In this document: in pieces, positions 1 to 64,000 of the stretch
Numbering within the stretch: the first letter of the stretch is position 1
Layout: every line of letters begins with the position of its first letter
The notes under the pieces: generated by a model
The model's database searches: none
Seen by the model: the letters and a program-made list of their open reading frames with translations, nothing else
What the model was told of the DNA's origin: nothing
Virus record (IMG/VR): IMGVR_UViG_3300042860_003408
Location: 1 to 64,000 of that record
Source: a virus
Reading direction: 5' to 3' (one strand)
DNA: 64,000 nt
Translations under genes and position numbers: made by a program

Positions 1-2
1 AA

Positions 3-227
3 GTAGATAAGAAGATTATTTCTATAATATGTCAATTCCCATTCATGTTCTTAAGAAGACGAATAATGGACCCAGTTAATGAAGATATAGTAATGATTCA
101 TTTCTTTGGGAAGTTTAGAATAAAAAGAACTCAGATTGGAAAGAAGCTTGAGAAATACAGAAAGACTGTAGAATTAGAAAAAAGATTATTTAAAATTAGT
201 AAAAGTGAACAAAGACATAATGTTTAG
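3..227 (+). CDS. HU/IHF-like small basic DNA-binding protein, 5' truncated by the window edge
   Basis: The frame is open from position 3 (VDKKIISIICQFPFMFLRRRIMD...IVMIHFFGKFRIK). The 'I..FGKF' motif and basic composition resemble the HU/IHF fold. Confidence 0.45.
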   Translation, partial: VDKKIISIICQFPFMFLRRRIMDPVNEDIVMIHFFGKFRIKRTQIGKKLEKYRKTVELEKRLFKISKSEQRHNV

Positions 228-630
228 CAGTGGAACTGGAAATTGGTCAACGCCAATAGACCTATTCAAAGACTTAGATAATAAGTATAAATTTACAGTG
301 GATGTATGTGCTGATACTAGTAATTATAAGGTTAAGAGATACTATAATGAGAAGCAAGATGGCTTATCTAAAGACTGGAGTAATGAGATAGTGTGGTGTA
401 ATCCACCTTATTCAAATTGCTCAGATTGGGTTAGAAAGGCGGCTGAATCTAAAAACTGCTTAGTAGTAATGCTAGTCCCCGCTAGAGTAGATACGCGGTG
501 GTTTCATGACTACATATATAAGAAAGACAACATATCTTATGAATTTATAAAAGGCAGATTAAAGTTCTCTGGCAGCAAGACAAGTGCACCATTTCCATCA
601 ATGATAGTGATATTTAATAATTATGAGTAA
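205..630 (+). CDS. Phage DNA N6-adenine methyltransferase (Dam-like)
   Basis: Motifs W-S-T-P, F-T-V-D-V-C-A, catalytic WCNPPYS, 'VMLVPARVDTRWF', 'GRLKF' and 'APFPS' are typical of this phage family. Confidence 0.9.
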   Translation: MNKDIMFSSGTGNWSTPIDLFKDLDNKYKFTVDVCADTSNYKVKRYYNEKQDGLSKDWSNEIVWCNPPYSNCSDWVRKAAESKNCLVVMLVPARVDTRWFHDYIYKKDNISYEFIKGRLKFSGSKTSAPFPSMIVIFNNYE

Positions 631-787
631 GACTAGATTAGAATTTTATGTATCAGAAGCCTGGAAGAGAGCGCCGATAGGCAATAAGGTAAACTGGCTT
701 ATAGAAAGAAGTAATGAACAACGAACAATAAGAAACAATGAAAATAACAAAAATAAACAACCTAGCGAAGACTCCGGACGTGACTAA
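623..787 (+). CDS. Possible small hypothetical protein (54 aa, below the ORF track cutoff)
   Basis: ATG at 623 overlaps the end of the methylase gene (MSKTRLEFYVSEAWKRAP...). It fills the gap to the next gene and overlaps it by 50 nt. Confidence 0.35.
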   Translation: MSKTRLEFYVSEAWKRAPIGNKVNWLIERSNEQRTIRNNENNKNKQPSEDSGRD

Positions 788-1154
788 CGGAATAATTAGT
801 TTTGAGGCAGTAGACGTATCAGTTGAAGCTGGAGCAGATAATAAAGTAGTACTTGGATATAAAACAGGATTAACAATAGAGATGAATGAGGACGAGATAG
901 GTATACTATTGGCTCCTGAGCGAGCTGTTGGGAATTCATTATATCAAGCAGGAGGCCCTCAAATAGTCGTAGGCTCAAGCACAGAAGAGCTTGTAGTGCG
1001 ATATAAGGTAAATACTGACGCTATACCTTCATTATTCAAACAAGAGGATATTATAGGTAGAATGATTATAATTAAGAAGCCTACTATTGAATTTGAGTTT
1101 GAAGATAAATCAGAAGCTCCTAAAAAAGATGTTCCTGCAGCTAATCCTGAATAA
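738..1154 (+). CDS. Degenerate trimeric dUTPase-like protein
   Basis: The pattern 'KITKINNLAKTP...YKTGLTIEM..EIGILL.P.R...EELVV...DIIGRMII' follows the dUTPase fold, but the catalytic motifs are altered. Confidence 0.55.
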   Translation: MKITKINNLAKTPDVTNGIISFEAVDVSVEAGADNKVVLGYKTGLTIEMNEDEIGILLAPERAVGNSLYQAGGPQIVVGSSTEELVVRYKVNTDAIPSLFKQEDIIGRMIIIKKPTIEFEFEDKSEAPKKDVPAANPE

Positions 1155-1156
1155 TA

Positions 1157-1684
1157 ATGAAATACTTTGATATAAGTGGAGATAATGTAGTTGTTCATGC
1201 AGATGCTTTAGCAATTCCAGCATTCACAGACATATGGAATAAGTTTGATGACAAGTCAATAGCTACTAATATAATAAAATATATAGTACTGAACAATCAT
1301 CACGATAGTCCATATGTCAAATCAATGCCTACTGAGATTAGAAAGAAGAAGCTAGTAGATAGATTATTCGCTGGAGACTCAGTGCTGGTAGATAGTTTTT
1401 CTGAAGCAGAGGCAATGTATGTTGCATTTACAGATACATTATCGCTACAGATGCTTAGAGGATTAAGGCTTAATATAGAGCTAATGACAAAGTCTCTTAG
1501 AAAATCAACTAACGAGGATATGTCATTTAGAGATATGAAAGAGCTGCTAGATTTAGCGTCTAAAGCAGAGAAGGCTATTAAATCTATTAAGAACTTAGAA
1601 GACCAGGTTAGAAAAGACGAATTAGAAACATCTACTGTTAGAGGCGGAGGAAAGGTTGGATATTATGAAATTCCTAGGAAATAA
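1157..1684 (+). CDS. Conserved crAss-like hypothetical protein (possible terminase small subunit)
   Basis: 175 aa and helical, ending in 'VRGGGKVGYYE'; lies upstream of the terminase. Function is inferred from position only. Confidence 0.45.
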   Translation: MKYFDISGDNVVVHADALAIPAFTDIWNKFDDKSIATNIIKYIVLNNHHDSPYVKSMPTEIRKKKLVDRLFAGDSVLVDSFSEAEAMYVAFTDTLSLQMLRGLRLNIELMTKSLRKSTNEDMSFRDMKELLDLASKAEKAIKSIKNLEDQVRKDELETSTVRGGGKVGYYEIPRK

Positions 1685-2084
1685 TATGAAGATATATACA
1701 TTTCACCCAAACATATATCCAGTAAGAATATGGATTGTAGTAAATGGAGATAAAAGAAAACTAGCGGAAGAGTTTGAGTATATCAAAGATGGAGAAGACT
1801 ACTTACATGAAGAGGTTAATCCTAATACAAAAATGAAAACATACGCATATTGCTCTGAGTTGCTATATAATAGAAAGACAACTAATTCTGGAGTCATGAT
1901 ATACCTTGGAGCTGAGCTAAAGCCAAGTGAAATGGCACACGAGGCGTGTCATGCAGCAGATATGATATATAATTACATAGGAGAGGATACTATAGATTTC
2001 GGCTCTGAAGCAAATGCGTATTTAGTAGGTTGGATTGTAGAAAAAATAGATGAAGTTTGTCGAGTTGAATTTAAAGAAAAATAA
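1656..2084 (+). CDS. Small zincin-like (HExxH) protein; real start probably at 1686
   Basis: 'MAHEACHAA' followed by 'SEANAYLVGW', which would supply the third-ligand Glu. Confidence 0.6.
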   Translation: MDIMKFLGNNMKIYTFHPNIYPVRIWIVVNGDKRKLAEEFEYIKDGEDYLHEEVNPNTKMKTYAYCSELLYNRKTTNSGVMIYLGAELKPSEMAHEACHAADMIYNYIGEDTIDFGSEANAYLVGWIVEKIDEVCRVEFKEK

Positions 2085-2090
2085 AATAAC

Positions 2091-2333
2091 ATGGAAAATA
2101 AATACTACACCCCAACATTGAGAGAATTGCTGATTGCAATCATAGATGGAGATGAGATTTACTCAAGAAATAAAGACAGTGAACTAATCGCATTTAAATC
2201 TAAATCTCCATTATCATCCTTATATGAATTCATAATGATAAACAACAAACAAAGCAATATTGATGGATCTATAGACTTTAGCATTAATTTAAATAATTAT
2301 TTATTAAAAATAAAAGATGGAAAGCGGATTTAA
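2091..2333 (+). CDS. Hypothetical protein
   Basis: 80-aa ORF tightly packed in the operon; N-terminus MENKYYTPT. Confidence 0.6.
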   Translation: MENKYYTPTLRELLIAIIDGDEIYSRNKDSELIAFKSKSPLSSLYEFIMINNKQSNIDGSIDFSINLNNYLLKIKDGKRI

Positions 2334-2820
2334 AATAGTAGATACAGGATGGGGAACGCAGGTAGAATTGACACAGATGGTATTCATAAAAGGGAATATA
2401 CCAAGCAGCAAGAACAGCAAGGTAGCAACAAGCAAGGGGATCTTCCACTCGAAGACAGTGGGAAAATTCTTAAGGGAGATGGGTATTCAACACTACTCGG
2501 TATCAAAGAAAGAGATAACCTACTACAAGACTCGGCCATGCATGTTTCCGGTAAAAGACCTCAAGGACTTAATCTCTGGGTCATTGAAGACAGGATTAGA
2601 GGGAGGGCCTATAAAAATTGGCGTTCACTTCGTTCGCCAAACAAAATCTAAGTTTGACTTCCATAATATATGTCAAATAATATTCGACTTAATGGTGGCA
2701 TTCGACATAATCGAGGATGATAATATGGACTGTATACTCCCATTTCCTATGAAGATAGATAACAAGTGGTATACGGTAGACAAAGATAATCCAGGCTGTT
2801 ATATTTCTATATTGATATAA
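2317..2820 (+). CDS. RusA-like Holliday junction resolvase
   Basis: 'IPSSKNS', 'D-F-H-N...D-L-M...IIEDDN' and the C-terminal 'DKDNPGCYI' match the RusA acidic motifs. Confidence 0.75.
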   Translation: MESGFKIVDTGWGTQVELTQMVFIKGNIPSSKNSKVATSKGIFHSKTVGKFLREMGIQHYSVSKKEITYYKTRPCMFPVKDLKDLISGSLKTGLEGGPIKIGVHFVRQTKSKFDFHNICQIIFDLMVAFDIIEDDNMDCILPFPMKIDNKWYTVDKDNPGCYISILI

Positions 2821-2886
2821 GGAATATAAATCAAAATAAACAACTAAATATAATATACGTTTTTATACGTAAAACAAACTAATGTT

Positions 2887-3171
2887 ATGAAAAACACAAA
2901 AGCAAACAAGGTGGAAGCCACTAATGAAGTGATGCCTACAGTAGAAGTAATTAACGAACAAGTTAAACCAGTGGTTAAGAAAAACTATAAACCACGTAAG
3001 AAACATAACAAGAACAAACAAGAGCAGCCTAAAATTGTTGTCCTTGCAGTAGAAGATGTGGCAATCCCAGAGAATGCCATCCTTGATGTATTTACATCTG
3101 AGGATATTACTCCTACTAAGAAAGAAAAATTTAAGTTCCTAAACTGGTTGAGAAAAACTTTTAAATGGTAA
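2887..3171 (+). CDS. Hypothetical basic protein
   Basis: 94 aa, Lys-rich, with an amphipathic C-terminal 'FLNWLRKTFKW'; overlaps the terminase start. Confidence 0.6.
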   Translation: MKNTKANKVEATNEVMPTVEVINEQVKPVVKKNYKPRKKHNKNKQEQPKIVVLAVEDVAIPENAILDVFTSEDITPTKKEKFKFLNWLRKTFKW

Positions 3172-5213
3172 ATTTCAATAAGAAATACAAGAACGTAGAA
3201 CACTTTCAAGCCCCGGCGCTTCATTTCCAGAAGCACGGGGTTTACTGTTTTGCACCAGAAGGGACAACCGAGTATACTGAATACTGGGATAAAGAAGAGT
3301 CTAGATGTCTTGACGGATATACAGCTCCAAATGGAGATTGGATTAGTGGGTATAACTATTTCTATTTAAACTACTGCCCTATATTAAGGCTTGTAGAGAT
3401 TCAGTATAAAGATAGGAATGGAAATATAAAAACTAGACGTGAGAAGAATAGGGAGTTTCCTGACTTCTATGACTACGATGCTCATTACTTTACAGCTGTT
3501 CAAGATGCTGAAGATGATGGAAAACATATGGTTGTTCTAAAGAAACGTGGTAGTGGATATTCATTCAAGGGCGCATCAATGCTCGTTAGAAACTACGCTT
3601 TAATCCCTGAATCTAAATCATATGCCGTAGCCTCAGAGGCTGAATATCTAATAAAGGATGGTGTTTTATCAAAAGCATGGGACTTAATAGACTTTATAGA
3701 TAACAATACTGCTTGGTCAAAAAAGAAGCTTGTTACAACTAAAATGCATAGAAAGTCTGGATTTAAAATCAAAGATGAGTTTGGAAACGAGACTGAGGCT
3801 GGATTTAAATCTGAGATAATCGGGGTTACATTAAAGAATGACCCAAATAAAATTCGTGGTAAACGTGGAAAGATAATACTATTCGAGGAGGCTGGTTCCT
3901 TCAAGGATATATTGCAAGCATGGCAAATAGCTAGACCGTCAGTAGAAGAAGATGGATATGCTTACGCTATGCTTATTGCGTATGGTACAGGCGGAGATGA
4001 AGGTAGTAGGTTTGATGGATTAAAGGAGATGTTCTACCATGCAGATGGTTATAACGTAAAGACTTTCCCTAATATATGGGATACTGGAGCTGAAGGTACT
4101 AAATGTGCTTTCTTTGTACCTGTATGGGCTAATATGTCTATGCTTGATGCAAAAGGCAATAAGCTGTACATGGATAAGTTTGGCAATAGTCTAAAGGAAA
4201 AAGCCACTGACTTTGCCATGTCTGAGAGGAAGAAAGTAATAGATGGAGCGTCAGATTCAAGGGCAATAGATAGATATGTAGCTGAGAACCCAATGACGCC
4301 CCAGGAGGCTTGTTTAGAGCTCACTGGTAACATCTTCCCGAAGAAAGACCTAATGACGCAGCTCAATGCTATACGCGTCAACAAGAAGCTTCAAAACCAT
4401 AAACAGGTGGGTGATTTAAACTGGGTAAATGGCCAGGTTGAATGGACTATAAAGAAGACTGGAGATATTACTAAATATCCATTAGGTAAAGACGATAAGA
4501 AAGAAGGATCTATAGTTATATGGGAGCACCCAGTGAAAGATGCACCAGCAGGATTATATATAGCAGGCAATGACCCTTATGACTTTAACGAAGCTGCTAA
4601 TTCAACATCACTTGGAGCTACTATAGTATATAAAAGATTCCAAAACTTTGAAGAGTACTATGACATTATAGTGGCTGAATATACAGGTAGGCCTGATACG
4701 GCTGATGAGTACTATGAGAATGTGCGTAAGCTAATGATGTATTATAATGCTAGATTACTATATGAGAATGAAAAAAAAGGCTTATATACGTACTTTACTA
4801 ATAAGCACTGTGACTATCTTTTAGCAGACCAGCCTGACATTATATCAGATATTATATCTAAATCCACCGTAAATAGGCGGAAAGGCATACACATGACAAA
4901 GGGTATAATAGACTTCTCTGAGATACTAATCAAGGACTGGCTCAACGAAGAATATGCTCCTGGATACAAAAATTTAACTAGAATATTGTCTGAGCCATTA
5001 TTGGAAGAACTAATTCAATATAATAGCAAAGGAAACTTTGACCGAGTTAGAGCACTGCAATGCTTGATGATATATAGAGAACAATTACATAATCTGCATG
5101 TAAAAAAGAAAGCAGAAGAAGAAAAAAGTATGAGGCTTTTTGAAGTCCCATTATTTGGCTCTAAATGGTTCGAAACAGGTAGAGACAATAGAAAATCATT
5201 ATTAAATTTTTAA
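3165..5213 (+). CDS. terL: Terminase large subunit
   Basis: Walker A-like 'LKKRGSGYS', Walker B 'ILFEEAG', coupling motif 'YGTGG', RNase H-like nuclease 'AGNDPY' and 'GNFDRV'; lies upstream of the portal. Confidence 0.93.
   Translation: MVNFNKKYKNVEHFQAPALHFQKHGVYCFAPEGTTEYTEYWDKEESRCLDGYTAPNGDWISGYNYFYLNYCPILRLVEIQYKDRNGNIKTRREKNREFPDFYDYDAHYFTAVQDAEDDGKHMVVLKKRGSGYSFKGASMLVRNYALIPESKSYAVASEAEYLIKDGVLSKAWDLIDFIDNNTAWSKKKLVTTKMHRKSGFKIKDEFGNETEAGFKSEIIGVTLKNDPNKIRGKRGKIILFEEAGSFKDILQAWQIARPSVEEDGYAYAMLIAYGTGGDEGSRFDGLKEMFYHADGYNVKTFPNIWDTGAEGTKCAFFVPVWANMSMLDAKGNKLYMDKFGNSLKEKATDFAMSERKKVIDGASDSRAIDRYVAENPMTPQEACLELTGNIFPKKDLMTQLNAIRVNKKLQNHKQVGDLNWVNGQVEWTIKKTGDITKYPLGKDDKKEGSIVIWEHPVKDAPAGLYIAGNDPYDFNEAANSTSLGATIVYKRFQNFEEYYDIIVAEYTGRPDTADEYYENVRKLMMYYNARLLYENEKKGLYTYFTNKHCDYLLADQPDIISDIISKSTVNRRKGIHMTKGIIDFSEILIKDWLNEEYAPGYKNLTRILSEPLLEELIQYNSKGNFDRVRALQCLMIYREQLHNLHVKKKAEEEKSMRLFEVPLFGSKWFETGRDNRKSLLNF
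4308..4397. repeat. Weak copy of the dispersed phased inverted-repeat element (inside terL)
   Basis: Left arm GCTTGTTTAGAGCTC and right arm AGAAGCTTCAAAAC; the core span is 84 bp, as in the stronger copies. Confidence 0.4.
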
Positions 5214-5219
5214 GCGCTT

Positions 5220-7763
5220 ATGAAAAATCAAATAACTGCATTCCCAATACAGAAGCTTCCAATGAAGCAAAAGGATGAGGAATGGGGAGAACTATGCGTC
5301 GACTACATAATAAGTAGTGGAGAGCAGAACTCGAAGATGTTTGGAGACAAGACTGAATTCGATGAAATGAAATCGAACTACGATCTATACAATAGTATCT
5401 TTGACAAAAACGACCTGAAGTATGTTACAGACCCATTTAATCAAGAAGATGGATTTCCTGCTTCACCTCAGAACTTCAATATAATAAAACCAAAAATAGA
5501 CCTTTTAATTGGAGAGGAAACTAAAAGGCCTGACAATTATAAGATATCCAGGACCAGTCAATCAGCTGCATCAGATATGCAGGATTCTATGAAGCAAATG
5601 CTTATGGAATATGTAATGGCATCTGTAACTGCATCAATGTCAGAGGAACAAGCTGCTGAATTTCAAGCTAAGCTTGAGTCTGGTGAGGTTATGCCACCTG
5701 AGAAGATTGCGTCATTTATGTCTAAAGAGTATAAAGATGTAGCAGAATCATCTGCATATCATGCAATGAGTTATCTTAAGGAGAGGCTTAATACGAGACA
5801 TGAATTTAATAAAGGATTCTCTGACTTGCTAAAAGGTTCTAAAGAGATATTTTATGTAGGGATTCAAAACGGGGATCCTACATTGGAGCGAGTAAATCCA
5901 TTATACTTCACTCATGACACTGCACCTGACTTAGAATTCATTGAAGATGGAGACTGGGCTTGCAGACGAATGAGAATGTCTTATACAGAAGCATATGATA
6001 GATTGTACGATAAAATGTCAGAAAAAGACCTAGACAAGCTATTGGATATTACAGGACAAAAACCTACATCAGGCAAATACGGCCCTATGAAGAATTCAAT
6101 GGTTGATTACGTGCACATGGACACTATGATATCAAATCCTAGAAATGAAGACAATTTTGACTCAAATGTCGTTAACGTATGGCATGCTACATGGAAATCA
6201 TATAAGAAAATAGGCTTCGTTAAGTATATAGACGATAATGGAGAATTGGTAGAAACTGTTGTCTCTGAGAACTATTTGGTTATTGGAACAGAAGAGTCTA
6301 TTGAATGGAAATGGGTTATTGAGGTATGGGAAGGCTACAGAATTGGGGCTGATTTATACGTAGGAGTGCAGCCGATAGAATACCAACATGTATCTAGAGA
6401 AAATCCAAATTCGCAGAAATTGCCATACTTCGGCGTAATATATAATGGTGGAAAATCATTAGTGTCAATAATGAAGCCACTTCAATATATGTATATTATA
6501 CTTTGGTATCGACTTGAGTTGGCGCTAGCTAGAGATAAAGGTAAGGTACTTAATATGGACATAACGCAGATACCTAAGGACATGAATATAGATCCAGCAA
6601 AATGGATGCACTATTTATCTGCAGTAGGTGTTAACTTTATTAATCCATACGACAATGGATATGATATTCCAGGCAGAGAAGGAGGTAGGGCTAGTGGCTT
6701 TAATCAGATAGCTGCAGTGGACTTAACAATGTCTAATGTTATTGGAGAGTACGTCAATCTTATGTCTAAGATAGAAGATATGATATCAGAAATATCTGGT
6801 GTAACTAGGCAAAGACAAGGTTCTATATCAAGTAGCGAGCTTGTTGGAAATGTTGAACGCTCTGTACAGCAGTCCGCATATATAACTGAATCGTTATTCT
6901 GGACCCATAGCCAATGTAAAAAGAACGTCTTAAAAGGGCTTATAAATACAGCTAAAGAGGCATGGAGAGATTCAGGTAAGACTAAATTACATTACATACT
7001 TGATGATTCCACAAGGACATTCCTTGAATTAGAGGAGCCATTCTTCTATGAAGATATGGATATATTTGTTGTAGATTCAACTAAAGAGATGCAAAACCTT
7101 GAAATGGTTAAAAGCCTTTATCAACCTGCGATGCAGAACGGAGCTACGCTTCTTGATATTGCCGAGATTATAACTCTTGATAATATTACAGAGATGAAGC
7201 AAGCGTTGAAGCGCATTGAAGAGAAAAGGATGCAATTGCAAGAGCAGGCTAATCAAGCTGAGAATGATAGACAAATGCAGCTTATACAAGCCCAAAACGA
7301 AGCCAAGCAAGTTGAAATGCAGCTTAGGTCTGCTGAGCTTGATATGGAGAAATATAAGATAGATACTGATAATCAGACTAGAATATATGTTGCCCAGCTT
7401 AACGCATATAGAGGCGCTGAGGATTTAGATGCAGATATGAATGGAGTTCCAGATCCAATAGAACTTGGAAATCTAGCCATAAAACAAACTCAAATGAATG
7501 CAGATATAGCTGATAAGGCTATGCAAGCGTCAGAGAAAATGAGAGCTGAATCTGCTAAGATAGATATAGAAAAAAGAAAAGTAGCCGCATCTGAGAAGGC
7601 AGAGCAAGCTAAGGTAGAGATTGAGAAATCAAAACTTAATCTTGAAAGATACAAGGTAGAGCAAGCCAAGGTTCTTCAAAAAGCCAAAGATGATGCAGCC
7701 TACAAAAGAGAACAATTAAAAGCAAAAACAGCTAGAGCTAATAAGGTTTCTGGCGAGAAATAA
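5220..7763 (+). CDS. Portal protein (crAss-type)
   Basis: 847 aa directly after terL; 'FPIQKLP...K..EW', 'NIIKPKIDLLIGEE', 'ISGVTRQRQG' and a long C-terminal coiled coil. Confidence 0.9.
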   Translation: MKNQITAFPIQKLPMKQKDEEWGELCVDYIISSGEQNSKMFGDKTEFDEMKSNYDLYNSIFDKNDLKYVTDPFNQEDGFPASPQNFNIIKPKIDLLIGEETKRPDNYKISRTSQSAASDMQDSMKQMLMEYVMASVTASMSEEQAAEFQAKLESGEVMPPEKIASFMSKEYKDVAESSAYHAMSYLKERLNTRHEFNKGFSDLLKGSKEIFYVGIQNGDPTLERVNPLYFTHDTAPDLEFIEDGDWACRRMRMSYTEAYDRLYDKMSEKDLDKLLDITGQKPTSGKYGPMKNSMVDYVHMDTMISNPRNEDNFDSNVVNVWHATWKSYKKIGFVKYIDDNGELVETVVSENYLVIGTEESIEWKWVIEVWEGYRIGADLYVGVQPIEYQHVSRENPNSQKLPYFGVIYNGGKSLVSIMKPLQYMYIILWYRLELALARDKGKVLNMDITQIPKDMNIDPAKWMHYLSAVGVNFINPYDNGYDIPGREGGRASGFNQIAAVDLTMSNVIGEYVNLMSKIEDMISEISGVTRQRQGSISSSELVGNVERSVQQSAYITESLFWTHSQCKKNVLKGLINTAKEAWRDSGKTKLHYILDDSTRTFLELEEPFFYEDMDIFVVDSTKEMQNLEMVKSLYQPAMQNGATLLDIAEIITLDNITEMKQALKRIEEKRMQLQEQANQAENDRQMQLIQAQNEAKQVEMQLRSAELDMEKYKIDTDNQTRIYVAQLNAYRGAEDLDADMNGVPDPIELGNLAIKQTQMNADIADKAMQASEKMRAESAKIDIEKRKVAASEKAEQAKVEIEKSKLNLERYKVEQAKVLQKAKDDAAYKREQLKAKTARANKVSGEK

Positions 7764-7781
7764 ATTTAAATAGATTAAATT

Positions 7782-8879
7782 ATGAAAGATACACTAAATG
7801 GATTTTCTGCCATATTCGAAGAGATATCGAACGAAGGTATTGACCCAGAGAAAGTATTAGGCGGAGGAAACGAGCCAGAGATAGATGAGAATGGAAATGT
7901 TAAATATAGCGAAAAGCTAGATAGGCTTCCATCAGGTGATGAGCCAGATATGACTCCGGATGATTTGGATATAGAGCCAGACAAGGATGACGATGATGAA
8001 CCAGAAGAAAAGATATCTACAGAAGAAGATGAGCCTGCTGAAACAGGAGATGAGGCTACTGCTTTATTCTTTGATGCGATAGCAGAGGCTGCTGGGTGGG
8101 AAGATATTGACGCTGAGGCAAAACCAAAGACTCCAGAGGAGCTTATAGAATACTTTAAGGACGTTATATCTGAGAACTCAAAACCTCAATACGCTAATGA
8201 TGATGTAGCAGCTCTTGATGAATTCGTTAGAAACGGTGGAAAGATGGAGGACTTTATCAAGGCTTCCGGTGAATTCGACTATGATAACATAGACACATCT
8301 AATGAGTATATGCAAAAACGAGTAGTTAGCGAATTCTTATCAAAGAAAGGTTTCTCGGAAGCTCAAATATCAAGAAAGCTAGAGAAGTATGAAGATGCTG
8401 AAATTCTAGAAGACGAGGCAAAAGACGCAATTGAGTCTCTAAAAGAGATGGCTCAAGAAGACAAGAAAACGCTATTAGAAGAACAGAAGAAAAGTAGAGC
8501 TCTCGCAGAACAGGAACAACAAAAGTTTGTTGACACCGTTATGAGTGAAATAGAGGCTATGGACAATGTTCGCGGTATTAAAATACCAAAAGAAGATAAA
8601 AAAGCCTTGACCAATTATCTATTTAATGTAGAATCTGACGGTAGAACTAAATATCAAAAGGACTACGCCAAATCTACTAAAAACTTAATAGAGTCCGCAT
8701 ACTTCACTATGAAGGGCGACTCACTATTAAACTCCGCGAAAAAAAGTGGAGAAACAACCGCCACTGATAAATTCAGACAGGCGATAAAGACGACTGGGCT
8801 TGGAAAGTCTAAACAGCCAATAAGTACCGGAGCTAGTGCACCACTATGGACCTTAGCCTCAAAATCACTACTGGCATAA
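7782..8879 (+). CDS. Acidic scaffold-like/structural protein between portal and major capsid protein
   Basis: Very acidic N-terminus followed by a coiled coil; conserved position in crAss-like phages. Confidence 0.7.
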   Translation: MKDTLNGFSAIFEEISNEGIDPEKVLGGGNEPEIDENGNVKYSEKLDRLPSGDEPDMTPDDLDIEPDKDDDDEPEEKISTEEDEPAETGDEATALFFDAIAEAAGWEDIDAEAKPKTPEELIEYFKDVISENSKPQYANDDVAALDEFVRNGGKMEDFIKASGEFDYDNIDTSNEYMQKRVVSEFLSKKGFSEAQISRKLEKYEDAEILEDEAKDAIESLKEMAQEDKKTLLEEQKKSRALAEQEQQKFVDTVMSEIEAMDNVRGIKIPKEDKKALTNYLFNVESDGRTKYQKDYAKSTKNLIESAYFTMKGDSLLNSAKKSGETTATDKFRQAIKTTGLGKSKQPISTGASAPLWTLASKSLLA

Positions 8880-8910
8880 TATAATTGGCCAATTAATTAA
8901 TCAGTTTTAT

Positions 8911-10386
8911 ATGGAAAATTCAATTCTTAATGACTTGGTAATGTATAAAGGAAAATGGTTCTCTGACCTTGTGGATGAGAATATGTTAGCCAATGCATTA
9001 CTTACAAAACCTCATGAAGTTGCCGGCGTAGTATCCTACGTGTTTGGTGCAATGGATCAGGGGTACAGCTCTGTACTTGACTTCTTAACAGGAGGTATGG
9101 GCAAAAAAATGACTATCGACCAACGCGAATATCGTTGGAAAGTTATGATCGATTCAGACCGTGCTGTAACAATTCGCTCTGCGAAATGGAATGGTGCTGC
9201 AGTAGATTCAAATTCTAAGGCAGGTCTTGGCAACACTCCTATCATGCTATCTGTTGAAGATAAATGGTTTGGTCCAGGTGCTATAATCGAACTTGACGAC
9301 AAAGAATATCAATTACGCGTAGCCGGCACTCCTTATCAGGATGGCAACGAGTGGGTTTACACTTGCTTTATTGCTGACGGTCAAGCCGATTCTTATGTTC
9401 CTTATCAATATTTACAAGCCGGATGTCAAGTATCTCGTCTTGGTTCTGCATACGAAGAGTATTCTGAAGAAGCAGATATCATCAACTACAATACTCATAT
9501 TGAGTTGAAAAACCACTTGACTACTCACCGTTTGTCTTATGACATCACCGGTTCTGCATACAGCACTGTATTAGCAGTTGGTTTGAAAGATCCTAAATCA
9601 GGAAAAACTACTTACTTGTGGTCTGACTTCCAGGAATGGAAAGCCATGCGTGAGTGGAACAAACGTATGGAACGTCAATTAGTATATTCTAAATACAATG
9701 CTAATTCAGATGGTACTACAGACCTTATGGGTACAAACGGACGTCCAGTTTATATTGGCGCCGGATTGTTACAACAGATTGCTCCTGCTAACCGTCGTTA
9801 CTATACTCAGTTGAGCGCAGACTTACTTGAAGACTTCTTATTTGATATGTCTTATAATATGTTGGGTGCTTCTGAACGTAAATTCGTAGCCTTCACTGGC
9901 GAGATGGGTATGCGTGAGTTCGACCGTGTATTGAAAGAAAAAGTTGCAGCTTATACAGTTGTTGACTCTAAATTCATTACAGGCGCTGGACAACAGTTAA
10001 TCCTTGGTGGTCAATTTACCACATACAGAATGACTAATGGTATTGAGCTTACAGTTCGCCATATGCCTTTGTATGACGATATTATCCACAACCGTAAGTT
10101 ACATCCAGTTACTGGTAAACCACTTGAGTCTTATCGTTTCACTTTCTTAGATTTTGGAACCCGTGATGGTGAAGCCAACATCGTAAAAGTTGTACGTAAA
10201 GAACGTGAGTTGTCTATCTGGCATACTGGTGGTTCTGTAACCCCTGGAGCTGGATACGCTAAGTCTATCAGTACTTTACGCTCTAACGCTAAAGACGGAT
10301 ATTCTGTACACTTCTTAGGTGAATGCGGTATCATGGTACGTGACCCACGCGCTTGCGGTGAGTTAATCATGGACATTGCAGAGTAA
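8911..10386 (+). CDS. Major capsid protein
   Basis: 491 aa with a crAss-type sequence ('YEEYSEEADI', 'GAGLLQQI', 'TGEMGMREFDRVLK', 'DGYSVHFLGE'); codon bias of a highly expressed gene (CGT, AAC, TTC). Confidence 0.92.
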   Translation: MENSILNDLVMYKGKWFSDLVDENMLANALLTKPHEVAGVVSYVFGAMDQGYSSVLDFLTGGMGKKMTIDQREYRWKVMIDSDRAVTIRSAKWNGAAVDSNSKAGLGNTPIMLSVEDKWFGPGAIIELDDKEYQLRVAGTPYQDGNEWVYTCFIADGQADSYVPYQYLQAGCQVSRLGSAYEEYSEEADIINYNTHIELKNHLTTHRLSYDITGSAYSTVLAVGLKDPKSGKTTYLWSDFQEWKAMREWNKRMERQLVYSKYNANSDGTTDLMGTNGRPVYIGAGLLQQIAPANRRYYTQLSADLLEDFLFDMSYNMLGASERKFVAFTGEMGMREFDRVLKEKVAAYTVVDSKFITGAGQQLILGGQFTTYRMTNGIELTVRHMPLYDDIIHNRKLHPVTGKPLESYRFTFLDFGTRDGEANIVKVVRKERELSIWHTGGSVTPGAGYAKSISTLRSNAKDGYSVHFLGECGIMVRDPRACGELIMDIAE

Positions 10387-10398
10387 TAAATAAAATAT

Positions 10399-10447
10399 AT
10401 ATGCGGTGGTTGGTTCTGCCGCATATTACAATATGGCATATTGCCAT
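10399..10447 (+). promoter_or_regulatory. Tandem stem-loops after the capsid gene (mRNA stabiliser or partial terminator)
   Basis: ATATGCGG...CCGCATAT (10399-10426), then ATGGCA-TAT-TGCCAT (10433-10447); there is no long U tract. Confidence 0.55.
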
Positions 10448-10481
10448 CTTATGTAAAACTAATCTTATAAATAAAATATAA

Positions 10482-11234
10482 ATGATAGTAACACTTAGAC
10501 ACAAACGCAAAGACCCATGGGCTGGCGTTACAAAATATAAAGGATGCTTTGACTATATTAGTCCACTATTATCTAGATCTGGAAATGCACATACTGGATT
10601 AGAGAAAGAAGACTCTGAAAGACTTGAAGCAGCACTTCACTTAACACCTGGAACATTACTTCCATATAGTAAATATTGGAATACGTTCGCTGTTAAGATA
10701 ACAAATAAAGAATTAGTCCTTAACACTGAAATGCCGTGGGATGAATTGCAATATTTGTTTTTAAAGAATCATAGCAAGGTTGCGAATAGCATTAGCGATT
10801 CAAATCCAGGAGCTACATGGGTTCTTATAAATAAAGAAATTGAAGCTCAAGAAGCTAACAAATCTTCTCGTAGACGAAGAGAGGCTATTAAAGAGTTTGA
10901 TAAAATGTCTATCAATGACATGAGAAAATGTTTACGACTACTTGGTATTAAATCAGATGGATTATCTAATGAACTCATAGAGAATAGAACTTATGACTTC
11001 GTAGAGAAAGAACCTGATAAATTCTTTGCTAAATGGGTAGACAACAAAACAAAAGAAACAGAGTATATAATCGAGGCTGCTATATCTAAAAATATAATCA
11101 GGCGCTCTAGAAATATATACTATTACGGAACGGAAGTTATAGGAAATTCTATGGATGATACCATTGTTCATTTAAATGATAAAAAGAATCAAGACCTAAA
11201 ACTTGCAATTATGAACGATTTAGAAAGTAAATAA
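10482..11234 (+). CDS. Conserved crAss-like capsid-block protein
   Basis: 250 aa directly after the major capsid gene; typical synteny. Confidence 0.7.
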   Translation: MIVTLRHKRKDPWAGVTKYKGCFDYISPLLSRSGNAHTGLEKEDSERLEAALHLTPGTLLPYSKYWNTFAVKITNKELVLNTEMPWDELQYLFLKNHSKVANSISDSNPGATWVLINKEIEAQEANKSSRRRREAIKEFDKMSINDMRKCLRLLGIKSDGLSNELIENRTYDFVEKEPDKFFAKWVDNKTKETEYIIEAAISKNIIRRSRNIYYYGTEVIGNSMDDTIVHLNDKKNQDLKLAIMNDLESK

Positions 11235-11959
11235 TGACATTATCACAACTGCACTTATATATAAAATTAGAGTTAGATAAGTCTAATGTATCTGGATATC
11301 CATCTTTTCTTCCTGAAGAGATAGATTACTTTATAAACACAGCTATTAAGCGTTTTTATAAAAGGAAATACTCTGGGGTTAGTGCTGTTGGAGGTTCATT
11401 TCAGCAAAATCAACTCAAGAGTGATGACTTCAGAAAGGTTGTCAAGACTGCTGAGATATTAAAAGCATCAATGACTGTATCTGGCAATCAATACATAGCA
11501 GACTATCCGTCTGACTATTGGATTGGAGTTGGAGAATCTGCTTATATAACGTCAACTGATTCAGAATGGCCTAAAACCAGTTTGAATGTAGCAATACCTA
11601 GAAAGGTTGATGTGTTTGAAAGAACCATAGAAAACTTAGATTCTACTCTAAATAATAGTTTATCCGAACACAAATTAAACCATTCATATGCTAGACCAAT
11701 ACGTGTCTACATGAATAGCAAGATATACTTATTTACAGATGGGAATTACTCTATAGATAAGTATGTTATAAATTACATCTCAAGCCCAGTAGAGGTTGAT
11801 TGGCATTCTCAAGTCAATGACAAGAATACTTACCAGCTAATATCTGTTCCAGATCACGCATGGGATGAGATTATTTCAATGGCCACTAAGGCGGCTATAG
11901 AAAATATTGCTGATTCAAGGTATCAAACCTATTCAGCAGAGACCCAAGCAATTGGGTAA
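11234..11959 (+). CDS. Head-tail connector/ring protein (crAss-type)
   Basis: 'ELDKS...PSFLPEEIDYFINTAI' and 'P.H...EII..A' motifs; TAATG coupling to the upstream gene. Confidence 0.7.
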   Translation: MTLSQLHLYIKLELDKSNVSGYPSFLPEEIDYFINTAIKRFYKRKYSGVSAVGGSFQQNQLKSDDFRKVVKTAEILKASMTVSGNQYIADYPSDYWIGVGESAYITSTDSEWPKTSLNVAIPRKVDVFERTIENLDSTLNNSLSEHKLNHSYARPIRVYMNSKIYLFTDGNYSIDKYVINYISSPVEVDWHSQVNDKNTYQLISVPDHAWDEIISMATKAAIENIADSRYQTYSAETQAIG

Positions 11960-12069
11960 AAACTCAGTTTAGTATCGACGAGGAAATCTGAAATAAGAAA
12001 GTAGAAGAACTAAACGATTAATTAATAAACTGAGTCGACTAAATATTAATTAAATAAAAAACAAAAATT

Positions 12070-13071
12070 ATGTTACAAAAACCAAATACAGTATTCGTTG
12101 GAAAGAAAGTTAACGCTGCTGGTTCTACATTAGTTGTTGGTGACGTTGTATTGGTAAATGCCGCTACAGGCGCTCCTGTTGCAATCGCAGATGCTGCTGA
12201 CTACGAAAACATCCAATTAGGTTATGTTAAAGCTGTTGGTTCAGCCGATGTAAACGCTACAATCGTAAAAACAGGTATAATCACTAAAAAAGGATTAACA
12301 AGCAAAGTATATACTGCCAATGTTGCAAAAACAGAAGCTAGTTCAGTACTTGACTTTACCGCCGCTTCAATTACAGTTGGACATCGTTATGTTATCCGTA
12401 TTGTATATACAGATCTTTACGAACATCCAGGACAATTTACTCATACTTATGAGCATATCGCAACCTCTACAAACGTAGACACTCTTGCTACTGCATTCGA
12501 GACCATTATAAATGCTCATAAAGGAGCTCGTGTTACCGCATCTTATAGCGCATCTCCAGACCAATTAACATTGACTGCAAAAGTTGTTGATGGCCCAGAA
12601 GCTGGAATCGCTACAAAAGAAGCAATTACTCCTTATTCTCAAGTTCAGATGAAAGTGTTTGTGTATTCTAGTAATCCAGCCGGTGGACTTGGATCTTCTG
12701 CATATACAGCAACTGGAGTTACAGTTGCTACTACAGCTAGCAAGCCTGGCAAAGGAAATGCTTTCGTAGTTAGAGACCGTGAACAAGCTGCTCTTGGATA
12801 CAAAGGAATTACTTTCCGTACAACTTGGCCAATCATCAAACCTGAATTAACAGTAGACCTGTCTAAATCATATGACGAATTGGTTATAGAATATGCTAAG
12901 TCTTATCAATCTCCAGATAATCAATATGTTAAATCAACAGATTTAGCTGCTGAAATCTATGTACAGAACGATGCATCGTCTGGCTCAAAAGCTACAGATT
13001 TAAATGCTGCATTAGAAGTATGGTTGGATTCTGGTATTGATGCTAGAATAACCGCTTTAGAAGAAGCTTAA
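12070..13071 (+). CDS. Abundant structural protein (auxiliary capsid protein-like)
   Basis: Ala/Thr/Val-rich and beta-strand-like; shares the high-expression codon bias of the capsid gene; followed by a strong terminator. Confidence 0.65.
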   Translation: MLQKPNTVFVGKKVNAAGSTLVVGDVVLVNAATGAPVAIADAADYENIQLGYVKAVGSADVNATIVKTGIITKKGLTSKVYTANVAKTEASSVLDFTAASITVGHRYVIRIVYTDLYEHPGQFTHTYEHIATSTNVDTLATAFETIINAHKGARVTASYSASPDQLTLTAKVVDGPEAGIATKEAITPYSQVQMKVFVYSSNPAGGLGSSAYTATGVTVATTASKPGKGNAFVVRDREQAALGYKGITFRTTWPIIKPELTVDLSKSYDELVIEYAKSYQSPDNQYVKSTDLAAEIYVQNDASSGSKATDLNAALEVWLDSGIDARITALEEA

Positions 13072-13075
13072 TATT

Positions 13076-13106
13076 AAAGGACAGGGCTTCGGCCCTGTTT
13101 CTTTTT
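13076..13106 (+). terminator. Rho-independent terminator
   Basis: ACAGGGC-TTCG-GCCCTGT followed by TTCTTTTT. Confidence 0.9.
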
Positions 13107-13119
13107 AAACACATTAGTT

Positions 13120-13641
13120 ATGGTAATTTTAGAAAACACAAAATACTCATACGAGTCTGGGTTGATATATATCCAGTTAAAAGATACTAATACTGAAATA
13201 TCTGAGAATTTTATAGATAGGGTTGATATGGTTAAGATTAAAAAATCTTATTCTAATTCAGAGGAGACGTATACCGTAACGCCAACAACCTATATCGACA
13301 GCACCAGTAATGACACTCTTCTTATATCAATAGATATAGAAAGCGACATTGCTAAAGACGATGTAGATTATCAAGACTTCGAAGTTAGTGGTATAATAGA
13401 GGTTGATGTTACAATAGACGGAGAAACCTACATATCATATATCTATAATGATAATGAATTTTATTCATACAAATTAGACATCTACAAATCTGAGATGAAT
13501 GATTTGAATACAAAAAGAATGCTTAGATTTTTATTTCTTGAATCTGCCATGCTTAACGCAATAAGTCTTGGTTATATAGAGGATGCTACATTGTTTTATT
13601 TGGAAATGAAAAAGATATATATAACATTTAATCCTAGATAA
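13120..13641 (+). CDS. Hypothetical protein, probably tail hub/structural
   Basis: 173-aa acidic ORF at the start of the tail fibre block. Confidence 0.55.
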   Translation: MVILENTKYSYESGLIYIQLKDTNTEISENFIDRVDMVKIKKSYSNSEETYTVTPTTYIDSTSNDTLLISIDIESDIAKDDVDYQDFEVSGIIEVDVTIDGETYISYIYNDNEFYSYKLDIYKSEMNDLNTKRMLRFLFLESAMLNAISLGYIEDATLFYLEMKKIYITFNPR

Positions 13642-13645
13642 TAAG

Positions 13646-13960
13646 ATGAAAAATTCAAAAGAAAATACAATCACGATGAGCATTGAGGCATTAGATAATA
13701 TCAAATTCAATTCAAGATATAAGATTTCAGATGCATCAAACATAATACTTCTTATTGACGTATCAAAGGTACTTGACAAAACTAGAGAATATGCTGGATT
13801 ATACAGCGACATAAAACTAGTAGGATTAAGTAAAAATACAAAGCACAATCTAATAAAAAATATAGACATAACGCCAATCAAATACTCAGAAGAAGCAGTA
13901 TTTTACACAGATGAATACAATATCTTATTAACCAGCAATAACAACATTTTACAATTATAA
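13646..13960 (+). CDS. Hypothetical protein, probably tail hub/fibre adaptor
   Basis: 104 aa; the C-terminal 'FYTDEYNILLTSNNNILQL' resembles short fibre-docking motifs. Confidence 0.5.
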   Translation: MKNSKENTITMSIEALDNIKFNSRYKISDASNIILLIDVSKVLDKTREYAGLYSDIKLVGLSKNTKHNLIKNIDITPIKYSEEAVFYTDEYNILLTSNNNILQL

Positions 13961-13961
13961 T

Positions 13962-16229
13962 ATGAATTACGTAAAAATACAAGACCTACCAGAAATAACA
14001 TCAACATCGAGTACGACGTATGCACCTGTTATTGATGGAGCTAGCTCAAGAACTAGCAAAATAAAATACAGCAACTTAGTTAAATCTGCCAATAATTTAA
14101 CTACCACTACTGAAGGATACGTGTTAGATGGAAGACAAGGGAAGGTTCTTGACGATAAAATAACAGGCCTATCTACATCACGCGCACCTATAGCAAATCC
14201 AGCCGGAGGAGCAAATAATTATGCCCCGCTAGCTAACCCAACATTTACTGGTAGTGTAACCGTTGATGCTGGAATTGAAACAATAAAAGATTTAACAATA
14301 ATATCTACAAAATCAATATCTTTAGCTGGTCTTATTGGTGGGGTTACTACTGATACTCAATTATTATCTGATGTATCAACTAAAGTTGCAACTACAGAGT
14401 TTGTAAAAAGAAATTTACTTTCACAATATGGTGAAAATATAGCTATAGGTTATAATTCTTTACTTACAAAAAATGATATAACTAATGCAATAGGTGGTAA
14501 TAATTTTGGAAATATAGTATTAGGATATTTAGGTATGTCTAATAATACTACAGGTAAACAAAATATAGCATTAGGTTGGGGAGTTATGAGATATAATGAA
14601 ACAGGTAATGCAAATATAGCTTTAGGTGCCGATGCTTTAGGATTTAGTTATAGAAATACTAATAGTAATGTTGCTATTGGAAATCAAGCTTTAAGACAAC
14701 TATCAGTTAATAGTGAAAGTTCATTATATAATATAGCTATAGGTGAACATGCTGGAAAAATGACAAACGGGGATTCTAATGGTTTAAACCAATCTAATGA
14801 TTCTATTTTTATAGGTAGAGAAACTAAATCAAAATCTGAAAATAGTATTAATGAAATAGTTATAGGTAAAACTGCTATAGGTAAAGGTAATAATACAGTT
14901 GTTTTAGGTAATGATTCGATTATTGAAACACATTTAAAAGGTAAGGTATTTGCTGATAGTTTAAATAGCAAATTAAACGCACCAACTGTATTAAATCATG
15001 TACACACACCTAATTCTACTCCATTTATAGAATGTACAATAACAAATGGAACAGGAACACTTGTCATAAGTGGAGCAGACTCTTTATTTAGAGCTATAAC
15101 CGCAAATAATACAACAGATGATATTTATATTGGAAATAGAGAATTAACATATAATTCCATATCTTATGATGGGACAGATGATGTATATACATTAAATATA
15201 ATAAGTACTTACAATAATACGACTAACAATTCAGATGAATCATTTGTAATACCTACAAACAGTGTAATAACACAAGGTCCGTGGAATCCTATAGAGCGGG
15301 ATGCGCAAGACCCTACTGCGATAAAAGTTATAAATACTAGTAATGCAGATACGTTGAATATAGGAGATACAATTAGAGTAACACAAACATTACCTACATC
15401 TCCTTTTACTGTAACGACTGTAGATTATGCCGTAAACGGTGTTGTTGAAACAGGAGCTATTGGAAGTTTATATAATGTACATACCATAAATGTTGGTAGT
15501 GTAGTTTCTAATATATCAACTGATTACAAAGTTAATTATGATAATAATGTTACTGTAACTATTATAAGAAATACAGCTAATAATTATCCTATTATTAATA
15601 TAGATGGTTACATAGAACAAAACAAAGATAATTCTGTTTATTTTAATTCAAGTTTAAAACCTAATATTAATAATTTTTATTCTTTAGGTAGTAGCTTCAA
15701 TGCTTGGAAAGACGTTTGGGCTATAGATAGTTCTATAAATGCTTCAGATAGTAGAAAGAAAACCATAATATCTGCATTAACACAAGATGAACTTAATGCC
15801 GCTAAGCAATTGTCTAAAGAAATGGGAACATATAAATGGTTATCAGCAATTGCCGAAAAAGGTGATAAAGCTCGTAAACATATAGGTATGACTGTTCAAC
15901 GAGCAATTGAAATTATGACAGCTAATAATCTTGATCCTTTTGATTATGGTTTTATATGTTATGATGAATGGCAAGATGAATTTAAAACTGTAATTGATGT
16001 TCAAGCAGAAGAATATCAAGCTGCTTATTCTGAAGAAATTGGAACAGATGACGAAGGCAATCCCATTGTAATTAATCATCCTGAAGTTCCAGCAGTAGAA
16101 GAAGTATCCCATCAAGAACAAATTACAGTTGCAGGTAATAGTTATTCATTTAGATATACTGAACTTTTAGCTTTTATTGCAGCTGGTATTGAAGCACGTC
16201 TAACAGCATTAGAATTTAATATAAAATAA
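13962..16229 (+). CDS. Tail fibre/spike with C-terminal intramolecular chaperone (peptidase S74-like)
   Basis: N-terminal 'KIQDLP', 'APLANPTFTG' and 'KVATTEFV'; YadA-head-like 'NIALG' repeats; C-terminal 'SDSRKKT', 'HIGMTVQ' and 'YSFRYTELLAFI..GIEARL'. Confidence 0.85.
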   Translation: MNYVKIQDLPEITSTSSTTYAPVIDGASSRTSKIKYSNLVKSANNLTTTTEGYVLDGRQGKVLDDKITGLSTSRAPIANPAGGANNYAPLANPTFTGSVTVDAGIETIKDLTIISTKSISLAGLIGGVTTDTQLLSDVSTKVATTEFVKRNLLSQYGENIAIGYNSLLTKNDITNAIGGNNFGNIVLGYLGMSNNTTGKQNIALGWGVMRYNETGNANIALGADALGFSYRNTNSNVAIGNQALRQLSVNSESSLYNIAIGEHAGKMTNGDSNGLNQSNDSIFIGRETKSKSENSINEIVIGKTAIGKGNNTVVLGNDSIIETHLKGKVFADSLNSKLNAPTVLNHVHTPNSTPFIECTITNGTGTLVISGADSLFRAITANNTTDDIYIGNRELTYNSISYDGTDDVYTLNIISTYNNTTNNSDESFVIPTNSVITQGPWNPIERDAQDPTAIKVINTSNADTLNIGDTIRVTQTLPTSPFTVTTVDYAVNGVVETGAIGSLYNVHTINVGSVVSNISTDYKVNYDNNVTVTIIRNTANNYPIINIDGYIEQNKDNSVYFNSSLKPNINNFYSLGSSFNAWKDVWAIDSSINASDSRKKTIISALTQDELNAAKQLSKEMGTYKWLSAIAEKGDKARKHIGMTVQRAIEIMTANNLDPFDYGFICYDEWQDEFKTVIDVQAEEYQAAYSEEIGTDDEGNPIVINHPEVPAVEEVSHQEQITVAGNSYSFRYTELLAFIAAGIEARLTALEFNIK

Positions 16230-16240
16230 TATATATAATA

Positions 16241-16513
16241 ATGCATATGAACAAGGTAGATATAAATGAAATTAGTATCCCACAAATGCTATCTAGTCAA
16301 AACGGAAAAACTAGTGCTACTGCTGTTGCAGGACTATGGCTAGTTCTAGTAGGTTCAATATGCTTCTGCTTTGGAGTGCTTGGATATTTAAAATACGGAA
16401 ACTCTGGAGACGCAATGCTACAAAGCCTAGGGCTGGCTACACTCGGTACATCATTATTAGTCACAAAAAGATTAAAGCCAACAAAAGATACTACAAATAC
16501 TAACATACAATGA
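16241..16513 (+). CDS. Putative holin (two transmembrane segments)
   Basis: Two hydrophobic stretches and a basic C-terminus; upstream of the amidase. Confidence 0.6.
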   Translation: MHMNKVDINEISIPQMLSSQNGKTSATAVAGLWLVLVGSICFCFGVLGYLKYGNSGDAMLQSLGLATLGTSLLVTKRLKPTKDTTNTNIQ

Positions 16514-16842
16514 ACACCATATTAGAATTGATGGAGACTAAAGATTTAATAACACTAGGAGTGTTACTCGTTACATGGCTTGGAGGACTTGCCACTATAT
16601 ATACTAACTTCAACGTAAGAATCGCTGAGATAATAAAAGACGTTCTTGCAATTAGACGCGATATGGAAGATCATAAGATGGTTAATAAGCTAGAGATAAA
16701 GGAGATAAAGGATATGATGCAATCAGACAAGATGGATAATAGAGAAGACCACTTAAGGATACTTGAAACGCTAAACAAGTTATCTTCTTCTATAGCCGAC
16801 CTTAGGGTTGATTTAGCAAAAAATACAAAAACAAAAAAATAA
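16510..16842 (+). CDS. Single-pass membrane coiled-coil protein (lysis cassette)
   Basis: N-terminal transmembrane segment (LITLGVLLVTWLGGLATI) followed by a coiled coil. Confidence 0.55.
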   Translation: MNTILELMETKDLITLGVLLVTWLGGLATIYTNFNVRIAEIIKDVLAIRRDMEDHKMVNKLEIKEIKDMMQSDKMDNREDHLRILETLNKLSSSIADLRVDLAKNTKTKK

Positions 16843-16846
16843 TAGT

Positions 16847-17467
16847 ATGAAAGGCAAATATGTAGCCATACTAACAGGCGCATTGCTATTGATTAGTAGT
16901 GCGCTTTTTGTGTATAATGGCATAATACAGAAGAAGTACGAAGAGGAAAAGATTAATAAAGAGAGGTATAAAAGCAATGCCGTTGCATTCCAGAATGTAG
17001 CCAATGGATACTTTGAAGAGAACAGGGTCCTACGCTTGAATAGAGACGATTTAAGACAGTCTAATAATGAGATGATAAATACTATAGATTCTCTGAAAAA
17101 GTCCCGCAAAACGCCTCCAAACAAGCCTGGTGACGTCTCTACTGGGGTGACTACAGTTATACATGACACCGTTGAGGTTTTGATACCGGTTCCAGTGGAA
17201 ATTAAGGTAGACACTACCCTTGTTTACAACGAATTGACTAGTGTTAGGATAAAAATTGAAAAAAGTTTACTTTCTGGTGAATTATCTGTCAACAATACTC
17301 AGGTTTTAAACGTTTACACTTCCAGGGAGTATGTGAATGTGTATGACAACTGGTGCAAAAGGCTATTAAGACTAGACTACAAGAAGCATGATGTTGAAAG
17401 ATACACTATAGATAATACCAACAAATTAATTAAAGTTACAGACGCAATAGTAATAAAACATGAGTAA
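16847..17467 (+). CDS. Putative spanin-like membrane protein
   Basis: N-terminal transmembrane anchor, coiled coil and beta-rich C-terminus; adjacent to the endolysin. Confidence 0.5.
   Translation: MKGKYVAILTGALLLISSALFVYNGIIQKKYEEEKINKERYKSNAVAFQNVANGYFEENRVLRLNRDDLRQSNNEMINTIDSLKKSRKTPPNKPGDVSTGVTTVIHDTVEVLIPVPVEIKVDTTLVYNELTSVRIKIEKSLLSGELSVNNTQVLNVYTSREYVNVYDNWCKRLLRLDYKKHDVERYTIDNTNKLIKVTDAIVIKHE
17034..17126. repeat. Dispersed phased inverted-repeat element (inside the spanin-like gene)
   Basis: Left arm GCTTGAATAGAGACGATTTAAGAC; reverse complement of the right arm is GCTTGTTTGGAGGCGTTTTGCGGGAC; inner span 83 bp. Confidence 0.6.
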
Positions 17468-18065
17468 TAGAAAAGAACTAGTAGTAATATTGGATCCTGC
17501 TCACGGAGAAGAAACTCCTGGCAAGCGTAGTCCAGATGGAAGATTTAGAGAGTATAAGTGGTCTAGAGAGATGATTATATTGATTGGAGATATATTGGAT
17601 GATAATGGATTTAGAGTTATGTCTTCTAATGCTTCAAACAAAGAGATAGGATTATCTAATAGAGCAGAGATGGCAAACAATATAGCAGGAACTAGGAAGG
17701 TATTAATATCTTTGCATTCAAATGCTGCCGGAAGTGGTGCTGAATGGATGAATGCTAGGGGATTTAGCGTATACACTACAAAGGGAGATACTAAATCAGA
17801 CGATGTAGCAGAAGAATTAATGGTTAATTTTAAAGCAGATTTTCCTGAATTAAAAGCAAGAACTGATATGTCAGATAAAGACATGGATATAGAAGAGAAC
17901 TTTACTGTAATAGTAAAAGCTAAATGTCCGGCAGTTCTTATTGAATGGTTATTCCAAGACAACAAAGAAGACGTATCAATACTTCTAAATGAAGAATACA
18001 ATAACAGACTAGCTAATTCTATTGCAAAGTCTATAATTAATTTATATAATAAAAATATAATATAA
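17460..18065 (+). CDS. Endolysin, N-acetylmuramoyl-L-alanine amidase (Amidase_3 family)
   Basis: Zinc and catalytic motifs 'ILDPAHG', 'E', 'LSNRAEMAN', 'ISLHSNA' and 'PAVLIE'. Confidence 0.92.
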   Translation: MSNRKELVVILDPAHGEETPGKRSPDGRFREYKWSREMIILIGDILDDNGFRVMSSNASNKEIGLSNRAEMANNIAGTRKVLISLHSNAAGSGAEWMNARGFSVYTTKGDTKSDDVAEELMVNFKADFPELKARTDMSDKDMDIEENFTVIVKAKCPAVLIEWLFQDNKEDVSILLNEEYNNRLANSIAKSIINLYNKNII

Positions 18066-19492
18066 TGCAAATAAATTTTTATAAATCAAGTACGACCGGT
18101 CTGTTTATTCTTGATGATAAAATAGTTCCAGCTGGTTCATTCTCTATGAACATACAAGGAGGTGGTTCTATACAATTTTACAGACCAGATGGCTCTACGG
18201 TATTTGAACAAAGTATACTAATAGAAGATGTATTAGATGAGTCAGGGGATTCGTATGCAAGCATAAGCGCTTTAATAACAGCTGTAGCAGATTTTTTCGT
18301 TAAGGCCTCAGGCGGTGGAGGCTCAACAATAGAACTCTCTACATCGCTGACAGAGACAGTTCCAGGCAAGGCGCTAGACGCAACTGTAGGAAAAACACTT
18401 AACGATATACTGATTACTGCTCTTAAGGACGGATCATCTGCTGTTTATGTAAAAGGCGAAGGCTCCAATATCCAAAATGCAGCAGAATTACAAGCTGTTT
18501 ATAATGCAGCTAAGACAATGTCTCCAGCATTAGGAAATAAGATTACTGTAATAATAGCTCCTGGTAAGTATGAATTTGGTGCGACTGCATTTGTTCATGA
18601 TGCACCTTATATTGATTTAGTATCACTTACAGGTGAAGCTGATGTGTTTATAGGTAGTACAGAAGAAAATACAGAGTATGATTATATTTATGGAATAAAA
18701 GTAACTGCTGATAATACGCTTTTAAAGGGTGTTAATTGTGGTAGTAACACTTTTTATATAGCCGATAGTCTTGATTACTTGACTTGTACTAATTGCATAG
18801 GCGGTTATCTTTCATTTGGGAGTGAAGGTACTGTTTCAGGTACATTCAATAATTGTATAGGTGGTTTATGTACATTTGGTAGTTATGGTACAGCATCAGG
18901 TACTTTTAATAATTGCACAGGTGGTGATTATTCATTTGGTAGTAGTGGTACTGCATCAGGTATTTTTATAAATTGTAAAGGTGGTGATTATTCATTTGGT
19001 TGTGGTAATACTGCATCAGGTACTTTTAAAGATTGCACAGGTTATTATGGTTCATTTGGTGGTTATGCTGGTTATGCATCAGGTACTTTTAATAATTGCA
19101 CAGGTGGTGATTATTCATTTGGTAGTGGTGGTACTGCTGATGGTACATTTAATAATTGTACAGGTGGTGATACCTCATTTGGTAGTAATGGTACTGCATC
19201 AGGAGTATTTAGTAGTTGTATAGGAGGTGATGATTCATTTGGTGCTTATGGAGCCTGCTCGGGTATTCTTGCTAATTGTATAGGTGGTAGCGGTGCATTC
19301 GGGTCTTTCGGCAATGCGCTCGGCACTTTTAATAATTGTATTGGTGGTACTCAATCATTTGGAAGTTCAGGAGAAATTACAGCAACAGCACGACTTTACT
19401 ATTGTAAATCAGGTAGTACATTTCCAACTCCAACAGCAGGTGGTAGGATTATATACTGTATAGACGGAACAAATGCAGCAGTAAATATTTAA
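18065..19492 (+). CDS. Tail-associated beta-solenoid repeat protein (candidate receptor-binding protein)
   Basis: Fibre-type 'LTETVPGKALDATVGKTL' motif, 'VIIAPGKY', then about 10 tandem 20-aa repeats (ASGTFNNCTGGDYSFGSSGT). Confidence 0.65.
   Translation: MQINFYKSSTTGLFILDDKIVPAGSFSMNIQGGGSIQFYRPDGSTVFEQSILIEDVLDESGDSYASISALITAVADFFVKASGGGGSTIELSTSLTETVPGKALDATVGKTLNDILITALKDGSSAVYVKGEGSNIQNAAELQAVYNAAKTMSPALGNKITVIIAPGKYEFGATAFVHDAPYIDLVSLTGEADVFIGSTEENTEYDYIYGIKVTADNTLLKGVNCGSNTFYIADSLDYLTCTNCIGGYLSFGSEGTVSGTFNNCIGGLCTFGSYGTASGTFNNCTGGDYSFGSSGTASGIFINCKGGDYSFGCGNTASGTFKDCTGYYGSFGGYAGYASGTFNNCTGGDYSFGSGGTADGTFNNCTGGDTSFGSNGTASGVFSSCIGGDDSFGAYGACSGILANCIGGSGAFGSFGNALGTFNNCIGGTQSFGSSGEITATARLYYCKSGSTFPTPTAGGRIIYCIDGTNAAVNI
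18780..19380 (+). repeat. Tandem ~60-bp coding repeat, about 10 units
   Basis: The units are visible in the DNA; 18893-18943 and 19076-19126 are identical over 51 nt. Confidence 0.9.
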
Positions 19493-19513
19493 TAACATAT
19501 AAAATAAAACAGT

Positions 19514-19843
19514 ATGAAAAACTTACAATCAACAACGGAAAATAATTGGGTAGAAATTAAACAAGTAACACTAACCCAAGAAGAAAAGGAATTGCTAAGA
19601 AGTACTTCTGAAACAGATAAAGTAGTTAAAAAAACTTTGATGGATAGAATTAAAGCAGAAAGAGAATTAGTAGCTGATGAAGCTGATGTGGTTCTTGCTC
19701 AAGCTGCTTATGATTCAATTAAGCCTGTATTAAAAGAAGGCGATACTTATCAATTAATTGCTGTTAATTTTACTATTGATAATGGTGTCAGAGGTATCCT
19801 TAATTGCAGGGTCAATGATGGACACATTCAAAAAAGATTATAA
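19514..19843 (+). CDS. Hypothetical protein (possible fibre assembly partner)
   Basis: 109-aa ORF directly after the repeat protein. Confidence 0.6.
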   Translation: MKNLQSTTENNWVEIKQVTLTQEEKELLRSTSETDKVVKKTLMDRIKAERELVADEADVVLAQAAYDSIKPVLKEGDTYQLIAVNFTIDNGVRGILNCRVNDGHIQKRL

Positions 19844-19852
19844 TAAATAGTT

Positions 19853-20536
19853 ATGGCAGGAAATCACGGGTTTGGAACTCTAAACCCAACAGAAAAAATA
19901 GACGTTGTCGGCAGAATAAAATCATCTATAAGTGTATTTGCCGGTAATGATACTGACAGGGCTCAGATCGACACTGATGGAGTGCATTTATATGGTAACG
20001 CTACACAATGGGATGATGATAATCTCGATCCAACTACACTTACTGGAGGCGGCTCTGCTCCCTCTAGAATACTATTTGCAAATACAACAATTGGTATAGC
20101 TGCATTCTCTCCATCGCAAACAGATGAAGTCGAGGCATGTAGAGAGATACCACATCAAGCTAAAATAAACTCAGGAACTGGCACAGCTGTAAAGATATCA
20201 TTTCACTGTCATACATACGCGACTACCACATCTGTAGGCGATGTTAGACTTGGCCTTGAATACTTCTTCACTAAAGAAGGTCAAGCAGTCACGACATCTA
20301 GTATAACATATAAAACATATACTACAAATGGTACTGCGTGGTCAAAACAATCTGTAGCATTTAATGATATAGTAGCTCCAAATGAATTAGGATCTCAATT
20401 TCACTTTAGATTCTTTAGGCTTGGTGCAGATCCTCTTGATACATATGGATCTAATGTAGCAATAAGCACTATAGGTTACCACTACGAAATAGATAGCCTT
20501 GGAAGTGACTTAATAACAACTAAGCAGGCAGCATAG
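19853..20536 (+). CDS. Hypothetical beta-rich protein, probably tail fibre related
   Basis: N-terminal 'GFGTLNPTEKIDVVG' is a common fibre repeat; C-terminal domain contains 'FFRLGADPLDTY'. Confidence 0.55.
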   Translation: MAGNHGFGTLNPTEKIDVVGRIKSSISVFAGNDTDRAQIDTDGVHLYGNATQWDDDNLDPTTLTGGGSAPSRILFANTTIGIAAFSPSQTDEVEACREIPHQAKINSGTGTAVKISFHCHTYATTTSVGDVRLGLEYFFTKEGQAVTTSSITYKTYTTNGTAWSKQSVAFNDIVAPNELGSQFHFRFFRLGADPLDTYGSNVAISTIGYHYEIDSLGSDLITTKQAA

Positions 20537-20537
20537 T

Positions 20538-20828
20538 ATGAGTAAGTTAAAGCAGTATATTGTTGATATAATAAATAAAGTTAGGCAACTTAAACACAAA
20601 CTATCACATGACAATCTATTTGATATCGTAGCAGGAACAGCTCTTGCGTTTGTTGGATTGAGAATATACCTAGATCATGCAGAGATAGATAAGTTGATAA
20701 TAATAGCTTTACCTGGCCTTTTCAGCTGGCTCAACGAGCTGCTTAATGTTTGGCAAGGATCTAGGTTTGGCTGGATAGATTTAGGCTTTAGGATGTTTGC
20801 AGGTATTACTTTGTATTTTATCATTTAA
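20538..20828 (+). CDS. Small membrane protein
   Basis: 96 aa with about three hydrophobic segments. Confidence 0.55.
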   Translation: MSKLKQYIVDIINKVRQLKHKLSHDNLFDIVAGTALAFVGLRIYLDHAEIDKLIIIALPGLFSWLNELLNVWQGSRFGWIDLGFRMFAGITLYFII

Positions 20829-20907
20829 AGCTCATATAAGCCACGATATATTCAATTGATACATTTATACTATATTACATAGAAAGTGGCTTAAATTGCT
20901 TTAAAAT
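20823..20907. repeat. Dispersed phased inverted-repeat element (the only intergenic copy)
   Basis: Left arm ATTTAAAGCTCATATAAGCCAC; reverse complement of the right arm is ATTTTAAAGCAATTTAAGCCACTTTC; core span 84 bp. Confidence 0.75.
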
Positions 20908-21008
20908 AGCATCTACGCTCATTCTACGCTACTAAATACATTAGTTACAATATGAAAAGGACAACTAAGAAATCTGGGTGCAAGTCGCCTAAAAAATGAT
21001 AATACATC

Positions 21009-21650
21009 ATGAAATATAATACTATTAACACAATAATAGACGATATATTACTTGAAATAAATCGAGGGAATATATCTGAGAGTGAGCAGCTATCTAGGAA
21101 TCAAATAGAACAGTGGATTATCCAATATAGAGCCGTTCTGCTTAAGCAAGATATAGATAAGAATAGGGATATAAACAACCAATATATCCAATATCTAAAC
21201 AGCGTTGAGCTGTCTCAACATAGAATAGGGGTAGGTAGAAATAACGTCTTAAAAAGCACTACTACTATACCAGAAACTATAGACTTCCACTTTAGAAGCG
21301 GCATAGTTGATGTAAGAGATTCTTTTGGCAATGAGATACAATTCTCAACAGAACGAAGAGCTATGATACAGCAAGACAGACGATATACATCATCAGAATA
21401 TATATCATATATTAAAGGTAAATATATTTATGTATCTGGTCCTGGATTAATTGAAAGTGTAAATGTAGCATTAATAGCTGTTAATCCATTTGATATATCT
21501 GGATTTAGTGCAGATGACGTATATCCGATGCCTGCAAATATGATACCTCCAATGAAGGATATGATAATCCAAAAAGAGATTAGGCATATGCTAGTTGCTG
21601 ATGATACAAATAATGCTAAGGATGACACAAATATACAAGCCAACAAATAA
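21009..21650 (+). CDS. Tail ring protein (crAss-type)
   Basis: 'TINTIIDDILL', 'QIEQWIIQYRAVLLKQ', 'YPMP' and the terminal 'DDTNNAKDD'; position in the tail block. Confidence 0.7.
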   Translation: MKYNTINTIIDDILLEINRGNISESEQLSRNQIEQWIIQYRAVLLKQDIDKNRDINNQYIQYLNSVELSQHRIGVGRNNVLKSTTTIPETIDFHFRSGIVDVRDSFGNEIQFSTERRAMIQQDRRYTSSEYISYIKGKYIYVSGPGLIESVNVALIAVNPFDISGFSADDVYPMPANMIPPMKDMIIQKEIRHMLVADDTNNAKDDTNIQANK

Positions 21651-22083
21651 AATACTTACTGAGACTGACATGTATGTAGAGTTCAAAGAGTATATTGGAG
21701 CAGGCAAAAGATATAAAGTAACACTGAAGATTTTTAGAGATATACTTAAGGATTATATGAAACATATATCTAGTACTATAATCGACAGGGGCGCAATCTT
21801 CACTCCACTATACTCTGTTGGGTCTATATTTGTTGGGAAAAGAAAGATAACTAGACATGTCAGAGAAAGGCTTAGAGTAGACTTTAAGGCTACAAAGGAT
21901 TTAGGCAAGACTGTACTTCATTTAAACGAGCACTCAAATGGGTTTAATTATATGTTTAGATGGAGAAAGAAAGACTCTAGAGCTGCATATGTCAATATGT
22001 ATGAACTAATAATGTCTAGACAAAATAAAAGAGAACTGGCGAAATCAATAAAAGAAAATAGAACAGATTATTTAGAATACTAA
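21595..22083 (+). CDS. IHF/HU-like protein of the crAss tail block (start uncertain)
   Basis: Basic protein with 'VDFKATKDLGKTVLHLNEHSNG..Y.FRW' and 'R.NKRELAK.IK'. Confidence 0.7.
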   Translation: MLMIQIMLRMTQIYKPTNKILTETDMYVEFKEYIGAGKRYKVTLKIFRDILKDYMKHISSTIIDRGAIFTPLYSVGSIFVGKRKITRHVRERLRVDFKATKDLGKTVLHLNEHSNGFNYMFRWRKKDSRAAYVNMYELIMSRQNKRELAKSIKENRTDYLEY

Positions 22084-22084
22084 T

Positions 22085-23026
22085 ATGATTTATAATACAA
22101 TTAGCGTTATGCAAGTTATATCAAAAGTACTTGCTGACCTAGACATAAAAGAAGATCCACAGCGCATAGCAGATATGATTGAATGGGCTAGCGAGGCTGT
22201 CGAAAAGATAGGCTCAGTTAAGCAGCTAGAGAGAGCAGTGTCTGGTGTAGATGGAGAAGAATACCTAGAGATAAAGAATAGCCAAGCGAAATTACCGTTT
22301 GGCCTTTTCCGTTTAAATCAAGTAGGTTACAGCACATCAACTAATGGCCCATGGTTTCCAATGAAGGTATCACAATCATCATTCAATAAATGGTCTGAAT
22401 CAGGAACAAGCCCATACGACGTATCGGACATGGTAGTAAAAGATGCAGACATGATAGAGATGGTTAAAATACTGTATCAAAAATACGAAGAGAATCCTGT
22501 ATATGCATGGTTTTCTAAAGTAGACTATGAGAAGGCTCTCGAGATACTTAATACAAACCAGAATGTAAGAACCCTCTTGTCAAATATGATCAAGAGAAAT
22601 ACAGGAAACAATACTAAGGTAGATAATTCCAATTTAGTATATTCAATTAAACCTGGATACATAAACACCAATGTTTCGTCTGGATACTTAAAATTAAGCT
22701 ACGACAGGCAAATAACAGACGAGAATGGATTTCTAATGATACCAGATAAGCTTTCTTATATAGAGGCAGTATATTGGTATATAGTAATGAAGTTGTCGTA
22801 CCCGGAATGGAGAAGCGGAAAGATTAGGACTGATATATATATTGACGCCAAGACATCTTGGGCGTTCTATTGCAAACAGGCTTATGCTGAATCAATGATG
22901 CCAAACCAGGATGAAATGGAAACCATAAAGAATGTGTGGAACAGATTACTTCCAGATATGACTGCAGACAATGATTTCTATAGCAATATATCTAGCAGAG
23001 AAGTAGTATACAATAAAAATAGATAA
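22085..23026 (+). CDS. Tail tubular/ring protein
   Basis: 'VISKVLADL', 'EWASEAVEKIG', 'MIPD..SYIEAVYWY' and 'W.FYCKQAY'; lies before the stabilisation protein. Confidence 0.75.
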   Translation: MIYNTISVMQVISKVLADLDIKEDPQRIADMIEWASEAVEKIGSVKQLERAVSGVDGEEYLEIKNSQAKLPFGLFRLNQVGYSTSTNGPWFPMKVSQSSFNKWSESGTSPYDVSDMVVKDADMIEMVKILYQKYEENPVYAWFSKVDYEKALEILNTNQNVRTLLSNMIKRNTGNNTKVDNSNLVYSIKPGYINTNVSSGYLKLSYDRQITDENGFLMIPDKLSYIEAVYWYIVMKLSYPEWRSGKIRTDIYIDAKTSWAFYCKQAYAESMMPNQDEMETIKNVWNRLLPDMTADNDFYSNISSREVVYNKNR

Positions 23027-23028
23027 TT

Positions 23029-26000
23029 ATGCAAAGCAAAATAGGATCCGAACAAATAAATACGTTCACTGGAGGTATGAATCCAGATGTTGATGTCTCA
23101 TCATCTAAGGCTAATTCATATATACATGCAGAAAATATTCGCATATCTCCTGATTCGTCTAGTTCTTTTGGAGCAATGTCTCCTCTAGAAGATGAGATCG
23201 TTAGCTTAAATGATGCGTTTGATGAGTCTACTATAGTGCATTCTGACTCTGTTAGGGATATAGCAGTAGTGTTTACAACAGACTCTTCATACACATATAT
23301 CTATAGGATTTCTAAATCTGGAGAATCGCTCGTATCTAAGAAAATATTAAAGGTGGACTATGTTGTACAACCAAAAGTGTCTACTGTATTGAGATATGAG
23401 GACGACGACAACATTAGATTATATTGGACTGACGGAGTTGGTCAAATAAAATCCTATAATGTAGCTCCATCAAATGATAAGCCAACAATAACTATTACTC
23501 CTGAATCATCTATAAATATTATACCAGCATCAAATTTATCTGCTCCTATAATATCTGAGATAACAAGTGGCAAGTTAAATAGAGGTAGAATTCAATATGT
23601 ATATAGAGGAACTAATGAATCAGGGTCATCTTCAGTTATGTCATCTGCAAGTAAGATTGTAGATTTAAAAGAAGAAGGAACTAATGAGATATTATTAGTT
23701 GACGATGGACAGCCAAATTCTGGGCTAGGAGTTAAATTAAAGATAGATAAAACAGAGTTAACTGGATTTAACAGAATCAAATTGTATTCTATTTATTATG
23801 ATAATTACTCGTCCACTCCAAAGATATCACTAATACTAGATACAAAGGTATTGGATATCACAGGAACGCAATTGATATTTAATGACTATGGGACTTCTTA
23901 TTTACAGGAGTTAACAATAGAAGAATTCGCACAAATAGGAATTTCATTTTTCTCGGCAAAATATATAGACTCAAAAGATAATATATTATTTGCTGCTAAT
24001 ATATCTGATATAGAGTTTGATGTAGACTATGATACTAGGGCATACCAATTTAGCAATACAGAATATGAAGATGCAATCATAGTAGAGGCTGGATATGTAA
24101 GACAATTTAGTACAACTAGTGGTTACTTGTATAATGCTATAAATATAATTCCAGAAGCAGGGATGGTATTGTCTGATTTGGTAAAAGAATGGGATATACT
24201 TACTTTAATTGATGGAAATGATTCATTTATAATAGTTGATAGTGTAGATGATTTAAATTCAAGAATAGTATTTAAGAGCGCTATATACCCTAATTATTCG
24301 TCAGGCGACGATATAGAAATATCAGAAGGAGTATATGCAAAATATAGAGAAGCGACTGTATATAATTCTAATGATGCCCCGACTATAATATTTTCTACAG
24401 ACAGTATGGCCTTGGCTGATAATCACGATTGTATTCATAGAGAGATTTATGAAACTGAAAAATGGTCAGACTTAGAATATATATATAACAAGAATGGATT
24501 TCTAGGTGGAAGCGGACCAAACGTAAGTTATAAATATGTAAATACATATCTAATTGGAGCAGCAGAAGGATTAAGAACATCTACATATGAAGCATCTCCT
24601 TCAAATAAATTCATAGACGATAGGATAGTTAGATTAGGCGGAAATCAAAGCACTGTAGATAGCCTTCTGATAAACAAATCTGATGGAGCTCTTGAGTATC
24701 AGGATATATCTGAATTTGGAATTGAGGCTCATTCTGGTAAATTAGATTACTCAAACAGGCTGATATCTGGAGCGCTTCAAAGCTACAAGAGAGATGAGAT
24801 ATACAGGTTTGGGGCTGTATTTTATTCAAAAGACGGAAGAAAGACAGATGTTAAATGGATAGCTGATATACGATTTCCAGCAGGATATTTTGAAGACACT
24901 GTTAATAGATGGACTTCTTCTATGTTTGAAATGCCGGAAGACTTCTTAGCGAACTATGATGTAAATTCTACGATAAAAAATAGACTAGACAAGCAGGAAT
25001 TATTAGTGAAGCCGCTTGGAATTGAATTTGAATTTTCCAATCTAGATAGTATACCTGAAGTAGCAAAAATAGAGATAGTTAGGTGTAAGAGAGATGTTAA
25101 CAATAGGACTATATACACGCAAGGAGTCTTGCAGAAAATAGGAACATTTACAAATCCTACAAAAGGCGACGAATTATACAATGACATAAAATACTATGAC
25201 AGAAATAATTTAAACACATTAAGGCCACACTCAATCATATCTATGGGAGAGAATTATGGAATGGCACCACTGGTCGCAGATACATACACCTCTTCTGGGT
25301 TCTCAGGAGCACAAACTCTTGGTTTCAATGAATTCTACAATACAAACCCTCTTAAGATTGGTAGATTACTAGCAGGCGATTCAGCATCTATAACCATGTC
25401 TCCATATTACTCCTCAAGAACAAATAAGATGCTTATCTCTCCGGAGGTTTCGTATTACGGCGAAGATTTCGCAATACAATTAGCTAGGATTCCGTCGAAG
25501 TATTTATCAATGGAAAGAGTTGTTAGTCCAAAAATAACGCCAGCTACAAGTAATACATCTTTAAGCGGAGGAGAGTCCGTGTCATATATTGGGTCTCCCC
25601 TGCATAGTAATCTTAGGTTTGAATACGAATCTGTCTTATGGCCATCAGCAATGTATGCTGGAGCTGATTTAACAGAAGATTTAATGGCTACTGGATATAA
25701 AGATACGATGTTCTTTATTTTAGGCCTAGCAGGAATGGACGTATTGAATTCAATGACATCTGAAACGCTAGGAACAAATATAACTGAAAATGACTATAAT
25801 GAGAAGTCTTATGATTTAACTCTTTCTTCGCCATTTTTAGAAGACTATTCTCCTAAGGTACTAATATCAGGAACCGGTCTTTTGTCTAGGGTTAATTTTG
25901 GAGATATGCCTCAGCTATGGACAAATCAATATACTTATAAAAGCGGATTTCCTGGATGTGATATTTTAAATATAGGCGGAACTAGCACTAGCAAGCCAAT

Positions 26001-27705
26001 ATACGCAGAGACTGCAGATGATTTATTTAATTCAGGATACCCATCACTAACATTTAAGTTTTATTCATCTTTAAATACAAGAGACGCCAATCTTGCTGCA
26101 AATGATAGCTATATATCTGAGCTTAAAACAATAGTAAGGAGCAGTAATGATATAGAAAGTTACAATATAATGCGCAATCAGAGCGCTAGTTCTATGCCTG
26201 TGTTTAATATATTAGAATCTAGTTATGCGGCGCAGACGTCAGAAGCTGTAGCTCACCAGGATTATACTAATTCTACGTCAGTGGGGGGAGTATTATTTTA
26301 TAATTTTTCAAAATCATTATCCAGTCAAATACCTTACGTTGTAAATGAGAAGTCAGACATAATAAGGGCTGAACTATTCTGGGATGACGACAAAAATAAT
26401 AGGGCTAGCGCAACAAACATAGCTTCTCTAATAAATAGATCTAAAATATCTGGATTGCATGGAGCTGGACTTCTAATCAATACAGAAAGTGAGATTCCCT
26501 CTATATTTGGTATTGATGAGCACATGCGAAAATATAATGCAGGAACTTTAAATAGTAGATTTAGTGCATTAGAATCAAAGATAAGAGCTGGATTAACTAC
26601 ATATATTGTAGATATAAAGGCAAATAACATAGGAATCTATGGTGGTCCATCATACCAGGACAGGCAGTTCTCAGAGTACATATCTACTGGATACTATTTC
26701 TCTAACGATTCGGATGTTAAAAGCAAGGCTGTATTTGGCGGAGATACGTTTATATCAATGTTTGAATATACGATAACATCTGCAAACGATCAAACTAAAG
26801 TAGGCTCAGAAGCAATGATGAGTAAGAATAACTGGTGGAATGACGTAGTTTTATCTCAAAGTACTAGAACCGCTGCCATCATACCATTGGAAACAGGTAT
26901 AAATGTATTTAACGATGACGGTGTGTCTTTCACGGACTCAAACAATACCGTTATACAGGTGTTATCAGGAGTATATTCTCCAGGAGCTAGCCATGGCGTA
27001 AAATATAGCAAGGCTCAGCAAAAAGACCAATACAATTATGATTCAGTATTTTCATCAGAAACTACTGCAATTGGATTTACATCTGATATACTAAATGAAG
27101 AGCAATACAATAAGTACGACTGCAGGATAGTAAATTCTGAAAAGAAGTCCAACGACGAACTAGATGATTCGTGGGCTATATTTAAGCCAGCAAATTATAT
27201 AGATGTCGATACTAAATTTGGAGAAATAACTAGAATAGTAAGTCATTTTAATAAATTGTACTATTTCCAAGAAGATGGTATTGGCGTTGTCTCTGTAAAT
27301 GAAAGATCTCTTATAACATCAGACGATGGGGCTGATTTAGCGCTTGGAACAGGAGGCATATTAACTAGATACGACTACATATCTACTAGCGCTGGACTGT
27401 CTAAATTAAGCATAAAAGGGCTACTTCCAACTGAAAGTGGGATATATTGGGTCGACAAAGATAGGAATGCTATATTCAGAGTTGCTGGAGACGGTATAGA
27501 CCAAGTATCTAGAACTAAGGGAGTTCAGGCGGATATAAATAAAAGCACTGATACATTTGGAACCAGGTCTCTTATTTGGAAGAATAAAAAACATGCCGAG
27601 GTTGTATTTTCTAATTTATATATTCCTAATAGAGAGTCTTTTGGATTGATGTCAAACACAGGAGATGTCTTAGAGACAGACGATGAAAAAATAATTACTA
27701 CATAA
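23029..27705 (+). CDS. Tail stabilisation/muzzle protein (main part)
   Basis: 'NTFTGGMN.D', 'SYKRDEIYRFGAVF', 'FGGDTFI', 'FKPANYIDVD..FGEI' and 'LGTGGILTRYDYIS'. Confidence 0.8.
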   Translation: MQSKIGSEQINTFTGGMNPDVDVSSSKANSYIHAENIRISPDSSSSFGAMSPLEDEIVSLNDAFDESTIVHSDSVRDIAVVFTTDSSYTYIYRISKSGESLVSKKILKVDYVVQPKVSTVLRYEDDDNIRLYWTDGVGQIKSYNVAPSNDKPTITITPESSINIIPASNLSAPIISEITSGKLNRGRIQYVYRGTNESGSSSVMSSASKIVDLKEEGTNEILLVDDGQPNSGLGVKLKIDKTELTGFNRIKLYSIYYDNYSSTPKISLILDTKVLDITGTQLIFNDYGTSYLQELTIEEFAQIGISFFSAKYIDSKDNILFAANISDIEFDVDYDTRAYQFSNTEYEDAIIVEAGYVRQFSTTSGYLYNAINIIPEAGMVLSDLVKEWDILTLIDGNDSFIIVDSVDDLNSRIVFKSAIYPNYSSGDDIEISEGVYAKYREATVYNSNDAPTIIFSTDSMALADNHDCIHREIYETEKWSDLEYIYNKNGFLGGSGPNVSYKYVNTYLIGAAEGLRTSTYEASPSNKFIDDRIVRLGGNQSTVDSLLINKSDGALEYQDISEFGIEAHSGKLDYSNRLISGALQSYKRDEIYRFGAVFYSKDGRKTDVKWIADIRFPAGYFEDTVNRWTSSMFEMPEDFLANYDVNSTIKNRLDKQELLVKPLGIEFEFSNLDSIPEVAKIEIVRCKRDVNNRTIYTQGVLQKIGTFTNPTKGDELYNDIKYYDRNNLNTLRPHSIISMGENYGMAPLVADTYTSSGFSGAQTLGFNEFYNTNPLKIGRLLAGDSASITMSPYYSSRTNKMLISPEVSYYGEDFAIQLARIPSKYLSMERVVSPKITPATSNTSLSGGESVSYIGSPLHSNLRFEYESVLWPSAMYAGADLTEDLMATGYKDTMFFILGLAGMDVLNSMTSETLGTNITENDYNEKSYDLTLSSPFLEDYSPKVLISGTGLLSRVNFGDMPQLWTNQYTYKSGFPGCDILNIGGTSTSKPIYAETADDLFNSGYPSLTFKFYSSLNTRDANLAANDSYISELKTIVRSSNDIESYNIMRNQSASSMPVFNILESSYAAQTSEAVAHQDYTNSTSVGGVLFYNFSKSLSSQIPYVVNEKSDIIRAELFWDDDKNNRASATNIASLINRSKISGLHGAGLLINTESEIPSIFGIDEHMRKYNAGTLNSRFSALESKIRAGLTTYIVDIKANNIGIYGGPSYQDRQFSEYISTGYYFSNDSDVKSKAVFGGDTFISMFEYTITSANDQTKVGSEAMMSKNNWWNDVVLSQSTRTAAIIPLETGINVFNDDGVSFTDSNNTVIQVLSGVYSPGASHGVKYSKAQQKDQYNYDSVFSSETTAIGFTSDILNEEQYNKYDCRIVNSEKKSNDELDDSWAIFKPANYIDVDTKFGEITRIVSHFNKLYYFQEDGIGVVSVNERSLITSDDGADLALGTGGILTRYDYISTSAGLSKLSIKGLLPTESGIYWVDKDRNAIFRVAGDGIDQVSRTKGVQADINKSTDTFGTRSLIWKNKKHAEVVFSNLYIPNRESFGLMSNTGDVLETDDEKIITT

Positions 27706-28196
27706 TGAATAGCATAATATTTTCAGAACAAATAGATGCATTTTCTACATATGCCGACTCTAATCCAATTGAAGTATTCCACTTAGATGGAGATACGTAT
27801 GGGATATATGAAACAGGCGAGATAAAGAACATTAACGGCGGATATAACGTTGGAGATAATATACAATTTGTATCATTCTCTGTAAACACTAATCCGTCGG
27901 AAACAAAGGCTTTTGATAACGTAGAATTGCATTTTACAAATAACAATAGTAATCCACCGTCATATGCATGGTTTACTAATACAAAGCAAAGTAGCTTGCA
28001 ATCAACGAGCTCTGATTTCGACAACAGAGAAGGAACACATAAATTATCAATCCCAAGAGCTTCATCAGACTTATTTGCTGACAGGATGAGGGACAAATTT
28101 ATAATATGCAATTACGAGTTTATAAGAACTACGCATGATTCAAAATATTTCTCTTTGCCATATATAAAAACAAAATTTAGATATTCATCAATATAA
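27705..28196 (+). CDS. Probable C-terminal part of the stabilisation protein, encoded as a separate gene
   Basis: 'IFSEQIDAFSTY', 'KAFDN', 'REG..KLSIPR' and 'RMRDKF' resemble the C-terminus of this family; TAATG overlap with the upstream gene. Confidence 0.6.
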   Translation: MNSIIFSEQIDAFSTYADSNPIEVFHLDGDTYGIYETGEIKNINGGYNVGDNIQFVSFSVNTNPSETKAFDNVELHFTNNNSNPPSYAWFTNTKQSSLQSTSSDFDNREGTHKLSIPRASSDLFADRMRDKFIICNYEFIRTTHDSKYFSLPYIKTKFRYSSI

Positions 28197-30448
28197 TGAA
28201 GAAAACTAATAAGAAATTAAAAAAATATAAAGATGGTACTCCATGGTATATGGATGGCGCTATAACAAAAGAAGGCAGTAGGGCTGCTAGTACTATAGGC
28301 GGAGTAGGCAATGTGGTATCAGGCGCTAGTACACTTGCGTCCTATTTCAATTCTGGCGACGAGGGGGATTTGTCAAACTACGTCACATCAACACTTGGGA
28401 TGGCTGGGCAAGGAGCTGCAGCTGGAGCTGCATTAGGGCCATGGGGAGCTATAGCTGGAGGTGTTATAGGAGGAGCAGCTGGACTAGTTATGCAGAAGAA
28501 AAAAGAAGCTGAATACAACAATAAAGTAATCCAGAAATCTATAAACAGCAATTTAGACTCAATAAGCATGGCGTCAAATAATATCAAGTCCCGCAATTCT
28601 ATTTATTCTCCAAGGAATTATTCAGTTCCTGGATATAAAGATGGGGTTGCATCGGCAATCAATCCAAATGCACTAGTATCTAATGGAGAAGGGTTTAGGG
28701 ACCCTATAACAGGCAGAGTTGGAACATTCCCAGGCGAGCCAAATAACAATGATAGTCTTGCTGTACAATTACAAGAAGGAACATCTATATACTCAAATGC
28801 ATACAAGCTTCCTTATGGTAAGAAACTAACACCGGCAAAGGCAATAGCTAAAATGGAAGCAGTACAGAAAATTGACGACAAGATGGCTAAGTTTGGTGGA
28901 CAAATAAATGATAACACTAAGAAGCTTAACGATATAAATAGAAAGAAGCAAACTGAATTGCTTAATATGAATACACAAATAGAGAATATGGGAAAATCAA
29001 AACCTAAATTTATGCCTAAGTTTGCAGGAGGGACGCATTATTACACAGAACCATTGTCTACGTACAGTAAACTTCCATTTGATAAAGCTACAGCAGAGAG
29101 GATGGCAAAACAAGGCATGTACTATTCTGGTGCAGACGAGAGCGGAAGACATAATTGGCATGCTCAGTTTAAACCTGAGATATCAGATAAATTTAATGAG
29201 GCGCAAAGAGCCGGTAAAATATATGCTGCTTTAACTGCTGATGAAAATGGATTAATGAGAATAGGTGGTGTTAGCAAGCTAGACCCAGTTGCAACTACAA
29301 ATCTAGGAGCAGATAAAGAGCAGCTGCCTATATCTACCCAAGTAGCATCAGCGCAACAAGCTAATCCATCGTACAATGGTATAGTGCCAGGAGTACTAGA
29401 GTCTGATTGGAATACAATGATGAATAGAGGAATTAAAGCTGGACAGCCTGGATATAACCCTGATTGGGTATTTAAAGGACAGGCGGTTCCGTTGTCAGAA
29501 GTACGAAGATCTGCAGCAGCAGGGGAACAAAATAGATATACTTTAGATAATACAGGTACAGCATGGATTCCAATGACTAATACGTCCACTAAGCCTATTT
29601 TAAAGCCCTCTACGGCAGTTTCTCCTCAAAAAGGTTCTACCCTACAGCAAGCACCAGCCGCTCAGGAAACGGCCTTAAAACAAGCCGAAACGCCAGCAGT
29701 AGCTACTCCAGCAATTGCGCCTAAAGTAGCAGCAGTTGAACCTCAGAAAGCAGCGACTGTTGAAGAGCCTAAAAAAGAGTTTACTGCAGAGAATGGATTG
29801 ACAACAGAAGTGTTCAATAAAGGATTTGGAGACTATGCGTCCGAGCTTGGATACAACTTAGCATCATTAGCGCCTGTAGCAGCCAATTGGTTTGGAGCTA
29901 AACCTGAATATGAGACTCCAAGATACGAAACTGCAATCAATCCAACATTGAGGGTTAATATGTCTAAGCAAGTGGAAGATGCTAGAAAGAAAAGTCAGAT
30001 AGCTAGATATAACCAACGTGTTATGAATTCTGGAACTGGAGCGGGCACTACATTTGGAGCTTCTACGTATGCAGCAGGGCTAAACAATTTAAATGCCATA
30101 TCTGCTAATGCTGATAATATCAATAATGAATATAGAGCTAAATCTGCGGCAATATCAAATGAGATAGCGTCTAGAAATGCTAATGTATTTAGAGAAAATC
30201 AGAAAAGTAGAATGCAGACTGATGCAAATGTTAGAGCACATAAGAAAGCAGCATTAGCTCAATTCTCTGATTATGCTCAAAATAAGCAATTGATGAAGAA
30301 TCAGAAAGAAAGAGATATATTAAACTCAGAAGTGTTTGCGTCATTCGCTAATTTACCGGAAGCAGAAAGACAGAAGTTCTTTGGAATGATGACGTCTAAG
30401 AGGCCTGTATTTAAAAAGAAAACTACAACTAAAACAGCAACAACATAA
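28196..30448 (+). CDS. Ejection/cargo protein with a glycine-zipper membrane segment
   Basis: 'GAAAGAALGPWGAIAGGVIGGAAG', 'ALVSNGE' and repeated K-[YF]-x-x-G motifs; first gene of the cargo block. Confidence 0.65.
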   Translation: MKKTNKKLKKYKDGTPWYMDGAITKEGSRAASTIGGVGNVVSGASTLASYFNSGDEGDLSNYVTSTLGMAGQGAAAGAALGPWGAIAGGVIGGAAGLVMQKKKEAEYNNKVIQKSINSNLDSISMASNNIKSRNSIYSPRNYSVPGYKDGVASAINPNALVSNGEGFRDPITGRVGTFPGEPNNNDSLAVQLQEGTSIYSNAYKLPYGKKLTPAKAIAKMEAVQKIDDKMAKFGGQINDNTKKLNDINRKKQTELLNMNTQIENMGKSKPKFMPKFAGGTHYYTEPLSTYSKLPFDKATAERMAKQGMYYSGADESGRHNWHAQFKPEISDKFNEAQRAGKIYAALTADENGLMRIGGVSKLDPVATTNLGADKEQLPISTQVASAQQANPSYNGIVPGVLESDWNTMMNRGIKAGQPGYNPDWVFKGQAVPLSEVRRSAAAGEQNRYTLDNTGTAWIPMTNTSTKPILKPSTAVSPQKGSTLQQAPAAQETALKQAETPAVATPAIAPKVAAVEPQKAATVEEPKKEFTAENGLTTEVFNKGFGDYASELGYNLASLAPVAANWFGAKPEYETPRYETAINPTLRVNMSKQVEDARKKSQIARYNQRVMNSGTGAGTTFGASTYAAGLNNLNAISANADNINNEYRAKSAAISNEIASRNANVFRENQKSRMQTDANVRAHKKAALAQFSDYAQNKQLMKNQKERDILNSEVFASFANLPEAERQKFFGMMTSKRPVFKKKTTTKTATT
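29593..29685. repeat. Dispersed phased inverted-repeat element (inside the cargo gene)
   Basis: Left arm GCCTATTTTAAAGCCCTCTACGGCAGTTTC; right arm GGAAACGGCCTTAAAACAAGC; core span 83 bp. Confidence 0.75.
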
Positions 30449-32388
30449 TGGTTAATTTATACGATAATCCAGCACAAGCAAAATTTATAAATACATATGT
30501 TCCAATTCAATTTGAGCATCTATATAAATTAGCAGACAAAAGAGAAGCTGATATGGAAAAAGCATATGCAGCTATTGAGAAAGCAAGCTCTGTTGAGGCA
30601 TTAGGCTCACTATCAGACGTAGACAATAAGTTATATGAACAAGAGTATATCACTCCAATAAAAAACTTTATAGCTAATAATGTAAAAGATATGAGTTCGC
30701 TTGCAAATCCAAAAGTAAGGGCTCAGCTTAGTCAGTTAGTTCATAATGCAACAGCATCATCTGGGGCTAAAAATGCAATGGCCTCAAAAGCTATGTATGG
30801 TGAATATTTAAAGAATCTAGACCCTAGATGGGGTCAGGCTGGGATAGAACAGATAAAGACTCATAATACATTCCAAAATGGTATATTCACTGGAAAGCCG
30901 TTGGAGTACTTTGATGTAGATGCAGTGGGCCAAAAGGTAATAAAAGGGATGGGTAGTAAATTAATTAAATCTGCAACACCTGGAGATTGGAATGATTATT
31001 ATGGACAGAGTCCAGAAGACATACGGTCTTATGTAAATGAAAGAGGATTGGAATTTGCGAATGATCCATCTGCTATGTTGTACGCAAAGCAGGCACTGTC
31101 ATCTGGCAGGGCATCTAAGGAGTATTATGAGCTAGACGAGAAAGGAAATCCAACAGGCATAAAGCCAGGCGCTGAAATTCAATTCATACAAGACGCCGTT
31201 TATGGTGCTGCATCAAAAGCAGCTACATTAGAAGGAAAGCCAAATAGAAGAATGGAGGCTATGTATGACAGGTCTACTCAATTCGCATTACTTGGCGCAA
31301 GACAAGCTCATGAAGAAAAAATGAAGGACAAAGAGGATGCCCCAGAGCAAAAAATAAGCGTATTGGCCTCTATAAAAGGAATGGCAACTGACAACTTTGG
31401 TCAATCATTGGTACAGACAGCTGGCTCTAGAGTAGAAGAATTGCTTAAGGCTGGAGCTTCTAGAGCGGAATTAGTCGGACAGGTTGGCTCAGAGATAGTT
31501 CTTGCTGCTGAAAAGAATATAGAAAAACAACAATTAGAAGGGCAAATAAAGGAGCAGGAATCAAACCTAAATTATCTACAAGCATCTGGGGATAAAAGTG
31601 CTGAGACGACAAGTAAGATAGCTGAGCTATCTAAATCAGTATCTGCTGCTAAAGCTAAATTCGCTGAAGTTGACAAACAATACGCATATGCAATAAGGTC
31701 TGCCGCACCAGTTATAATGAATAATGTAAGAGGGTTGAATAATTCAGTAGAAAAAGCTGGAACACAAAGTTCTAGAATGATAACAATTAATGGAAAGAAA
31801 CATCCATTCTTATCGACTGCAGATGTAGAGGACGCATCAACTGGATATGTAGATCCATTAGTTATGAACGAATATGCTGGCATTTCACTTGGCGGAAAAA
31901 CAAAAGCTACAGTTAAATCTACTGGGTCTCAAAGAGATATGATATCTGTATCATCAGCAAATCAATTAAATGTTGTAAATCCAGTATCAAATTCTAAAAC
32001 TAAATTTACAGAGACTGCTGTAATTAATAGAGCTACAGACGCAATAAACAATGCGTTAGCTAGCGGTAAATTAAATGGCAAAGTATTAGCTGAGGCTTCT
32101 GGGAAGATTAGAGTTACTGGGGCAGATGTAGATGCTCAATACTTAATGTATATACCAAAAGAGGAATTAGAAGCAGCTTTAAGTTCAGTGCCAGGCTTTT
32201 CATCAGGAACTACAATATTAGCACTTAAGAATGCAGGGTATATATCAGAGGAGACTATATCTACAGAAAAAGGATTATATGGTGTAGTTGGAGATAGAAA
32301 GATGTATGTAGTACATGCAAACTCCAAAATACAAGATAATGCCATAACTGACAGGCTGACCAGTTCGGCAACGAAAATAAACAAATAA
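30448..32388 (+). CDS. Ejection/cargo protein
   Basis: N-terminal 'NLYDNPAQAKFINTYVPIQF', helical/coiled-coil; lies upstream of the RNA polymerase gene. Confidence 0.6.
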   Translation: MVNLYDNPAQAKFINTYVPIQFEHLYKLADKREADMEKAYAAIEKASSVEALGSLSDVDNKLYEQEYITPIKNFIANNVKDMSSLANPKVRAQLSQLVHNATASSGAKNAMASKAMYGEYLKNLDPRWGQAGIEQIKTHNTFQNGIFTGKPLEYFDVDAVGQKVIKGMGSKLIKSATPGDWNDYYGQSPEDIRSYVNERGLEFANDPSAMLYAKQALSSGRASKEYYELDEKGNPTGIKPGAEIQFIQDAVYGAASKAATLEGKPNRRMEAMYDRSTQFALLGARQAHEEKMKDKEDAPEQKISVLASIKGMATDNFGQSLVQTAGSRVEELLKAGASRAELVGQVGSEIVLAAEKNIEKQQLEGQIKEQESNLNYLQASGDKSAETTSKIAELSKSVSAAKAKFAEVDKQYAYAIRSAAPVIMNNVRGLNNSVEKAGTQSSRMITINGKKHPFLSTADVEDASTGYVDPLVMNEYAGISLGGKTKATVKSTGSQRDMISVSSANQLNVVNPVSNSKTKFTETAVINRATDAINNALASGKLNGKVLAEASGKIRVTGADVDAQYLMYIPKEELEAALSSVPGFSSGTTILALKNAGYISEETISTEKGLYGVVGDRKMYVVHANSKIQDNAITDRLTSSATKINK

Positions 32389-32404
32389 CAACAATTGCAA
32401 AATA

Positions 32405-35400
32405 ATGACAAGAGAAGACATTAAAAGGGCTTTGCAGGGTGAAGATACGAGATTTGGCGAATATGTTAGGTCTCGTAGCTCTGTTTATGGCCAAGGAAGA
32501 AGCGAACTTGACGAACTAAAACGCAGAAATGAATACGAAGAGGCTAAGCGCAAGCGCCCCTCTAAAGATGAACCTAAGCGCAAAGCGGCTCGCGATGAGT
32601 CAAAAGACGCAGAAGATGGGCAGAAAAAACTGCCACTTGAAAATGAAACTAAAAAAGGAAATGATTATAACTTCTTTGCCGATTCATATAGAACGTTTGT
32701 AGGCGGAAAAAACCAGACAGAAATAGACAATGCTCTAGGAGAGTTAAAATACAACCTTCCTGTGTTTAAGTATTCATCAGATATGCTCTCATCAAAGGAG
32801 GTTCAATCTGATGAGGATTTATATAAGGCAGCTAGGTTTGCAAGGGAAATGCAGTCGAATGCCAAAGCACAGGCTTTATTTCAAAAAAATGAAGAACTGT
32901 CTGCAGAACAAGCCAGGCTTAAATCTCTATATGAAAGTGGAGATAAAAGCGTTTCTGCTGCATTCATAAATAACGAGCCATGGAACCCAGAATCAAAAGG
33001 CAAAACAATATATAGTTTAACTGGGGCTGTGCAGCAAGGAGAAGGGCCTAGTTTTCTTGAGAAAGCAGATATGATGATGGGCGCGTCTCATGGATATGCT
33101 GAGTGGGAGCAAATGAAAGGAATGGTGAGTGGGTTATTTAGAACCGTTGGCACGTCATTGGTAGCAGCCGCTGTTGCTCCTGTTATATCTGTAATGGGCA
33201 AAGTATCTCTAGGAAATGCAGTTGGCAATATACTTGGAGGGCTTACACTTAAAACTGCAGCAGATGTCGCAATTGATAAGCCGGTAGATCTAATATCAAA
33301 TCTATCTGATGCAACTAGATTCTCAATGGGATATGTTCCAGCTGTAGCAGGTGGCCTAATCGGAGCTGGTGTTAATAAGTTTATGCCGTCTGGTGATGTA
33401 AGACAAGGTTATATTGATATAGACGACTCATTGGTTCCAGAAGATACTAAATATGCCTATTCAAAATACAAGGACTTAATAAAAAACTGGTCAAAGGTTG
33501 GTGGAGATTTTGATGGTACAATTCCATCCATAGATGACGTGCTTGACGGAAAGGAGTCTCTACACTCATATACTGGAGAAAAGGTTGGTAAATTTGACTC
33601 GGTATTAGCTAAAAAAACAAAAGATGCACAAGAAAGCATAAAGACTGACTTGAATGATCTTAGGATGTGGGGAGCTCCATCTGAATATGCTACAAAGAAA
33701 GTAGAAGAAAATGACTGGTATTGGGGCAAGATGCTTAATACAAGTGGGATGTCTATGTCTGAGTTTGAAGGGCAGGTCGGCTTAATAGCATTAAATTCTG
33801 CTATATCTTTGGCTACAAAAAAGCCAACAATTGGAACTAAATTATTGTCTTCTCTAGCTCTTACTGGAGCTAACGCTGCTTTTGCTGTAAGAAGTAGAGA
33901 TAGTGAATTCTTTTCTCAGTTTAGTCAAGCCTTTAACGAGAAGCAAGATGCTATACTTGGAGAGAATGCTATATCTAAGATGTCATACGAAGAACTTCTA
34001 TCTCATATATCTGAGCCAAAGGAAACTATGGACAAAGTAATGTCGCAATTTGGGAAGTATGATAAATCTCAAGAGAGACATAAAAGAGAGACGCTAGAGA
34101 TGCTTATTAGAACTGGAATTGTTAAATCAGATATACCTGGAATAAATGAAGCAGCAGTAGCCGCTAGCGATGGCTCGGATGAGCTTGCTAGACAATATAG
34201 GTCTATGATATACTCAGATATGGGTCAAAATGGATTAATGCTAGCTAGTTTAATGCCTATAAAAGGTGGTATTCCAAAGGCCATGCAAGGACTGGCAAAA
34301 TCTACTTCTGATTATTATAAGAATCTATCATTATCGTCTTTTATTAGAAACAATAGAGCAGGAAGAGTTCTTGGAAAAACAGCTCAATTAGCATCAGAAG
34401 TTGGATGGGAGGCGTTTGTAGACGAACCTCTATTTGAAGAAATCCCACAAACAATGATGGATATGAAATTCAAAGAAGGCTCATTAAAAGAAAATGCAGG
34501 AATCTTTGGATCTTATTTGGATAAAAACAAAACCATAAGCACTGGCGCTAAAGCATTATTTGGATTATCTGGAGACGAAAGATATGATAAAAACGCAGAA
34601 TTGCTTGATACCTATTGGTCTACTGTTATGTCTGTAGCGTTTATGGGTGCAGGCAGAAACGTGATATCATCTCCTGCTCATATAAAAGAACTAAATAGAA
34701 GCTTTAATGCTGATAAATTATTTGATTCAGTTATAGAGCCAGGTATTAAGACATCTGCATTTAAAGCAAAGGCGTCTGCATATATAGGAGCTGTTAAGAA
34801 TGGTCAATTTGATTTTGTAATTGAAAACTTAAAAGAACTTCAAAAGAATCCACCAGAAGGATATACTGCAGAAGATATTACTAATGAAATTAAACTGGCT
34901 AAAAGAATTGCATCTATAGCTGATAGTAAATTTGTAAGAGAATATGCCAAGAAATCAGGTGGCTATGGTTCAGAGGACCACTTATTGCTTACATCATTAA
35001 TATCAGACCATGAGAACGCTGCAAGAGAAGGATATCTTGAGAGCAGAACGGCTAATGAAGCTGAGGCTAATCTTCTTGCTAATTTTGACGAGACTACATT
35101 TTCTAAATTAGTTACATCTATAAATACAACTAGGGAGGACGCAGATAAAATAAGCACTGGAGCTGCAATAGGTATTGCCATGCTTAGAAATAAACTAGCT
35201 GCTATTGCTACGATATCAGTGAATGACCCTCTTGAGTCTAAGGCTTCAAAAATAAAAAGCAACTTAATAACGAGAGCCGCATCAGATGATTTAGGAAGTG
35301 TATCTTCTAATTTAATAGATGCATTATTAAATGCTAAATTAATAACAGAGGAGCAGGGGGCTGAACTTCTAAAAATAGAAAACTCTAAAGATCTTAGTGA

Positions 35401-38400
35401 TGCAATTGATGAATTTGTTCCTATTGAGCTTAATGATGATATTAAGGACATGGCTTATGGATTAGTATCTTCATACGGAGCTCAATATGAAGAACATATG
35501 GCATCCATACTTAGAGGAGATCAAACTCTTTACAATAGAGAGAAAGACACAAAAGTAGATAGATTCCATGATGTAGACGAGCTCCTTGATATGCATAGAA
35601 AGTCTCTTGAATCTAATGAAAAAGAGCAGAGAGTTCTAGAGGCTGCTGAAACCAAAAGAGAAGAGAAAAAGAGGGAAGCTAAAACAAAGCCAGAAACAAC
35701 TGTAGTAGCCGAGCCTGTTGTAGAACCTATTGTAGTTGAATTGGAATCATTAGAGCCAAAGTGGGAAATACCATCTGCTCCTGAAATAGTTGAATACGAA
35801 AGCCTAGAGTCTGCTCCAGAAGTAGAGACAGAGCAAGTTCCACCACTAGACGAGACAGATATTCCTCCATTAACTGAGGCCGACTTGAACTCATCAGTAA
35901 ATAGAGCCGAGGAATTGTTAGCAGATGACAACTTCGATCCATTTAGCGATTACGATAAAGAGGAGGAGGCTGCTAAACAGGCCGCAGATAATCAGGAGGA
36001 GCAGGCTCCCACACAAGGAATTACAAATAATGGGACAATTTACCCAGTGCTGGACTTAAGTAAAATAGATACAGATAATTTTATATATGTAACTCACCAA
36101 ACAGATATCGTCGGGCTAGAACAAATTCTTTCAAGAGGGTTTGATATAAGGAATGGGCTAAATGGAACATCATTGTTTGGGAATACAGAATCTATTCAAA
36201 GCCAAATGGACAGTATTAATTCTGGACACGGCCATAGAGGGGCTAGCAGGATGATTGTATTCGCATTCCCTAAATCAAAATTCGGGAATGTAAGGCAGCT
36301 GGATGAAATATCAGATATGCTTATCGATGAGGGAATATTTTCTATTCCCGGCCAATATGTATTTGGAGTATTCACCGAAAATAATAAGCCAATCACACAA
36401 GAAGCTGCTCCACAAAAATCCAAACAAGACGAGCTTAAGGAGAAATTAAACGCTAGACTAGCTCACTTGGCTGATGTTGCCACGGATGTTCTTGGATCTA
36501 AAATGAATGCTACTGGAAAGCAATATTCAAGCAAAGACTTCTTACCAGCAATGACTGGGGTACTAGAGGTTATTATGGAGCTTGGATATACATCATTCGT
36601 AGATGTAGTATCTAATGCATCTGATGCTATGAAAGGAAATGCAGTACTTGCAGGTCTTATTGATAGAATTAGCCCTAAACAATGGAGAGCTGCTTATAAC
36701 TCGGCTGCAGACTTTGCAGAAGGTACACAATCAGAGGAGGAAGTTATAGCCTATTCTAATGATGATGTAAAAGCTATTGTTGCTGGAACATATAAGAAAG
36801 AAGAAGAGATCGATATCAATGAAGATTTAGAAGATCTTAATCAGCCAGAAAAGACTGAGGAAGAAGAGAATAAAGAAGCGTCTAAAGAGATATCAGAAAT
36901 AGTTAAAGGCGCTGCTGCTATATCTATTGCAATGGAGAAAGAGGATTCTTCTGACTTTGTAAATATAGATGACGAGGCTCCTGGCACAATTGACGAGGAT
37001 AAAGTCTCAGTTAGATTTGGTAGATTGCCACATACACTATTTACGTCTAATCCAGAAATAATTAAATGGTTAAAAACTCCAAAAGCCTTAGAAGGCGCTA
37101 CATTTGAAATAGAGATATCTACAATACCTTTTGATAAAGTGCCACAATCTAGAAAGGACGCAGGAGACTATATCCCATTCGACATCAATAATCCTAATTC
37201 ATGGAACGAGGCTGCAATATTTGTTAAAATAAAAGATAAAAATGGCGTAGTTAGACCATTGAATATAAGCTTCCACAACATAGCAGTTAATAGCATGTTT
37301 GAGGATTCTGATGGCAATATGTATCCTAAGTTCAACGAACAGGATATCGCTGATTTAGTTGATTTTAGAAATAAGATAATAGCTTTATATGCAGAAAGCT
37401 TAGCAAATGGTTCTAATAAGGAATTAGTTGTATCTGGCGTATCTATAGGTAGAGCTAAGATAAAATTAAACAGAAAGAATGGTAAGCCGGTACAGAGAAG
37501 CCTGTCTAAAATCAAAGGACTAATAGAAGGCTTTAATGGAGATTTCTCTACTATAAACAACAATACATTAAGCTTAGCTTACGGTAGGGGGTGGAGAGGT
37601 AATTTTACTGTAGTTGGAATTGACGGAGTGATAGGTGATACTGATGAACAGAACTCTGGTAGTATGTTTGCAGTAAAGATTGACCCTGTACTTGGAACTA
37701 AAAGAAAGATAAAATTAAATAAACGTAGATTCTCAGAAGATAAAGATACTGCAGAATTTATATACAAACTACTTATAGACTGGAACATGTCTAAAGGTGA
37801 GTTAGCGTTAGACCGAGACGGAAATGTTGTTTTGGCCGGAGACGGTGCGTCTAATAGGTTAGGTATATCAGCAGAAGGCTTATTGTCTAAGATAGTTAAC
37901 TTTGGAAAAAGAACTCAAATTAATAAGAAGGACTTGCCAATGTTGACCCACCTGCTTCCAAAGCAATTCTACGTAGAAGGCAATTCACTATATCTAGGAG
38001 AAGCTAAGTTTGACATATCAAATCCAGCTGGAATATCTCCTGAAATTAAAGCTCAGATAATAGACTACATTAAGAATAACTTTAACTGGTCTATCAATGC
38101 TCATGACTTATGGAATCAAACTGGAGCTAATAGAAAGGTGGCTGATGTGTTTTCAGGTATCACCGACTACTTCAGATCTAATCCAGAAGCTAAATCAATT
38201 AAGTTCTTTGAAGGAATGGAAATTAAGAGAGAGGACTTAGGTTTAACCTGGGAAGCTTGGATTGTTAAATACGATAAGCTTATATCTGACGTTGCCGATG
38301 ATATCTTTGAATCTCCGTATACATTCTTAAATGATGTAGAGCTTGCAGATAGAATGGATAAGCCAACTATCAAGAAAGTTGCAAAGAAAAAGACAGATGC

Positions 38401-41400
38401 CAAAGAAGCCGCTTTAGAGCCTGTTTCTGACACGCAAAAAGCAGATGTAGTAGAAACATCAACTAACACTCAAAAGTCGCTAGAATCGCCTGAAAATGGC
38501 CTTAAAAGCGATGCTAGCGAGCAAGTTTCTGGTAAGAAGAAATTTAAGAAGAGGACTAGTGGCGATGTAGATAAAATATCTGACTTAGGTGTAAATGCTG
38601 TTGGTCCTACAAGACTGTCAACTAGTCATGCAGAGGAAGATAATTTAACTAATAGCGAACAAGCTTGGGCTAGAAAAAGGATATCATCTCTTATTGAAAT
38701 CAGTGATACTGAAATTGAAATGGAGAACGGTGATATTGCTATGGGTGTAGCTAACATCTTAAAGAATATTATTACACTATTCTCTGGCGCAGAAAGAGGC
38801 ACTGCTTACCACGAAGCATTTCACATTGTGTCTCTTGGGTTAATACCAAGAAATAGAAGGATGATGATATATGACTCAGTTAGGCGTACTATACCATCAT
38901 TGAGTGATGCTACAAATAAGGATATAGAGGAATACTTAGCCGAGGAATTTAGAGTATGGAGAGAGACTAATAAGATCGGCATTAAGATACCGATGCTTAG
39001 ATCTGTATTCAGAAAATTCTCCAACCTATTTACTGGAATGAAGTCTGCAAACAAGTCTGATATAAATAGATTATTTGAGGATATCGAATACGGTATATTT
39101 AAAAACAAAAAAGGTCCAAAGGCTAAATCTGAGCAATCTAAATTCTTTACTAGATTCTATGTAGATGGAGCTGCTAGAACTTTGAAGTCAAAAGGATTCA
39201 ATGCTATCAATACATTGGATATGCAATACGAAGTAGCCAAGGGGTTAGCATTCTCATTCATAGAATTATCTGGAGTTGAAAAAGTTTCTGATATCCGCAA
39301 TATGAGTAAAGACGTACTATATGATAGTATTCTTGCAGAGTATGAATATATGGAAGAAAATGGAATGGAAGATACATTGAAATATAAAATATATGAAGAT
39401 ATATTGGATAAATTTGATGAGGAAATAGTTCCATTAATAAATAAAGAATTATCTTCATTTGGGATAGCCCCAGCTGTATTCGATGTAGATGGAAACGAAA
39501 TAGAGGATAACGATAAAGATATCGTAAGTAACGAGATAGCTAAACATACAGTAGAATCATATAAGGTTCCTAAGTCTGATAATATTCCAATGGAGGTTAA
39601 ATTCTTCTTATGGACTATCCCTCAAAAAGAGAAAAATGCAGACGGTGTTGTTGTAGATAAATTTAACCCATTAACTGGCTTTAAATTATTCTACGACCAG
39701 ACCACGTCGTGGGTTACAGTTGCAAGCGATTTAGGTCATTTGAAATCGTACACCGAGATGAGGAATAAAATATATTCTCTTGGTGTTGTATCTGGTAATT
39801 TATTCTATAGAAGCGTATTAGATAAGCTTGACAATTCTAGCGATAGATTTAAAACAGCATTCTTTGCCGCAGTAAAATGTCATAGACATGACTTTGCGAG
39901 TATAGCATTTACTGGAGACAAAAATGGAAACATGGCTGAAGCCGACAGAAGACTTAGGGTTATAGAGTCAAAGGCTACAACTGCCAAGATAACTAAGCCA
40001 AAAGAATGGGGTGAGAACATGATGTCTATTGGATTTTTATTCTCTGATAGTGTTGATGGGCCAGTATTTAACAAGGCTAATGCCGAGTCTATAATAGCCA
40101 GACATAAAGCACTTGTATCATTTGCCGGTAGATTAACAAATCCACTAGAAGCTGAAAAGATTACTGACGAGCAAATTACTGCTGCTATTAATGAGTATAT
40201 TGATATATTTAATAAAATAGGCATATCTATAAACGATGCAACTATAGATGAGATAATCAAACATTCTTATCCAAATGCATCTAGAAAAAACGCTATAGCT
40301 AGTTTAATCACCCAATCAAAACCAGAACACCCATCATTTGTTCTTACCAACATCATAACAGACCTAGTTAAGAATGATGGAAAGCTTATAGTAAACAGGA
40401 AAGAGAAGGTAGATAGAAAAGAGATCTACAAGTCTCAGAAGTCGACAGGATTTATAGCTATGATGTATTTCAAGGCCAATCCAAATATAACAGAGACCAC
40501 TTCTACCGGGGCTGATGGAGCCAAGGTATATGAGATATCTCTACCAAACTATGTGACAGAGACGGCAGAAAGAATATCTACTGACACTGAATACAGGGAT
40601 AAAGTAATGCAATCTAGTTTTGCTTCAGGCAGGATTGGAGGAGCAGCTTTCGAAGGAGACAGAACTACTGTTGGAGGCTCTATAGTACTAGACCAATTAC
40701 AATCAGGTGAATCAAAGGGATTAAAGGTTAAGACATTCTTGAAATTCTATGAAGATAATTCTGGAGATAAAGGTAGAGATTACTTTGCACTATCTCCTAT
40801 GGAGGATTATATGATGAAAATGGCAGCCACTAATTCTGGATATATGTTATGTCCTACTATGGCTGATAAGAAATCGTGGTACATGTTTGCTGGCATTAAA
40901 ATGCCGTCATTTAGCGTATCTAAACAAGAAGGAACTCCTATTGCTGTTGATATGAATTCATTGAAAGATGGGCTAGTTAGACAATCAATCACATTCCCTA
41001 CAAAAACAGTAGCTATATTCAATGGATACTTTGAGGCAGAATATCTTGCAATGCAGGATGCTTGGAGTGCATGGAAGGTTGCAATGGGTAATAAAAATAA
41101 ACTAGAACAAACATATCACTACGGCGGATTCTCACAAAGAGGTGCAAATAAATATACCACAAAAGGCAAATGGAATTCAGGACTTGGTAATGGTATGAAA
41201 TTTAGGCATTTCGATGAAATTTCTATTGACATAAAAGGCGACGGCTCATTTGTAAATCTAAATGAATATCAAGAGGAATTGATAGACCAATATGGAGTAA
41301 TTAATGGGATGACTAGATTCTTTGAGGAAATGGATAGTAAAATATTCAATGCATCAAATGAAACTAAATTCCAAATAATGAATGCCACCTTGGCTAATTC

Positions 41401-44400
41401 AATATCTAGAGAATTAAAGTGGCTTGTTAAGAATGGCGCTATAACTGTACAGCACAAAAAGAATGGCGTATTCTATAAAAATAAGAAGCTAGATAAATCT
41501 ATATTTAAAGATACTAGAGCTTACTTCATCAAACAATCTAATTTAAACTCAAAAGAATCTCTTGTTAGTGACTATGCCGACACGTCTGCTATTTACAATA
41601 TGGTTGCTGAGCATATGGTGAACACATCCATATCTACAATAGAATTTGAAAAGATATTCTCAAAAGACCCTGCATTCCATAAAGATCCTGATGCTAAGAT
41701 AAAAAGGTTATCTTCTATACTATCAACAGGTACTCCATGTTTATCTGAAACAGGAAGATCCACATTTGTGTCTGCTGAGTTAAATGACAATGAAATACCT
41801 TCTCCTAATTTATCTGAGATAAAATCAAGGATGATTGCTGCTCATGTAAACGAAAGACATGGCGATGAATTAAATATGACTTTTAATGAAATATTAGAGG
41901 CTATTAATTCTGGAAATATGGACGAGATAAATAAGTTATCAGACATCAAAATGATAATGAATATAGTTGATGCTCAGACTGCTGGATATAATAAAGTAAA
42001 TGAAACAGACGCTTCTGTGTTCATATCTCCTGTTATGTATAGAGATATACTTAGAAAATTAGGAAGATGGAATGAAGACTTAAATGAGGCATTTGATTTA
42101 TTGGAATCAGAAGATATGTCTTGGATGGAAGATTCTGCTAAATATCTAAAAGTGATGGAGCTTGCTCTTAATCCGCTTAAGATGATATATTATGGAGATA
42201 AGTTCAGTAATGGGTTAAATATTCCAAAACTAGACAAGATGGCAATGTTCTGTTTATTTAGATCTGTCGCTACAGGTGCAAATAAAGCTCTATATGAAAG
42301 GATGAACAATCCAGAAGATGGTGCAAGCAAAATAGATATGGTCGCATTCTCATCTGCTGTTAAGTCTGGGAATAATAATCCAATAGACTTCTTTGACAAA
42401 GACGGTAATGTATCTAACCTTGATAAGTTTACAGAAGAAATTCAGCACTTTGAATTCCTTAGACATCAGCTTGAAACTGAAGCTCACGAGGAAGAGGAGG
42501 TTGGATTGGCAACTCAGGTTCAAAAAGTTGCAATGTCCAATATAGTGTCAGATAAAGTTTATTCAAATATAACAATAGGCGGAAATAAAGGTGCTACAGG
42601 AAGACAGTTAATAGAGGAATGGTCAAATGCATTAACAGAGATATCTAATAGGGGTAGAAATGATGTAGAGAATGAATTAGGAATTAAATACGAAGGCGGA
42701 GTATTGACTTTCGATAAAAAGAAATTATACGGATTCTTGCATTCAGAGGCAATCAAGTCTAATATGACTGATGATGTCTACGAGACCCTTATGAAGGCAG
42801 CTGAGCCAAATAGCAGGATAACACTTCAGGCCATGGCTGATAGAGATTGGATTGAGAGCAAACTTGTTTCATTTATTATGAAGAAGACTCTTGATGTCAA
42901 TACCCCAGGTGGTGCATTTATTCAGATGTCTACATTTGGTATAAATACACTTACAGACAGCATAACTAGCGAAGGATATAAGCTTAATGGTGGAAGAAAG
43001 TTAAATTACATGAATGCTGACGGAAGCATGGATTGTGTCGTTTCTCTATCATTATTTAAAGATGTTTTGCCAGAGGATGTTAAGTTGATGTCTCCAGTTA
43101 AGCAAAGAGATTGGCTTTTAATGCATAATATAATCGGTCCTGACTCAGATCCTGCTGCATTAGGATATCGTATTCCAACTCAAGGTATGTCATCTGTATC
43201 ATCATTAAAGATTATAGATGTTATCCCTAAGATAATTGGAGATACTATAATTCTTCCAACAGAATTCACTGCGCTCACAGGCTCTGACTTTGACGTTGAC
43301 AAGTTGTATTTAGCTAGATATAACTATGCTAAAAACCCAGCTGGTCGATTCGAAAAGGTTGAGTTTGATGACAACAAGAAAAGTGAGAAGAATCCAGAGA
43401 AGTCTAAATGGCAAGTAAATTCAAATGCTGCTATCCAAAATAGATTGTTGGATGTAATGATGGCTGCAATAACAGAGCCATCTTCTATACATGAAACAAG
43501 GCTTCCATTAGATGCTACTACTAGTGTAATAAAGGACGATATTCTTCCAGACATAGACTCAGTTACTGGCACTGGAGAAAAGCGAGGAGCTCTTATGTTT
43601 ACATCACCTTCATATCAAACAGATAAGAAAGTTGAGTATTCTACAGGCAAGAAGAATTTGGGTATAATGGCACTTGCTAATACAAACCATATTTATACGC
43701 AGATGACTAATCTGACTATAAATCCAAAACAAAGGACAGCCGCTAAACACGGAATATTTGAACTTGGAGGAATATATGGAGCTGACGGAATGCGTATATT
43801 GGACTGGCTATCTGCCATGATTAATGCTCACGTTGACGTTGCCAAAGATCCATATATCATACGACTAGGTGTTAATGAACATACTGTTAATATGGTTGCA
43901 TTCTTACTTAGAGCTGGTATTGGCGGAAACGCATTCTACTTCTTATCACAACCATCTTTAAAAGAGGCTTATGCTGAGGTTGAAGAATTTAATGGCAAAT
44001 ATGAAGTAAATAAAGATTCTGTTAAGAAGTTGCATGAAGTAATAAAGGACAAGCTACAGAAATATAGAGCTATGGCTGCTAGAATTGATGGTGGTAAAAA
44101 CGCTCAATACGTAGAATCTTTATTCGTTGAAGATAAATATGGTAGACGTGATATGCCGACAGGAGATGTACTTAATAGTAGATCTAAATTAAAGTCTGGC
44201 CTAAATAAAGACTTGTCTAATTTTGATTATCTATTGCACCAGATATTGGTAATGGAAACTTATTTAGAATTACTTCCATATTCTAACGAATTATCTGAGC
44301 TTGTCAAATACTCTCAAATTGAGACCAAAAAACAAGGTAAATCATTTATAGCAAATAATGAGTTTATTTCAAAAGTAAATTCATTGATATTGGATGATGA

Positions 44401-47400
44401 TAATGGAACGTCTGTATTTAGTGGCGTAAGAAACTATTATGAATCTACACCATTGATGGCAAGGCTTAGAAATAGCTCTGGGTTAATAGTAGGAATAAGT
44501 CGTGGTTTATTATTTAGAACCTCTAGACAAGTATTATCTATTCTTAACAAAGTAAATATACTTGCAGGAAGAGAAGGTTTTGACAATAGCAAATTCATGC
44601 ATGGCGTATCAAGGTATGTCGAGACGGCAATTAAGGATTCTTTTTATAGAAAATATGCAGAACAAAACGATATAGATATAAATAGCTTGTTCTTTGGAGA
44701 AGACACTGTCGCTAAGGAATTATTCCATATCAAGTCTGCTATAAATAACGGTCATTTACCTGGATATGAAAACAATGTCTTCTTGAAGGTATTGTCATAT
44801 ACTATGCATAGTAAATCAGAGGAGTCTTATCCAGACCATGTTACTATAGACTCATCTGCGAAGGACGATAAAAATATTCAAGAGAAGATAAAGTACTATT
44901 TTTCTGAATTATTAAATCCAATACTTGAAGATGAATCGCAAGAAGGCCTTAGTGAACAAGAAATAAGCGCACTTAAATCTAGAAATAAAGATAGGGTTAT
45001 GCTTAAGGATTTTGCTAAGAGATTCATACTATATCAATTTTATAGCACTGGTGACAATAGCGCATTAAATTACGTTAAATTATCTGAGGATGATAGAATT
45101 TCACTGGAGATTAATTCAGGGTTAGTAGATGCTAATACTGGAGCACCAATCAAGATTGCACTATACGACTTTATAGATGATGTGTTGACGGAACTGAATG
45201 AATTATCATATGAACATACTCCTGGAGTAGCGCTTCAAAATGATGTTAAATTCTTGGAAGATTTGTTCATTAGTAGATGGTGGGATAATGAACTAGTTCC
45301 AACTACCACTGCATATAAAGTAAGAAAAGGTCAATTTGATGAAGATGGGCATCCATTAGTAGATCAGAAACCTAAGAAAATGTCGACTAAAAAGATGCTT
45401 GGTATTGAATATGAATTGGAATTTATAGACACTGCTGCTAGACCTATTGGATCTACATCTGATGGAAAACATCCAGTATTTAAGCCATTCGTTAAGATAA
45501 TCAAGACAGGCACCAATGGAAGACAGTTTGAAATACTATATAAATACATAGGAAACTCGACAAGGTCTAATGCTAAAGGCGATGTGTCTATTAAACCAGT
45601 ATATGTTGCTGTTGACAAAAAAGGTAGCAAAGCATCTGGTCTTGCACTTATAGAGTCTAATTCAAAGACTTCTGTAATAAAGACAAACGAACTTCCACAG
45701 TCAAATATAAATTCATCTATATTCTCGAAAGAGGCTGGATTTGATAAAGTAAGCTGGTTTGATATGTTTATGGGTCTTGAAGATAAGTTCGTTGAGAGCT
45801 TAGGTGCTAGCACAGTAGATAAAGCAGTGACTAATGCAATAGATAACAATAGTTATTCTATGTCTTATTTAGATAATGCTATAGAAGATGCTGGAATTAC
45901 AGATAGCGCAAGGATAGCCTCAATGAGGGAGGAATTCGCTAGAGGCATTTTAAGCCGTTTTAACGAACTCAATTTACCGGATAATACAATTGCCCAGGAA
46001 GATAGAGAAAGTGCCTTAGAAGAGCTTAAAACAAGCGCAGAGGCCTATCTAGGACAATTTATTAGGAAAGTAGAAATGCAACCTAGCAATAATGCTAGAA
46101 GCATTAACATATACGCTGGTACTGGAGAAAATGCAAACTTAAGTAATCTCGCAATAAGACCATTTACTTTGCCAACAGGATCCTCTAGGCTGAATATGAT
46201 TAAGGGAGATATCAGCTTTACTAGCGTAGAGCAAGCGTTCCAATTAGCCAAATACACGTATACTGGAAATGTAAGAGATGATGGTAGCTGGCAGCCGCAA
46301 ATGCTGTCTGGTGGAGGCTTTGGGAATGAGATGTCAAAAGAGGATGATGAGTTCAATTGGAAACTGGCTGGACAAATACAGAACAGTAAAAACCCTGCTG
46401 AGGCCAAAGCCCTGGGAAGACAATTTAAACATTTGGACGTAGATAGATGGAATAAAGCCTCTTCTTCTATCATGAAAGAGTTATTGCTAGAATCATTTAA
46501 ACAAAACCCTGATGCACTTCAAGAATTATTAGCAACTGGGAACGCAATACTTACTCATACGCAAGATAAAGGCAAGTGGAGTACTGAATTTCCTCGACTT
46601 CTTATGGAGGTTAGAGATGAATTAAACGCAGATCTTACTACAGAAGCAGAAGGCGAACAGGATTTAACTAATATTAACGAATCTAGCACGCTTACTGGAT
46701 ATCAAGGAAGAAAGTCTGATGTAGCAGACAATAGAGAATATAATTTCTATTCCACATCAGAAGAGGAGGCCAGGGATTATGGAAGTAATGTTTCTAAAAA
46801 ACGAATAAGCCTAAATAACTTCTTATTTAAAACAGAATTACTACCCAATGGGACGTCTGTCTATACAGAGGCCTATGATAAGATATATAAAGCATTTCAG
46901 GAAAAATATGGATCTCCATTTGATATATTGAATAATGGAACACCAGAAAAAATAGAGCTTATGAATAAGTTCTTTGAAATGGTAAGAGAGGCTGGATTTA
47001 GTGGATATACAGAGATAAGAAAGAATAATAATTTTAGTCAATCAGATAATAGGTATATTGTTACGTTTAATCAAAAGTCTACTGCTAAATCAATTTCGAT
47101 TGCATCTGAATTCACTAATCATTCTGGTGGCGCTTATGGTGCTGACACCTTCTGGGATCAAATTGGTAGAGAATATGGTGTAACTGATAATAGGCATTAC
47201 AGACAAGAAGATAATAAGTCTTTATCTCAAGCGCTTAGAAATAAGAAAGTTGAAGCCACTGTTCTTACAACGGAACAGATGGATAAAGCTAGAACTGAGA
47301 TAGAGAAATTGCTAGGCAAGAAATACCCGGATACAAAAGAAGGCAACCTGCAAGTAAGAAATTATTATCAAGTGTCTAATGCAGATGCTGTATTTGCAAT

Positions 47401-50400
47401 AGCAAAAATATCTGGAGATGCCAAATTTAATTCTGGAACTGTGTTCGGCGGAACAAACACTGCAGTTCAATTAGGAGTTCAATTAGGAAAGCCAGTATAT
47501 GTATGGGATGTAACCTCTGAGCAATGGATGCGGTTTGTTCCGGAAATGCGAAAAGATGATAAGATTGTAGGAAAGTTTGTCCCAACAAGCACTCCTATGC
47601 TCACAAAGAACTTCGCTGGCGTTGGTACTAGAGATATTGAAAACTATAATACTTTAAATAAGACTACTAATCAGTGGGAGCCAAGAAAAGAGTATTTAGG
47701 AATAGAGAAAGAAAATGCCGCAAAACAGGCTATTAGAGATGTGTTTGAAAATACATTTAAAAATCAAGAAAACACTACAGCTAGTGAAGAAGAGCATGAG
47801 TCTACTATAAAATCTATAGAGGGAAAACAAGAATCGTTAAGTAAGCAAGACCAGGAAACTGTTAATGAAGTATTTAATGATGGAGGAAAACCTAAGATAC
47901 TTATAGCCAGCGAGACGTCAGACCCAGTATTCCATGTTAAGAAAATAAAAGAAATTGTAGCCAACAGAAAGACTAATGGGGTAAATGCAATGTATCTTAT
48001 AACAAAACATGACGGACTCCCATTGAAAGAATTGGCTGAATTAAAAATTCCTAAATTCTATCACTTCAGCATAACTACTCTTGGCGGCACTAAGTATGAG
48101 CCAGGCGTTATGAAATACGACGACTTATTAGATAGGATTGAGACATTTATAAAAGAAGGCCTTTTAAATCCAAATCTAATAACAGTTAGGATTGACCCTA
48201 TCATTCCAGGAGTTACTAATTTTGATGACGTAGAGCGTGTAATAAAGAGAGCGTCAGAAATGGGAATTAGGCAGATTAAGTTCAGTGTAATGGATAGCTA
48301 TTCAGGATCTAAAAACGATAGATTTATAGTAGCTAAAATGAAGGAACTTGGCTACGATTTTGCAGCATATAAAACAAATGACAATATTAAATTTAGCGCT
48401 AAACAGGAGATAATAGATGAATTAAGTGTTAAAATGCGCGATCTTTGTAAGAAATATGGAATACGACAATTAAGTTCTTGTGCTGAAAAAGTAAACGTAG
48501 ACGGAGTTCAAAAATTAGGTTGTTTAAATGTTCAATCTATAAACGCTGCGATGGGAAGGACTGATGTTACTCATGTCCAAGGAAATCAAAGACAAGATTG
48601 TAGTTGCTACGGGAATAAGGTGGATGCATTAAGATATAATGATAAATGCGCAAGTAGCTGTGTATATTGCTATGCAGGACATAACAGTGTTGTTTCGCTT
48701 AAGTATTATAATGAGGATGGTAGTCTAAAGGTAAATGATTTTACGAAGACATCAAATACTGAACAAGCAATTATCGAGCCGGAAGTGACACAAGAAAGAT
48801 TCACTGAATTTGGGACTACGTATGCTTTTGGATTTGTTGACGGAAAAATGACTTCGGCAATGTATCAGCAAGGAAATGGCGAATTTAATAATATGAATAT
48901 GTTATCTGCAGAGAAGGCATATTCTAGATTGAAATCAAAAAGTGAAAATGCTGTCGTTAGTGAAGTAACGCCTGATACTCCATCAGAAGCTGATATAAAT
49001 CTATTTGGAAAAGATATTGACTTAAGTAAGATTGGTATTCCTTATCAATTAAACGATGAGCAAGAAGCTGCATTGAAAGCAATAGAAGCATGGGTTAAAG
49101 ATAAAACAATAACTACCCCATTCTCGCTATTAGGCTCTGCTGGTTCTGGTAAAACATCCATAACTAGAGTACTTATAAATGCACTTAGCAATGCTGAGAT
49201 TACATATCAATTATTAGCTCCAACACATAGAGCTAAAGGTGTATTATCTAGAGCTACTGGCAAGAAAGCTAAAACATATCATGCTTACTTTCAATTAGTC
49301 CCAGAGGCCAGAGAGGTTGGTATGAAGCTTGAGTTTGGCGGAGCTACTAATTATGAATCTAATGTAGATCTATATATAATAGATGAGGTTTCTTTAATCT
49401 CAGATAAGAGTGTAGATGAAATACTTAAAGTTGCGGAAGCTACTGGAGCTAAAGTATTGTTTATTGGAGATCATGCTCAGTTATATCCTGTTGGAAATAC
49501 TGACGCAAAAGGAATGCCTAAACAATCAATTGGGTTAGAATCTCCAACCAGCATAGTTCTTAATAAGGTTATGCGTGTTGCGAATGGAAATCCATTAGCA
49601 GATGTATTAAGTATTATGAGAATGTATCAGGCTCCTGGGCTTATGAATATCAATGGAACTGAATATAATTTTACCGACCAGTCTAAAGCAATCTTCTCTA
49701 AGAGAGATGCATTTAACGACCAAGGCGGCGTTGTATTTGTAGGCGAAGCTGATAGAGCGAAAGCAGTAGAGCAATTTGTTGATATGTTCTTTACGTCAGA
49801 AGACTATTCTAAGGATGTTAATTTCGCTAAGATATTGGCATTTAGAAATGATGTAATAGACTCAATGAATGCCTATGTTAGAGCTAAATTAGGAAAGAAA
49901 GGATTGATTGAGGTTGGAGAACAAGTCATAGGATATAGTCAAATAAAGGCTGGAAAGGTAGACTTGGTTGCGAACGACGATGAATATGTTGTTGACAGCA
50001 TAGGAGCTCCTAGAGAGATTACGTCATACGCAGTGCCTGGAGTAACATTGAAAGTTGTTCCAATAGAAATACGAATGACTACTGGTGCTTCCGCTGGAGG
50101 CGTATTTAATTTATTAACTGATTATAGCGAAGAGAATATGCTTGCAATACGAGCGGCTATTCTTAAGCGGAAACAGGAGATAAGTAATATGGACTATCAA
50201 GAAAAAAGAGAGGCTAATAGAAACTTCTTTATTGCATTGACTAAAGATTTCATTACGCTTAAACCTATAAAAAATAGCTTAACTGATAACGAAAATGCGT
50301 CAAATAATTTAAAGGATAGAACTATTGGATTTACATACGCATCTACAGTACACAAAGCTCAAGGCGGAGAATATCAAAACGTTCTTGTTCTTGATTCGGA

Positions 50401-50617
50401 CCTCAGAGGAATAGATAAAAACTTTGATGGATTAATTTACAGGAAAGCATTGTATACGGCTGTATCTAGAGCTCGTAGAACTGCTACTGTAATTACTAAT
50501 ACTAAAAAATTAAACTCAGAGAAAAAACAAGTTTCAGCTGATGGAACTAAAATACCTGAGTCGTTTAAACCAAATAATAGTCTGATTGGAAATGAAAGAC
50601 CGTCAGATAAATGTTAA
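32405..50617 (+). CDS. Giant virion RNA polymerase polyprotein (6070 aa) with accessory domains
   Basis: 'GYRIPTQG' and the catalytic loop 'GSDFDVDKL' (DxDxD at 43286-43300); zincin HEAFH (38810); NADAR (~46100-46625); SLOG-like (~47110-47760); DUF1848-like (~47890-48750); SF1B helicase (~49050-50500). Confidence 0.88.
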   Translation: MTREDIKRALQGEDTRFGEYVRSRSSVYGQGRSELDELKRRNEYEEAKRKRPSKDEPKRKAARDESKDAEDGQKKLPLENETKKGNDYNFFADSYRTFVGGKNQTEIDNALGELKYNLPVFKYSSDMLSSKEVQSDEDLYKAARFAREMQSNAKAQALFQKNEELSAEQARLKSLYESGDKSVSAAFINNEPWNPESKGKTIYSLTGAVQQGEGPSFLEKADMMMGASHGYAEWEQMKGMVSGLFRTVGTSLVAAAVAPVISVMGKVSLGNAVGNILGGLTLKTAADVAIDKPVDLISNLSDATRFSMGYVPAVAGGLIGAGVNKFMPSGDVRQGYIDIDDSLVPEDTKYAYSKYKDLIKNWSKVGGDFDGTIPSIDDVLDGKESLHSYTGEKVGKFDSVLAKKTKDAQESIKTDLNDLRMWGAPSEYATKKVEENDWYWGKMLNTSGMSMSEFEGQVGLIALNSAISLATKKPTIGTKLLSSLALTGANAAFAVRSRDSEFFSQFSQAFNEKQDAILGENAISKMSYEELLSHISEPKETMDKVMSQFGKYDKSQERHKRETLEMLIRTGIVKSDIPGINEAAVAASDGSDELARQYRSMIYSDMGQNGLMLASLMPIKGGIPKAMQGLAKSTSDYYKNLSLSSFIRNNRAGRVLGKTAQLASEVGWEAFVDEPLFEEIPQTMMDMKFKEGSLKENAGIFGSYLDKNKTISTGAKALFGLSGDERYDKNAELLDTYWSTVMSVAFMGAGRNVISSPAHIKELNRSFNADKLFDSVIEPGIKTSAFKAKASAYIGAVKNGQFDFVIENLKELQKNPPEGYTAEDITNEIKLAKRIASIADSKFVREYAKKSGGYGSEDHLLLTSLISDHENAAREGYLESRTANEAEANLLANFDETTFSKLVTSINTTREDADKISTGAAIGIAMLRNKLAAIATISVNDPLESKASKIKSNLITRAASDDLGSVSSNLIDALLNAKLITEEQGAELLKIENSKDLSDAIDEFVPIELNDDIKDMAYGLVSSYGAQYEEHMASILRGDQTLYNREKDTKVDRFHDVDELLDMHRKSLESNEKEQRVLEAAETKREEKKREAKTKPETTVVAEPVVEPIVVELESLEPKWEIPSAPEIVEYESLESAPEVETEQVPPLDETDIPPLTEADLNSSVNRAEELLADDNFDPFSDYDKEEEAAKQAADNQEEQAPTQGITNNGTIYPVLDLSKIDTDNFIYVTHQTDIVGLEQILSRGFDIRNGLNGTSLFGNTESIQSQMDSINSGHGHRGASRMIVFAFPKSKFGNVRQLDEISDMLIDEGIFSIPGQYVFGVFTENNKPITQEAAPQKSKQDELKEKLNARLAHLADVATDVLGSKMNATGKQYSSKDFLPAMTGVLEVIMELGYTSFVDVVSNASDAMKGNAVLAGLIDRISPKQWRAAYNSAADFAEGTQSEEEVIAYSNDDVKAIVAGTYKKEEEIDINEDLEDLNQPEKTEEEENKEASKEISEIVKGAAAISIAMEKEDSSDFVNIDDEAPGTIDEDKVSVRFGRLPHTLFTSNPEIIKWLKTPKALEGATFEIEISTIPFDKVPQSRKDAGDYIPFDINNPNSWNEAAIFVKIKDKNGVVRPLNISFHNIAVNSMFEDSDGNMYPKFNEQDIADLVDFRNKIIALYAESLANGSNKELVVSGVSIGRAKIKLNRKNGKPVQRSLSKIKGLIEGFNGDFSTINNNTLSLAYGRGWRGNFTVVGIDGVIGDTDEQNSGSMFAVKIDPVLGTKRKIKLNKRRFSEDKDTAEFIYKLLIDWNMSKGELALDRDGNVVLAGDGASNRLGISAEGLLSKIVNFGKRTQINKKDLPMLTHLLPKQFYVEGNSLYLGEAKFDISNPAGISPEIKAQIIDYIKNNFNWSINAHDLWNQTGANRKVADVFSGITDYFRSNPEAKSIKFFEGMEIKREDLGLTWEAWIVKYDKLISDVADDIFESPYTFLNDVELADRMDKPTIKKVAKKKTDAKEAALEPVSDTQKADVVETSTNTQKSLESPENGLKSDASEQVSGKKKFKKRTSGDVDKISDLGVNAVGPTRLSTSHAEEDNLTNSEQAWARKRISSLIEISDTEIEMENGDIAMGVANILKNIITLFSGAERGTAYHEAFHIVSLGLIPRNRRMMIYDSVRRTIPSLSDATNKDIEEYLAEEFRVWRETNKIGIKIPMLRSVFRKFSNLFTGMKSANKSDINRLFEDIEYGIFKNKKGPKAKSEQSKFFTRFYVDGAARTLKSKGFNAINTLDMQYEVAKGLAFSFIELSGVEKVSDIRNMSKDVLYDSILAEYEYMEENGMEDTLKYKIYEDILDKFDEEIVPLINKELSSFGIAPAVFDVDGNEIEDNDKDIVSNEIAKHTVESYKVPKSDNIPMEVKFFLWTIPQKEKNADGVVVDKFNPLTGFKLFYDQTTSWVTVASDLGHLKSYTEMRNKIYSLGVVSGNLFYRSVLDKLDNSSDRFKTAFFAAVKCHRHDFASIAFTGDKNGNMAEADRRLRVIESKATTAKITKPKEWGENMMSIGFLFSDSVDGPVFNKANAESIIARHKALVSFAGRLTNPLEAEKITDEQITAAINEYIDIFNKIGISINDATIDEIIKHSYPNASRKNAIASLITQSKPEHPSFVLTNIITDLVKNDGKLIVNRKEKVDRKEIYKSQKSTGFIAMMYFKANPNITETTSTGADGAKVYEISLPNYVTETAERISTDTEYRDKVMQSSFASGRIGGAAFEGDRTTVGGSIVLDQLQSGESKGLKVKTFLKFYEDNSGDKGRDYFALSPMEDYMMKMAATNSGYMLCPTMADKKSWYMFAGIKMPSFSVSKQEGTPIAVDMNSLKDGLVRQSITFPTKTVAIFNGYFEAEYLAMQDAWSAWKVAMGNKNKLEQTYHYGGFSQRGANKYTTKGKWNSGLGNGMKFRHFDEISIDIKGDGSFVNLNEYQEELIDQYGVINGMTRFFEEMDSKIFNASNETKFQIMNATLANSISRELKWLVKNGAITVQHKKNGVFYKNKKLDKSIFKDTRAYFIKQSNLNSKESLVSDYADTSAIYNMVAEHMVNTSISTIEFEKIFSKDPAFHKDPDAKIKRLSSILSTGTPCLSETGRSTFVSAELNDNEIPSPNLSEIKSRMIAAHVNERHGDELNMTFNEILEAINSGNMDEINKLSDIKMIMNIVDAQTAGYNKVNETDASVFISPVMYRDILRKLGRWNEDLNEAFDLLESEDMSWMEDSAKYLKVMELALNPLKMIYYGDKFSNGLNIPKLDKMAMFCLFRSVATGANKALYERMNNPEDGASKIDMVAFSSAVKSGNNNPIDFFDKDGNVSNLDKFTEEIQHFEFLRHQLETEAHEEEEVGLATQVQKVAMSNIVSDKVYSNITIGGNKGATGRQLIEEWSNALTEISNRGRNDVENELGIKYEGGVLTFDKKKLYGFLHSEAIKSNMTDDVYETLMKAAEPNSRITLQAMADRDWIESKLVSFIMKKTLDVNTPGGAFIQMSTFGINTLTDSITSEGYKLNGGRKLNYMNADGSMDCVVSLSLFKDVLPEDVKLMSPVKQRDWLLMHNIIGPDSDPAALGYRIPTQGMSSVSSLKIIDVIPKIIGDTIILPTEFTALTGSDFDVDKLYLARYNYAKNPAGRFEKVEFDDNKKSEKNPEKSKWQVNSNAAIQNRLLDVMMAAITEPSSIHETRLPLDATTSVIKDDILPDIDSVTGTGEKRGALMFTSPSYQTDKKVEYSTGKKNLGIMALANTNHIYTQMTNLTINPKQRTAAKHGIFELGGIYGADGMRILDWLSAMINAHVDVAKDPYIIRLGVNEHTVNMVAFLLRAGIGGNAFYFLSQPSLKEAYAEVEEFNGKYEVNKDSVKKLHEVIKDKLQKYRAMAARIDGGKNAQYVESLFVEDKYGRRDMPTGDVLNSRSKLKSGLNKDLSNFDYLLHQILVMETYLELLPYSNELSELVKYSQIETKKQGKSFIANNEFISKVNSLILDDDNGTSVFSGVRNYYESTPLMARLRNSSGLIVGISRGLLFRTSRQVLSILNKVNILAGREGFDNSKFMHGVSRYVETAIKDSFYRKYAEQNDIDINSLFFGEDTVAKELFHIKSAINNGHLPGYENNVFLKVLSYTMHSKSEESYPDHVTIDSSAKDDKNIQEKIKYYFSELLNPILEDESQEGLSEQEISALKSRNKDRVMLKDFAKRFILYQFYSTGDNSALNYVKLSEDDRISLEINSGLVDANTGAPIKIALYDFIDDVLTELNELSYEHTPGVALQNDVKFLEDLFISRWWDNELVPTTTAYKVRKGQFDEDGHPLVDQKPKKMSTKKMLGIEYELEFIDTAARPIGSTSDGKHPVFKPFVKIIKTGTNGRQFEILYKYIGNSTRSNAKGDVSIKPVYVAVDKKGSKASGLALIESNSKTSVIKTNELPQSNINSSIFSKEAGFDKVSWFDMFMGLEDKFVESLGASTVDKAVTNAIDNNSYSMSYLDNAIEDAGITDSARIASMREEFARGILSRFNELNLPDNTIAQEDRESALEELKTSAEAYLGQFIRKVEMQPSNNARSINIYAGTGENANLSNLAIRPFTLPTGSSRLNMIKGDISFTSVEQAFQLAKYTYTGNVRDDGSWQPQMLSGGGFGNEMSKEDDEFNWKLAGQIQNSKNPAEAKALGRQFKHLDVDRWNKASSSIMKELLLESFKQNPDALQELLATGNAILTHTQDKGKWSTEFPRLLMEVRDELNADLTTEAEGEQDLTNINESSTLTGYQGRKSDVADNREYNFYSTSEEEARDYGSNVSKKRISLNNFLFKTELLPNGTSVYTEAYDKIYKAFQEKYGSPFDILNNGTPEKIELMNKFFEMVREAGFSGYTEIRKNNNFSQSDNRYIVTFNQKSTAKSISIASEFTNHSGGAYGADTFWDQIGREYGVTDNRHYRQEDNKSLSQALRNKKVEATVLTTEQMDKARTEIEKLLGKKYPDTKEGNLQVRNYYQVSNADAVFAIAKISGDAKFNSGTVFGGTNTAVQLGVQLGKPVYVWDVTSEQWMRFVPEMRKDDKIVGKFVPTSTPMLTKNFAGVGTRDIENYNTLNKTTNQWEPRKEYLGIEKENAAKQAIRDVFENTFKNQENTTASEEEHESTIKSIEGKQESLSKQDQETVNEVFNDGGKPKILIASETSDPVFHVKKIKEIVANRKTNGVNAMYLITKHDGLPLKELAELKIPKFYHFSITTLGGTKYEPGVMKYDDLLDRIETFIKEGLLNPNLITVRIDPIIPGVTNFDDVERVIKRASEMGIRQIKFSVMDSYSGSKNDRFIVAKMKELGYDFAAYKTNDNIKFSAKQEIIDELSVKMRDLCKKYGIRQLSSCAEKVNVDGVQKLGCLNVQSINAAMGRTDVTHVQGNQRQDCSCYGNKVDALRYNDKCASSCVYCYAGHNSVVSLKYYNEDGSLKVNDFTKTSNTEQAIIEPEVTQERFTEFGTTYAFGFVDGKMTSAMYQQGNGEFNNMNMLSAEKAYSRLKSKSENAVVSEVTPDTPSEADINLFGKDIDLSKIGIPYQLNDEQEAALKAIEAWVKDKTITTPFSLLGSAGSGKTSITRVLINALSNAEITYQLLAPTHRAKGVLSRATGKKAKTYHAYFQLVPEAREVGMKLEFGGATNYESNVDLYIIDEVSLISDKSVDEILKVAEATGAKVLFIGDHAQLYPVGNTDAKGMPKQSIGLESPTSIVLNKVMRVANGNPLADVLSIMRMYQAPGLMNINGTEYNFTDQSKAIFSKRDAFNDQGGVVFVGEADRAKAVEQFVDMFFTSEDYSKDVNFAKILAFRNDVIDSMNAYVRAKLGKKGLIEVGEQVIGYSQIKAGKVDLVANDDEYVVDSIGAPREITSYAVPGVTLKVVPIEIRMTTGASAGGVFNLLTDYSEENMLAIRAAILKRKQEISNMDYQEKREANRNFFIALTKDFITLKPIKNSLTDNENASNNLKDRTIGFTYASTVHKAQGGEYQNVLVLDSDLRGIDKNFDGLIYRKALYTAVSRARRTATVITNTKKLNSEKKQVSADGTKIPESFKPNNSLIGNERPSDKC
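38410..38510. repeat. Dispersed phased inverted-repeat element (inside the RNAP polyprotein gene)
   Basis: Left arm CGCTTTAGAGCCTGTTTCTGAC; reverse complement of the right arm is CGCTTTTAAGGCCATTTTCAGGCGATTCTAGCGACTTTT; core span 96 bp. Confidence 0.7.
45945..46036. repeat. Dispersed phased inverted-repeat element (inside the RNAP polyprotein gene)
   Basis: Left arm GCATTTTAAGCCGTTTTAACGAACTC; reverse complement of the right arm is GCTTGTTTTAAGCTCTTCTAAGGCACTTTC; core span 84 bp. Confidence 0.75.
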
Positions 50618-50637
50618 TATAATAAGAGGAAAACAAC

Positions 50638-53600
50638 ATGTGCCCAAATATTAATGATAAAAAAATAAGGAATGATTTTAATAAGATCGTTCAAGCGTTC
50701 GGTGGTCGACCAATGACTATTGATGAGTTTAAATACAAAGAATTGCGTGATGAGCGTAGCGGGGTCGATGACTTCGCTATGCAACATGCATACGCAGTTT
50801 GGGATAAAACAAATGGAGAGCCAAATTTAGACACTCCGGATATACTTAACTATTCTAAATTTGTACTTAGTGGAGATAAGAAGTATAAGGCTGAATACGA
50901 GAAGAATGTAAATAATGGAGCTGGAATATTGCCTATATCTACAAATAGGGATTTATATAAAGAACTAAATCTATTAAATGATGATGGAAATATCTTAACC
51001 TTCCCATACTCAAAGTTTCCTGACAATGAAAAAGGCGAGGCTAAATTCATAGAGGAGGTGTTTAATAAAAAGTCGTCTAGAAATGACATCCAAGGTAAAT
51101 ACTCCTTATCGTTTAAAAAGTCCCCTAATAGTAAAGGTAGAGTTATATGGATAACTAAGCTGGATGAGCCAAAAGAGCTGCAAGGCGAGATTGATTTTGA
51201 TACTCCTGTATATAGCACACAAGAGAGATTGTCCGACTTATCTGAGGCTGATGAGATTATAGTTTCAAATTCGATTAAACAGACAGATGTTGTTCTATTT
51301 GGACATCCAACTATAGGAAAAAGTTTCCTTAAAAACAATGGAGCCGATAGTTTTATTTCTCTAGATGACGACTATGCAGAAGAGATAAATAGAGAGGTTA
51401 GCGCCATTGCGATAAAATATAAAGTAGCCGAACATTTAGTGAAAGATGGCGGAAATATGCAATGGAACGTCGAGTATAACGATATGATGCAGAGGCTGTT
51501 TGATGCTGCCAAAAAAGAGGCCGCCTTATCTGGTAAAATGCTGTTCACGTCAAACACTAATTTACTTAGAAACAATTCGTCTTCATTTGATAGAGTAATA
51601 AACTTAACTGATAAAGAATTCAAAGACAGGGCTAATGCTAGAGGAGTTAAGTATGATATTAATGAATGGAAGGCTCAAATAAATGAAGTGGTAAGTAAAT
51701 TTCCAAAAGAAAAAGTTATTACTACTGATAAATATCTATCCGACCTTCTTCCGAAAAAATCAACAGGAAATGACAGCGGAATAAATACTGTATTCGAGCA
51801 AAATCCAGAATTATCTAAAATTGGAACAAAGGAACAGTACTCACGGTATTTAGAAACGATATTTCCAGACAGCAAAGTAAAAGACATTGTATACCACGGA
51901 GGATCTCCTGCCGCAGATTTTAACAATCCTGAGTTTGGAACTAGTGGGTTCCATGGATTTTTTGCCACAATCAAAAGTGTTGCAGATGAATTCGCAAACA
52001 GATGGACTAGAAATAAGGGTACTACAGGAAAAACAAAGGCTATACTTGTTAACATACAAAATCCAGATATTACTGATAAATTGTACCAAGGAGAGTATAA
52101 AGAGTCTGTTGAATATATAAAAGCAAAGATAAATGAAGGCTCTAATGATGGAATTATAGCGACAAATACAAATGATAAGTTCTCAGATAAGCTTGGGAGT
52201 TATGACCAATACGTCGTATTCGATAAGGAGCAGATTCATATTTTAGGCTCTAAGCAGGATATAGAAGGATTTAAGGCATTTGTAAAAACGACCGATTCTA
52301 AGGCGATTTCAGCCACTCAAAATAACGAGGATAGGCTAACCTCCATGTCTGCCGAGAAAGTGGCTCAGAACGTCTCTAAACGCCAAATAAAGGCCATTGT
52401 AAGAATAGCCGATGACCTTAGTAGAAGGTTTGGTGTAAAGTTCAATGTTATGAATAGAAATACATCTATGTTTTATGGAGTTTCTAAGTCAATGAATACA
52501 GGAGCATATTATAAAGCTGGAGGCGCTGTATTTTTCTACGATACAATAAAGCCTAGTTATATTATTCATGAAATGTTTGGTCACCCAATGATGTTTGCAT
52601 TAAGAGCAAGCTCAGATCCAAAACATAGAGAGATATATGACGCGTTACTTGCGGAGGCAATGAAAAATACAGAGATAGTTAATGCTGTCAACAATTCATA
52701 TATTGACGACGCTAAGACCATAAAAACATATGACGATGAAGTTGTAGGAGATGAAATAATTATTAGGTCTATAGAAAAAGAATATAACAATAGAGAGAAT
52801 AGGAAGATAGCATACTTATGGTCTAGAGCTTTAAGAGCTCTGACAGAGACTATTAAAAGAATATTTGGAAACAACTCCATACCAACAGATATAAATCCAT
52901 ATATATCAATAGGAGATATGCTGGATTATGTATTGTACGGAAAGAATGCTGTTGATATATTATCTCTAGAGGATAAGGACTTAATGGCAAAGTCAGTCGA
53001 CTCGATTACAAATGAAATAAAGGGAATAAATGGAGCTAACATAGCTATAGCTGAATTTCTTAATCTGTTTAAAAGCGATACTTCTAAGCAAAGAGCAATA
53101 GAGCATGGAATAAATGAATATTCAATTGAGAAAGAAAATGATTGTGCATATATTTTAGCATCATTCTCTCATCAGTTATACAAAATGTCTATTTCTAGAG
53201 ATATAATAGTAGAAGATGGAAAAACAGGAAATCGCTTTGAGTTTAAAAAAGTTGATGATATATATCAATTCCCAACTGACGATACTTTATATGGGTTAAA
53301 AAACTCTCACGTAATAGCATTTCTGAGGGCCGCTAGTAGGCTTGGAGATGGCGCCATTACAATTAAGTCAGATAGAACTGAGTTTATTGGCGTTATTATG
53401 AGATTTACTCCATCTATGCTTGTGTCTAAAATAGATGAAAATACAGTAGTCTTGTTTCCAGTAGACAGAATGGCTGATATAGGCCCAGACTCATTTAATG
53501 TCTCATATAGAATGCTTGACTCAGAGATGGTTACATCGGATGAATTAAGTAAGTCTACAGCAATGGCTACAATGAATAGGGTTCTTTCTGGATTGAAATC

Positions 53601-56600
53601 TAAGCTGCATACAGCAGAGAGAAGTAAGAACGTTACTCAGTCCTATCTAGACTCATTGAAATTGCTAATAAAGGACGTTGAAAAACACGAGGCGATGGTT
53701 GGCATGATTAAATTTATAGAATTCTCTGCAAATGAAATCAAAGACGTAAGAGTCAAGCTTGATAAGATGGTAGTCCTTAAGAACACAGGCAAATGGCTTG
53801 ATGATGAGCAGTTATTCGATATATCTAAGAACTTCCTATCTATGTATGACTCAGCAACAGCTGCTATTAGTACAATTATAAACGACTCTCCGTCTATAGC
53901 CAAGGGCTTCCCAAAAGAAGATATAGATAGTCTTATTGCCACCGTAAGAAAGATTAGGTCTGAGATTGATGATATCAAGTCAATGCTTATCGGGCTAAAT
54001 GAATATCAATATGTCAATACTATAAAGAGAGAGGGGTTAAATTATAGATCCACTACAGTTAAAGGTATAACCAAGAAATCTTCAGACACTTCAGAGCAGA
54101 CTGTATTTAGCGAGAGCGACGACATAGGTCAATTAACAATGCTTGTAGGTGCGATGGTGATGTCTCCTAAGGAGCAGCATAGAATACTATTTGCCAAGGT
54201 TGAGGAGGCTAAGATGAACGCTAGACGCACAATGGAGACTGATGGTGTGATTCTTGGTTTAAAAGAAAAATGGGACGCTGTTAGAGCTAAGAGAAAGTAC
54301 GCTACATTCTCTAGATATATGGAGAAAAATGACAATGGCAAAACAACTGGATATCTTCTGTCTGACTTAAAGTATGGTTCGTTCTACAAGAACTACGATA
54401 TCTTTATGAATGACCTTAATTTCAGATACGGATTAACTGGTCATGGAGCAATTCCTATTGATGAAAAAGAAGCCGCTGAATTCCAAAAAGAAAAGAATGC
54501 TTGGATGGAGGCTAACGTTGAGCGCATATTCACTCCTGAGTATTATAAGCTAAGAGAGAATATAAGTCCTTCAACACAAGAGCTTATGACAGAATATGAT
54601 GACATACTTAGATCTTTTTATTCTAAATTCAGAGATGAGAATGGAATAATAAGGACTGAAAGAATGACCCTTGAAGATAAGGAAAGCTTGTTCGACATAA
54701 AGAAGAGAAAAGAAGCCTTATCTATGCTTACATACGCTGATGGTACCCCTAAGACTGTAGGTTCATACGATTATAATGTAGCGATAGAACTTCAAGAATT
54801 CTACAAAGCTACCACTGATGGTATAAAATACAAATTCAATGTAGATGCATTTGAACGAGCCAAGGAAAACGCAAGAAAGACTTTGACTGCAGCTGAGTTC
54901 AAGGAATGGATGAAAGAGAATACTACCGTAAGACTTAAAGATGAGTTTTACGAGATGATTTCTTCATCTGCCAATGAAATGCAATCTGAGAAATGGAAAG
55001 AACTCTACCAAATAAGAAAAGACCTACTTAAGTATAATAGAGATATGAATACTATGGAGGTTATAGGTACAAGGGTTGAGGCTAATAAGCACATAGCTGA
55101 GCTAATAAAAAGAATAGATAAAAAACTATCAGACACTCGAGTTAAGACAACATCTACTGCTAGATTTAAATTTAAAGATATAGCGGAGGTTGTTCCTAAT
55201 CAAGCCTATAATAGTGAAATAGAGAGATTATCAGCAGATAAATCATCGGCTGGCGTTAATGCTCTGAATGAATTTAAAAAGAATTCAGGGTATTATAATA
55301 AAAAAGGTAAATTTACTCTATATTCTCACTGGTCAAAAATAGTTCCAAAGAATAAGTCGTTTATAGAGATCTCTCCGAACTTCATATGGCAAGAGCTAGA
55401 CGAAAGTTCTCCATTATATAATAAGGATTATGATAAGTCTAGAGAGAAATATGGTATGCAACCAAAACGCTCAATGTATGATAACTCTAAGGAATATAAT
55501 AGATTAACTTCAAACAAAGAAGATAAGGAATTTTTAGAAGCGTATAGAAGTGCTATGCAAAAAGCAAATGAGAACTACTTCTATATGAATAGGTCTAATC
55601 CAAATAGATTGCCTCAAATATCTACATCATTCTTTGCAAAGGTTGTTAGAGGCAGCAATTGGATATCTGGATTTATAAAAGCGTTGAAAGACTCTATGAA
55701 TTATATGCCTGAGGATTTATTTATTGGGGATTCAGATTCGAGTGGTAAATATTATGCCGACGGCACAGCTGTTAAGCATATACCAACTAGATATAGAACG
55801 ATGCTTGAGGATACAAATATGATATCCAGGGATTTACTTGGCTCATTTGCTATGTATTACTCGTCATCTCTTAATTTCGTTGAGATGTCTAAGGTTCGTG
55901 GAACCATAGAAACTATACTAGAAGGGCTTAGAAATGTTCAGATACATGATCCAAAAGGGAAAGAGGTTAAGACTGGCGGTAGAATGTACCAAAAAGCCGC
56001 AGAGTTTGTTAACTCAGAAGTTTATGGTGATGATAAAGTAAGCGCACTTGAATTCTCAATATCTAGAGGCAATATCGCTACGTCACTATATAATATGATT
56101 AGGCGAATGTTTAACAAAGAAAAAGTTACTTCTGGTAGAATCGGCTCCGTATCTGTAGACAAGTTTATAAAGGCAATAATATCTTATACTAGGATAGTCA
56201 ATCTTGGATATAATATAAAATCTATATTCAGTAACTTTGGTGGTGCTAAGGTTCAGCAAAAAATAGAAGCATCAATGGGCTCATTCTTTACAGAAAAAGG
56301 ACTTATGTTTGCTAATAAAGAAATAGCTCTACGTTTGCCTAGCATAGTAGCTTCATCCACTAATAGAAGCAATGATAAGATAACGTCTCTTATGAGATAT
56401 TTTGGCATTACAAGAAGCAACGAGTCGGATATGAAAAACTTGCATGGATGGAAATTTGCAAGATATGTAGAAGATAAATTCTGGTATGGCCCATACGAGG
56501 CTGGCGACTTTGCAATAAAGGCTCCGTCTATGATAGCTATACTAGACAACTTTAGGTTGTATGAAGGTGAATTTTATAGTAGAGAGCAATTCTTAACTAG

Positions 56601-57669
56601 ATTTTTCCCTGGCGCTCAAAGAAAAGAAGGGGCTAGGGAATGGGATTTGATAAAAGATACACTATACTCTGCATACAGCGTTGCTGACAACAATCTAGTA
56701 ATAGATCCAAAATATGCTGAATATATAACTCCAGAGCTAGAAAATCAAGTAAGCTTACTTTCAGCATCTATGTCTCGTAAATTAGATGGATCGTTAACTG
56801 GAACAGAGAGAACTGCAGCACATAGAAATCTAGTTGGCTCAATGATGCTTTTACATAAGAATTACTTATTGTGGGCAATCCAAGATAGGTTCCATCCAAA
56901 AATGTATAGGTACGATCTAGGGGTAGAGACTAGTGGTATCTATAGATGGGGTAATTTAAAGACGGCTCCAAAAATATGGATGAATATGTTGTTCATGAAA
57001 ATGTCAAATGTCAACGAGAAATACGAGTACAGTCAAAGGTACTCAGCACAAAGGCTTGCTAAGGAATTCACGTTCTTTATAGCATTGTCTGCTGCAGCAA
57101 CTATATTTAGCAAGTACGCAATCGGGGACGATGATGATAAGATAAAAGAGTCATGGGAGATGTTAATATATTTATTGATGGCTCGTGTTACTATGGAGGT
57201 TGGTGCCATGATGTCTCCATCCGATGTTTATAATCTGCAGAAAGAACCATTTGGTACTATAGGTATAATTACACAAGGCAGAGAGATATTAGATATGGTT
57301 GGAGATGGTTCTTATGGAGACATAGTTAGAACCGGACACTATGAAGGCTTTAGGAAGATAGATAAATCATTATTGAAAATCATACCTATAGCTAAGCAAT
57401 ATCAACCATACATTGGAAATCCCAACTTTAAGAAAGATGATGCGTTTCTAAATGAAAGTATGTTTATACCATATAGTAGGGTTAGAGATTTTATTTGGCC
57501 TGAAAACTGGAATGCAAGAGCTAGAGAGAAATCTAAGCAATTGCTTCAAAAGAAACAAGACAAAGAAAATATGCTAAGAGATGCAGGCGTAGATCCTGAA
57601 GAAATAAAAAGAATGAGAAAAAAATCTGAACACATTCGGGATTCTATAAAAAGAGAATACGGTTATTAA
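50638..57669 (+). CDS. Large cargo/polyvalent protein (2343 aa)
   Basis: N-terminal 'CPN'; P-loop 'FGHPTIGKS' (~51300); ART-like module 'DSKVKDIVYHGG...YVVFDKEQIHIL' (~51790-52285); zincin-like 'IIHEMFGHP' (~52567); long helical C-terminal region. Confidence 0.7.
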   Translation: MCPNINDKKIRNDFNKIVQAFGGRPMTIDEFKYKELRDERSGVDDFAMQHAYAVWDKTNGEPNLDTPDILNYSKFVLSGDKKYKAEYEKNVNNGAGILPISTNRDLYKELNLLNDDGNILTFPYSKFPDNEKGEAKFIEEVFNKKSSRNDIQGKYSLSFKKSPNSKGRVIWITKLDEPKELQGEIDFDTPVYSTQERLSDLSEADEIIVSNSIKQTDVVLFGHPTIGKSFLKNNGADSFISLDDDYAEEINREVSAIAIKYKVAEHLVKDGGNMQWNVEYNDMMQRLFDAAKKEAALSGKMLFTSNTNLLRNNSSSFDRVINLTDKEFKDRANARGVKYDINEWKAQINEVVSKFPKEKVITTDKYLSDLLPKKSTGNDSGINTVFEQNPELSKIGTKEQYSRYLETIFPDSKVKDIVYHGGSPAADFNNPEFGTSGFHGFFATIKSVADEFANRWTRNKGTTGKTKAILVNIQNPDITDKLYQGEYKESVEYIKAKINEGSNDGIIATNTNDKFSDKLGSYDQYVVFDKEQIHILGSKQDIEGFKAFVKTTDSKAISATQNNEDRLTSMSAEKVAQNVSKRQIKAIVRIADDLSRRFGVKFNVMNRNTSMFYGVSKSMNTGAYYKAGGAVFFYDTIKPSYIIHEMFGHPMMFALRASSDPKHREIYDALLAEAMKNTEIVNAVNNSYIDDAKTIKTYDDEVVGDEIIIRSIEKEYNNRENRKIAYLWSRALRALTETIKRIFGNNSIPTDINPYISIGDMLDYVLYGKNAVDILSLEDKDLMAKSVDSITNEIKGINGANIAIAEFLNLFKSDTSKQRAIEHGINEYSIEKENDCAYILASFSHQLYKMSISRDIIVEDGKTGNRFEFKKVDDIYQFPTDDTLYGLKNSHVIAFLRAASRLGDGAITIKSDRTEFIGVIMRFTPSMLVSKIDENTVVLFPVDRMADIGPDSFNVSYRMLDSEMVTSDELSKSTAMATMNRVLSGLKSKLHTAERSKNVTQSYLDSLKLLIKDVEKHEAMVGMIKFIEFSANEIKDVRVKLDKMVVLKNTGKWLDDEQLFDISKNFLSMYDSATAAISTIINDSPSIAKGFPKEDIDSLIATVRKIRSEIDDIKSMLIGLNEYQYVNTIKREGLNYRSTTVKGITKKSSDTSEQTVFSESDDIGQLTMLVGAMVMSPKEQHRILFAKVEEAKMNARRTMETDGVILGLKEKWDAVRAKRKYATFSRYMEKNDNGKTTGYLLSDLKYGSFYKNYDIFMNDLNFRYGLTGHGAIPIDEKEAAEFQKEKNAWMEANVERIFTPEYYKLRENISPSTQELMTEYDDILRSFYSKFRDENGIIRTERMTLEDKESLFDIKKRKEALSMLTYADGTPKTVGSYDYNVAIELQEFYKATTDGIKYKFNVDAFERAKENARKTLTAAEFKEWMKENTTVRLKDEFYEMISSSANEMQSEKWKELYQIRKDLLKYNRDMNTMEVIGTRVEANKHIAELIKRIDKKLSDTRVKTTSTARFKFKDIAEVVPNQAYNSEIERLSADKSSAGVNALNEFKKNSGYYNKKGKFTLYSHWSKIVPKNKSFIEISPNFIWQELDESSPLYNKDYDKSREKYGMQPKRSMYDNSKEYNRLTSNKEDKEFLEAYRSAMQKANENYFYMNRSNPNRLPQISTSFFAKVVRGSNWISGFIKALKDSMNYMPEDLFIGDSDSSGKYYADGTAVKHIPTRYRTMLEDTNMISRDLLGSFAMYYSSSLNFVEMSKVRGTIETILEGLRNVQIHDPKGKEVKTGGRMYQKAAEFVNSEVYGDDKVSALEFSISRGNIATSLYNMIRRMFNKEKVTSGRIGSVSVDKFIKAIISYTRIVNLGYNIKSIFSNFGGAKVQQKIEASMGSFFTEKGLMFANKEIALRLPSIVASSTNRSNDKITSLMRYFGITRSNESDMKNLHGWKFARYVEDKFWYGPYEAGDFAIKAPSMIAILDNFRLYEGEFYSREQFLTRFFPGAQRKEGAREWDLIKDTLYSAYSVADNNLVIDPKYAEYITPELENQVSLLSASMSRKLDGSLTGTERTAAHRNLVGSMMLLHKNYLLWAIQDRFHPKMYRYDLGVETSGIYRWGNLKTAPKIWMNMLFMKMSNVNEKYEYSQRYSAQRLAKEFTFFIALSAAATIFSKYAIGDDDDKIKESWEMLIYLLMARVTMEVGAMMSPSDVYNLQKEPFGTIGIITQGREILDMVGDGSYGDIVRTGHYEGFRKIDKSLLKIIPIAKQYQPYIGNPNFKKDDAFLNESMFIPYSRVRDFIWPENWNARAREKSKQLLQKKQDKENMLRDAGVDPEEIKRMRKKSEHIRDSIKREYGY
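52293..52382. repeat. Dispersed phased inverted-repeat element (inside the 2343-aa gene)
   Basis: Left arm CGATTCTAAGGCGATTTCAGCCACTC; reverse complement of the right arm is CGTTTAGAGACGTTCTGAGCCACTTTC; core span about 85 bp. Confidence 0.7.
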
Positions 57670-57704
57670 TTTTGCGGTTACAACAATATAACTAGCAACA
57701 AGAC

Positions 57705-57749
57705 AAAAAAAAGACTACTATTGAGTAAAATCAGTAATAGTCTTTTTTT
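57705..57749. terminator. Bidirectional rho-independent terminator between convergent gene blocks
   Basis: A8-GACTACTATTGA-GTAAAA-TCAGTAATAGTC-T7 at the strand switch. Confidence 0.85.
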
Positions 57750-57752
57750 ATT

Positions 57753-58343
57753 TTAAGCCAACTTGATACCTTTTAGAGAATCAATTAAAGCGCTATCAAA
57801 TTCATCAATATATGCTGTTGCTAAATCAAACTTCTTATCTTTCAATTGCAATACATCATTAGACGTTTTAATAGGCTCTATAGCAGATACCATTAAGGCA
57901 TTATAGAGATTCGAATTAAATGTTGAATTCCAAAAGCTTAATATCTTCTTTTTTATTTCTACATCAATTTCGAAGTACTTGTTTAGCTTAACTTTCTCAT
58001 AGGTTTCAATATATTTTTCTATTATAGAGAATGAGTATACATCTAAAAATGTAGGCTCATTTTCTTTATCAGAAAATCTAGCAGAATATTTTGATTTAAA
58101 ATTTTCGTTTTCCTCAAATTGGTCAATCTTTAATCTACTGGACATCTCCGTATTAATTGCAACTTTAAATGAGTTTTCTATATCAGGTGTATTTAAATCA
58201 TAAATATACCCATTATAGACAGCGTGGCAGTCATTTTTAAGCAAAGACCACCAATCTGCATATTTATCAAATATTAGCGGCAATAATAAATAAAAAGATA
58301 GATTAAGACCATCAGGAAATTGTTTCAATTCCATCATTTTCAT
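57753..58343 (-). CDS. Hypothetical protein
   Basis: 196-aa ORF overlapping the end of the nuclease gene. Confidence 0.6.
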   Translation of the reverse strand: MKMMELKQFPDGLNLSFYLLLPLIFDKYADWWSLLKNDCHAVYNGYIYDLNTPDIENSFKVAINTEMSSRLKIDQFEENENFKSKYSARFSDKENEPTFLDVYSFSIIEKYIETYEKVKLNKYFEIDVEIKKKILSFWNSTFNSNLYNALMVSAIEPIKTSNDVLQLKDKKFDLATAYIDEFDSALIDSLKGIKLA

Positions 58344-59307
58344 AATATTCTCTCCTATAATCCCATAAATTATTGACTGTATGCCAATGTATTTCTGAGA
58401 TAGTTTTATTTATTCTTGGTATTTCTGGTTCTAATAATTCAGGACTTACAGAGAAAACTCTACAGTCATATGGACTATTATTTTTGATTGCAACTATGTA
58501 CGTCTCAAACGACCAATCAGAAAGGTCGACTTCTTTTATGTTTTTCATATACCAAATTATAGCCATCCAGTAAAAAGCCATTTGACCTGCATATTCATAC
58601 TCTACAAACGATTTTTTAAAGTTTGAGGTGTCTACAGTGGTCTTTATGTCTATTAGTTGAATCACTTTATTTTCTTCATCAACAGTTAATCTGTCAATTA
58701 ATGATTTGCATTGGTATACTATGTTGTCTTCTAACTTATACTCCCAGTTTATATGGAATTCGTTTTTAGCCCAGAATTTATCAGAGTCTTCTCTAAATAG
58801 CAATTCTTTGGCTTTTTTGTGTAATAACACGTTTTCTTTTGTTATTTTAAGACCATTTAACTCAGCCCAACTCATCGTTTTCACTGAATTTGACTCTGAC
58901 CTCAAGAACTTAATGTACTGCTTCAATTTTAAGGCCATTTCTAGCCCCTTAGCGGCACTTTCTTCGTCTTTCTTACCTGTAGTACTATAGTTATTTTTAA
59001 ATGCCTCTAAGGCCTTTAAAATAGGCTTCTCGGCCTTGCTATTAATATAGTCTTGACAGAATTTCTTTTGTTGCGCAGAGCTTGGTGTTTCAAAAGTTAA
59101 TACCTTGTATTCTTTCTTGAACTCCTCCTGCTGTAGTAGATACATATGAGTCATTATGCCCTTATCTATATACTTTCCTTTTAATCCCCCGTCTTTCCCA
59201 TCTAACATATCTCGGTAGTCTTTAGGCGATATTTCAAATCGCTTAAGACCACTTCTTGAGATACGTGAATTGTCATCATAATAAGGGATAGTTATATCCA
59301 TTGTCAT
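58312..59307 (-). CDS. PD-(D/E)XK nuclease (RecE/ExoVIII-like)
   Basis: 'ISRSGLK', 'G...H..LLQ', 'NE', 'KSLIDRL', 'IDIKTT' and 'Y..QMAFY'. Confidence 0.85.
   Translation of the reverse strand: MTMDITIPYYDDNSRISRSGLKRFEISPKDYRDMLDGKDGGLKGKYIDKGIMTHMYLLQQEEFKKEYKVLTFETPSSAQQKKFCQDYINSKAEKPILKALEAFKNNYSTTGKKDEESAAKGLEMALKLKQYIKFLRSESNSVKTMSWAELNGLKITKENVLLHKKAKELLFREDSDKFWAKNEFHINWEYKLEDNIVYQCKSLIDRLTVDEENKVIQLIDIKTTVDTSNFKKSFVEYEYAGQMAFYWMAIIWYMKNIKEVDLSDWSFETYIVAIKNNSPYDCRVFSVSPELLEPEIPRINKTISEIHWHTVNNLWDYRREYYENDGIETIS
58926..59026. repeat. Dispersed phased inverted-repeat element (inside the nuclease gene)
   Basis: Left arm ATTTTAAGGCCATTTCTAGCCCCTTAGCGGCACTTTC; reverse complement of the right arm is GCCTATTTTAAAGGCCTTAGAGGCATTT; core span 95 bp. 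Confidence 0.75.
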
Positions 59308-59309
59308 AA

Positions 59310-59615
59310 TTACGCTGCCATTTTTTCACCAAAGAATTCTTCATACATTACTGTAATCTCTTCCTTAGTTTTAATTGCATTTCTTTTTTTGTTTCGAATT
59401 TGAAGTAATTTGTTCAAATCAACATTTTCAATATTCTCCATTGCTTTATTGAAATCATTTTCAGATTCAATAATGGCATCTTCCAGCGAGTCATAAGACG
59501 ATTGAAATTTGCGTTTAAACGCTCTTTCTACTAATGGCTCTTTCAACTTTTTCATGACATCTTCAGTCATGTTATAGAACTTTTTAAATAAAGTTACTTC
59601 TTTTTTTTCTGACAT
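59310..59615 (-). CDS. Hypothetical coiled-coil protein
   Basis: 101-aa charged helical ORF, tightly packed with its neighbours. Confidence 0.65.
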   Translation of the reverse strand: MSEKKEVTLFKKFYNMTEDVMKKLKEPLVERAFKRKFQSSYDSLEDAIIESENDFNKAMENIENVDLNKLLQIRNKKRNAIKTKEEITVMYEEFFGEKMAA

Positions 59616-59619
59616 AATT

Positions 59620-59940
59620 TTAAAAATTTTGATTTACTTTTTCAAATGTTTCAAATTCAATTATTGTGATCTTAATAACATCTGTTTTTTGAGGTTGCTT
59701 TTCAGCAGTTTTTGTGTTCCAATTCGGTATAAACCCACTGAACGATCCGCCAATTGAGACAAATCCAGAATACCCTGTTGATGCATTTATATTCTTATCT
59801 CCTACTGTACCATTATATTGATTAGTACAAACAATAAAAGTACCAGGCTTATGCTCATATATACATCCTGCATATCCATTTATTGTTCCAAAAAGCATGG
59901 TTCCAGGGCTAATTCCTCTAAATATTTCACTAACACTCAT
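59620..59940 (-). CDS. Hypothetical protein
   Basis: 106-aa ORF with AAGGAA just upstream of the ATG. Confidence 0.6.
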   Translation of the reverse strand: MSVSEIFRGISPGTMLFGTINGYAGCIYEHKPGTFIVCTNQYNGTVGDKNINASTGYSGFVSIGGSFSGFIPNWNTKTAEKQPQKTDVIKITIIEFETFEKVNQNF

Positions 59941-59967
59941 TTCATTCCTTCTATAATTAAATAAGTT

Positions 59968-59989
59968 GCGAGCAGATTTCTCTGCCCGC
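59968..59989 (-). terminator. GNRA-loop hairpin; possible weak terminator or processing site
   Basis: The minus strand reads GCGGGCAGA-GAAA-TCTGCTCGC (one G-U pair), followed by AACTTATTT. Confidence 0.5.
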
Positions 59990-60017
59990 TTCCAAATATT
60001 GCGAGTATTCGGAGTTG

Positions 60018-61250
60018 TTATTTTTTGATATATGATTCTATACTTTCTACATAAACAGCATCAGATTTTTTAATCCATCTGTTATATAGTCTACACAAAA
60101 CATATATTGTTCCGTTATCTTCTAGTTCGATATTTTTAATTATCTCACCGTCGTCTTCTATTTCCGCATTGCATTCTTTTTCGTTGCAGAAAGTGAAGTT
60201 ATCGTAAGTCATATAGGCTATATCGCCTATTTTTCCGCATTCTGGACATACAGCTTTTTCTACTTCAATATATTCATCTCTGATTAAATTATAGTATCCG
60301 CTCTCCAATATTTCCTCAAACATTAACGACTGTTCTTTTCCTGAAACCTCTACGGCATTCATCTTCAGCAATGTTCTAGTAAAGAAATTCGATTCTAATA
60401 CCTTATTTTTGCGTTTAGATTTTCCTGCTGGAAGCGCATACCTACTCGAAGGGATATATGTCACTACTTCTTTCTTGTGATCATATCTTGTATTTCCCAT
60501 TGTATTGAAAATATCAGATATCATAAGATATGTATTATCCAATACTTTGATATTTACTGTTTCGAACCCACTGTGTGGTTCAAAATAACCAGAAGATATA
60601 TTGGCTGCAGAAACTTCAAGCCCATTTCTTTTTAGCGCACCAACATCTGTCGATGTGCCGTAATTTGGAGAAAATCCATATTTTGTATAAATTTCGCTTG
60701 AATCCTTTTTGAATTTATCACTTGCAATGGTTAACCCATTTGTATGTGTAATAAAATCAGACGAACCCTTTCTGTCCAATTGCAATACCATGTTACAGTC
60801 TTTGAAGAACTTCATGTTTGCAGCAGAAGATCCGTTGCATCCTGTTTCCTCAAATCTGAAAAATACAGATTTAATATTATCAAAATCTGACATAGCTTGA
60901 AGACAAGCGTATACTCCGCATTTATCATCTCCTCCAACGCCAACTTGGCAAATATCAGATTGATTGTATGCGGTTCTCTCTTTTTCTGCTATCGCAAATA
61001 AAGTGTCTTCAAATATATATATTTTTCTGTTTTTGCACATCTGATGGACTGTATCTGTGTGAGACACTATACATTTATATCCATTCTCTCCAGATCCTTT
61101 AGTAGCATAAATGTTTCCAAATGAATCTTTTTCAATAGATACTCCATCTATCTTTGACAGATACTTCTCTATGAATTCGTTTATCAACTTGTCTTCCTTT
61201 ACGGTTGACTGTATTGATAATACTTTTATTAATAAATCTTTGTTTATCAT
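60018..61250 (-). CDS. M20/M28-family zinc peptidase with a C-terminal Zn ribbon
   Basis: 'GNIYATKG', 'SHTDTVH', 'GGDDKCG', 'EETGCNGS', 'LQLDR', 'TDV' and 'GYFEPH'; C-terminal CPEC...C...C. Confidence 0.85.
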   Translation of the reverse strand: MINKDLLIKVLSIQSTVKEDKLINEFIEKYLSKIDGVSIEKDSFGNIYATKGSGENGYKCIVSHTDTVHQMCKNRKIYIFEDTLFAIAEKERTAYNQSDICQVGVGGDDKCGVYACLQAMSDFDNIKSVFFRFEETGCNGSSAANMKFFKDCNMVLQLDRKGSSDFITHTNGLTIASDKFKKDSSEIYTKYGFSPNYGTSTDVGALKRNGLEVSAANISSGYFEPHSGFETVNIKVLDNTYLMISDIFNTMGNTRYDHKKEVVTYIPSSRYALPAGKSKRKNKVLESNFFTRTLLKMNAVEVSGKEQSLMFEEILESGYYNLIRDEYIEVEKAVCPECGKIGDIAYMTYDNFTFCNEKECNAEIEDDGEIIKNIELEDNGTIYVLCRLYNRWIKKSDAVYVESIESYIKK

Positions 61251-63760
61251 TCTTGTACTAAATCTTTTAATTTGATTAATAGCGCTCTATATTTGAATGA
61301 AAAATATAATTCTTCATTTATCATAGACAAAGAAGATACAGTTTTCAATGTATAATCAGAAGAGTTCGCTATTTCTTTTTGAAGTGCCAATATTTCATTT
61401 TCATATCTTCCTCTTGTAGAGAGAATTGCTTCTTTCGATACAGACAGCTCTTTTGCAGTATACCCAGACAATAACATTACTTTTGCAACGTACTTATCGA
61501 TATTCTTTTCTGCAAGCTTTATAATAGCCTTTCTGTTTGCATTATATAGATTAGACTCTAAAATCGGACCAATTATAGACAGTTGCTCTATCGCTTTAAT
61601 TTCAATTTCTGTTGGATTTTTTGGAACAACTACTGTTAGTTTTGATTTCAATAATTGCAACGACATGGTTGTACACGTTTCGTCATAATAAATTTTCTCA
61701 GCATCTGATATGGTCGTAGCTCCATAAATACAAGGCCTGTAAGAAACATCGCAATTGTGAGAAAATAAAAATTCATGAATTCTATATTGCAATTCTCCGA
61801 ATGAAGTATCCATTTTAATAAAATTTAACTTTGAATTAAATTCATATTTTCCACGAGTTCCTGTCGACAAAAAATCTTTTGTAACTGGTCCTTTAAGCAT
61901 AGTCCCGTCTTCTGTCTGCAGGCCTCCTGAATTTATAATAATAACCTTGTTGTCAGTCATTAATTTAATATGCCTATTACATACAGCGCCTAATTCCAAT
62001 TCAGTTAAATTACTCTTACTGCTCAGTACGGCTCCACAAATCTTACATGTGCGTTGTTTTGCGGCCTCTATGTATAATTCTGGACTATTGATATTTATAG
62101 CTCCAATTGGAAGTGAAATATCGTTTTTTCCAACTGCAGATGAAGTTGCTACAGCTAAACCGTCTTTATTTACAAGAACAGTGCTTAAACTGTCAAAATA
62201 AGGCATCTCTAGGGCTGCGTTTAAATTTGAAATTTTAATTTTTGGGAAGCCGCTTCTAAGGTGTCCTGCTATTCCTGATTCATTTGAATGAACAAGATTA
62301 CAATTCTTAAGACCTTGTAGATATGCTACCATTGAATTATACGTACTGCTATCGGTGTAGTAAAGTCTGTCTGCGTACATTTTCTTTGTTTCTTTATCAA
62401 ACCAAATTAATGCGCGACCTTTAATTTTTGTTAGATCCTCGTCAAGCCGTATATACAACTTAACAAGTTCTTTGTTTTTTGCATAAAACATAATTTTCTC
62501 CTTTTGCTCTGGATATCTCATACATGAGTTCCATAATGTGCCGCCATACGATGCACTATAAGAAGAGCTATTGTAATATTTGATTATATCATCTCCTTCT
62601 ACAATTATGTTTTTTACATTATTTCTTTCTGCTAACGCTTTCTTATCTAATTCAATCTTTTCATTAATTTTTTCGATAAATTTATTCGTCTCAGAAACAA
62701 CTTCAATTATCTTATTGCAATAATCAATATCACTGCATTTCGATTCAATTGGAGCTCTATATTTTACGACAATTTGATTGCCGGTATATGTGTTTAATTC
62801 CGTTTTTTCTCTTACTTCGGTATTTTTTAAAAAATATTCTAGGTTATTCTCCATAAAATCAAATGTATTCGATATTATATTTGATATAGAATATTCAGAA
62901 AAGAACTTTTGCTTTACTTCTTTTTTAAATATATTTTCTGTGAATATAGCGGTATTTTTTAAATACTCATCTATATACGTTAATATAACTTCGAATTCTT
63001 TAAGTTTTATAGCTATTTTATCTCCATGATTCTTTGAATATGAAGCATAATATCTTTCTGATACTTGTTTTGCTATTTTCTTTGTCTTTGATTTAGATAT
63101 TGTCGTACCTATAATACTTGAGCGAAATGGGTCCATGTAGGATATCATGTGTCTAATAATCATAATATCTATCATTTCATCACTTAATATCTCATAGAAT
63201 CTAATTTCTTTCTTCTCTGTAGAGTCAGAATAAATTTTATTTGCGAAACAAGAAGCTATCCTGTTTAAGTTCGTAGTCATCTCTCCAAACTCATGTATTA
63301 ATGAAGAAAAGATTAATGCCGAAAACTTAGACTTAGATATTGCTGTTATTTTTGACGAATCAGAATCAGATATATAATCAAAGAAATTTAAATTCGAAGA
63401 TTTAATATACCTTGTTTTTATAGCTCCATTTTTTAGTTTTTTTGATATGTAATCATTTTTATATGATAATAATAGATTAGAAAAATTATTAGAAAGAACT
63501 AATTCTAGTGATTTATTATCACTTTTATAATAGTCATTTACAACATTCTCTGTATATACATTTATTTTATCAAGAAAGCTAAACAATTTTGTTAAAAAAA
63601 CAACATGATTATGCTTCTTTTTAGCCTTATTCTCTTCTATGATTTTATCTTTTGATTTATAAAATCCATAAATTCCCATATTGCGAATAACAGCGCTAAA
63701 TTCTCTTGCAATCAACAGTTGTTCGTTGATATGTTGCATTGTTATAATACTACTGCACAT
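61247..63760 (-). CDS. Large hypothetical protein with an 'SCM...GRALIW...DRLY...PYFDS' domain and CxxC; start probably at 63739
   Basis: The ORF is about 830 aa and coupled to the peptidase gene. I recognise the motif from other phage proteins, but its function is uncertain. Confidence 0.6.
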   Translation of the reverse strand: MCSSIITMQHINEQLLIAREFSAVIRNMGIYGFYKSKDKIIEENKAKKKHNHVVFLTKLFSFLDKINVYTENVVNDYYKSDNKSLELVLSNNFSNLLLSYKNDYISKKLKNGAIKTRYIKSSNLNFFDYISDSDSSKITAISKSKFSALIFSSLIHEFGEMTTNLNRIASCFANKIYSDSTEKKEIRFYEILSDEMIDIMIIRHMISYMDPFRSSIIGTTISKSKTKKIAKQVSERYYASYSKNHGDKIAIKLKEFEVILTYIDEYLKNTAIFTENIFKKEVKQKFFSEYSISNIISNTFDFMENNLEYFLKNTEVREKTELNTYTGNQIVVKYRAPIESKCSDIDYCNKIIEVVSETNKFIEKINEKIELDKKALAERNNVKNIIVEGDDIIKYYNSSSYSASYGGTLWNSCMRYPEQKEKIMFYAKNKELVKLYIRLDEDLTKIKGRALIWFDKETKKMYADRLYYTDSSTYNSMVAYLQGLKNCNLVHSNESGIAGHLRSGFPKIKISNLNAALEMPYFDSLSTVLVNKDGLAVATSSAVGKNDISLPIGAININSPELYIEAAKQRTCKICGAVLSSKSNLTELELGAVCNRHIKLMTDNKVIIINSGGLQTEDGTMLKGPVTKDFLSTGTRGKYEFNSKLNFIKMDTSFGELQYRIHEFLFSHNCDVSYRPCIYGATTISDAEKIYYDETCTTMSLQLLKSKLTVVVPKNPTEIEIKAIEQLSIIGPILESNLYNANRKAIIKLAEKNIDKYVAKVMLLSGYTAKELSVSKEAILSTRGRYENEILALQKEIANSSDYTLKTVSSLSMINEELYFSFKYRALLIKLKDLVQE

Positions 63761-63999
63761 TTATATTTATTTTCGTTAATATCAAATATTGCTTTAAACG
63801 TGAATGATGTTATTATTTTTTCATCTAATAGCATCAGTAAATATCTTGCCCATTTCTTAGATACTCTTATCATTGGAATTTTTAATTCATAAGTATCAAA
63901 TGAAACTGTTATGACCTTTGTTCTTTCTTGGAAATCAGTTGTTCCAGAAAATTTATCATACCCAATAATAGGCCTTGATAAAACCTCAAATGGATTTAT
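63742..63999 (-). CDS. Hypothetical protein, 5' truncated by the window edge
   Basis: The frame is open from the edge (INPFEVLSRPIIGYDKF...KCAVVL*) to a TAA at 63744-63742. Confidence 0.55.
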   Translation of the reverse strand: MNPFEVLSRPIIGYDKFSGTTDFQERTKVITVSFDTYELKIPMIRVSKKWARYLLMLLDEKIITSFTFKAIFDINENKYKCAVVL

Positions 64000-64000
64000 T

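Follow-up and report, generated by a model that had tools for sequence, protein, structure and literature searches.

A family of two-armed, helically phased DNA elements written through the genes of a crAss-like phage

crAss-like phages are among the most abundant viruses, and little is known of their transcription control and DNA handling. Here, we ask why an inverted-repeat element recurs inside unrelated genes of one such phage (IMG/VR record IMGVR_UViG_3300042860_003408; its first 64,000 nucleotides are the window referred to throughout), and what might read it. The element is a two-armed DNA signal of about 100 bases, present in about eight copies in this phage and in its relatives and written through protein-coding genes; a literature search found no description of such an element. 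It is most likely a docking site for a DNA-bending protein, and we tentatively interpret it as a phased protein-binding platform, read as duplex DNA and tied to middle/late transcription.

Copies of the element and their detection

An initial annotation of the window had listed seven strong copies and one weak one. All seven strong copies were recovered where it had placed them (model coordinates; Table 1), and six of these are indeed coding, across five genes and both strands, whereas the seventh, at 20823, overlaps a 96-aa ORF in its final codons and no further. The weak copy was not confirmed: at 4308, no HMM match was found even in all matches listed to an E value of 100.

Table 1. Element copies in the window, with their host genes and orthologous copies in two relatives (G001 and G002)
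Copy	Coordinates	Strand	Location	Relatives and further features
Degenerate copy	17034-17128	+	206-aa membrane-protein gene 16847-17467, residues 63-94	Orthologous copies at G001 20006 and G002 76174; host protein aligns gap-free
Noncoding copy	20821-20914	+	From the stop codon of ORF 20538-20828 to a point 95 nt ahead of gene 21009-21650	Gene 21009-21650 is at the homologue position of phi14:2 g074
Coding copy	29590-29687	+	Ala/Pro/Gln-rich linker of 750-aa protein gene 28196-30448, residues 465-498	Orthologous copy at G002 66178; linker not alignable with relatives
Coding copy	38405-38505	+	Low-complexity linker of 6070-aa virion RNA polymerase gene 32405-50617, residues 2001-2034	Additional outer AT hexamer; no counterpart detected at matching place of G001 or G002
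Coding copy	45941-46038	+	Virion RNA polymerase gene, residues 4513-4545, just before extra C-terminal domain train	Orthologous copies at G001 45823 and G002 50585, 260-620 nt before stop of shorter genes (4522 and 4533 aa)
Coding copy	52291-52384	+	Takes up the short linker (residues 552-583) that joins two conserved blocks in 2343-aa protein gene 50638-57669	Motif read in a third frame
Coding copy	58929-59028	-	Exonuclease VIII-like gene 58312-59307 (phrog_412 match), residues 96-129; oriented with that minus-strand gene	Orthologues align gap-free

Tests inside the window alone did not separate the family from chance: inverted pairs at spans of 82 to 86 or 94 to 97 showed no excess, arm words were absent from the top-enriched k-mers, and matches of the arm matrix beyond its training arms stayed at shuffle level, with lone arms not above chance. 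The matrix (28 nt, trained on 12 arms from six window copies) was also run over the unseen 21.9 kb (positions 64001 to 85865) of the full 85.9-kb genome, where only two matches scored at least 14 bits (21.1 and 21.0). These two are inverted, have an outer span of 90 nt, and form a complete eighth element at 72339 to 72436, in noncoding DNA outside the window. Among 500 dinucleotide shuffles, the best comparable pair scored 11.5 bits and none reached 20. An HMM built from seven copies, with 17034 left out of the training, matched positions 17043 to 17123 (E value, 5.7e-5). Exact matches to the unit number 13 genome-wide versus 4.5 in shuffles, and 8 of the 13 fall within the 1.06% of the genome that elements cover. 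The element family is real, as the out-of-sample eighth copy and the untrained match at 17034 establish.

Element matches were found in 24 of 30 records, the closest relatives carrying three to eight sites each. About half of the relatives' copies lie at orthologous places (four to five places are orthologous), where matches at coding places partly reflect plain protein homology.

Arm architecture and selection on the DNA

Each arm is made of two, sometimes three, TTYTAAGSC units 10 to 11 bp apart, and therefore all on one helix face; the units are AT-rich and are found as phased inverted clusters. Spacings of 10, 53 to 55, and 12 nt were found in 30/32, 35/35, and 35/35 measurable copies, respectively, a set selected by HMM and thus biased towards fixed spacing. 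The middle value separates the inner units of the facing arms, across a spacer that is fixed in length and not conserved in core sequence. The arms hold the information content, and the centre is the least conserved part of the element. Helical phasing, seen already in the initial annotation, is borne out by the GC/AT profile of each arm, which peaks at a period of 10.5, and by power at 10 to 11 bp that puts six of eight copies in the top 3% of 4,000 random 100-nt windows. Such phasing about a dyad would be expected of DNA that lies against the surface of a protein. Three GC blocks per arm lie about 24, 34, and 45 nt from the dyad, and the element spans about 100 bp.

Other geometric claims of that annotation fared less evenly. 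Its two spacing classes (83 to 85 versus 95 to 96) are an artefact of the choice of a further-out hexamer in copies 38410 and 58926: outer units lie 75 to 77 nt apart in 28 of 29 copies (model coordinates), and hexamer spans, when measured again, were 84, 83, 95, 84, 85, and 95 in the six copies that allowed it, no span being definable in copy 17034. The inverted arms hold in the sense that both match one consensus, which gives the element its dyad symmetry, but their mutual complementarity is not unusual, with five of the eight claimed copies ranking in the top 9 to 65% of 3,185 window positions. Only copy 20821 is strongly self-complementary (top 0.13% of the same 3,185 positions). The copies are only moderately even in their spacing; gaps were more regular than random by a gap CV test in this genome (G000; P = 0.008) and in G002 (P = 0.034), but not in G001 (P = 0.43).

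The proposal that the constraint lies on the nucleic acid and not on the protein was upheld: coding copies are read in three frames, two copies are noncoding, and synonymous sites are frozen on the arms. Reduced synonymous change in relatives, likewise anticipated, is clearest in the exonuclease gene (10 distinct orthologues), in which synonymous-codon identity is 0.91 and 0.89 on the arms versus 0.57 elsewhere, and in which the top 12 of 299 eight-codon windows ranked by synonymous conservation all fall on the arms, in residues 93 to 109 or 119 to 128. A weaker repeat of this pattern was found in a second gene, where the region of copy 17034 has a synonymous identity of 0.67, the highest in the gene at that length, reached by 0 of 76 other windows (six orthologues).

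Orientation, gene starts and a possible role in transcription

Two regularities, neither noticed in the initial sequence reading, link the element to transcription. All eight copies in this genome run in the direction of transcription, and the same is true of 19/24 coding copies overall, although these calls were possibly helped by a purine-rich sense strand and many of the 24 are mutually orthologous. Noncoding copies come directly after a stop codon and 43 to 150 nt before the next start codon, and lie upstream of homologues of phi14:2 g074 and g092 and of the replication module. Orientation with transcription, together with the position before start codons, argues for transcription control rather than pure topology.

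In phi14:2, the available text of 10.1101/2020.03.07.982082 names genes at these positions as frequent middle/late promoter sites and places 17 of 137 such promoter matches in coding regions. Our element resembles these crAss-like promoters, as that text presents them, in being multicopy, sense oriented, and sometimes coding, and in lying upstream at the same gene positions (the g074 and g092 homologues), copy 20821 preceding the gene at the g074 position. The sequences differ. By our own reading, the regions upstream of phi14:2 g070, g075, g108, g110, g092, and g093 carry an A-tract, TTTGC, and TAnnTTTG, whereas the element has palindromic conserved arms instead; TAnnTTTG is absent from the elements, and none of the eight occurrences of TTTG-N17-23-TAnnTTTG in the genome lies within or beside one. 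The spacer of noncoding copies contains a weak promoter-like core (TTGRTA-N16/17-YATAGA), which is weakly conserved even among 15 noncoding copies, and a GCTATAAT-like hexamer follows the element. Downstream of copy 20821 come GCATCTAC and a GCTACTAAAT stretch, resembling those after other noncoding copies. Read as a promoter (-35 GAAAGT, -10 TAAAAT), the consensus right arm leaves a spacer of only 14 nt. For a promoter, the positions of copies 38405 and 52291 are unexpected, with 5 to 12 kb separating them from the start of the next gene.

In the interpretation that we tentatively favour, the element would be a dyad-symmetric platform of about 100 bp that a protein reads as double-stranded DNA. 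The reader would be sequence specific and probably a small oligomer or two paired dimers, contacting four to six units and bending or wrapping the spacer. It would act in middle/late transcription, the noncoding platforms being at places where phi14:2 relatives have middle/late promoters, and could activate a promoter, repress it, or block elongation as a stoperator does. Because the 57-kb late module has only six gaps of at least 45 bp, the platform would be written through coding sequence, in any available frame and preferably in linkers. One candidate reader is a phage-encoded ECF-type sigma factor (genome positions 76216 to 76845; above Pfam cut-offs), which might act with RNA polymerase; it is present in 17/17 near-complete relatives, element rich and element poor alike, and so gives no discriminating profile. 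A second candidate is encoded shortly downstream of copy 20821, at the 'IHF subunit' position.

Two known systems share parts of this design. The 17-bp palindromic repeat of Cluster O mycobacteriophages, as presented in the available text of PMC4351075, is dyad symmetric, genome-wide, and about one-third coding, is predicted to bind a dimeric protein, and lies mostly away from predicted promoters; in contrast to our element, it is a single palindrome in more than 30 copies, without phased multi-unit arms, a long spacer, or orientation. The P1 parS centromere has short repeat boxes on two arms flanking a central bend site, and one protein complex can hold both (available text of PMC2910045). 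It differs in that a replicon has just one parS, in which the boxes are of two kinds and the IHF site is defined, whereas our element has eight copies; neither ParA nor ParB was found among 37 ORFs scanned.

Alternative readings and their biological meaning

A broader reading is conceivable, if on the unlikely side: in this branch of crAss-like phages, the genome would be punctuated every 4 to 13 kb by dedicated DNA-wrapping stations. At each of them, a phage-directed protein complex would take hold of four to six phased units and draw the spacer into a loop, acting genome-wide on elongation or topology through stoperator-like silencing or pacing or through programmed gyrase capture. The stoperators of Cluster A mycobacteriophages, which are temperate, are reportedly, in the original L5 work, single sites of short length to which the prophage repressor binds. 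As described in the available text of PMC4351075, they are dispersed copies of a protein-binding site, asymmetric, oriented with transcription, and proposed to act operon-wide. Dispersed, sense-oriented copies occur here as well, six coding and two noncoding, but each of them combines four to six phased units over 100 bp, there are only seven to eight of them, and binding is putative. The ORFs scanned gave no sign of lysogeny genes, and no repressor was found.

Rather less probable is an architectural role independent of promoters, in which a phage or host nucleoid-type protein (HU/IHF-like or similar) would nucleate on the phased arms at points spaced along the genome to compact, organise, or package the DNA. 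The AT/GC blocks phased on one helix face, the spacer fixed in length and free in sequence, and the regular spacing in two of three genomes all suit such a site, although spacing in the third is irregular. According to the available text of PMC7886860, crAss-like phages conserve IHF-annotated genes in the structural block, suggested to help compact DNA during assembly, and the gene pair at the 'IHF' position comes immediately after copy 20821. The initial annotation had named the products of ORFs 3 to 227 and 21595 to 22083 as HU/IHF-like; neither has a Pfam match at an E value of ≤0.01 or a match among solved structures at an E value of ≤0.1 (the best of the weak matches listed up to an E value of 1 was 0.13). 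ORF 21595 to 22083 does sit at the position of phi14:2 g073, annotated 'IHF subunit'. The available text of the crAss001 structure paper (PMC10172136) does not contain the words IHF, HU-like, or DNA-binding. An architectural site also has no need of the orientation rule or of a place just before gene starts.

The copies might instead be, as the initial annotation proposed, strong sites for DNA gyrase (or another type II topoisomerase), relieving supercoiling in long, heavily transcribed, co-oriented operons; we regard this as improbable. The E. coli gyrase motif, in the available text of PMC6379681, is dyad symmetric and 130 bp long; its centre takes up about 36 bp, and its flanks, thought to wrap the GyrA C-terminal domains, show GC periodicity at 10.75 bp. 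It is read indirectly and is too degenerate for standard motif finders. In geometry, our element may resemble this motif and strong sites such as the Mu SGS: it is dyad symmetric, with a centre of perhaps 36 bp and phased flanks whose GC period (about 10.5 to 10.75 bp) fits protein-wrapped DNA. In the gyrase sites, however, information lies at the cleavage centre. In our element, conserved words are found in the arms, conservation is lowest at the centre, the place at which gyrase would cleave, and the length is about 100 bp against 130 bp for the gyrase motif. A symmetric enzyme leaves the orientation rule unexplained, and no phage topoisomerase was found, the one 'topoisomerase' label in a relative being Pfam tail ring protein 1.

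A hairpin acting in the transcript, as a processing site, terminator, attenuator, or antitermination signal, has a still smaller chance of being correct. Such a hairpin would fit the orientation of the copies with transcription, and three of eight single folds beat nearly all shuffles (z = -3.5, -3.1, and -2.6); the other five are unremarkable, and the folds disagree between copies (z from +0.5 to -3.5). RNAalifold on 13 sequences gave 0 consensus pairs, and Rfam at the gathering threshold matched tRNA only. Left and right arms do not covary, pairing within a copy (20.7) showing no excess over pairing with the right arms of other copies (21.2; 38 copies). From the absence of covariation and of a common RNA structure, we infer that the element is read as double-stranded DNA.

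Very improbable are relics of a small mobile element, either MITE-like or inserted in frame like Rickettsia palindromic elements. Inverted arms, a length of about 100 bp, and location in linkers would be expected of such relics, and presence varies among relatives: in L086 and L087, a sense-oriented copy sits between the portal gene and its neighbour (the g092 position), where this genome has only an 18-bp gap, and G001 has two copies within a gene that this genome lacks. The whole spacer differs in the intergenic case, which is uninformative on insertion. At 17034, 45941, and 58929, however, the host proteins of G001 and G002 align gap-free across the element, so that there was no insertion at these three alignable orthologous coding places. 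The core is not conserved between copies, and the two arms of one copy do not exceed arms taken from different copies in complementarity. Neither a target-site duplication nor a filled/empty pair differing by exactly one element was seen, and the synonymous constraint is still strong at about 62% nucleotide identity, a sign of function rather than decay.

Chance resemblance in an AT-rich genome, arising from its codon usage and from frequent Ala-Leu-Lys/Glu peptide words, would suit the null results inside the window, the unremarkable self-complementarity of five copies, and the one frame and similar peptides common to three coding copies, but has next to no probability, being, in our view, refuted by the out-of-sample copy in noncoding DNA with its shuffle control and by the frozen synonymous sites on the exonuclease arms; the noncoding copies in relatives speak against it as well.

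The element is a directly testable cis-element. It has a clear consensus and a fixed geometry, its positions are conserved in many relatives, and selection on it is strong even within essential genes. It offers a handle on the protein that reads it, by pull-down, and on regulatory sites internal to a 57-kb operon nearly devoid of intergenic DNA, and it may help explain why giant multidomain genes retain particular linkers. Overlapping DNA-level codes of this kind constrain phage protein evolution and are ignored at present by annotation and codon-based analyses of these genomes. A genome-wide system of stations, if true, could underlie the carrier-state persistence of crAss-like phages.

Existence and anatomy of the element family

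The initial annotation of this crAss-like phage genome (G000; 85,865 nt) had proposed seven strong copies and one weak copy, at 4308, of an 85- to 100-bp inverted-repeat element. Within the window, which covers nt 1 to 64000 of the genome, the copies looked random. Read by eye, only 20823 among the eight claimed places held a clear inverted repeat, and half-to-half complementarity was often matched across 3,185 window positions (see the table). Inverted pairs counted by span (50 to 140 nt) were unremarkable at 82 to 86 and 94 to 97 nt. Arm-word enrichment was modest or nil: allowing one mismatch, TTTTAARGCC was counted 18 times where 11.3 were expected (a count that 5 of 100 shuffles also reached), and GSCACTTTC occurred 4 times against 0.54 expected, the pattern itself being derived from those four. 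No arm word ranked among the top words in a codon-preserving shuffle control of the window (n = 60). A 28-nt matrix built from 12 arms gave 16 window matches of at least 14 bits, 11 of them its own training arms; the 5 non-training matches compared with 3.4 in synonymous shuffles (n = 40).

The conclusion drawn from these in-window tests, that the copies were chance or cherry-picked weak matches, was overturned by an out-of-sample scan. On the unseen 21,865 nt of the genome, exactly two matches of the window-trained matrix scored 14 bits or more. They lie at 72343 (+) and 72405 (−), have scores of 21.1 and 21.0 bits, and form a facing pair whose outer span of 90 nt equals 84 nt between hexamers, as in the main class. 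When this stretch was dinucleotide-shuffled 500 times, a shuffle held on average 0.008 matches scoring 20 bits or more; the highest-scoring inverted pair stood at 11.5, and 20 was reached in none of the 500. A hidden Markov model (HMM) trained on seven full elements in gene-strand orientation, with 17034 left out, recovered that copy (match at 17043 to 17123, E = 5.7e-5). No HMM match was found at 4308, even with matches listed to an E value of 100. The seven strong copies were thereby confirmed and the weak one dropped, as were the two spacing classes first described, since the separate 95- to 96-bp class (38410 and 58926) amounted to one more AT hexamer beyond the outer GGCC. Chance resemblance is left with a next to negligible probability, all the more as synonymous sites are frozen on the arms in the exonuclease gene (see below).

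Element copies and other features of the genome (element copies are given by start coordinate, with the initially annotated coordinate in brackets where it differs; the fraction is that of 3,185 window positions with half-to-half complementarity at least equal to the copy)
Feature	Position	Strand	Fraction	Context
Element copy	17034		0.089	206-aa membrane-protein gene
Element copy	20821 (20823)		0.0013	Noncoding
Element copy	29590 (29593)		0.149	Coding
Element copy	38405 (38410)		0.646	Coding
Element copy	45941 (45945)		0.017	Virion RNA polymerase gene
Element copy	52291 (52293)		0.284	Coding
Element copy	58929 (58926)	Minus-strand sense	0.032	Exonuclease gene
Element copy	72339	Minus-strand sense		Noncoding; outside window
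Claimed weak copy	4308		0.646	
ECF-type sigma factor, 208 aa	76216-76845 (L004: 12316-12942)	Minus		Early region, outside window
ORF-free stretch, 2.2 kb	72000-74192			Outside window; between sigma-factor region and replication genes; element copy 72339 at downstream end
Intergenic word AATTCAAAT / AATTCAATTCA	67040-67119 (four tandem copies), 69267-69578, 77581-77762, 78557-78959, 83936-84109			Early region, outside window
Tandem repeat, eight head-to-tail 60-nt units	18757-19362			ORF 18065-19492; units 64-80% identical to reference copy; coding repeat of 20 residues
DNA N-6-adenine methyltransferase match (Dam, PF05869, E = 2e-30)	205-630			Window ORF
GC-rich hairpin, then T run	10387-10481			After capsid gene
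GC-rich hairpin, then T run	13072-13119			After gene ending at 13071
GC-rich hairpin, then T run	57670-57752			Between convergent gene blocks

Anatomy was taken from 38 distinct copies (this genome and relatives) aligned to the model. The left arm has the consensus CATTTTAAG-n3-TTCTAAGGCA and the right arm, its mirror, AGAAAGTGnCTTAGAA-nn-GCCTTTAAAATGGCC, each composed of two, sometimes three, TTYTAAGSC units; the core between the arms has almost no information content. The alternation of AT-rich and GC-rich blocks every 10 to 11 bp noted initially was borne out: in model columns, the GC-rich maxima are at 6-8, 17-19, and 26-30 in the left arm and at 73-77, 86, and 97 in the right arm, the strongest period of each arm is 10.5 bp, and six of eight G000 copies fall in the top 3% of 4,000 random windows for 10- to 11-bp power. 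Units lie 10 nt apart in 30 of 32 copies, 53 to 55 nt apart across the core in 35 of 35, and 12 nt apart in 35 of 35, a regularity partly built in because copies were picked by an HMM that penalizes indels. Exact matches to the unit number 13 in the genome (4.5 in shuffles), and 8 of these 13 fall within the 1.06% of the genome under elements.

Conservation among relatives and synonymous constraint

Megablast against the phages collection returned short distant matches and no close relatives, and related-locus searches with a 750-aa protein alone or with the exonuclease alone found nothing. A major capsid protein query against IMG/VR retrieved 441 related stretches, of which 80 (69 to 86% identity) were kept; a three-sequence alignment query also retrieved relatives. 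The seven-copy HMM found new copies on the capsid-locus flanks of relatives, among them noncoding copies between the portal gene and the gene after it at two loci (L019 and L021), where G000 has an 18-bp gap. With a sequence-only covariance model, 24 of 30 whole records matched, although part of the matches at coding places is plain protein homology. Close relatives carry about 8 (G001), 7 (G002), 6 (G003), 5 (G007), 4 (G008), and 3 (G009) sites, and more distant ones a single weak site each.

Whole-record comparison with G001 and G002 identified orthologous copies of 17034, 45941, and 58929, as well as of 72339, which lies about 340 to 440 nt upstream of the replication genes; 29590 was orthologous in G002 only. 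The single matches of distant relatives lie ∼4.2 kb from their own sigma-factor genes, and 72339 lies 3.8 kb from that of G000, so they are probably the same site. Rfam found nothing in the ORF-free stretch at 72000 to 74192.

Synonymous identity (the frequency at which a pair of sequences that agree in amino acid also agree in codon; pairwise, without phylogeny correction) was computed on codon-aligned orthologues. In the exonuclease gene (10 distinct orthologues; median pairwise nucleotide identity, 62%), the gene-wide mean was 0.60; the left arm (residues 97 to 106) reached 0.91 and the right arm (residues 120 to 128) 0.89 against 0.57 in other windows of equal length, whose maxima (0.79 and 0.84) reached neither arm. 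Amino acid identity of the arms was ordinary (0.61 and 0.54). All 12 best of 299 eight-codon windows fell within residues 93 to 109 or 119 to 128. Within the units, Leu TTA and Ala GCC/GCA codons are identical in 9 to 10 of 10 sequences, and Leu codons a few residues away vary freely. In the membrane-protein gene (6 orthologues; 33 to 49% protein identity), the element region had the highest synonymous identity of any window of equal length (0.67, reached by none of 76 others) and the inner left unit was the most nucleotide-conserved window; the right arm alone was unexceptional (0.61, reached by 31% of windows).

Coding copies 29590, 45941, and 58929 share a frame and encode similar peptides, and 38405 and 52291 lie in the other two frames. 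A protein-level repeat was ruled out by these three frames and the two noncoding copies, which, with the frozen synonymous sites, uphold the earlier claim that constraint acts on nucleic acid and not on protein. The data show a platform for recognition as duplex DNA, maintained by selection, with its units on one face of the helix and a spacer constrained in length.

A role as RNA is very unlikely. Single-sequence folds were mutually inconsistent (z-scores, +0.5 to −3.5), RNAalifold on 13 sequences predicted zero pairs, and Rfam returned only tRNAs. Over 38 copies, left arms complemented their own right arms (mean, 20.7) no better than those of other copies (21.2), so the symmetry comes from both arms fitting one consensus and not from a hairpin kept by pairing; a consensus shared in this way would be expected of a duplex DNA site read by a symmetric protein assembly. 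Co-varying central palindromes seen by eye were rejected as well (central 22 + 22 nt pairing, 9.7 within and 10.2 between copies). That the copies are relics of mobile elements has only a slight probability: at the three orthologous coding places that can be aligned, host proteins of relatives show no gap across the element, which rules out recent insertion, whether in frame or as a MITE.

Gene context, promoters, and the sigma factor

Most copies lie inside unrelated genes, as first described, with 20821 the noncoding copy within the window. The late module (1 to 57.7 kb) has only six gaps of at least 45 bp, so any internal regulatory site must be written through genes. Three GC-rich hairpins followed by T runs (see the table) have the appearance of standard intrinsic terminators. 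Of the coding copies, four occupy linkers or domain borders; one of them, at 45941 to 46038, directly precedes the extra C-terminal domains of the 6,070-aa polymerase (gene at window 32405 to 50617), and its equivalents in G001 and G002, where the gene is shorter, lie 260 to 620 nt before the stop codon. The polymerase is ∼1,540 residues longer than its counterparts in G001 (4,522 aa) and G002 (4,533 aa).

All eight G000 copies run with the local genes. Across all the data, 19 of the 24 coding copies have sense orientation, the five exceptions being weak matches, and the 24 are not independent because many are mutual orthologues. Direction stems mainly from AGAAAGTG beside the inner right unit; the left side has no equally conserved mirror. 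Noncoding copies start at or just past a gene's stop codon, and 43 to 150 nt separate their ends from the start codon of the following gene. Their cores are AT-rich, often with a weakly conserved TTGRTA-N16/17-YATAGA; GCCTCTAC often follows, and a GCTATAAT-like hexamer often stands 25 to 30 nt past the element, both also weakly conserved. The GCCTCTAC word directly follows noncoding copies at window 20915 to 20945 and at related stretches L086, L087, L088, and L110, several of these being non-orthologous intergenic copies, and is flanked by short complementary ends (TAGC/GCTA, TAGCC/GGCTA, and GGCC/GGCC).

The 208-aa sigma factor exceeds Pfam cutoffs in both domains (Sigma70_r2, E = 6.8e-12; r4_2, E = 7.5e-12). 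We know of no sigma factor described in crAss-like phages. Of 30 records, 22 carry this factor, among them 17 of 17 near-complete relatives (28 to 43% identical); it is therefore uninformative as a discriminating profile. It could be the source of a branch-specific promoter dialect. The early-region word AATTCAAAT / AATTCAATTCA may belong to early promoters or operators.

Gene order around 20821 matches g074-g073-g072 of the crAss-like phage phi14:2, and the L019 and L021 copies precede the gene at the g092 position. The phi14:2 study reports a tripartite motif for the middle/late promoters that the host polymerase uses in crAss-like phages, commonest upstream of gp069, gp66, gp074, gp092, and gp093 homologues; 17 of the 137 hits fall within coding sequence, and nearly all hits are sense (10.1101/2020.03.07.982082). 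The phi14:2 promoters (A-tract, TTTGC, TAnnTTTG) are unlike the element, and the Bacteroidota-type pattern (TTTG...TAnnTTTG) is a feature of neither the elements nor this genome. Reading the right arm as a promoter (−35 GAAAGT, −10 TAAAAT) was dropped because the consensus spacer is only 14 nt.

Candidate functions and related systems

From the geometry, a protein assembly would grip the arms and bend the spacer. Position and orientation tentatively suggest that the platform may serve middle/late transcription, either near promoters, in the manner of an operator or enhancer, or by blocking elongation; we favor this reading and regard it as quite possible, at somewhat less than an even chance. 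Wrapping for compaction or packaging is unlikely. The wrapping interpretation offered initially stands in that the sites are read as DNA, phased, and probably protein-wrapped; its gyrase part is a candidate, and capture of gyrase appears improbable. The architecture resembles that of the gyrase motif (PMC6379681). The remaining probability falls to other functions, for example, replication-linked roles. Pfam and solved structures gave no support for HU/IHF identity of ORFs 3 to 227 and 21595 to 22083, and the gene beside 20821, a topoisomerase in a relative's annotation, is called tail ring protein 1 by Pfam.

A literature search returned no description of the element in crAss-like phages; Rickettsia palindromic elements, BIME/RIP, T4-type PeSL cassettes, baculovirus hrs, and nucleosome-positioning TATAAACGCC were outside its scope. 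Among published systems, the closest in kind are mycobacteriophage repeats that resemble operators and are dispersed along the genome: the stoperators of Cluster A, which are asymmetric and follow the direction of transcription, and a 17-bp palindrome of Cluster O, which has >30 copies (one-third in coding regions) and no known function (PMC4351075). The P1 parS site, in which a central bend site is flanked by two arms that carry boxes, also resembles the element in architecture (PMC2910045). The element matches none of the definitions of stoperator, Cluster O repeat, parS, or gyrase motif fully. By analogy, it would belong with the dispersed protein-recognition repeats of phage genomes.

Follow-up and report, generated by a model that had tools for sequence, protein, structure and literature searches.

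A crAss-like phage RNA polymerase polyprotein with a C-terminal set of predicted ADP-ribose/NAD-related and nucleic-acid enzyme modules

The window analysed here, 64,000 nucleotides of a phage sampled from lake water (IMG/VR record IMGVR_UViG_3300042860_003408, positions 1 to 64,000), raises the question why a virion RNA polymerase should continue, in the same frame, into a row of further enzymes, and when in infection these would act. A sequence-only reading had proposed that the frame runs on from the polymerase core through NADAR, ART-like, SLOG-like, DUF1848 radical-SAM-like and RecD-like helicase modules joined by Ser/Thr/Glu linkers. One uninterrupted ORF (32405-50617, + strand) does lead from the core into the C-terminal modules, with HEAFH and DFDVD at exactly the positions given (nt 38810 and nt 43286) and Ser/Thr/Glu-rich linkers readable in the translation. 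All five fold assignments hold up, by profile matches and, for the ART-like module, by fold only. The range proposed for the modules, 45900-50617, does contain them, but its first ~180 nt (45900-46081) belong to the conserved polymerase protein. The features of the region are as follows.

32405..50617, + strand: giant ORF, virion RNA polymerase polyprotein (6,070 aa, table 11)
38810..38824, + strand: HEAFH (HExxH, zincin-type motif), aa 2136, motif only
41453..43333, + strand: RNA polymerase core matching phi14:2 gp66 (phmmer against the PDB), includes DFDVD
43286-43300, + strand: DFDVD, the DFDxD catalytic motif, aa 3628
46082..48775, + strand: four-module cassette NADAR-ART-SLOG-DUF1848, aa 4560-5457, replaced by 23 aa in the sister protein P0002
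46130-46567, + strand: NADAR, aa 4576-4721, Pfam PF08719
46670-47104, + strand: ADP-ribosyltransferase-fold (ART-like) domain, aa 4756-4900, by fold only; Y-Q-G, R4777 and D4881 conserved
47105..47779, + strand: SLOG (DprA/YpsA-like) with C-terminal extension; GGAYGAD at 47126
47939..48676, + strand: DUF1848, radical-SAM-like barrel, aa 5179-5424, PF08902
48647-48670, + strand: CX3CX2C motif (CASSCVYC), aa 5415, conserved in 12/12
48776..49036, + strand: small conserved pre-helicase segment and linker, common to P0002
49037..50506, + strand: SF1B helicase (Dda/RecD2-like), aa 5545-6034; AAA_30, UvrD_C_2, phrog_325
49142, + strand: Walker A GSGKT, aa 5580

For the first ~4,600 residues of the giant ORF, the region of the zincin-type motif included, no family was found with Pfam, PHROGs or NCBIfam. 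The polymerase was missed by all three and was recognised only by phmmer against the PDB (aa 3017-3643 against residues 821-1390 of phi14:2 gp66, 6vr4_A; E 1.6e-43). Judged by this match, the core is a crAss-type two-barrel RNA polymerase. The phage is crAss-like. Megablast, with the region as query and 50,697 phage records as the database, returned no match. The polymerase gene lies within a late/structural block, and another giant ORF comes next. We think that the final ~1,500 residues form, like beads on a string, a series of predicted accessory enzymes, each folding independently; most of the five modules are tied to NAD/ADP-ribose chemistry.

A chimeric assembly, joining a polymerase gene to unrelated genes in one long ORF, was considered, and the exact module order was indeed found in no other protein or contig examined. 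However, Logan contigs from four other runs (four studies) are identical to the window and bridge the junctions at ~46082 and ~48775, the region is uniform in G+C, and in relatives, too, these modules lie within the giant frame. Because both cassette junctions are bridged by contigs of other runs, the chimera was rejected, its probability being negligible, and the long frame is real.

In the sister protein P0002 (85–93% identical) the whole four-module block is absent as a clean in-frame indel, as expected of dispensable, host-specific accessories; its presence and absence in two ~90% identical phages amount to a natural experiment on cassette function. The suggestion that the combination is unusual did not stand up. 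Among the giant relatives examined (best 120 of 932 matches), 118 carry NADAR, SLOG and DUF1848 in the order DUF7831-DUF1848-SLOG-NADAR and have Pfam helicase families on record, and 119 carry DUF1848; NADAR-ART-SLOG recurs in two IMG/VR contigs (L008 and L009; order DUF1848...NADAR-ART-SLOG). The ART-like module was otherwise found only in these two contigs, phmmer detecting it in none of the 120 relatives (best 120 of 932). Further orders are SLOG-DUF1848-NADAR (P0003) and DUF1848-NADAR-helicase (L019). The helicase of the 118 relatives was taken from a precomputed Pfam list, with an upstream Walker A located in the two that were checked, and phmmer and jackhmmer searches with the helicase as query found only P0002 among the best 120 of 932. 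The modules co-occur without fixed order, and comparison of these proteins shows gain, loss and shuffling by module.

The NADAR module matched PF08719 with 49.7 bits (cut-off 35.1) and the PDB chain 8bau_A with E 6.3e-5, and PF08010 gave no match to the giant ORF at E <= 0.1. Residues E4609, K4616 and H4718 correspond to invariant columns (E44, K51 and H153) in an alignment of seven NADAR sequences including T4 gp30.3 (AdfN). The Glu and Lys are thus kept and a His stands in place of the last-strand Glu, the replacement described for AdfN-like NADARs in passages of PMC11543638 and PMC11825919, which identifies the module as a phage AdfN-type NADAR and adds a candidate of this type outside T4-like phages. 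Identity to T4 gp30.3 is only 23% despite the common columns. According to PMC11825919, in the passages concerned, phage DNA is freed of ADP-ribose by T4 gp30.3, which is both required and enough to overcome DarTG1. Outside infection, a T4-type phage NADAR failed to rescue DarT1 toxicity (passages of PMC11125620 and PMC11825919), so the substrate of the present NADAR is in doubt.

No HMM in Pfam, PHROGs or NCBIfam matched the ART-like module, and sequence searches of the PDB with the ART-like, SLOG and DUF1848 modules returned chance-level rows only (best E 0.12–0.43). An AlphaFold2 model of the ART-like module (pLDDT 86.5) had the anti-CRISPR ADP-ribosyltransferase AcrIF11 as its best structural match in VIA (6kyf: Z 7.8, middling by VIA's own scale, rmsd 4.7, 116 residues aligned; 8dwq: Z 5.3), and ParT, diphtheria toxin and PARP catalytic domains made up most of the match list. 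The top BFVD match was a 'PolyVal ADP-Ribosyltransferase' (E 5.3e-5); Foldseek against the PDB gave none at E <= 0.001 (best E 7.9e-3). On VIA and BFVD, the modelled structure was assigned an ART fold. Further ART-fold matches lie in a cyanophage pre-ejectosome protein (9k3a_B, Z 7.3 in VIA) and in the vRNAP of an N4-like roseophage (BFVD). AcrIF11 and the module are alike in being small, in having a variable helical insert and in an acidic catalytic-type residue that is Asp; identity is ~11%, an invariant Gln replaces the first His of AcrIF11, and the likeness is one of fold and implies no link to CRISPR.

Over 31 sequences with 28–40% identity the ART-like family has 11 invariant positions and retains Y-Q-G, N-Y-x-T and D126 instead of the canonical H/R ... 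E. Since the position of the canonical His/Arg is held by an invariant Gln, the domain may be unable to bind NAD, or may lack activity; passages of a preprint on AcrIF11, with residues H-F-H-D, indicate that Asp at the acidic position is compatible with activity (10.1101/2024.08.26.609590). The Pfam family ART-PolyVal (PF18760) had no match to the giant ORF at E <= 0.1. In 21 scanned homologues it overlapped the module once, below threshold (P0149, 17.5 bits against 31.2), and in five it adjoined the module and did not overlap it. Relatives of the module lie inside multidomain proteins of 1,000–5,200 aa, and a profile search for stand-alone relatives added merely 8 new proteins. A candidate is gained for a small Gln-variant ART family resembling AcrIF11.

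The SLOG module was identified by phrog_768, 'DprA-like' (E 1.4e-10, aa 4901-5032). No SLOG-family Pfam matched it here at E <= 1, and its homologues gave sub-threshold Pfam matches only (DNA_processg_A, cpYpsA, LDcluster4, YAcAr and Nuc_deoxyrib_tr); the first ESM Atlas cluster scored 0.94, with DNA_processg_A on 11% of its members. The same module with its C-terminal extension occurs in the vRNAPs of Klebsiella phage Pylas and Alteromonas phage PT15-A5, the two phages with SLOG in a Schitoviridae vRNAP among the matches listed. Pylas shares the GGAxGxD and GGT motifs and 36% identity with the module here (pairwise E 7e-42). These N4-like (Schitoviridae) vRNAPs are single-subunit T7-like enzymes unrelated to the crAss-type polymerase of the present phage, and in them SLOG precedes the catalytic domain, near residue 1,000, whereas here it is in the C-terminal part. 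A further candidate is thus gained in this SLOG module, common to a crAss-like polymerase and N4-like virion polymerases. It also exists stand-alone, as a 222-aa gene in Vibrio phage VH-8.

DUF1848 was assigned with 67 bits to PF08902 (cut-off 30.5), or 71 bits in the genome search. The CX3CX2C motif and four further Cys are conserved in 12/12 to 13/14 aligned sequences, and a GG-T-x-x-E-P-G stretch is invariant. The model had a pLDDT of 70.5, falling below 50 in the Cys-rich tail. Five of its top six VIA rows were radical-SAM enzymes (Z 9.0–9.5), the sixth being DUF512, and generic TIM barrels came next (Z 8.5). The partial barrel aligned at Z 9.0–9.5 with PFL-activating enzyme, NifB, Mmp10 and spore photoproduct lyase, and NCBIfam gave a weak match to rSAM_PA0069 (E 0.003). 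From the CX3CX2C motif and the modelled partial TIM-barrel fold we classify the module as putatively radical-SAM-like, of an atypical kind, the Cys motif being N-terminal in radical-SAM enzymes and C-terminal here. A sequence search of the PDB found no solved DUF1848 structure and a literature search no functional study of the family, for which the polymerase-linked module set would offer a first functional context.

One such context would be care of the genome, as the sequence-only reading had it. The helicase, a radical-SAM enzyme resembling spore photoproduct lyase and NADAR would then clear template lesions, in lake water possibly UV photoproducts, ahead of the polymerase. Spore photoproduct lyase (4fhc) is among the best matches of the DUF1848 model (Z 9.1 over 201 residues; Foldseek E ~1e-3), several homologues carry the JGI label 'DNA repair photolyase', and the phage came from a lake. 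Its match is, however, not set apart from those of the other radical-SAM enzymes (Z 9.0–9.5) or of generic TIM barrels (Z 8.5), and NADAR, ART and SLOG indicate ADP-ribose chemistry. DUF1848 is also carried by 119 of the giant relatives (best 120 of 932) and, by Pfam, by faecal crAss-like phages (cr272_1, pig faeces), to which sunlight is irrelevant, and because of these faecal relatives the idea of UV or spore-photoproduct repair was downgraded. We regard lesion clearance as improbable; the module content, as predicted from sequence, favours counter-defence through ADP-ribose/NAD chemistry over repair of lesions in general.

The helicase exceeded the Pfam cut-offs of AAA_30 (89.1 bits against 27), AAA_19 (70.2/25.1), UvrD_C_2 (44.9/27.4) and PIF1 (26.7/25.9) and matched phrog_325, 'Dda-like', with E 2.9e-58; motifs other than Walker A were read by eye from the translation. 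The module had been called RecD-like. The helicase assignment stands, and since the RecD2 equivalog TIGR01448 of NCBIfam reached only 99.6 bits against a cut-off of 500, SF1B Dda/RecD2-like is the better term.

A further reading denies the modules any catalysis and takes most of them for degenerate passengers, or for spacers that serve the structure of a cargo protein. A near-identical sister phage does without the cassette, the canonical His/Arg is missing from the ART-like domain, and the N-terminal region of the N4 vRNAP has likewise been called beads on a string (PMC13434306). Against this, NADAR, SLOG, DUF1848 and the helicase keep catalytic or cofactor motifs even in relatives that have diverged, and the ART-like family has its invariant positions, which makes mere passengers very unlikely.

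We lean, with moderate assurance, towards accessory counter-defence cargo, centred on ADP-ribose and NAD, that is delivered with the polymerase and acts early. The C-terminal modules, we infer, would enter the host as capsid cargo. At the very start of infection they would serve both to counter host defences and to give access to the template, reversing or turning to use ADP-ribosylation and immune signals derived from NAD. The AdfN-type NADAR would remove ADP-ribose from guanines of the phage DNA, put there by DarT1-like host toxins; the AcrIF11/ART-PolyVal-like domain would ADP-ribosylate a host target; SLOG would bind or cleave ADP-ribose-derived nucleotides, for example immune signals; DUF1848 would carry out a radical-SAM-type reaction on nucleic acid; and the SF1B helicase would open DNA or strip proteins off it. 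Cleavage by the zincin motif may release the modules. RNAP-associated proteins of crAss001 were found in virions by mass spectrometry and are described as ejected cargo in passages of PMC10172136, and packaged, early-acting NADAR, SLOG and Macro domains were proposed for phages in passages of PMC9503650. The idea of a pre-made kit delivered at entry, put forward in the sequence-only reading, fits by analogy with this crAss001 cargo, with packaged ADP-ribose domains and with SLOG in N4-like vRNAPs. If the modules are delivered, crAss-like phages bring ready-made enzymes against ADP-ribosylation and NAD-based immunity into the cell before any phage gene expression.

Instead of being delivered, the modules could work late in the producer cell, where they would modify, repair or process new phage DNA before packaging, possibly released by the zincin. 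The place of the gene in the late/structural block with another giant ORF after it, and the HExxH motif upstream of the modules, would suit such a role, and an infected cell with active metabolism is a more readily imagined workplace for an Fe-S enzyme sensitive to oxygen and a helicase that needs ATP; ejection is, in passages of PMC10172136, thought to require partial unfolding of cargo proteins. However, module types of the same kinds are repeatedly fused, in several orders, to proteins known as packaged and ejected, including an unrelated vRNAP family. For an enzyme working late in the cytoplasm such a fusion serves no evident purpose, and the same SLOG module can stand alone, as in Vibrio phage VH-8. 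Late action appears unlikely. For early cargo, partial unfolding on ejection would mean that a [4Fe-4S] radical-SAM enzyme would lose its cluster. A [4Fe-4S] cluster in the virion would also meet the oxygen of lake water. Given cluster loss and oxygen exposure, DUF1848, if no other module, may work in another place or have to regain its cluster inside the host.

A broader form of the cargo reading, which is conceivable though doubtful, is that unrelated injected vRNAPs (crAss-like two-barrel and N4-like single-subunit) are interchangeable delivery chassis for a common pool of in-frame anti-immunity plug-ins. The 2.7-kb NADAR-ART-SLOG-DUF1848 block would then be a mobile cassette gained and lost as a unit, and DUF1848, as an uncharacterised radical-SAM-type enzyme, and the Gln-variant ART would have DNA modified with ADP-ribose, or immune signals derived from NAD, as their targets during the opening seconds of infection.

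The general idea is already covered by published frameworks, namely polyvalent proteins and packaged ADP-ribose-processing domains. The polymerase itself resembles phi14:2 gp66 and crAss001 gp47/gp49/gp50 in the two-barrel RNAP core, DFDxD and the giant-ORF block after the structural genes; the 6VR4 chain has 2,194 residues, whereas here several proteins' worth are fused into 6,070 aa with ~1,500 aa of enzyme modules after the polymerase. Among the papers listed in our literature search we found none joining a crAss-like RNA polymerase with NADAR or with DUF1848, and Figure 3 of PMC7886860, according to its legend, draws the recognised domains of the transcription block, so add-on modules may already appear there. 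In the viral NAD+/ADP-ribose-processing networks of Iyer et al. (2022; PMC9503650), passages describe SLOG fused or linked with NADAR or Macro, as here, and some such domains lie among virion genes and are predicted to be packaged for early use against ADP-ribose-based immunity. The systems in those passages have no DUF1848 or helicase partner, both present here, and the main text of that paper does not mention crAss or 'virion RNA polymerase'. Polyvalent proteins (Iyer et al., 2017; PMC5512222) combine many enzymatic domains in one polypeptide codelivered with the DNA, ART and zincin-type peptidases being typical. With five enzyme modules and an HExxH motif in one ORF, and presumed delivery in the virion, the present protein belongs with them, on a different chassis, a crAss-type RNAP; NADAR, SLOG, DUF1848, crAss and radical SAM do not appear in the main text of PMC5512222. 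T4 provides both activities in separate form. Its Alt, an ART carried in the capsid, enters the host together with the DNA (record annotation; PMC5512222), AdfN is not reported as packaged ('packaged' is absent from the main text of PMC11825919), and the alt and 30.3 genes are ~3 kb apart. Whereas AdfN and Alt of T4 are separate proteins, NADAR and the ART-fold domain are here adjacent in one polymerase-linked polypeptide.

The virion RNA polymerase gene lies in an 85,865-bp record, a single linear virus genome with a completeness estimate of 83%, and G+C across the gene was even (0.34-0.39). Residues 3017-3643 matched virion RNA polymerase gp66 of the crAss-like phage phi14:2 (PDB 6VR4; E 1.6e-43), and on this sequence comparison its identity as a crAss-type polymerase is solid. 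The motifs DFDVD (nt 43286) and HEAFH (nt 38810) were found where the sequence-only reading had placed them. The principal features were as follows:

32405..50617, plus strand: giant ORF, single open frame of 6,070 codons in the standard bacterial code
aa 4576-4721 of the giant ORF, plus strand: NADAR (Pfam, 49.7 bits against a cut-off of 35.1)
aa 5179-5424, plus strand: DUF1848 (Pfam, 67 bits against 30.5)
Walker A at aa 5580, plus strand: SF1B helicase (AAA_30, 89 bits; UvrD_C_2, 44.9 bits; PHROG 'Dda-like helicase', E 2.9e-58)
50638-57669, plus strand: second giant ORF, 2,343 aa, beginning 20 nt downstream of the polymerase gene

The closest named phages by tblastn were Crassvirales of the family Suoliviridae, for example cr118_1 (35.7% identity over the polymerase core), cr272_1 and cr130_1, in whose records the homologous giant ORFs are labelled only 'exonuclease V', 'DNA helicase', 'DprA-like' or 'hypothetical protein'. 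No profile match in Pfam, PHROGs or NCBIfam was obtained for positions 32405-46081 (the first ~4,560 aa) despite the bona fide crAss-type RNAP core, and present profile libraries overlook this polymerase lineage. The fetched stretches of the homologous ORFs in cr272_1 (NC_055903, 1-18597) and cr130_1 (NC_055901, 1-8307) contained 37 and 31 in-frame TAG codons, respectively, and zero other internal stops, a pattern that fits TAG reassignment. The ORF of the window has no internal stops. Three minus-strand ORFs of 161-162 aa inside the giant plus-strand genes (34963-35451, 45364-45849 and 50850-51338) are probably chance frames. A Pfam search with the 2,343-aa ORF gave nothing at E <= 0.01. By position, its counterpart in cr118_1 and cr272_1 is the giant 'hypothetical protein' downstream of the polymerase gene, and the ORF presumably encodes a further RNAP-associated cargo protein. 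GC skew and AT skew flip sign at ~58 kb, just beyond the two giant ORFs, which suggests a switch in gene orientation.

Sequence words of the region were found in metagenomes of lake water or freshwater (24 runs listed); 14 runs held at least half of them. In each of four runs compared, from four coded studies and none flagged as a possible source, one window-identical contig spanned the polymerase-to-NADAR junction (~46082) and another the DUF1848-to-helicase junction (~48775); this evidence consists of assemblies rather than raw reads, and the runs may share one sampling campaign. With both junctions spanned, the ORF is real rather than an assembly chimera.

The NADAR assignment, above the Pfam threshold, was borne out by a match to the solved NADAR 8bau (E 6.3e-5). 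In an alignment with T4 gp30.3 and five crAss-type NADARs, the Glu and Lys described as catalytic in the literature were invariant, as was a His on the last strand, the site at which AdfN-like phage NADARs are described as having His in place of Glu (PMC11543638; PMC11825919). The proposed SLOG-like module likewise stood, with a match to PHROG 768 'DprA-like' (E 1.4e-10), consistent sub-threshold matches of its homologues to DprA, cpYpsA, YAcAr, SLOG cluster 4 and nucleoside deoxyribosyltransferase, and a first ESM Atlas cluster scoring 0.94. The helicase, previously called RecD-like, is a clear SF1B enzyme; its score against the RecD2 equivalog (99.6 bits) was far under the cut-off of 500.

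The ART-like stretch gave no HMM match and no PDB match by sequence. A search of 1.84 billion representative proteins returned 45 relatives at E <= 1e-3 (13 at <= 1e-10), some of them parts of multidomain proteins (1,000-5,200 aa) and others small proteins (109-365 aa). In the 21 relatives covered by a Pfam scan, ART-PolyVal adjoined the module in five and weakly overlapped it in one, and NADAR lay directly upstream in one. Eleven positions, including Y-Q-G, R22 and Y-G, were invariant in a 31-sequence alignment. Against the PDB, the AlphaFold2 model (pLDDT 86.5, pTM 0.81) aligned best with AcrIF11 (6kyf, Z 7.8, rmsd 4.7, 116 residues), then with cyanophage pre-ejectosome protein 9k3a_B residues 1419-1594 (Z 7.3), followed by RES-type and ParT toxins, diphtheria-toxin catalytic domains and PARPs; all Z scores stayed below 8, values that the tool itself warns are middling. 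Foldseek matches to the PDB were weak (best E 7.9e-3), while among viral predicted structures 'PolyVal ADP-Ribosyltransferase' ranked first (E 5.3e-5), with several ART-PolyVal-like or polyvalent proteins lower. An N4-like roseophage vRNAP stood at rank 17 (E 0.031). On these comparisons the ART fold is accepted, as the sequence-only reading had proposed. Catalysis is only putative: at the position of His or Arg in ARTs, this family has Gln. A near-invariant Asp precedes the penultimate strand; AcrIF11 is reported to be active with the residues H-F-H-D, a non-canonical set in which Asp is catalytic (10.1101/2024.08.26.609590).

The DUF1848 module has a C-terminal CX3CX2C and four further Cys, kept in 12/12 to 13/14 aligned homologues, among which a GG-T-x-x-E-P-G stretch is invariant. 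Its model was mediocre (pLDDT 70.5; Cys-rich tail < 50) and aligned best with PFL-activating enzyme, NifB, Mmp10, spore photoproduct lyase and a DUF512 protein (Z 9.0-9.5). As every top alignment begins downstream of the partner's N-terminal cluster loop and ordinary TIM barrels come next, at Z 8.5, the earlier term 'radical-SAM-like' is retained and no narrower one is proposed; the cluster motif has shifted to the C-terminal end.

A search of the C-terminal region restricted to giant proteins identified 932 relatives, and architectures were drawn from the best 120 of these by local phmmer with the window modules; in the 118 that have one common order, the helicase was taken from the Pfam list, its Walker A being located upstream in both proteins checked.

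Module orders (after the polymerase in the giant relatives).
118 of the 120 listed giant relatives: helicase - DUF7831 - DUF1848 - SLOG - NADAR
P0003, giant relative: SLOG - DUF1848 - NADAR
P0002, sister protein: helicase only
L008 and L009, IMG/VR contigs: DUF1848 ... NADAR - ART-like - SLOG
L019, IMG/VR contig: DUF1848 - NADAR - helicase
L031, IMG/VR contig: NADAR - DUF7831

The combination had been thought unusual, but it is not: 118 of the 120 carry DUF1848, SLOG, NADAR and helicase, in an order nearly inverse to that of the window. Across all colinear parts, P0002 and the window protein were 85-93% identical; in P0002, 23 residues stand in for aa 4560-5457, with clean, in-frame junctions. 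DUF7831 (PF25176), present in the same 118 relatives, follows NADAR in cr272_1, cr130_1 and L031, and in the first two fills the slot held in the window by the ART-like domain. It was located at:

15601-16053 in cr272_1
~7190-7620 in cr130_1
~3505-3909 in L031
aa 5250-5395 in P0004, a giant relative

The varied architectures, the in-frame absence in P0002 and the DUF7831 slot swap argue that the modules behave as independent beads, co-occurring, reshuffled, gained or lost.

The sequence analysis shows the domain identities, conserved motifs, modular evolution and a contiguous gene; the role that we infer for the C-terminal modules is that of accessory cargo for counter-defence. RNAP-associated proteins of crAss001 virions are described as ejected cargo, probably partly unfolded (PMC10172136), and phage NADAR, SLOG and Macro domains as co-occurring, sometimes among virion genes, with a proposed early deployment against ADP-ribose-based immunity (PMC9503650). 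NADAR would strip ADP-ribose off phage DNA, and SLOG would bind molecules derived from ADP-ribose, or cleave them; the target of the ART would be a host factor, the helicase would provide access to DNA and DUF1848 would contribute a radical reaction. DUF1848 is the weakest link of the cargo reading because an Fe-S enzyme is ill-suited to oxygen-exposed virion storage and unfolded passage. Rival explanations are that the modules act late, in the producer cell, that they serve in lesion repair, or that they are decayed passengers.

The general concept, of polyvalent proteins and packaged ADP-ribose-processing domains, is already published, and the helicase and DprA-like parts are betrayed by annotations of reference crAss-like genomes. 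In the literature searched, no report was found of DUF1848 recurring in crAss-type polymerase polyproteins, of the Gln-variant ART family, of the cassette polymorphism between sister phages or of SLOG common to two unrelated virion polymerases, though PMC7886860 and PMC9503650 may show some of this in figures or supplements.

The SLOG module, taken together with its C-terminal extension, also has relatives beyond Crassvirales. The virion RNA polymerase of Klebsiella phage Pylas (N4-like Schitoviridae; 3,819 aa) shares 36% identity with it over residues ~983-1203 (pairwise E 7e-42), and in the polymerase of Alteromonas phage PT15-A5 residues ~1004-1258 are more weakly similar:

12001-12663 in Pylas: SLOG
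9001-9765 in PT15-A5: SLOG

In both it lies near residue 1,000, immediately upstream of the expected catalytic domain; Vibrio phage VH-8 has it as a separate gene of 222 aa. Virion polymerases of the N4 and crAss types are described as different in structure, with ejection their sole common property (PMC13434306). In T4, gp30.3 (AdfN) is reported to clear ADP-ribose from phage DNA and thereby to be necessary and sufficient against DarTG1 (PMC11543638; PMC11825919), and Alt is a packaged ART (PMC5512222). The genes alt (1455-3503) and 30.3 (6308-6766) share a strand and are separated by ~3 kb, an arrangement that loosely parallels the neighbouring NADAR and ART domains of the window.
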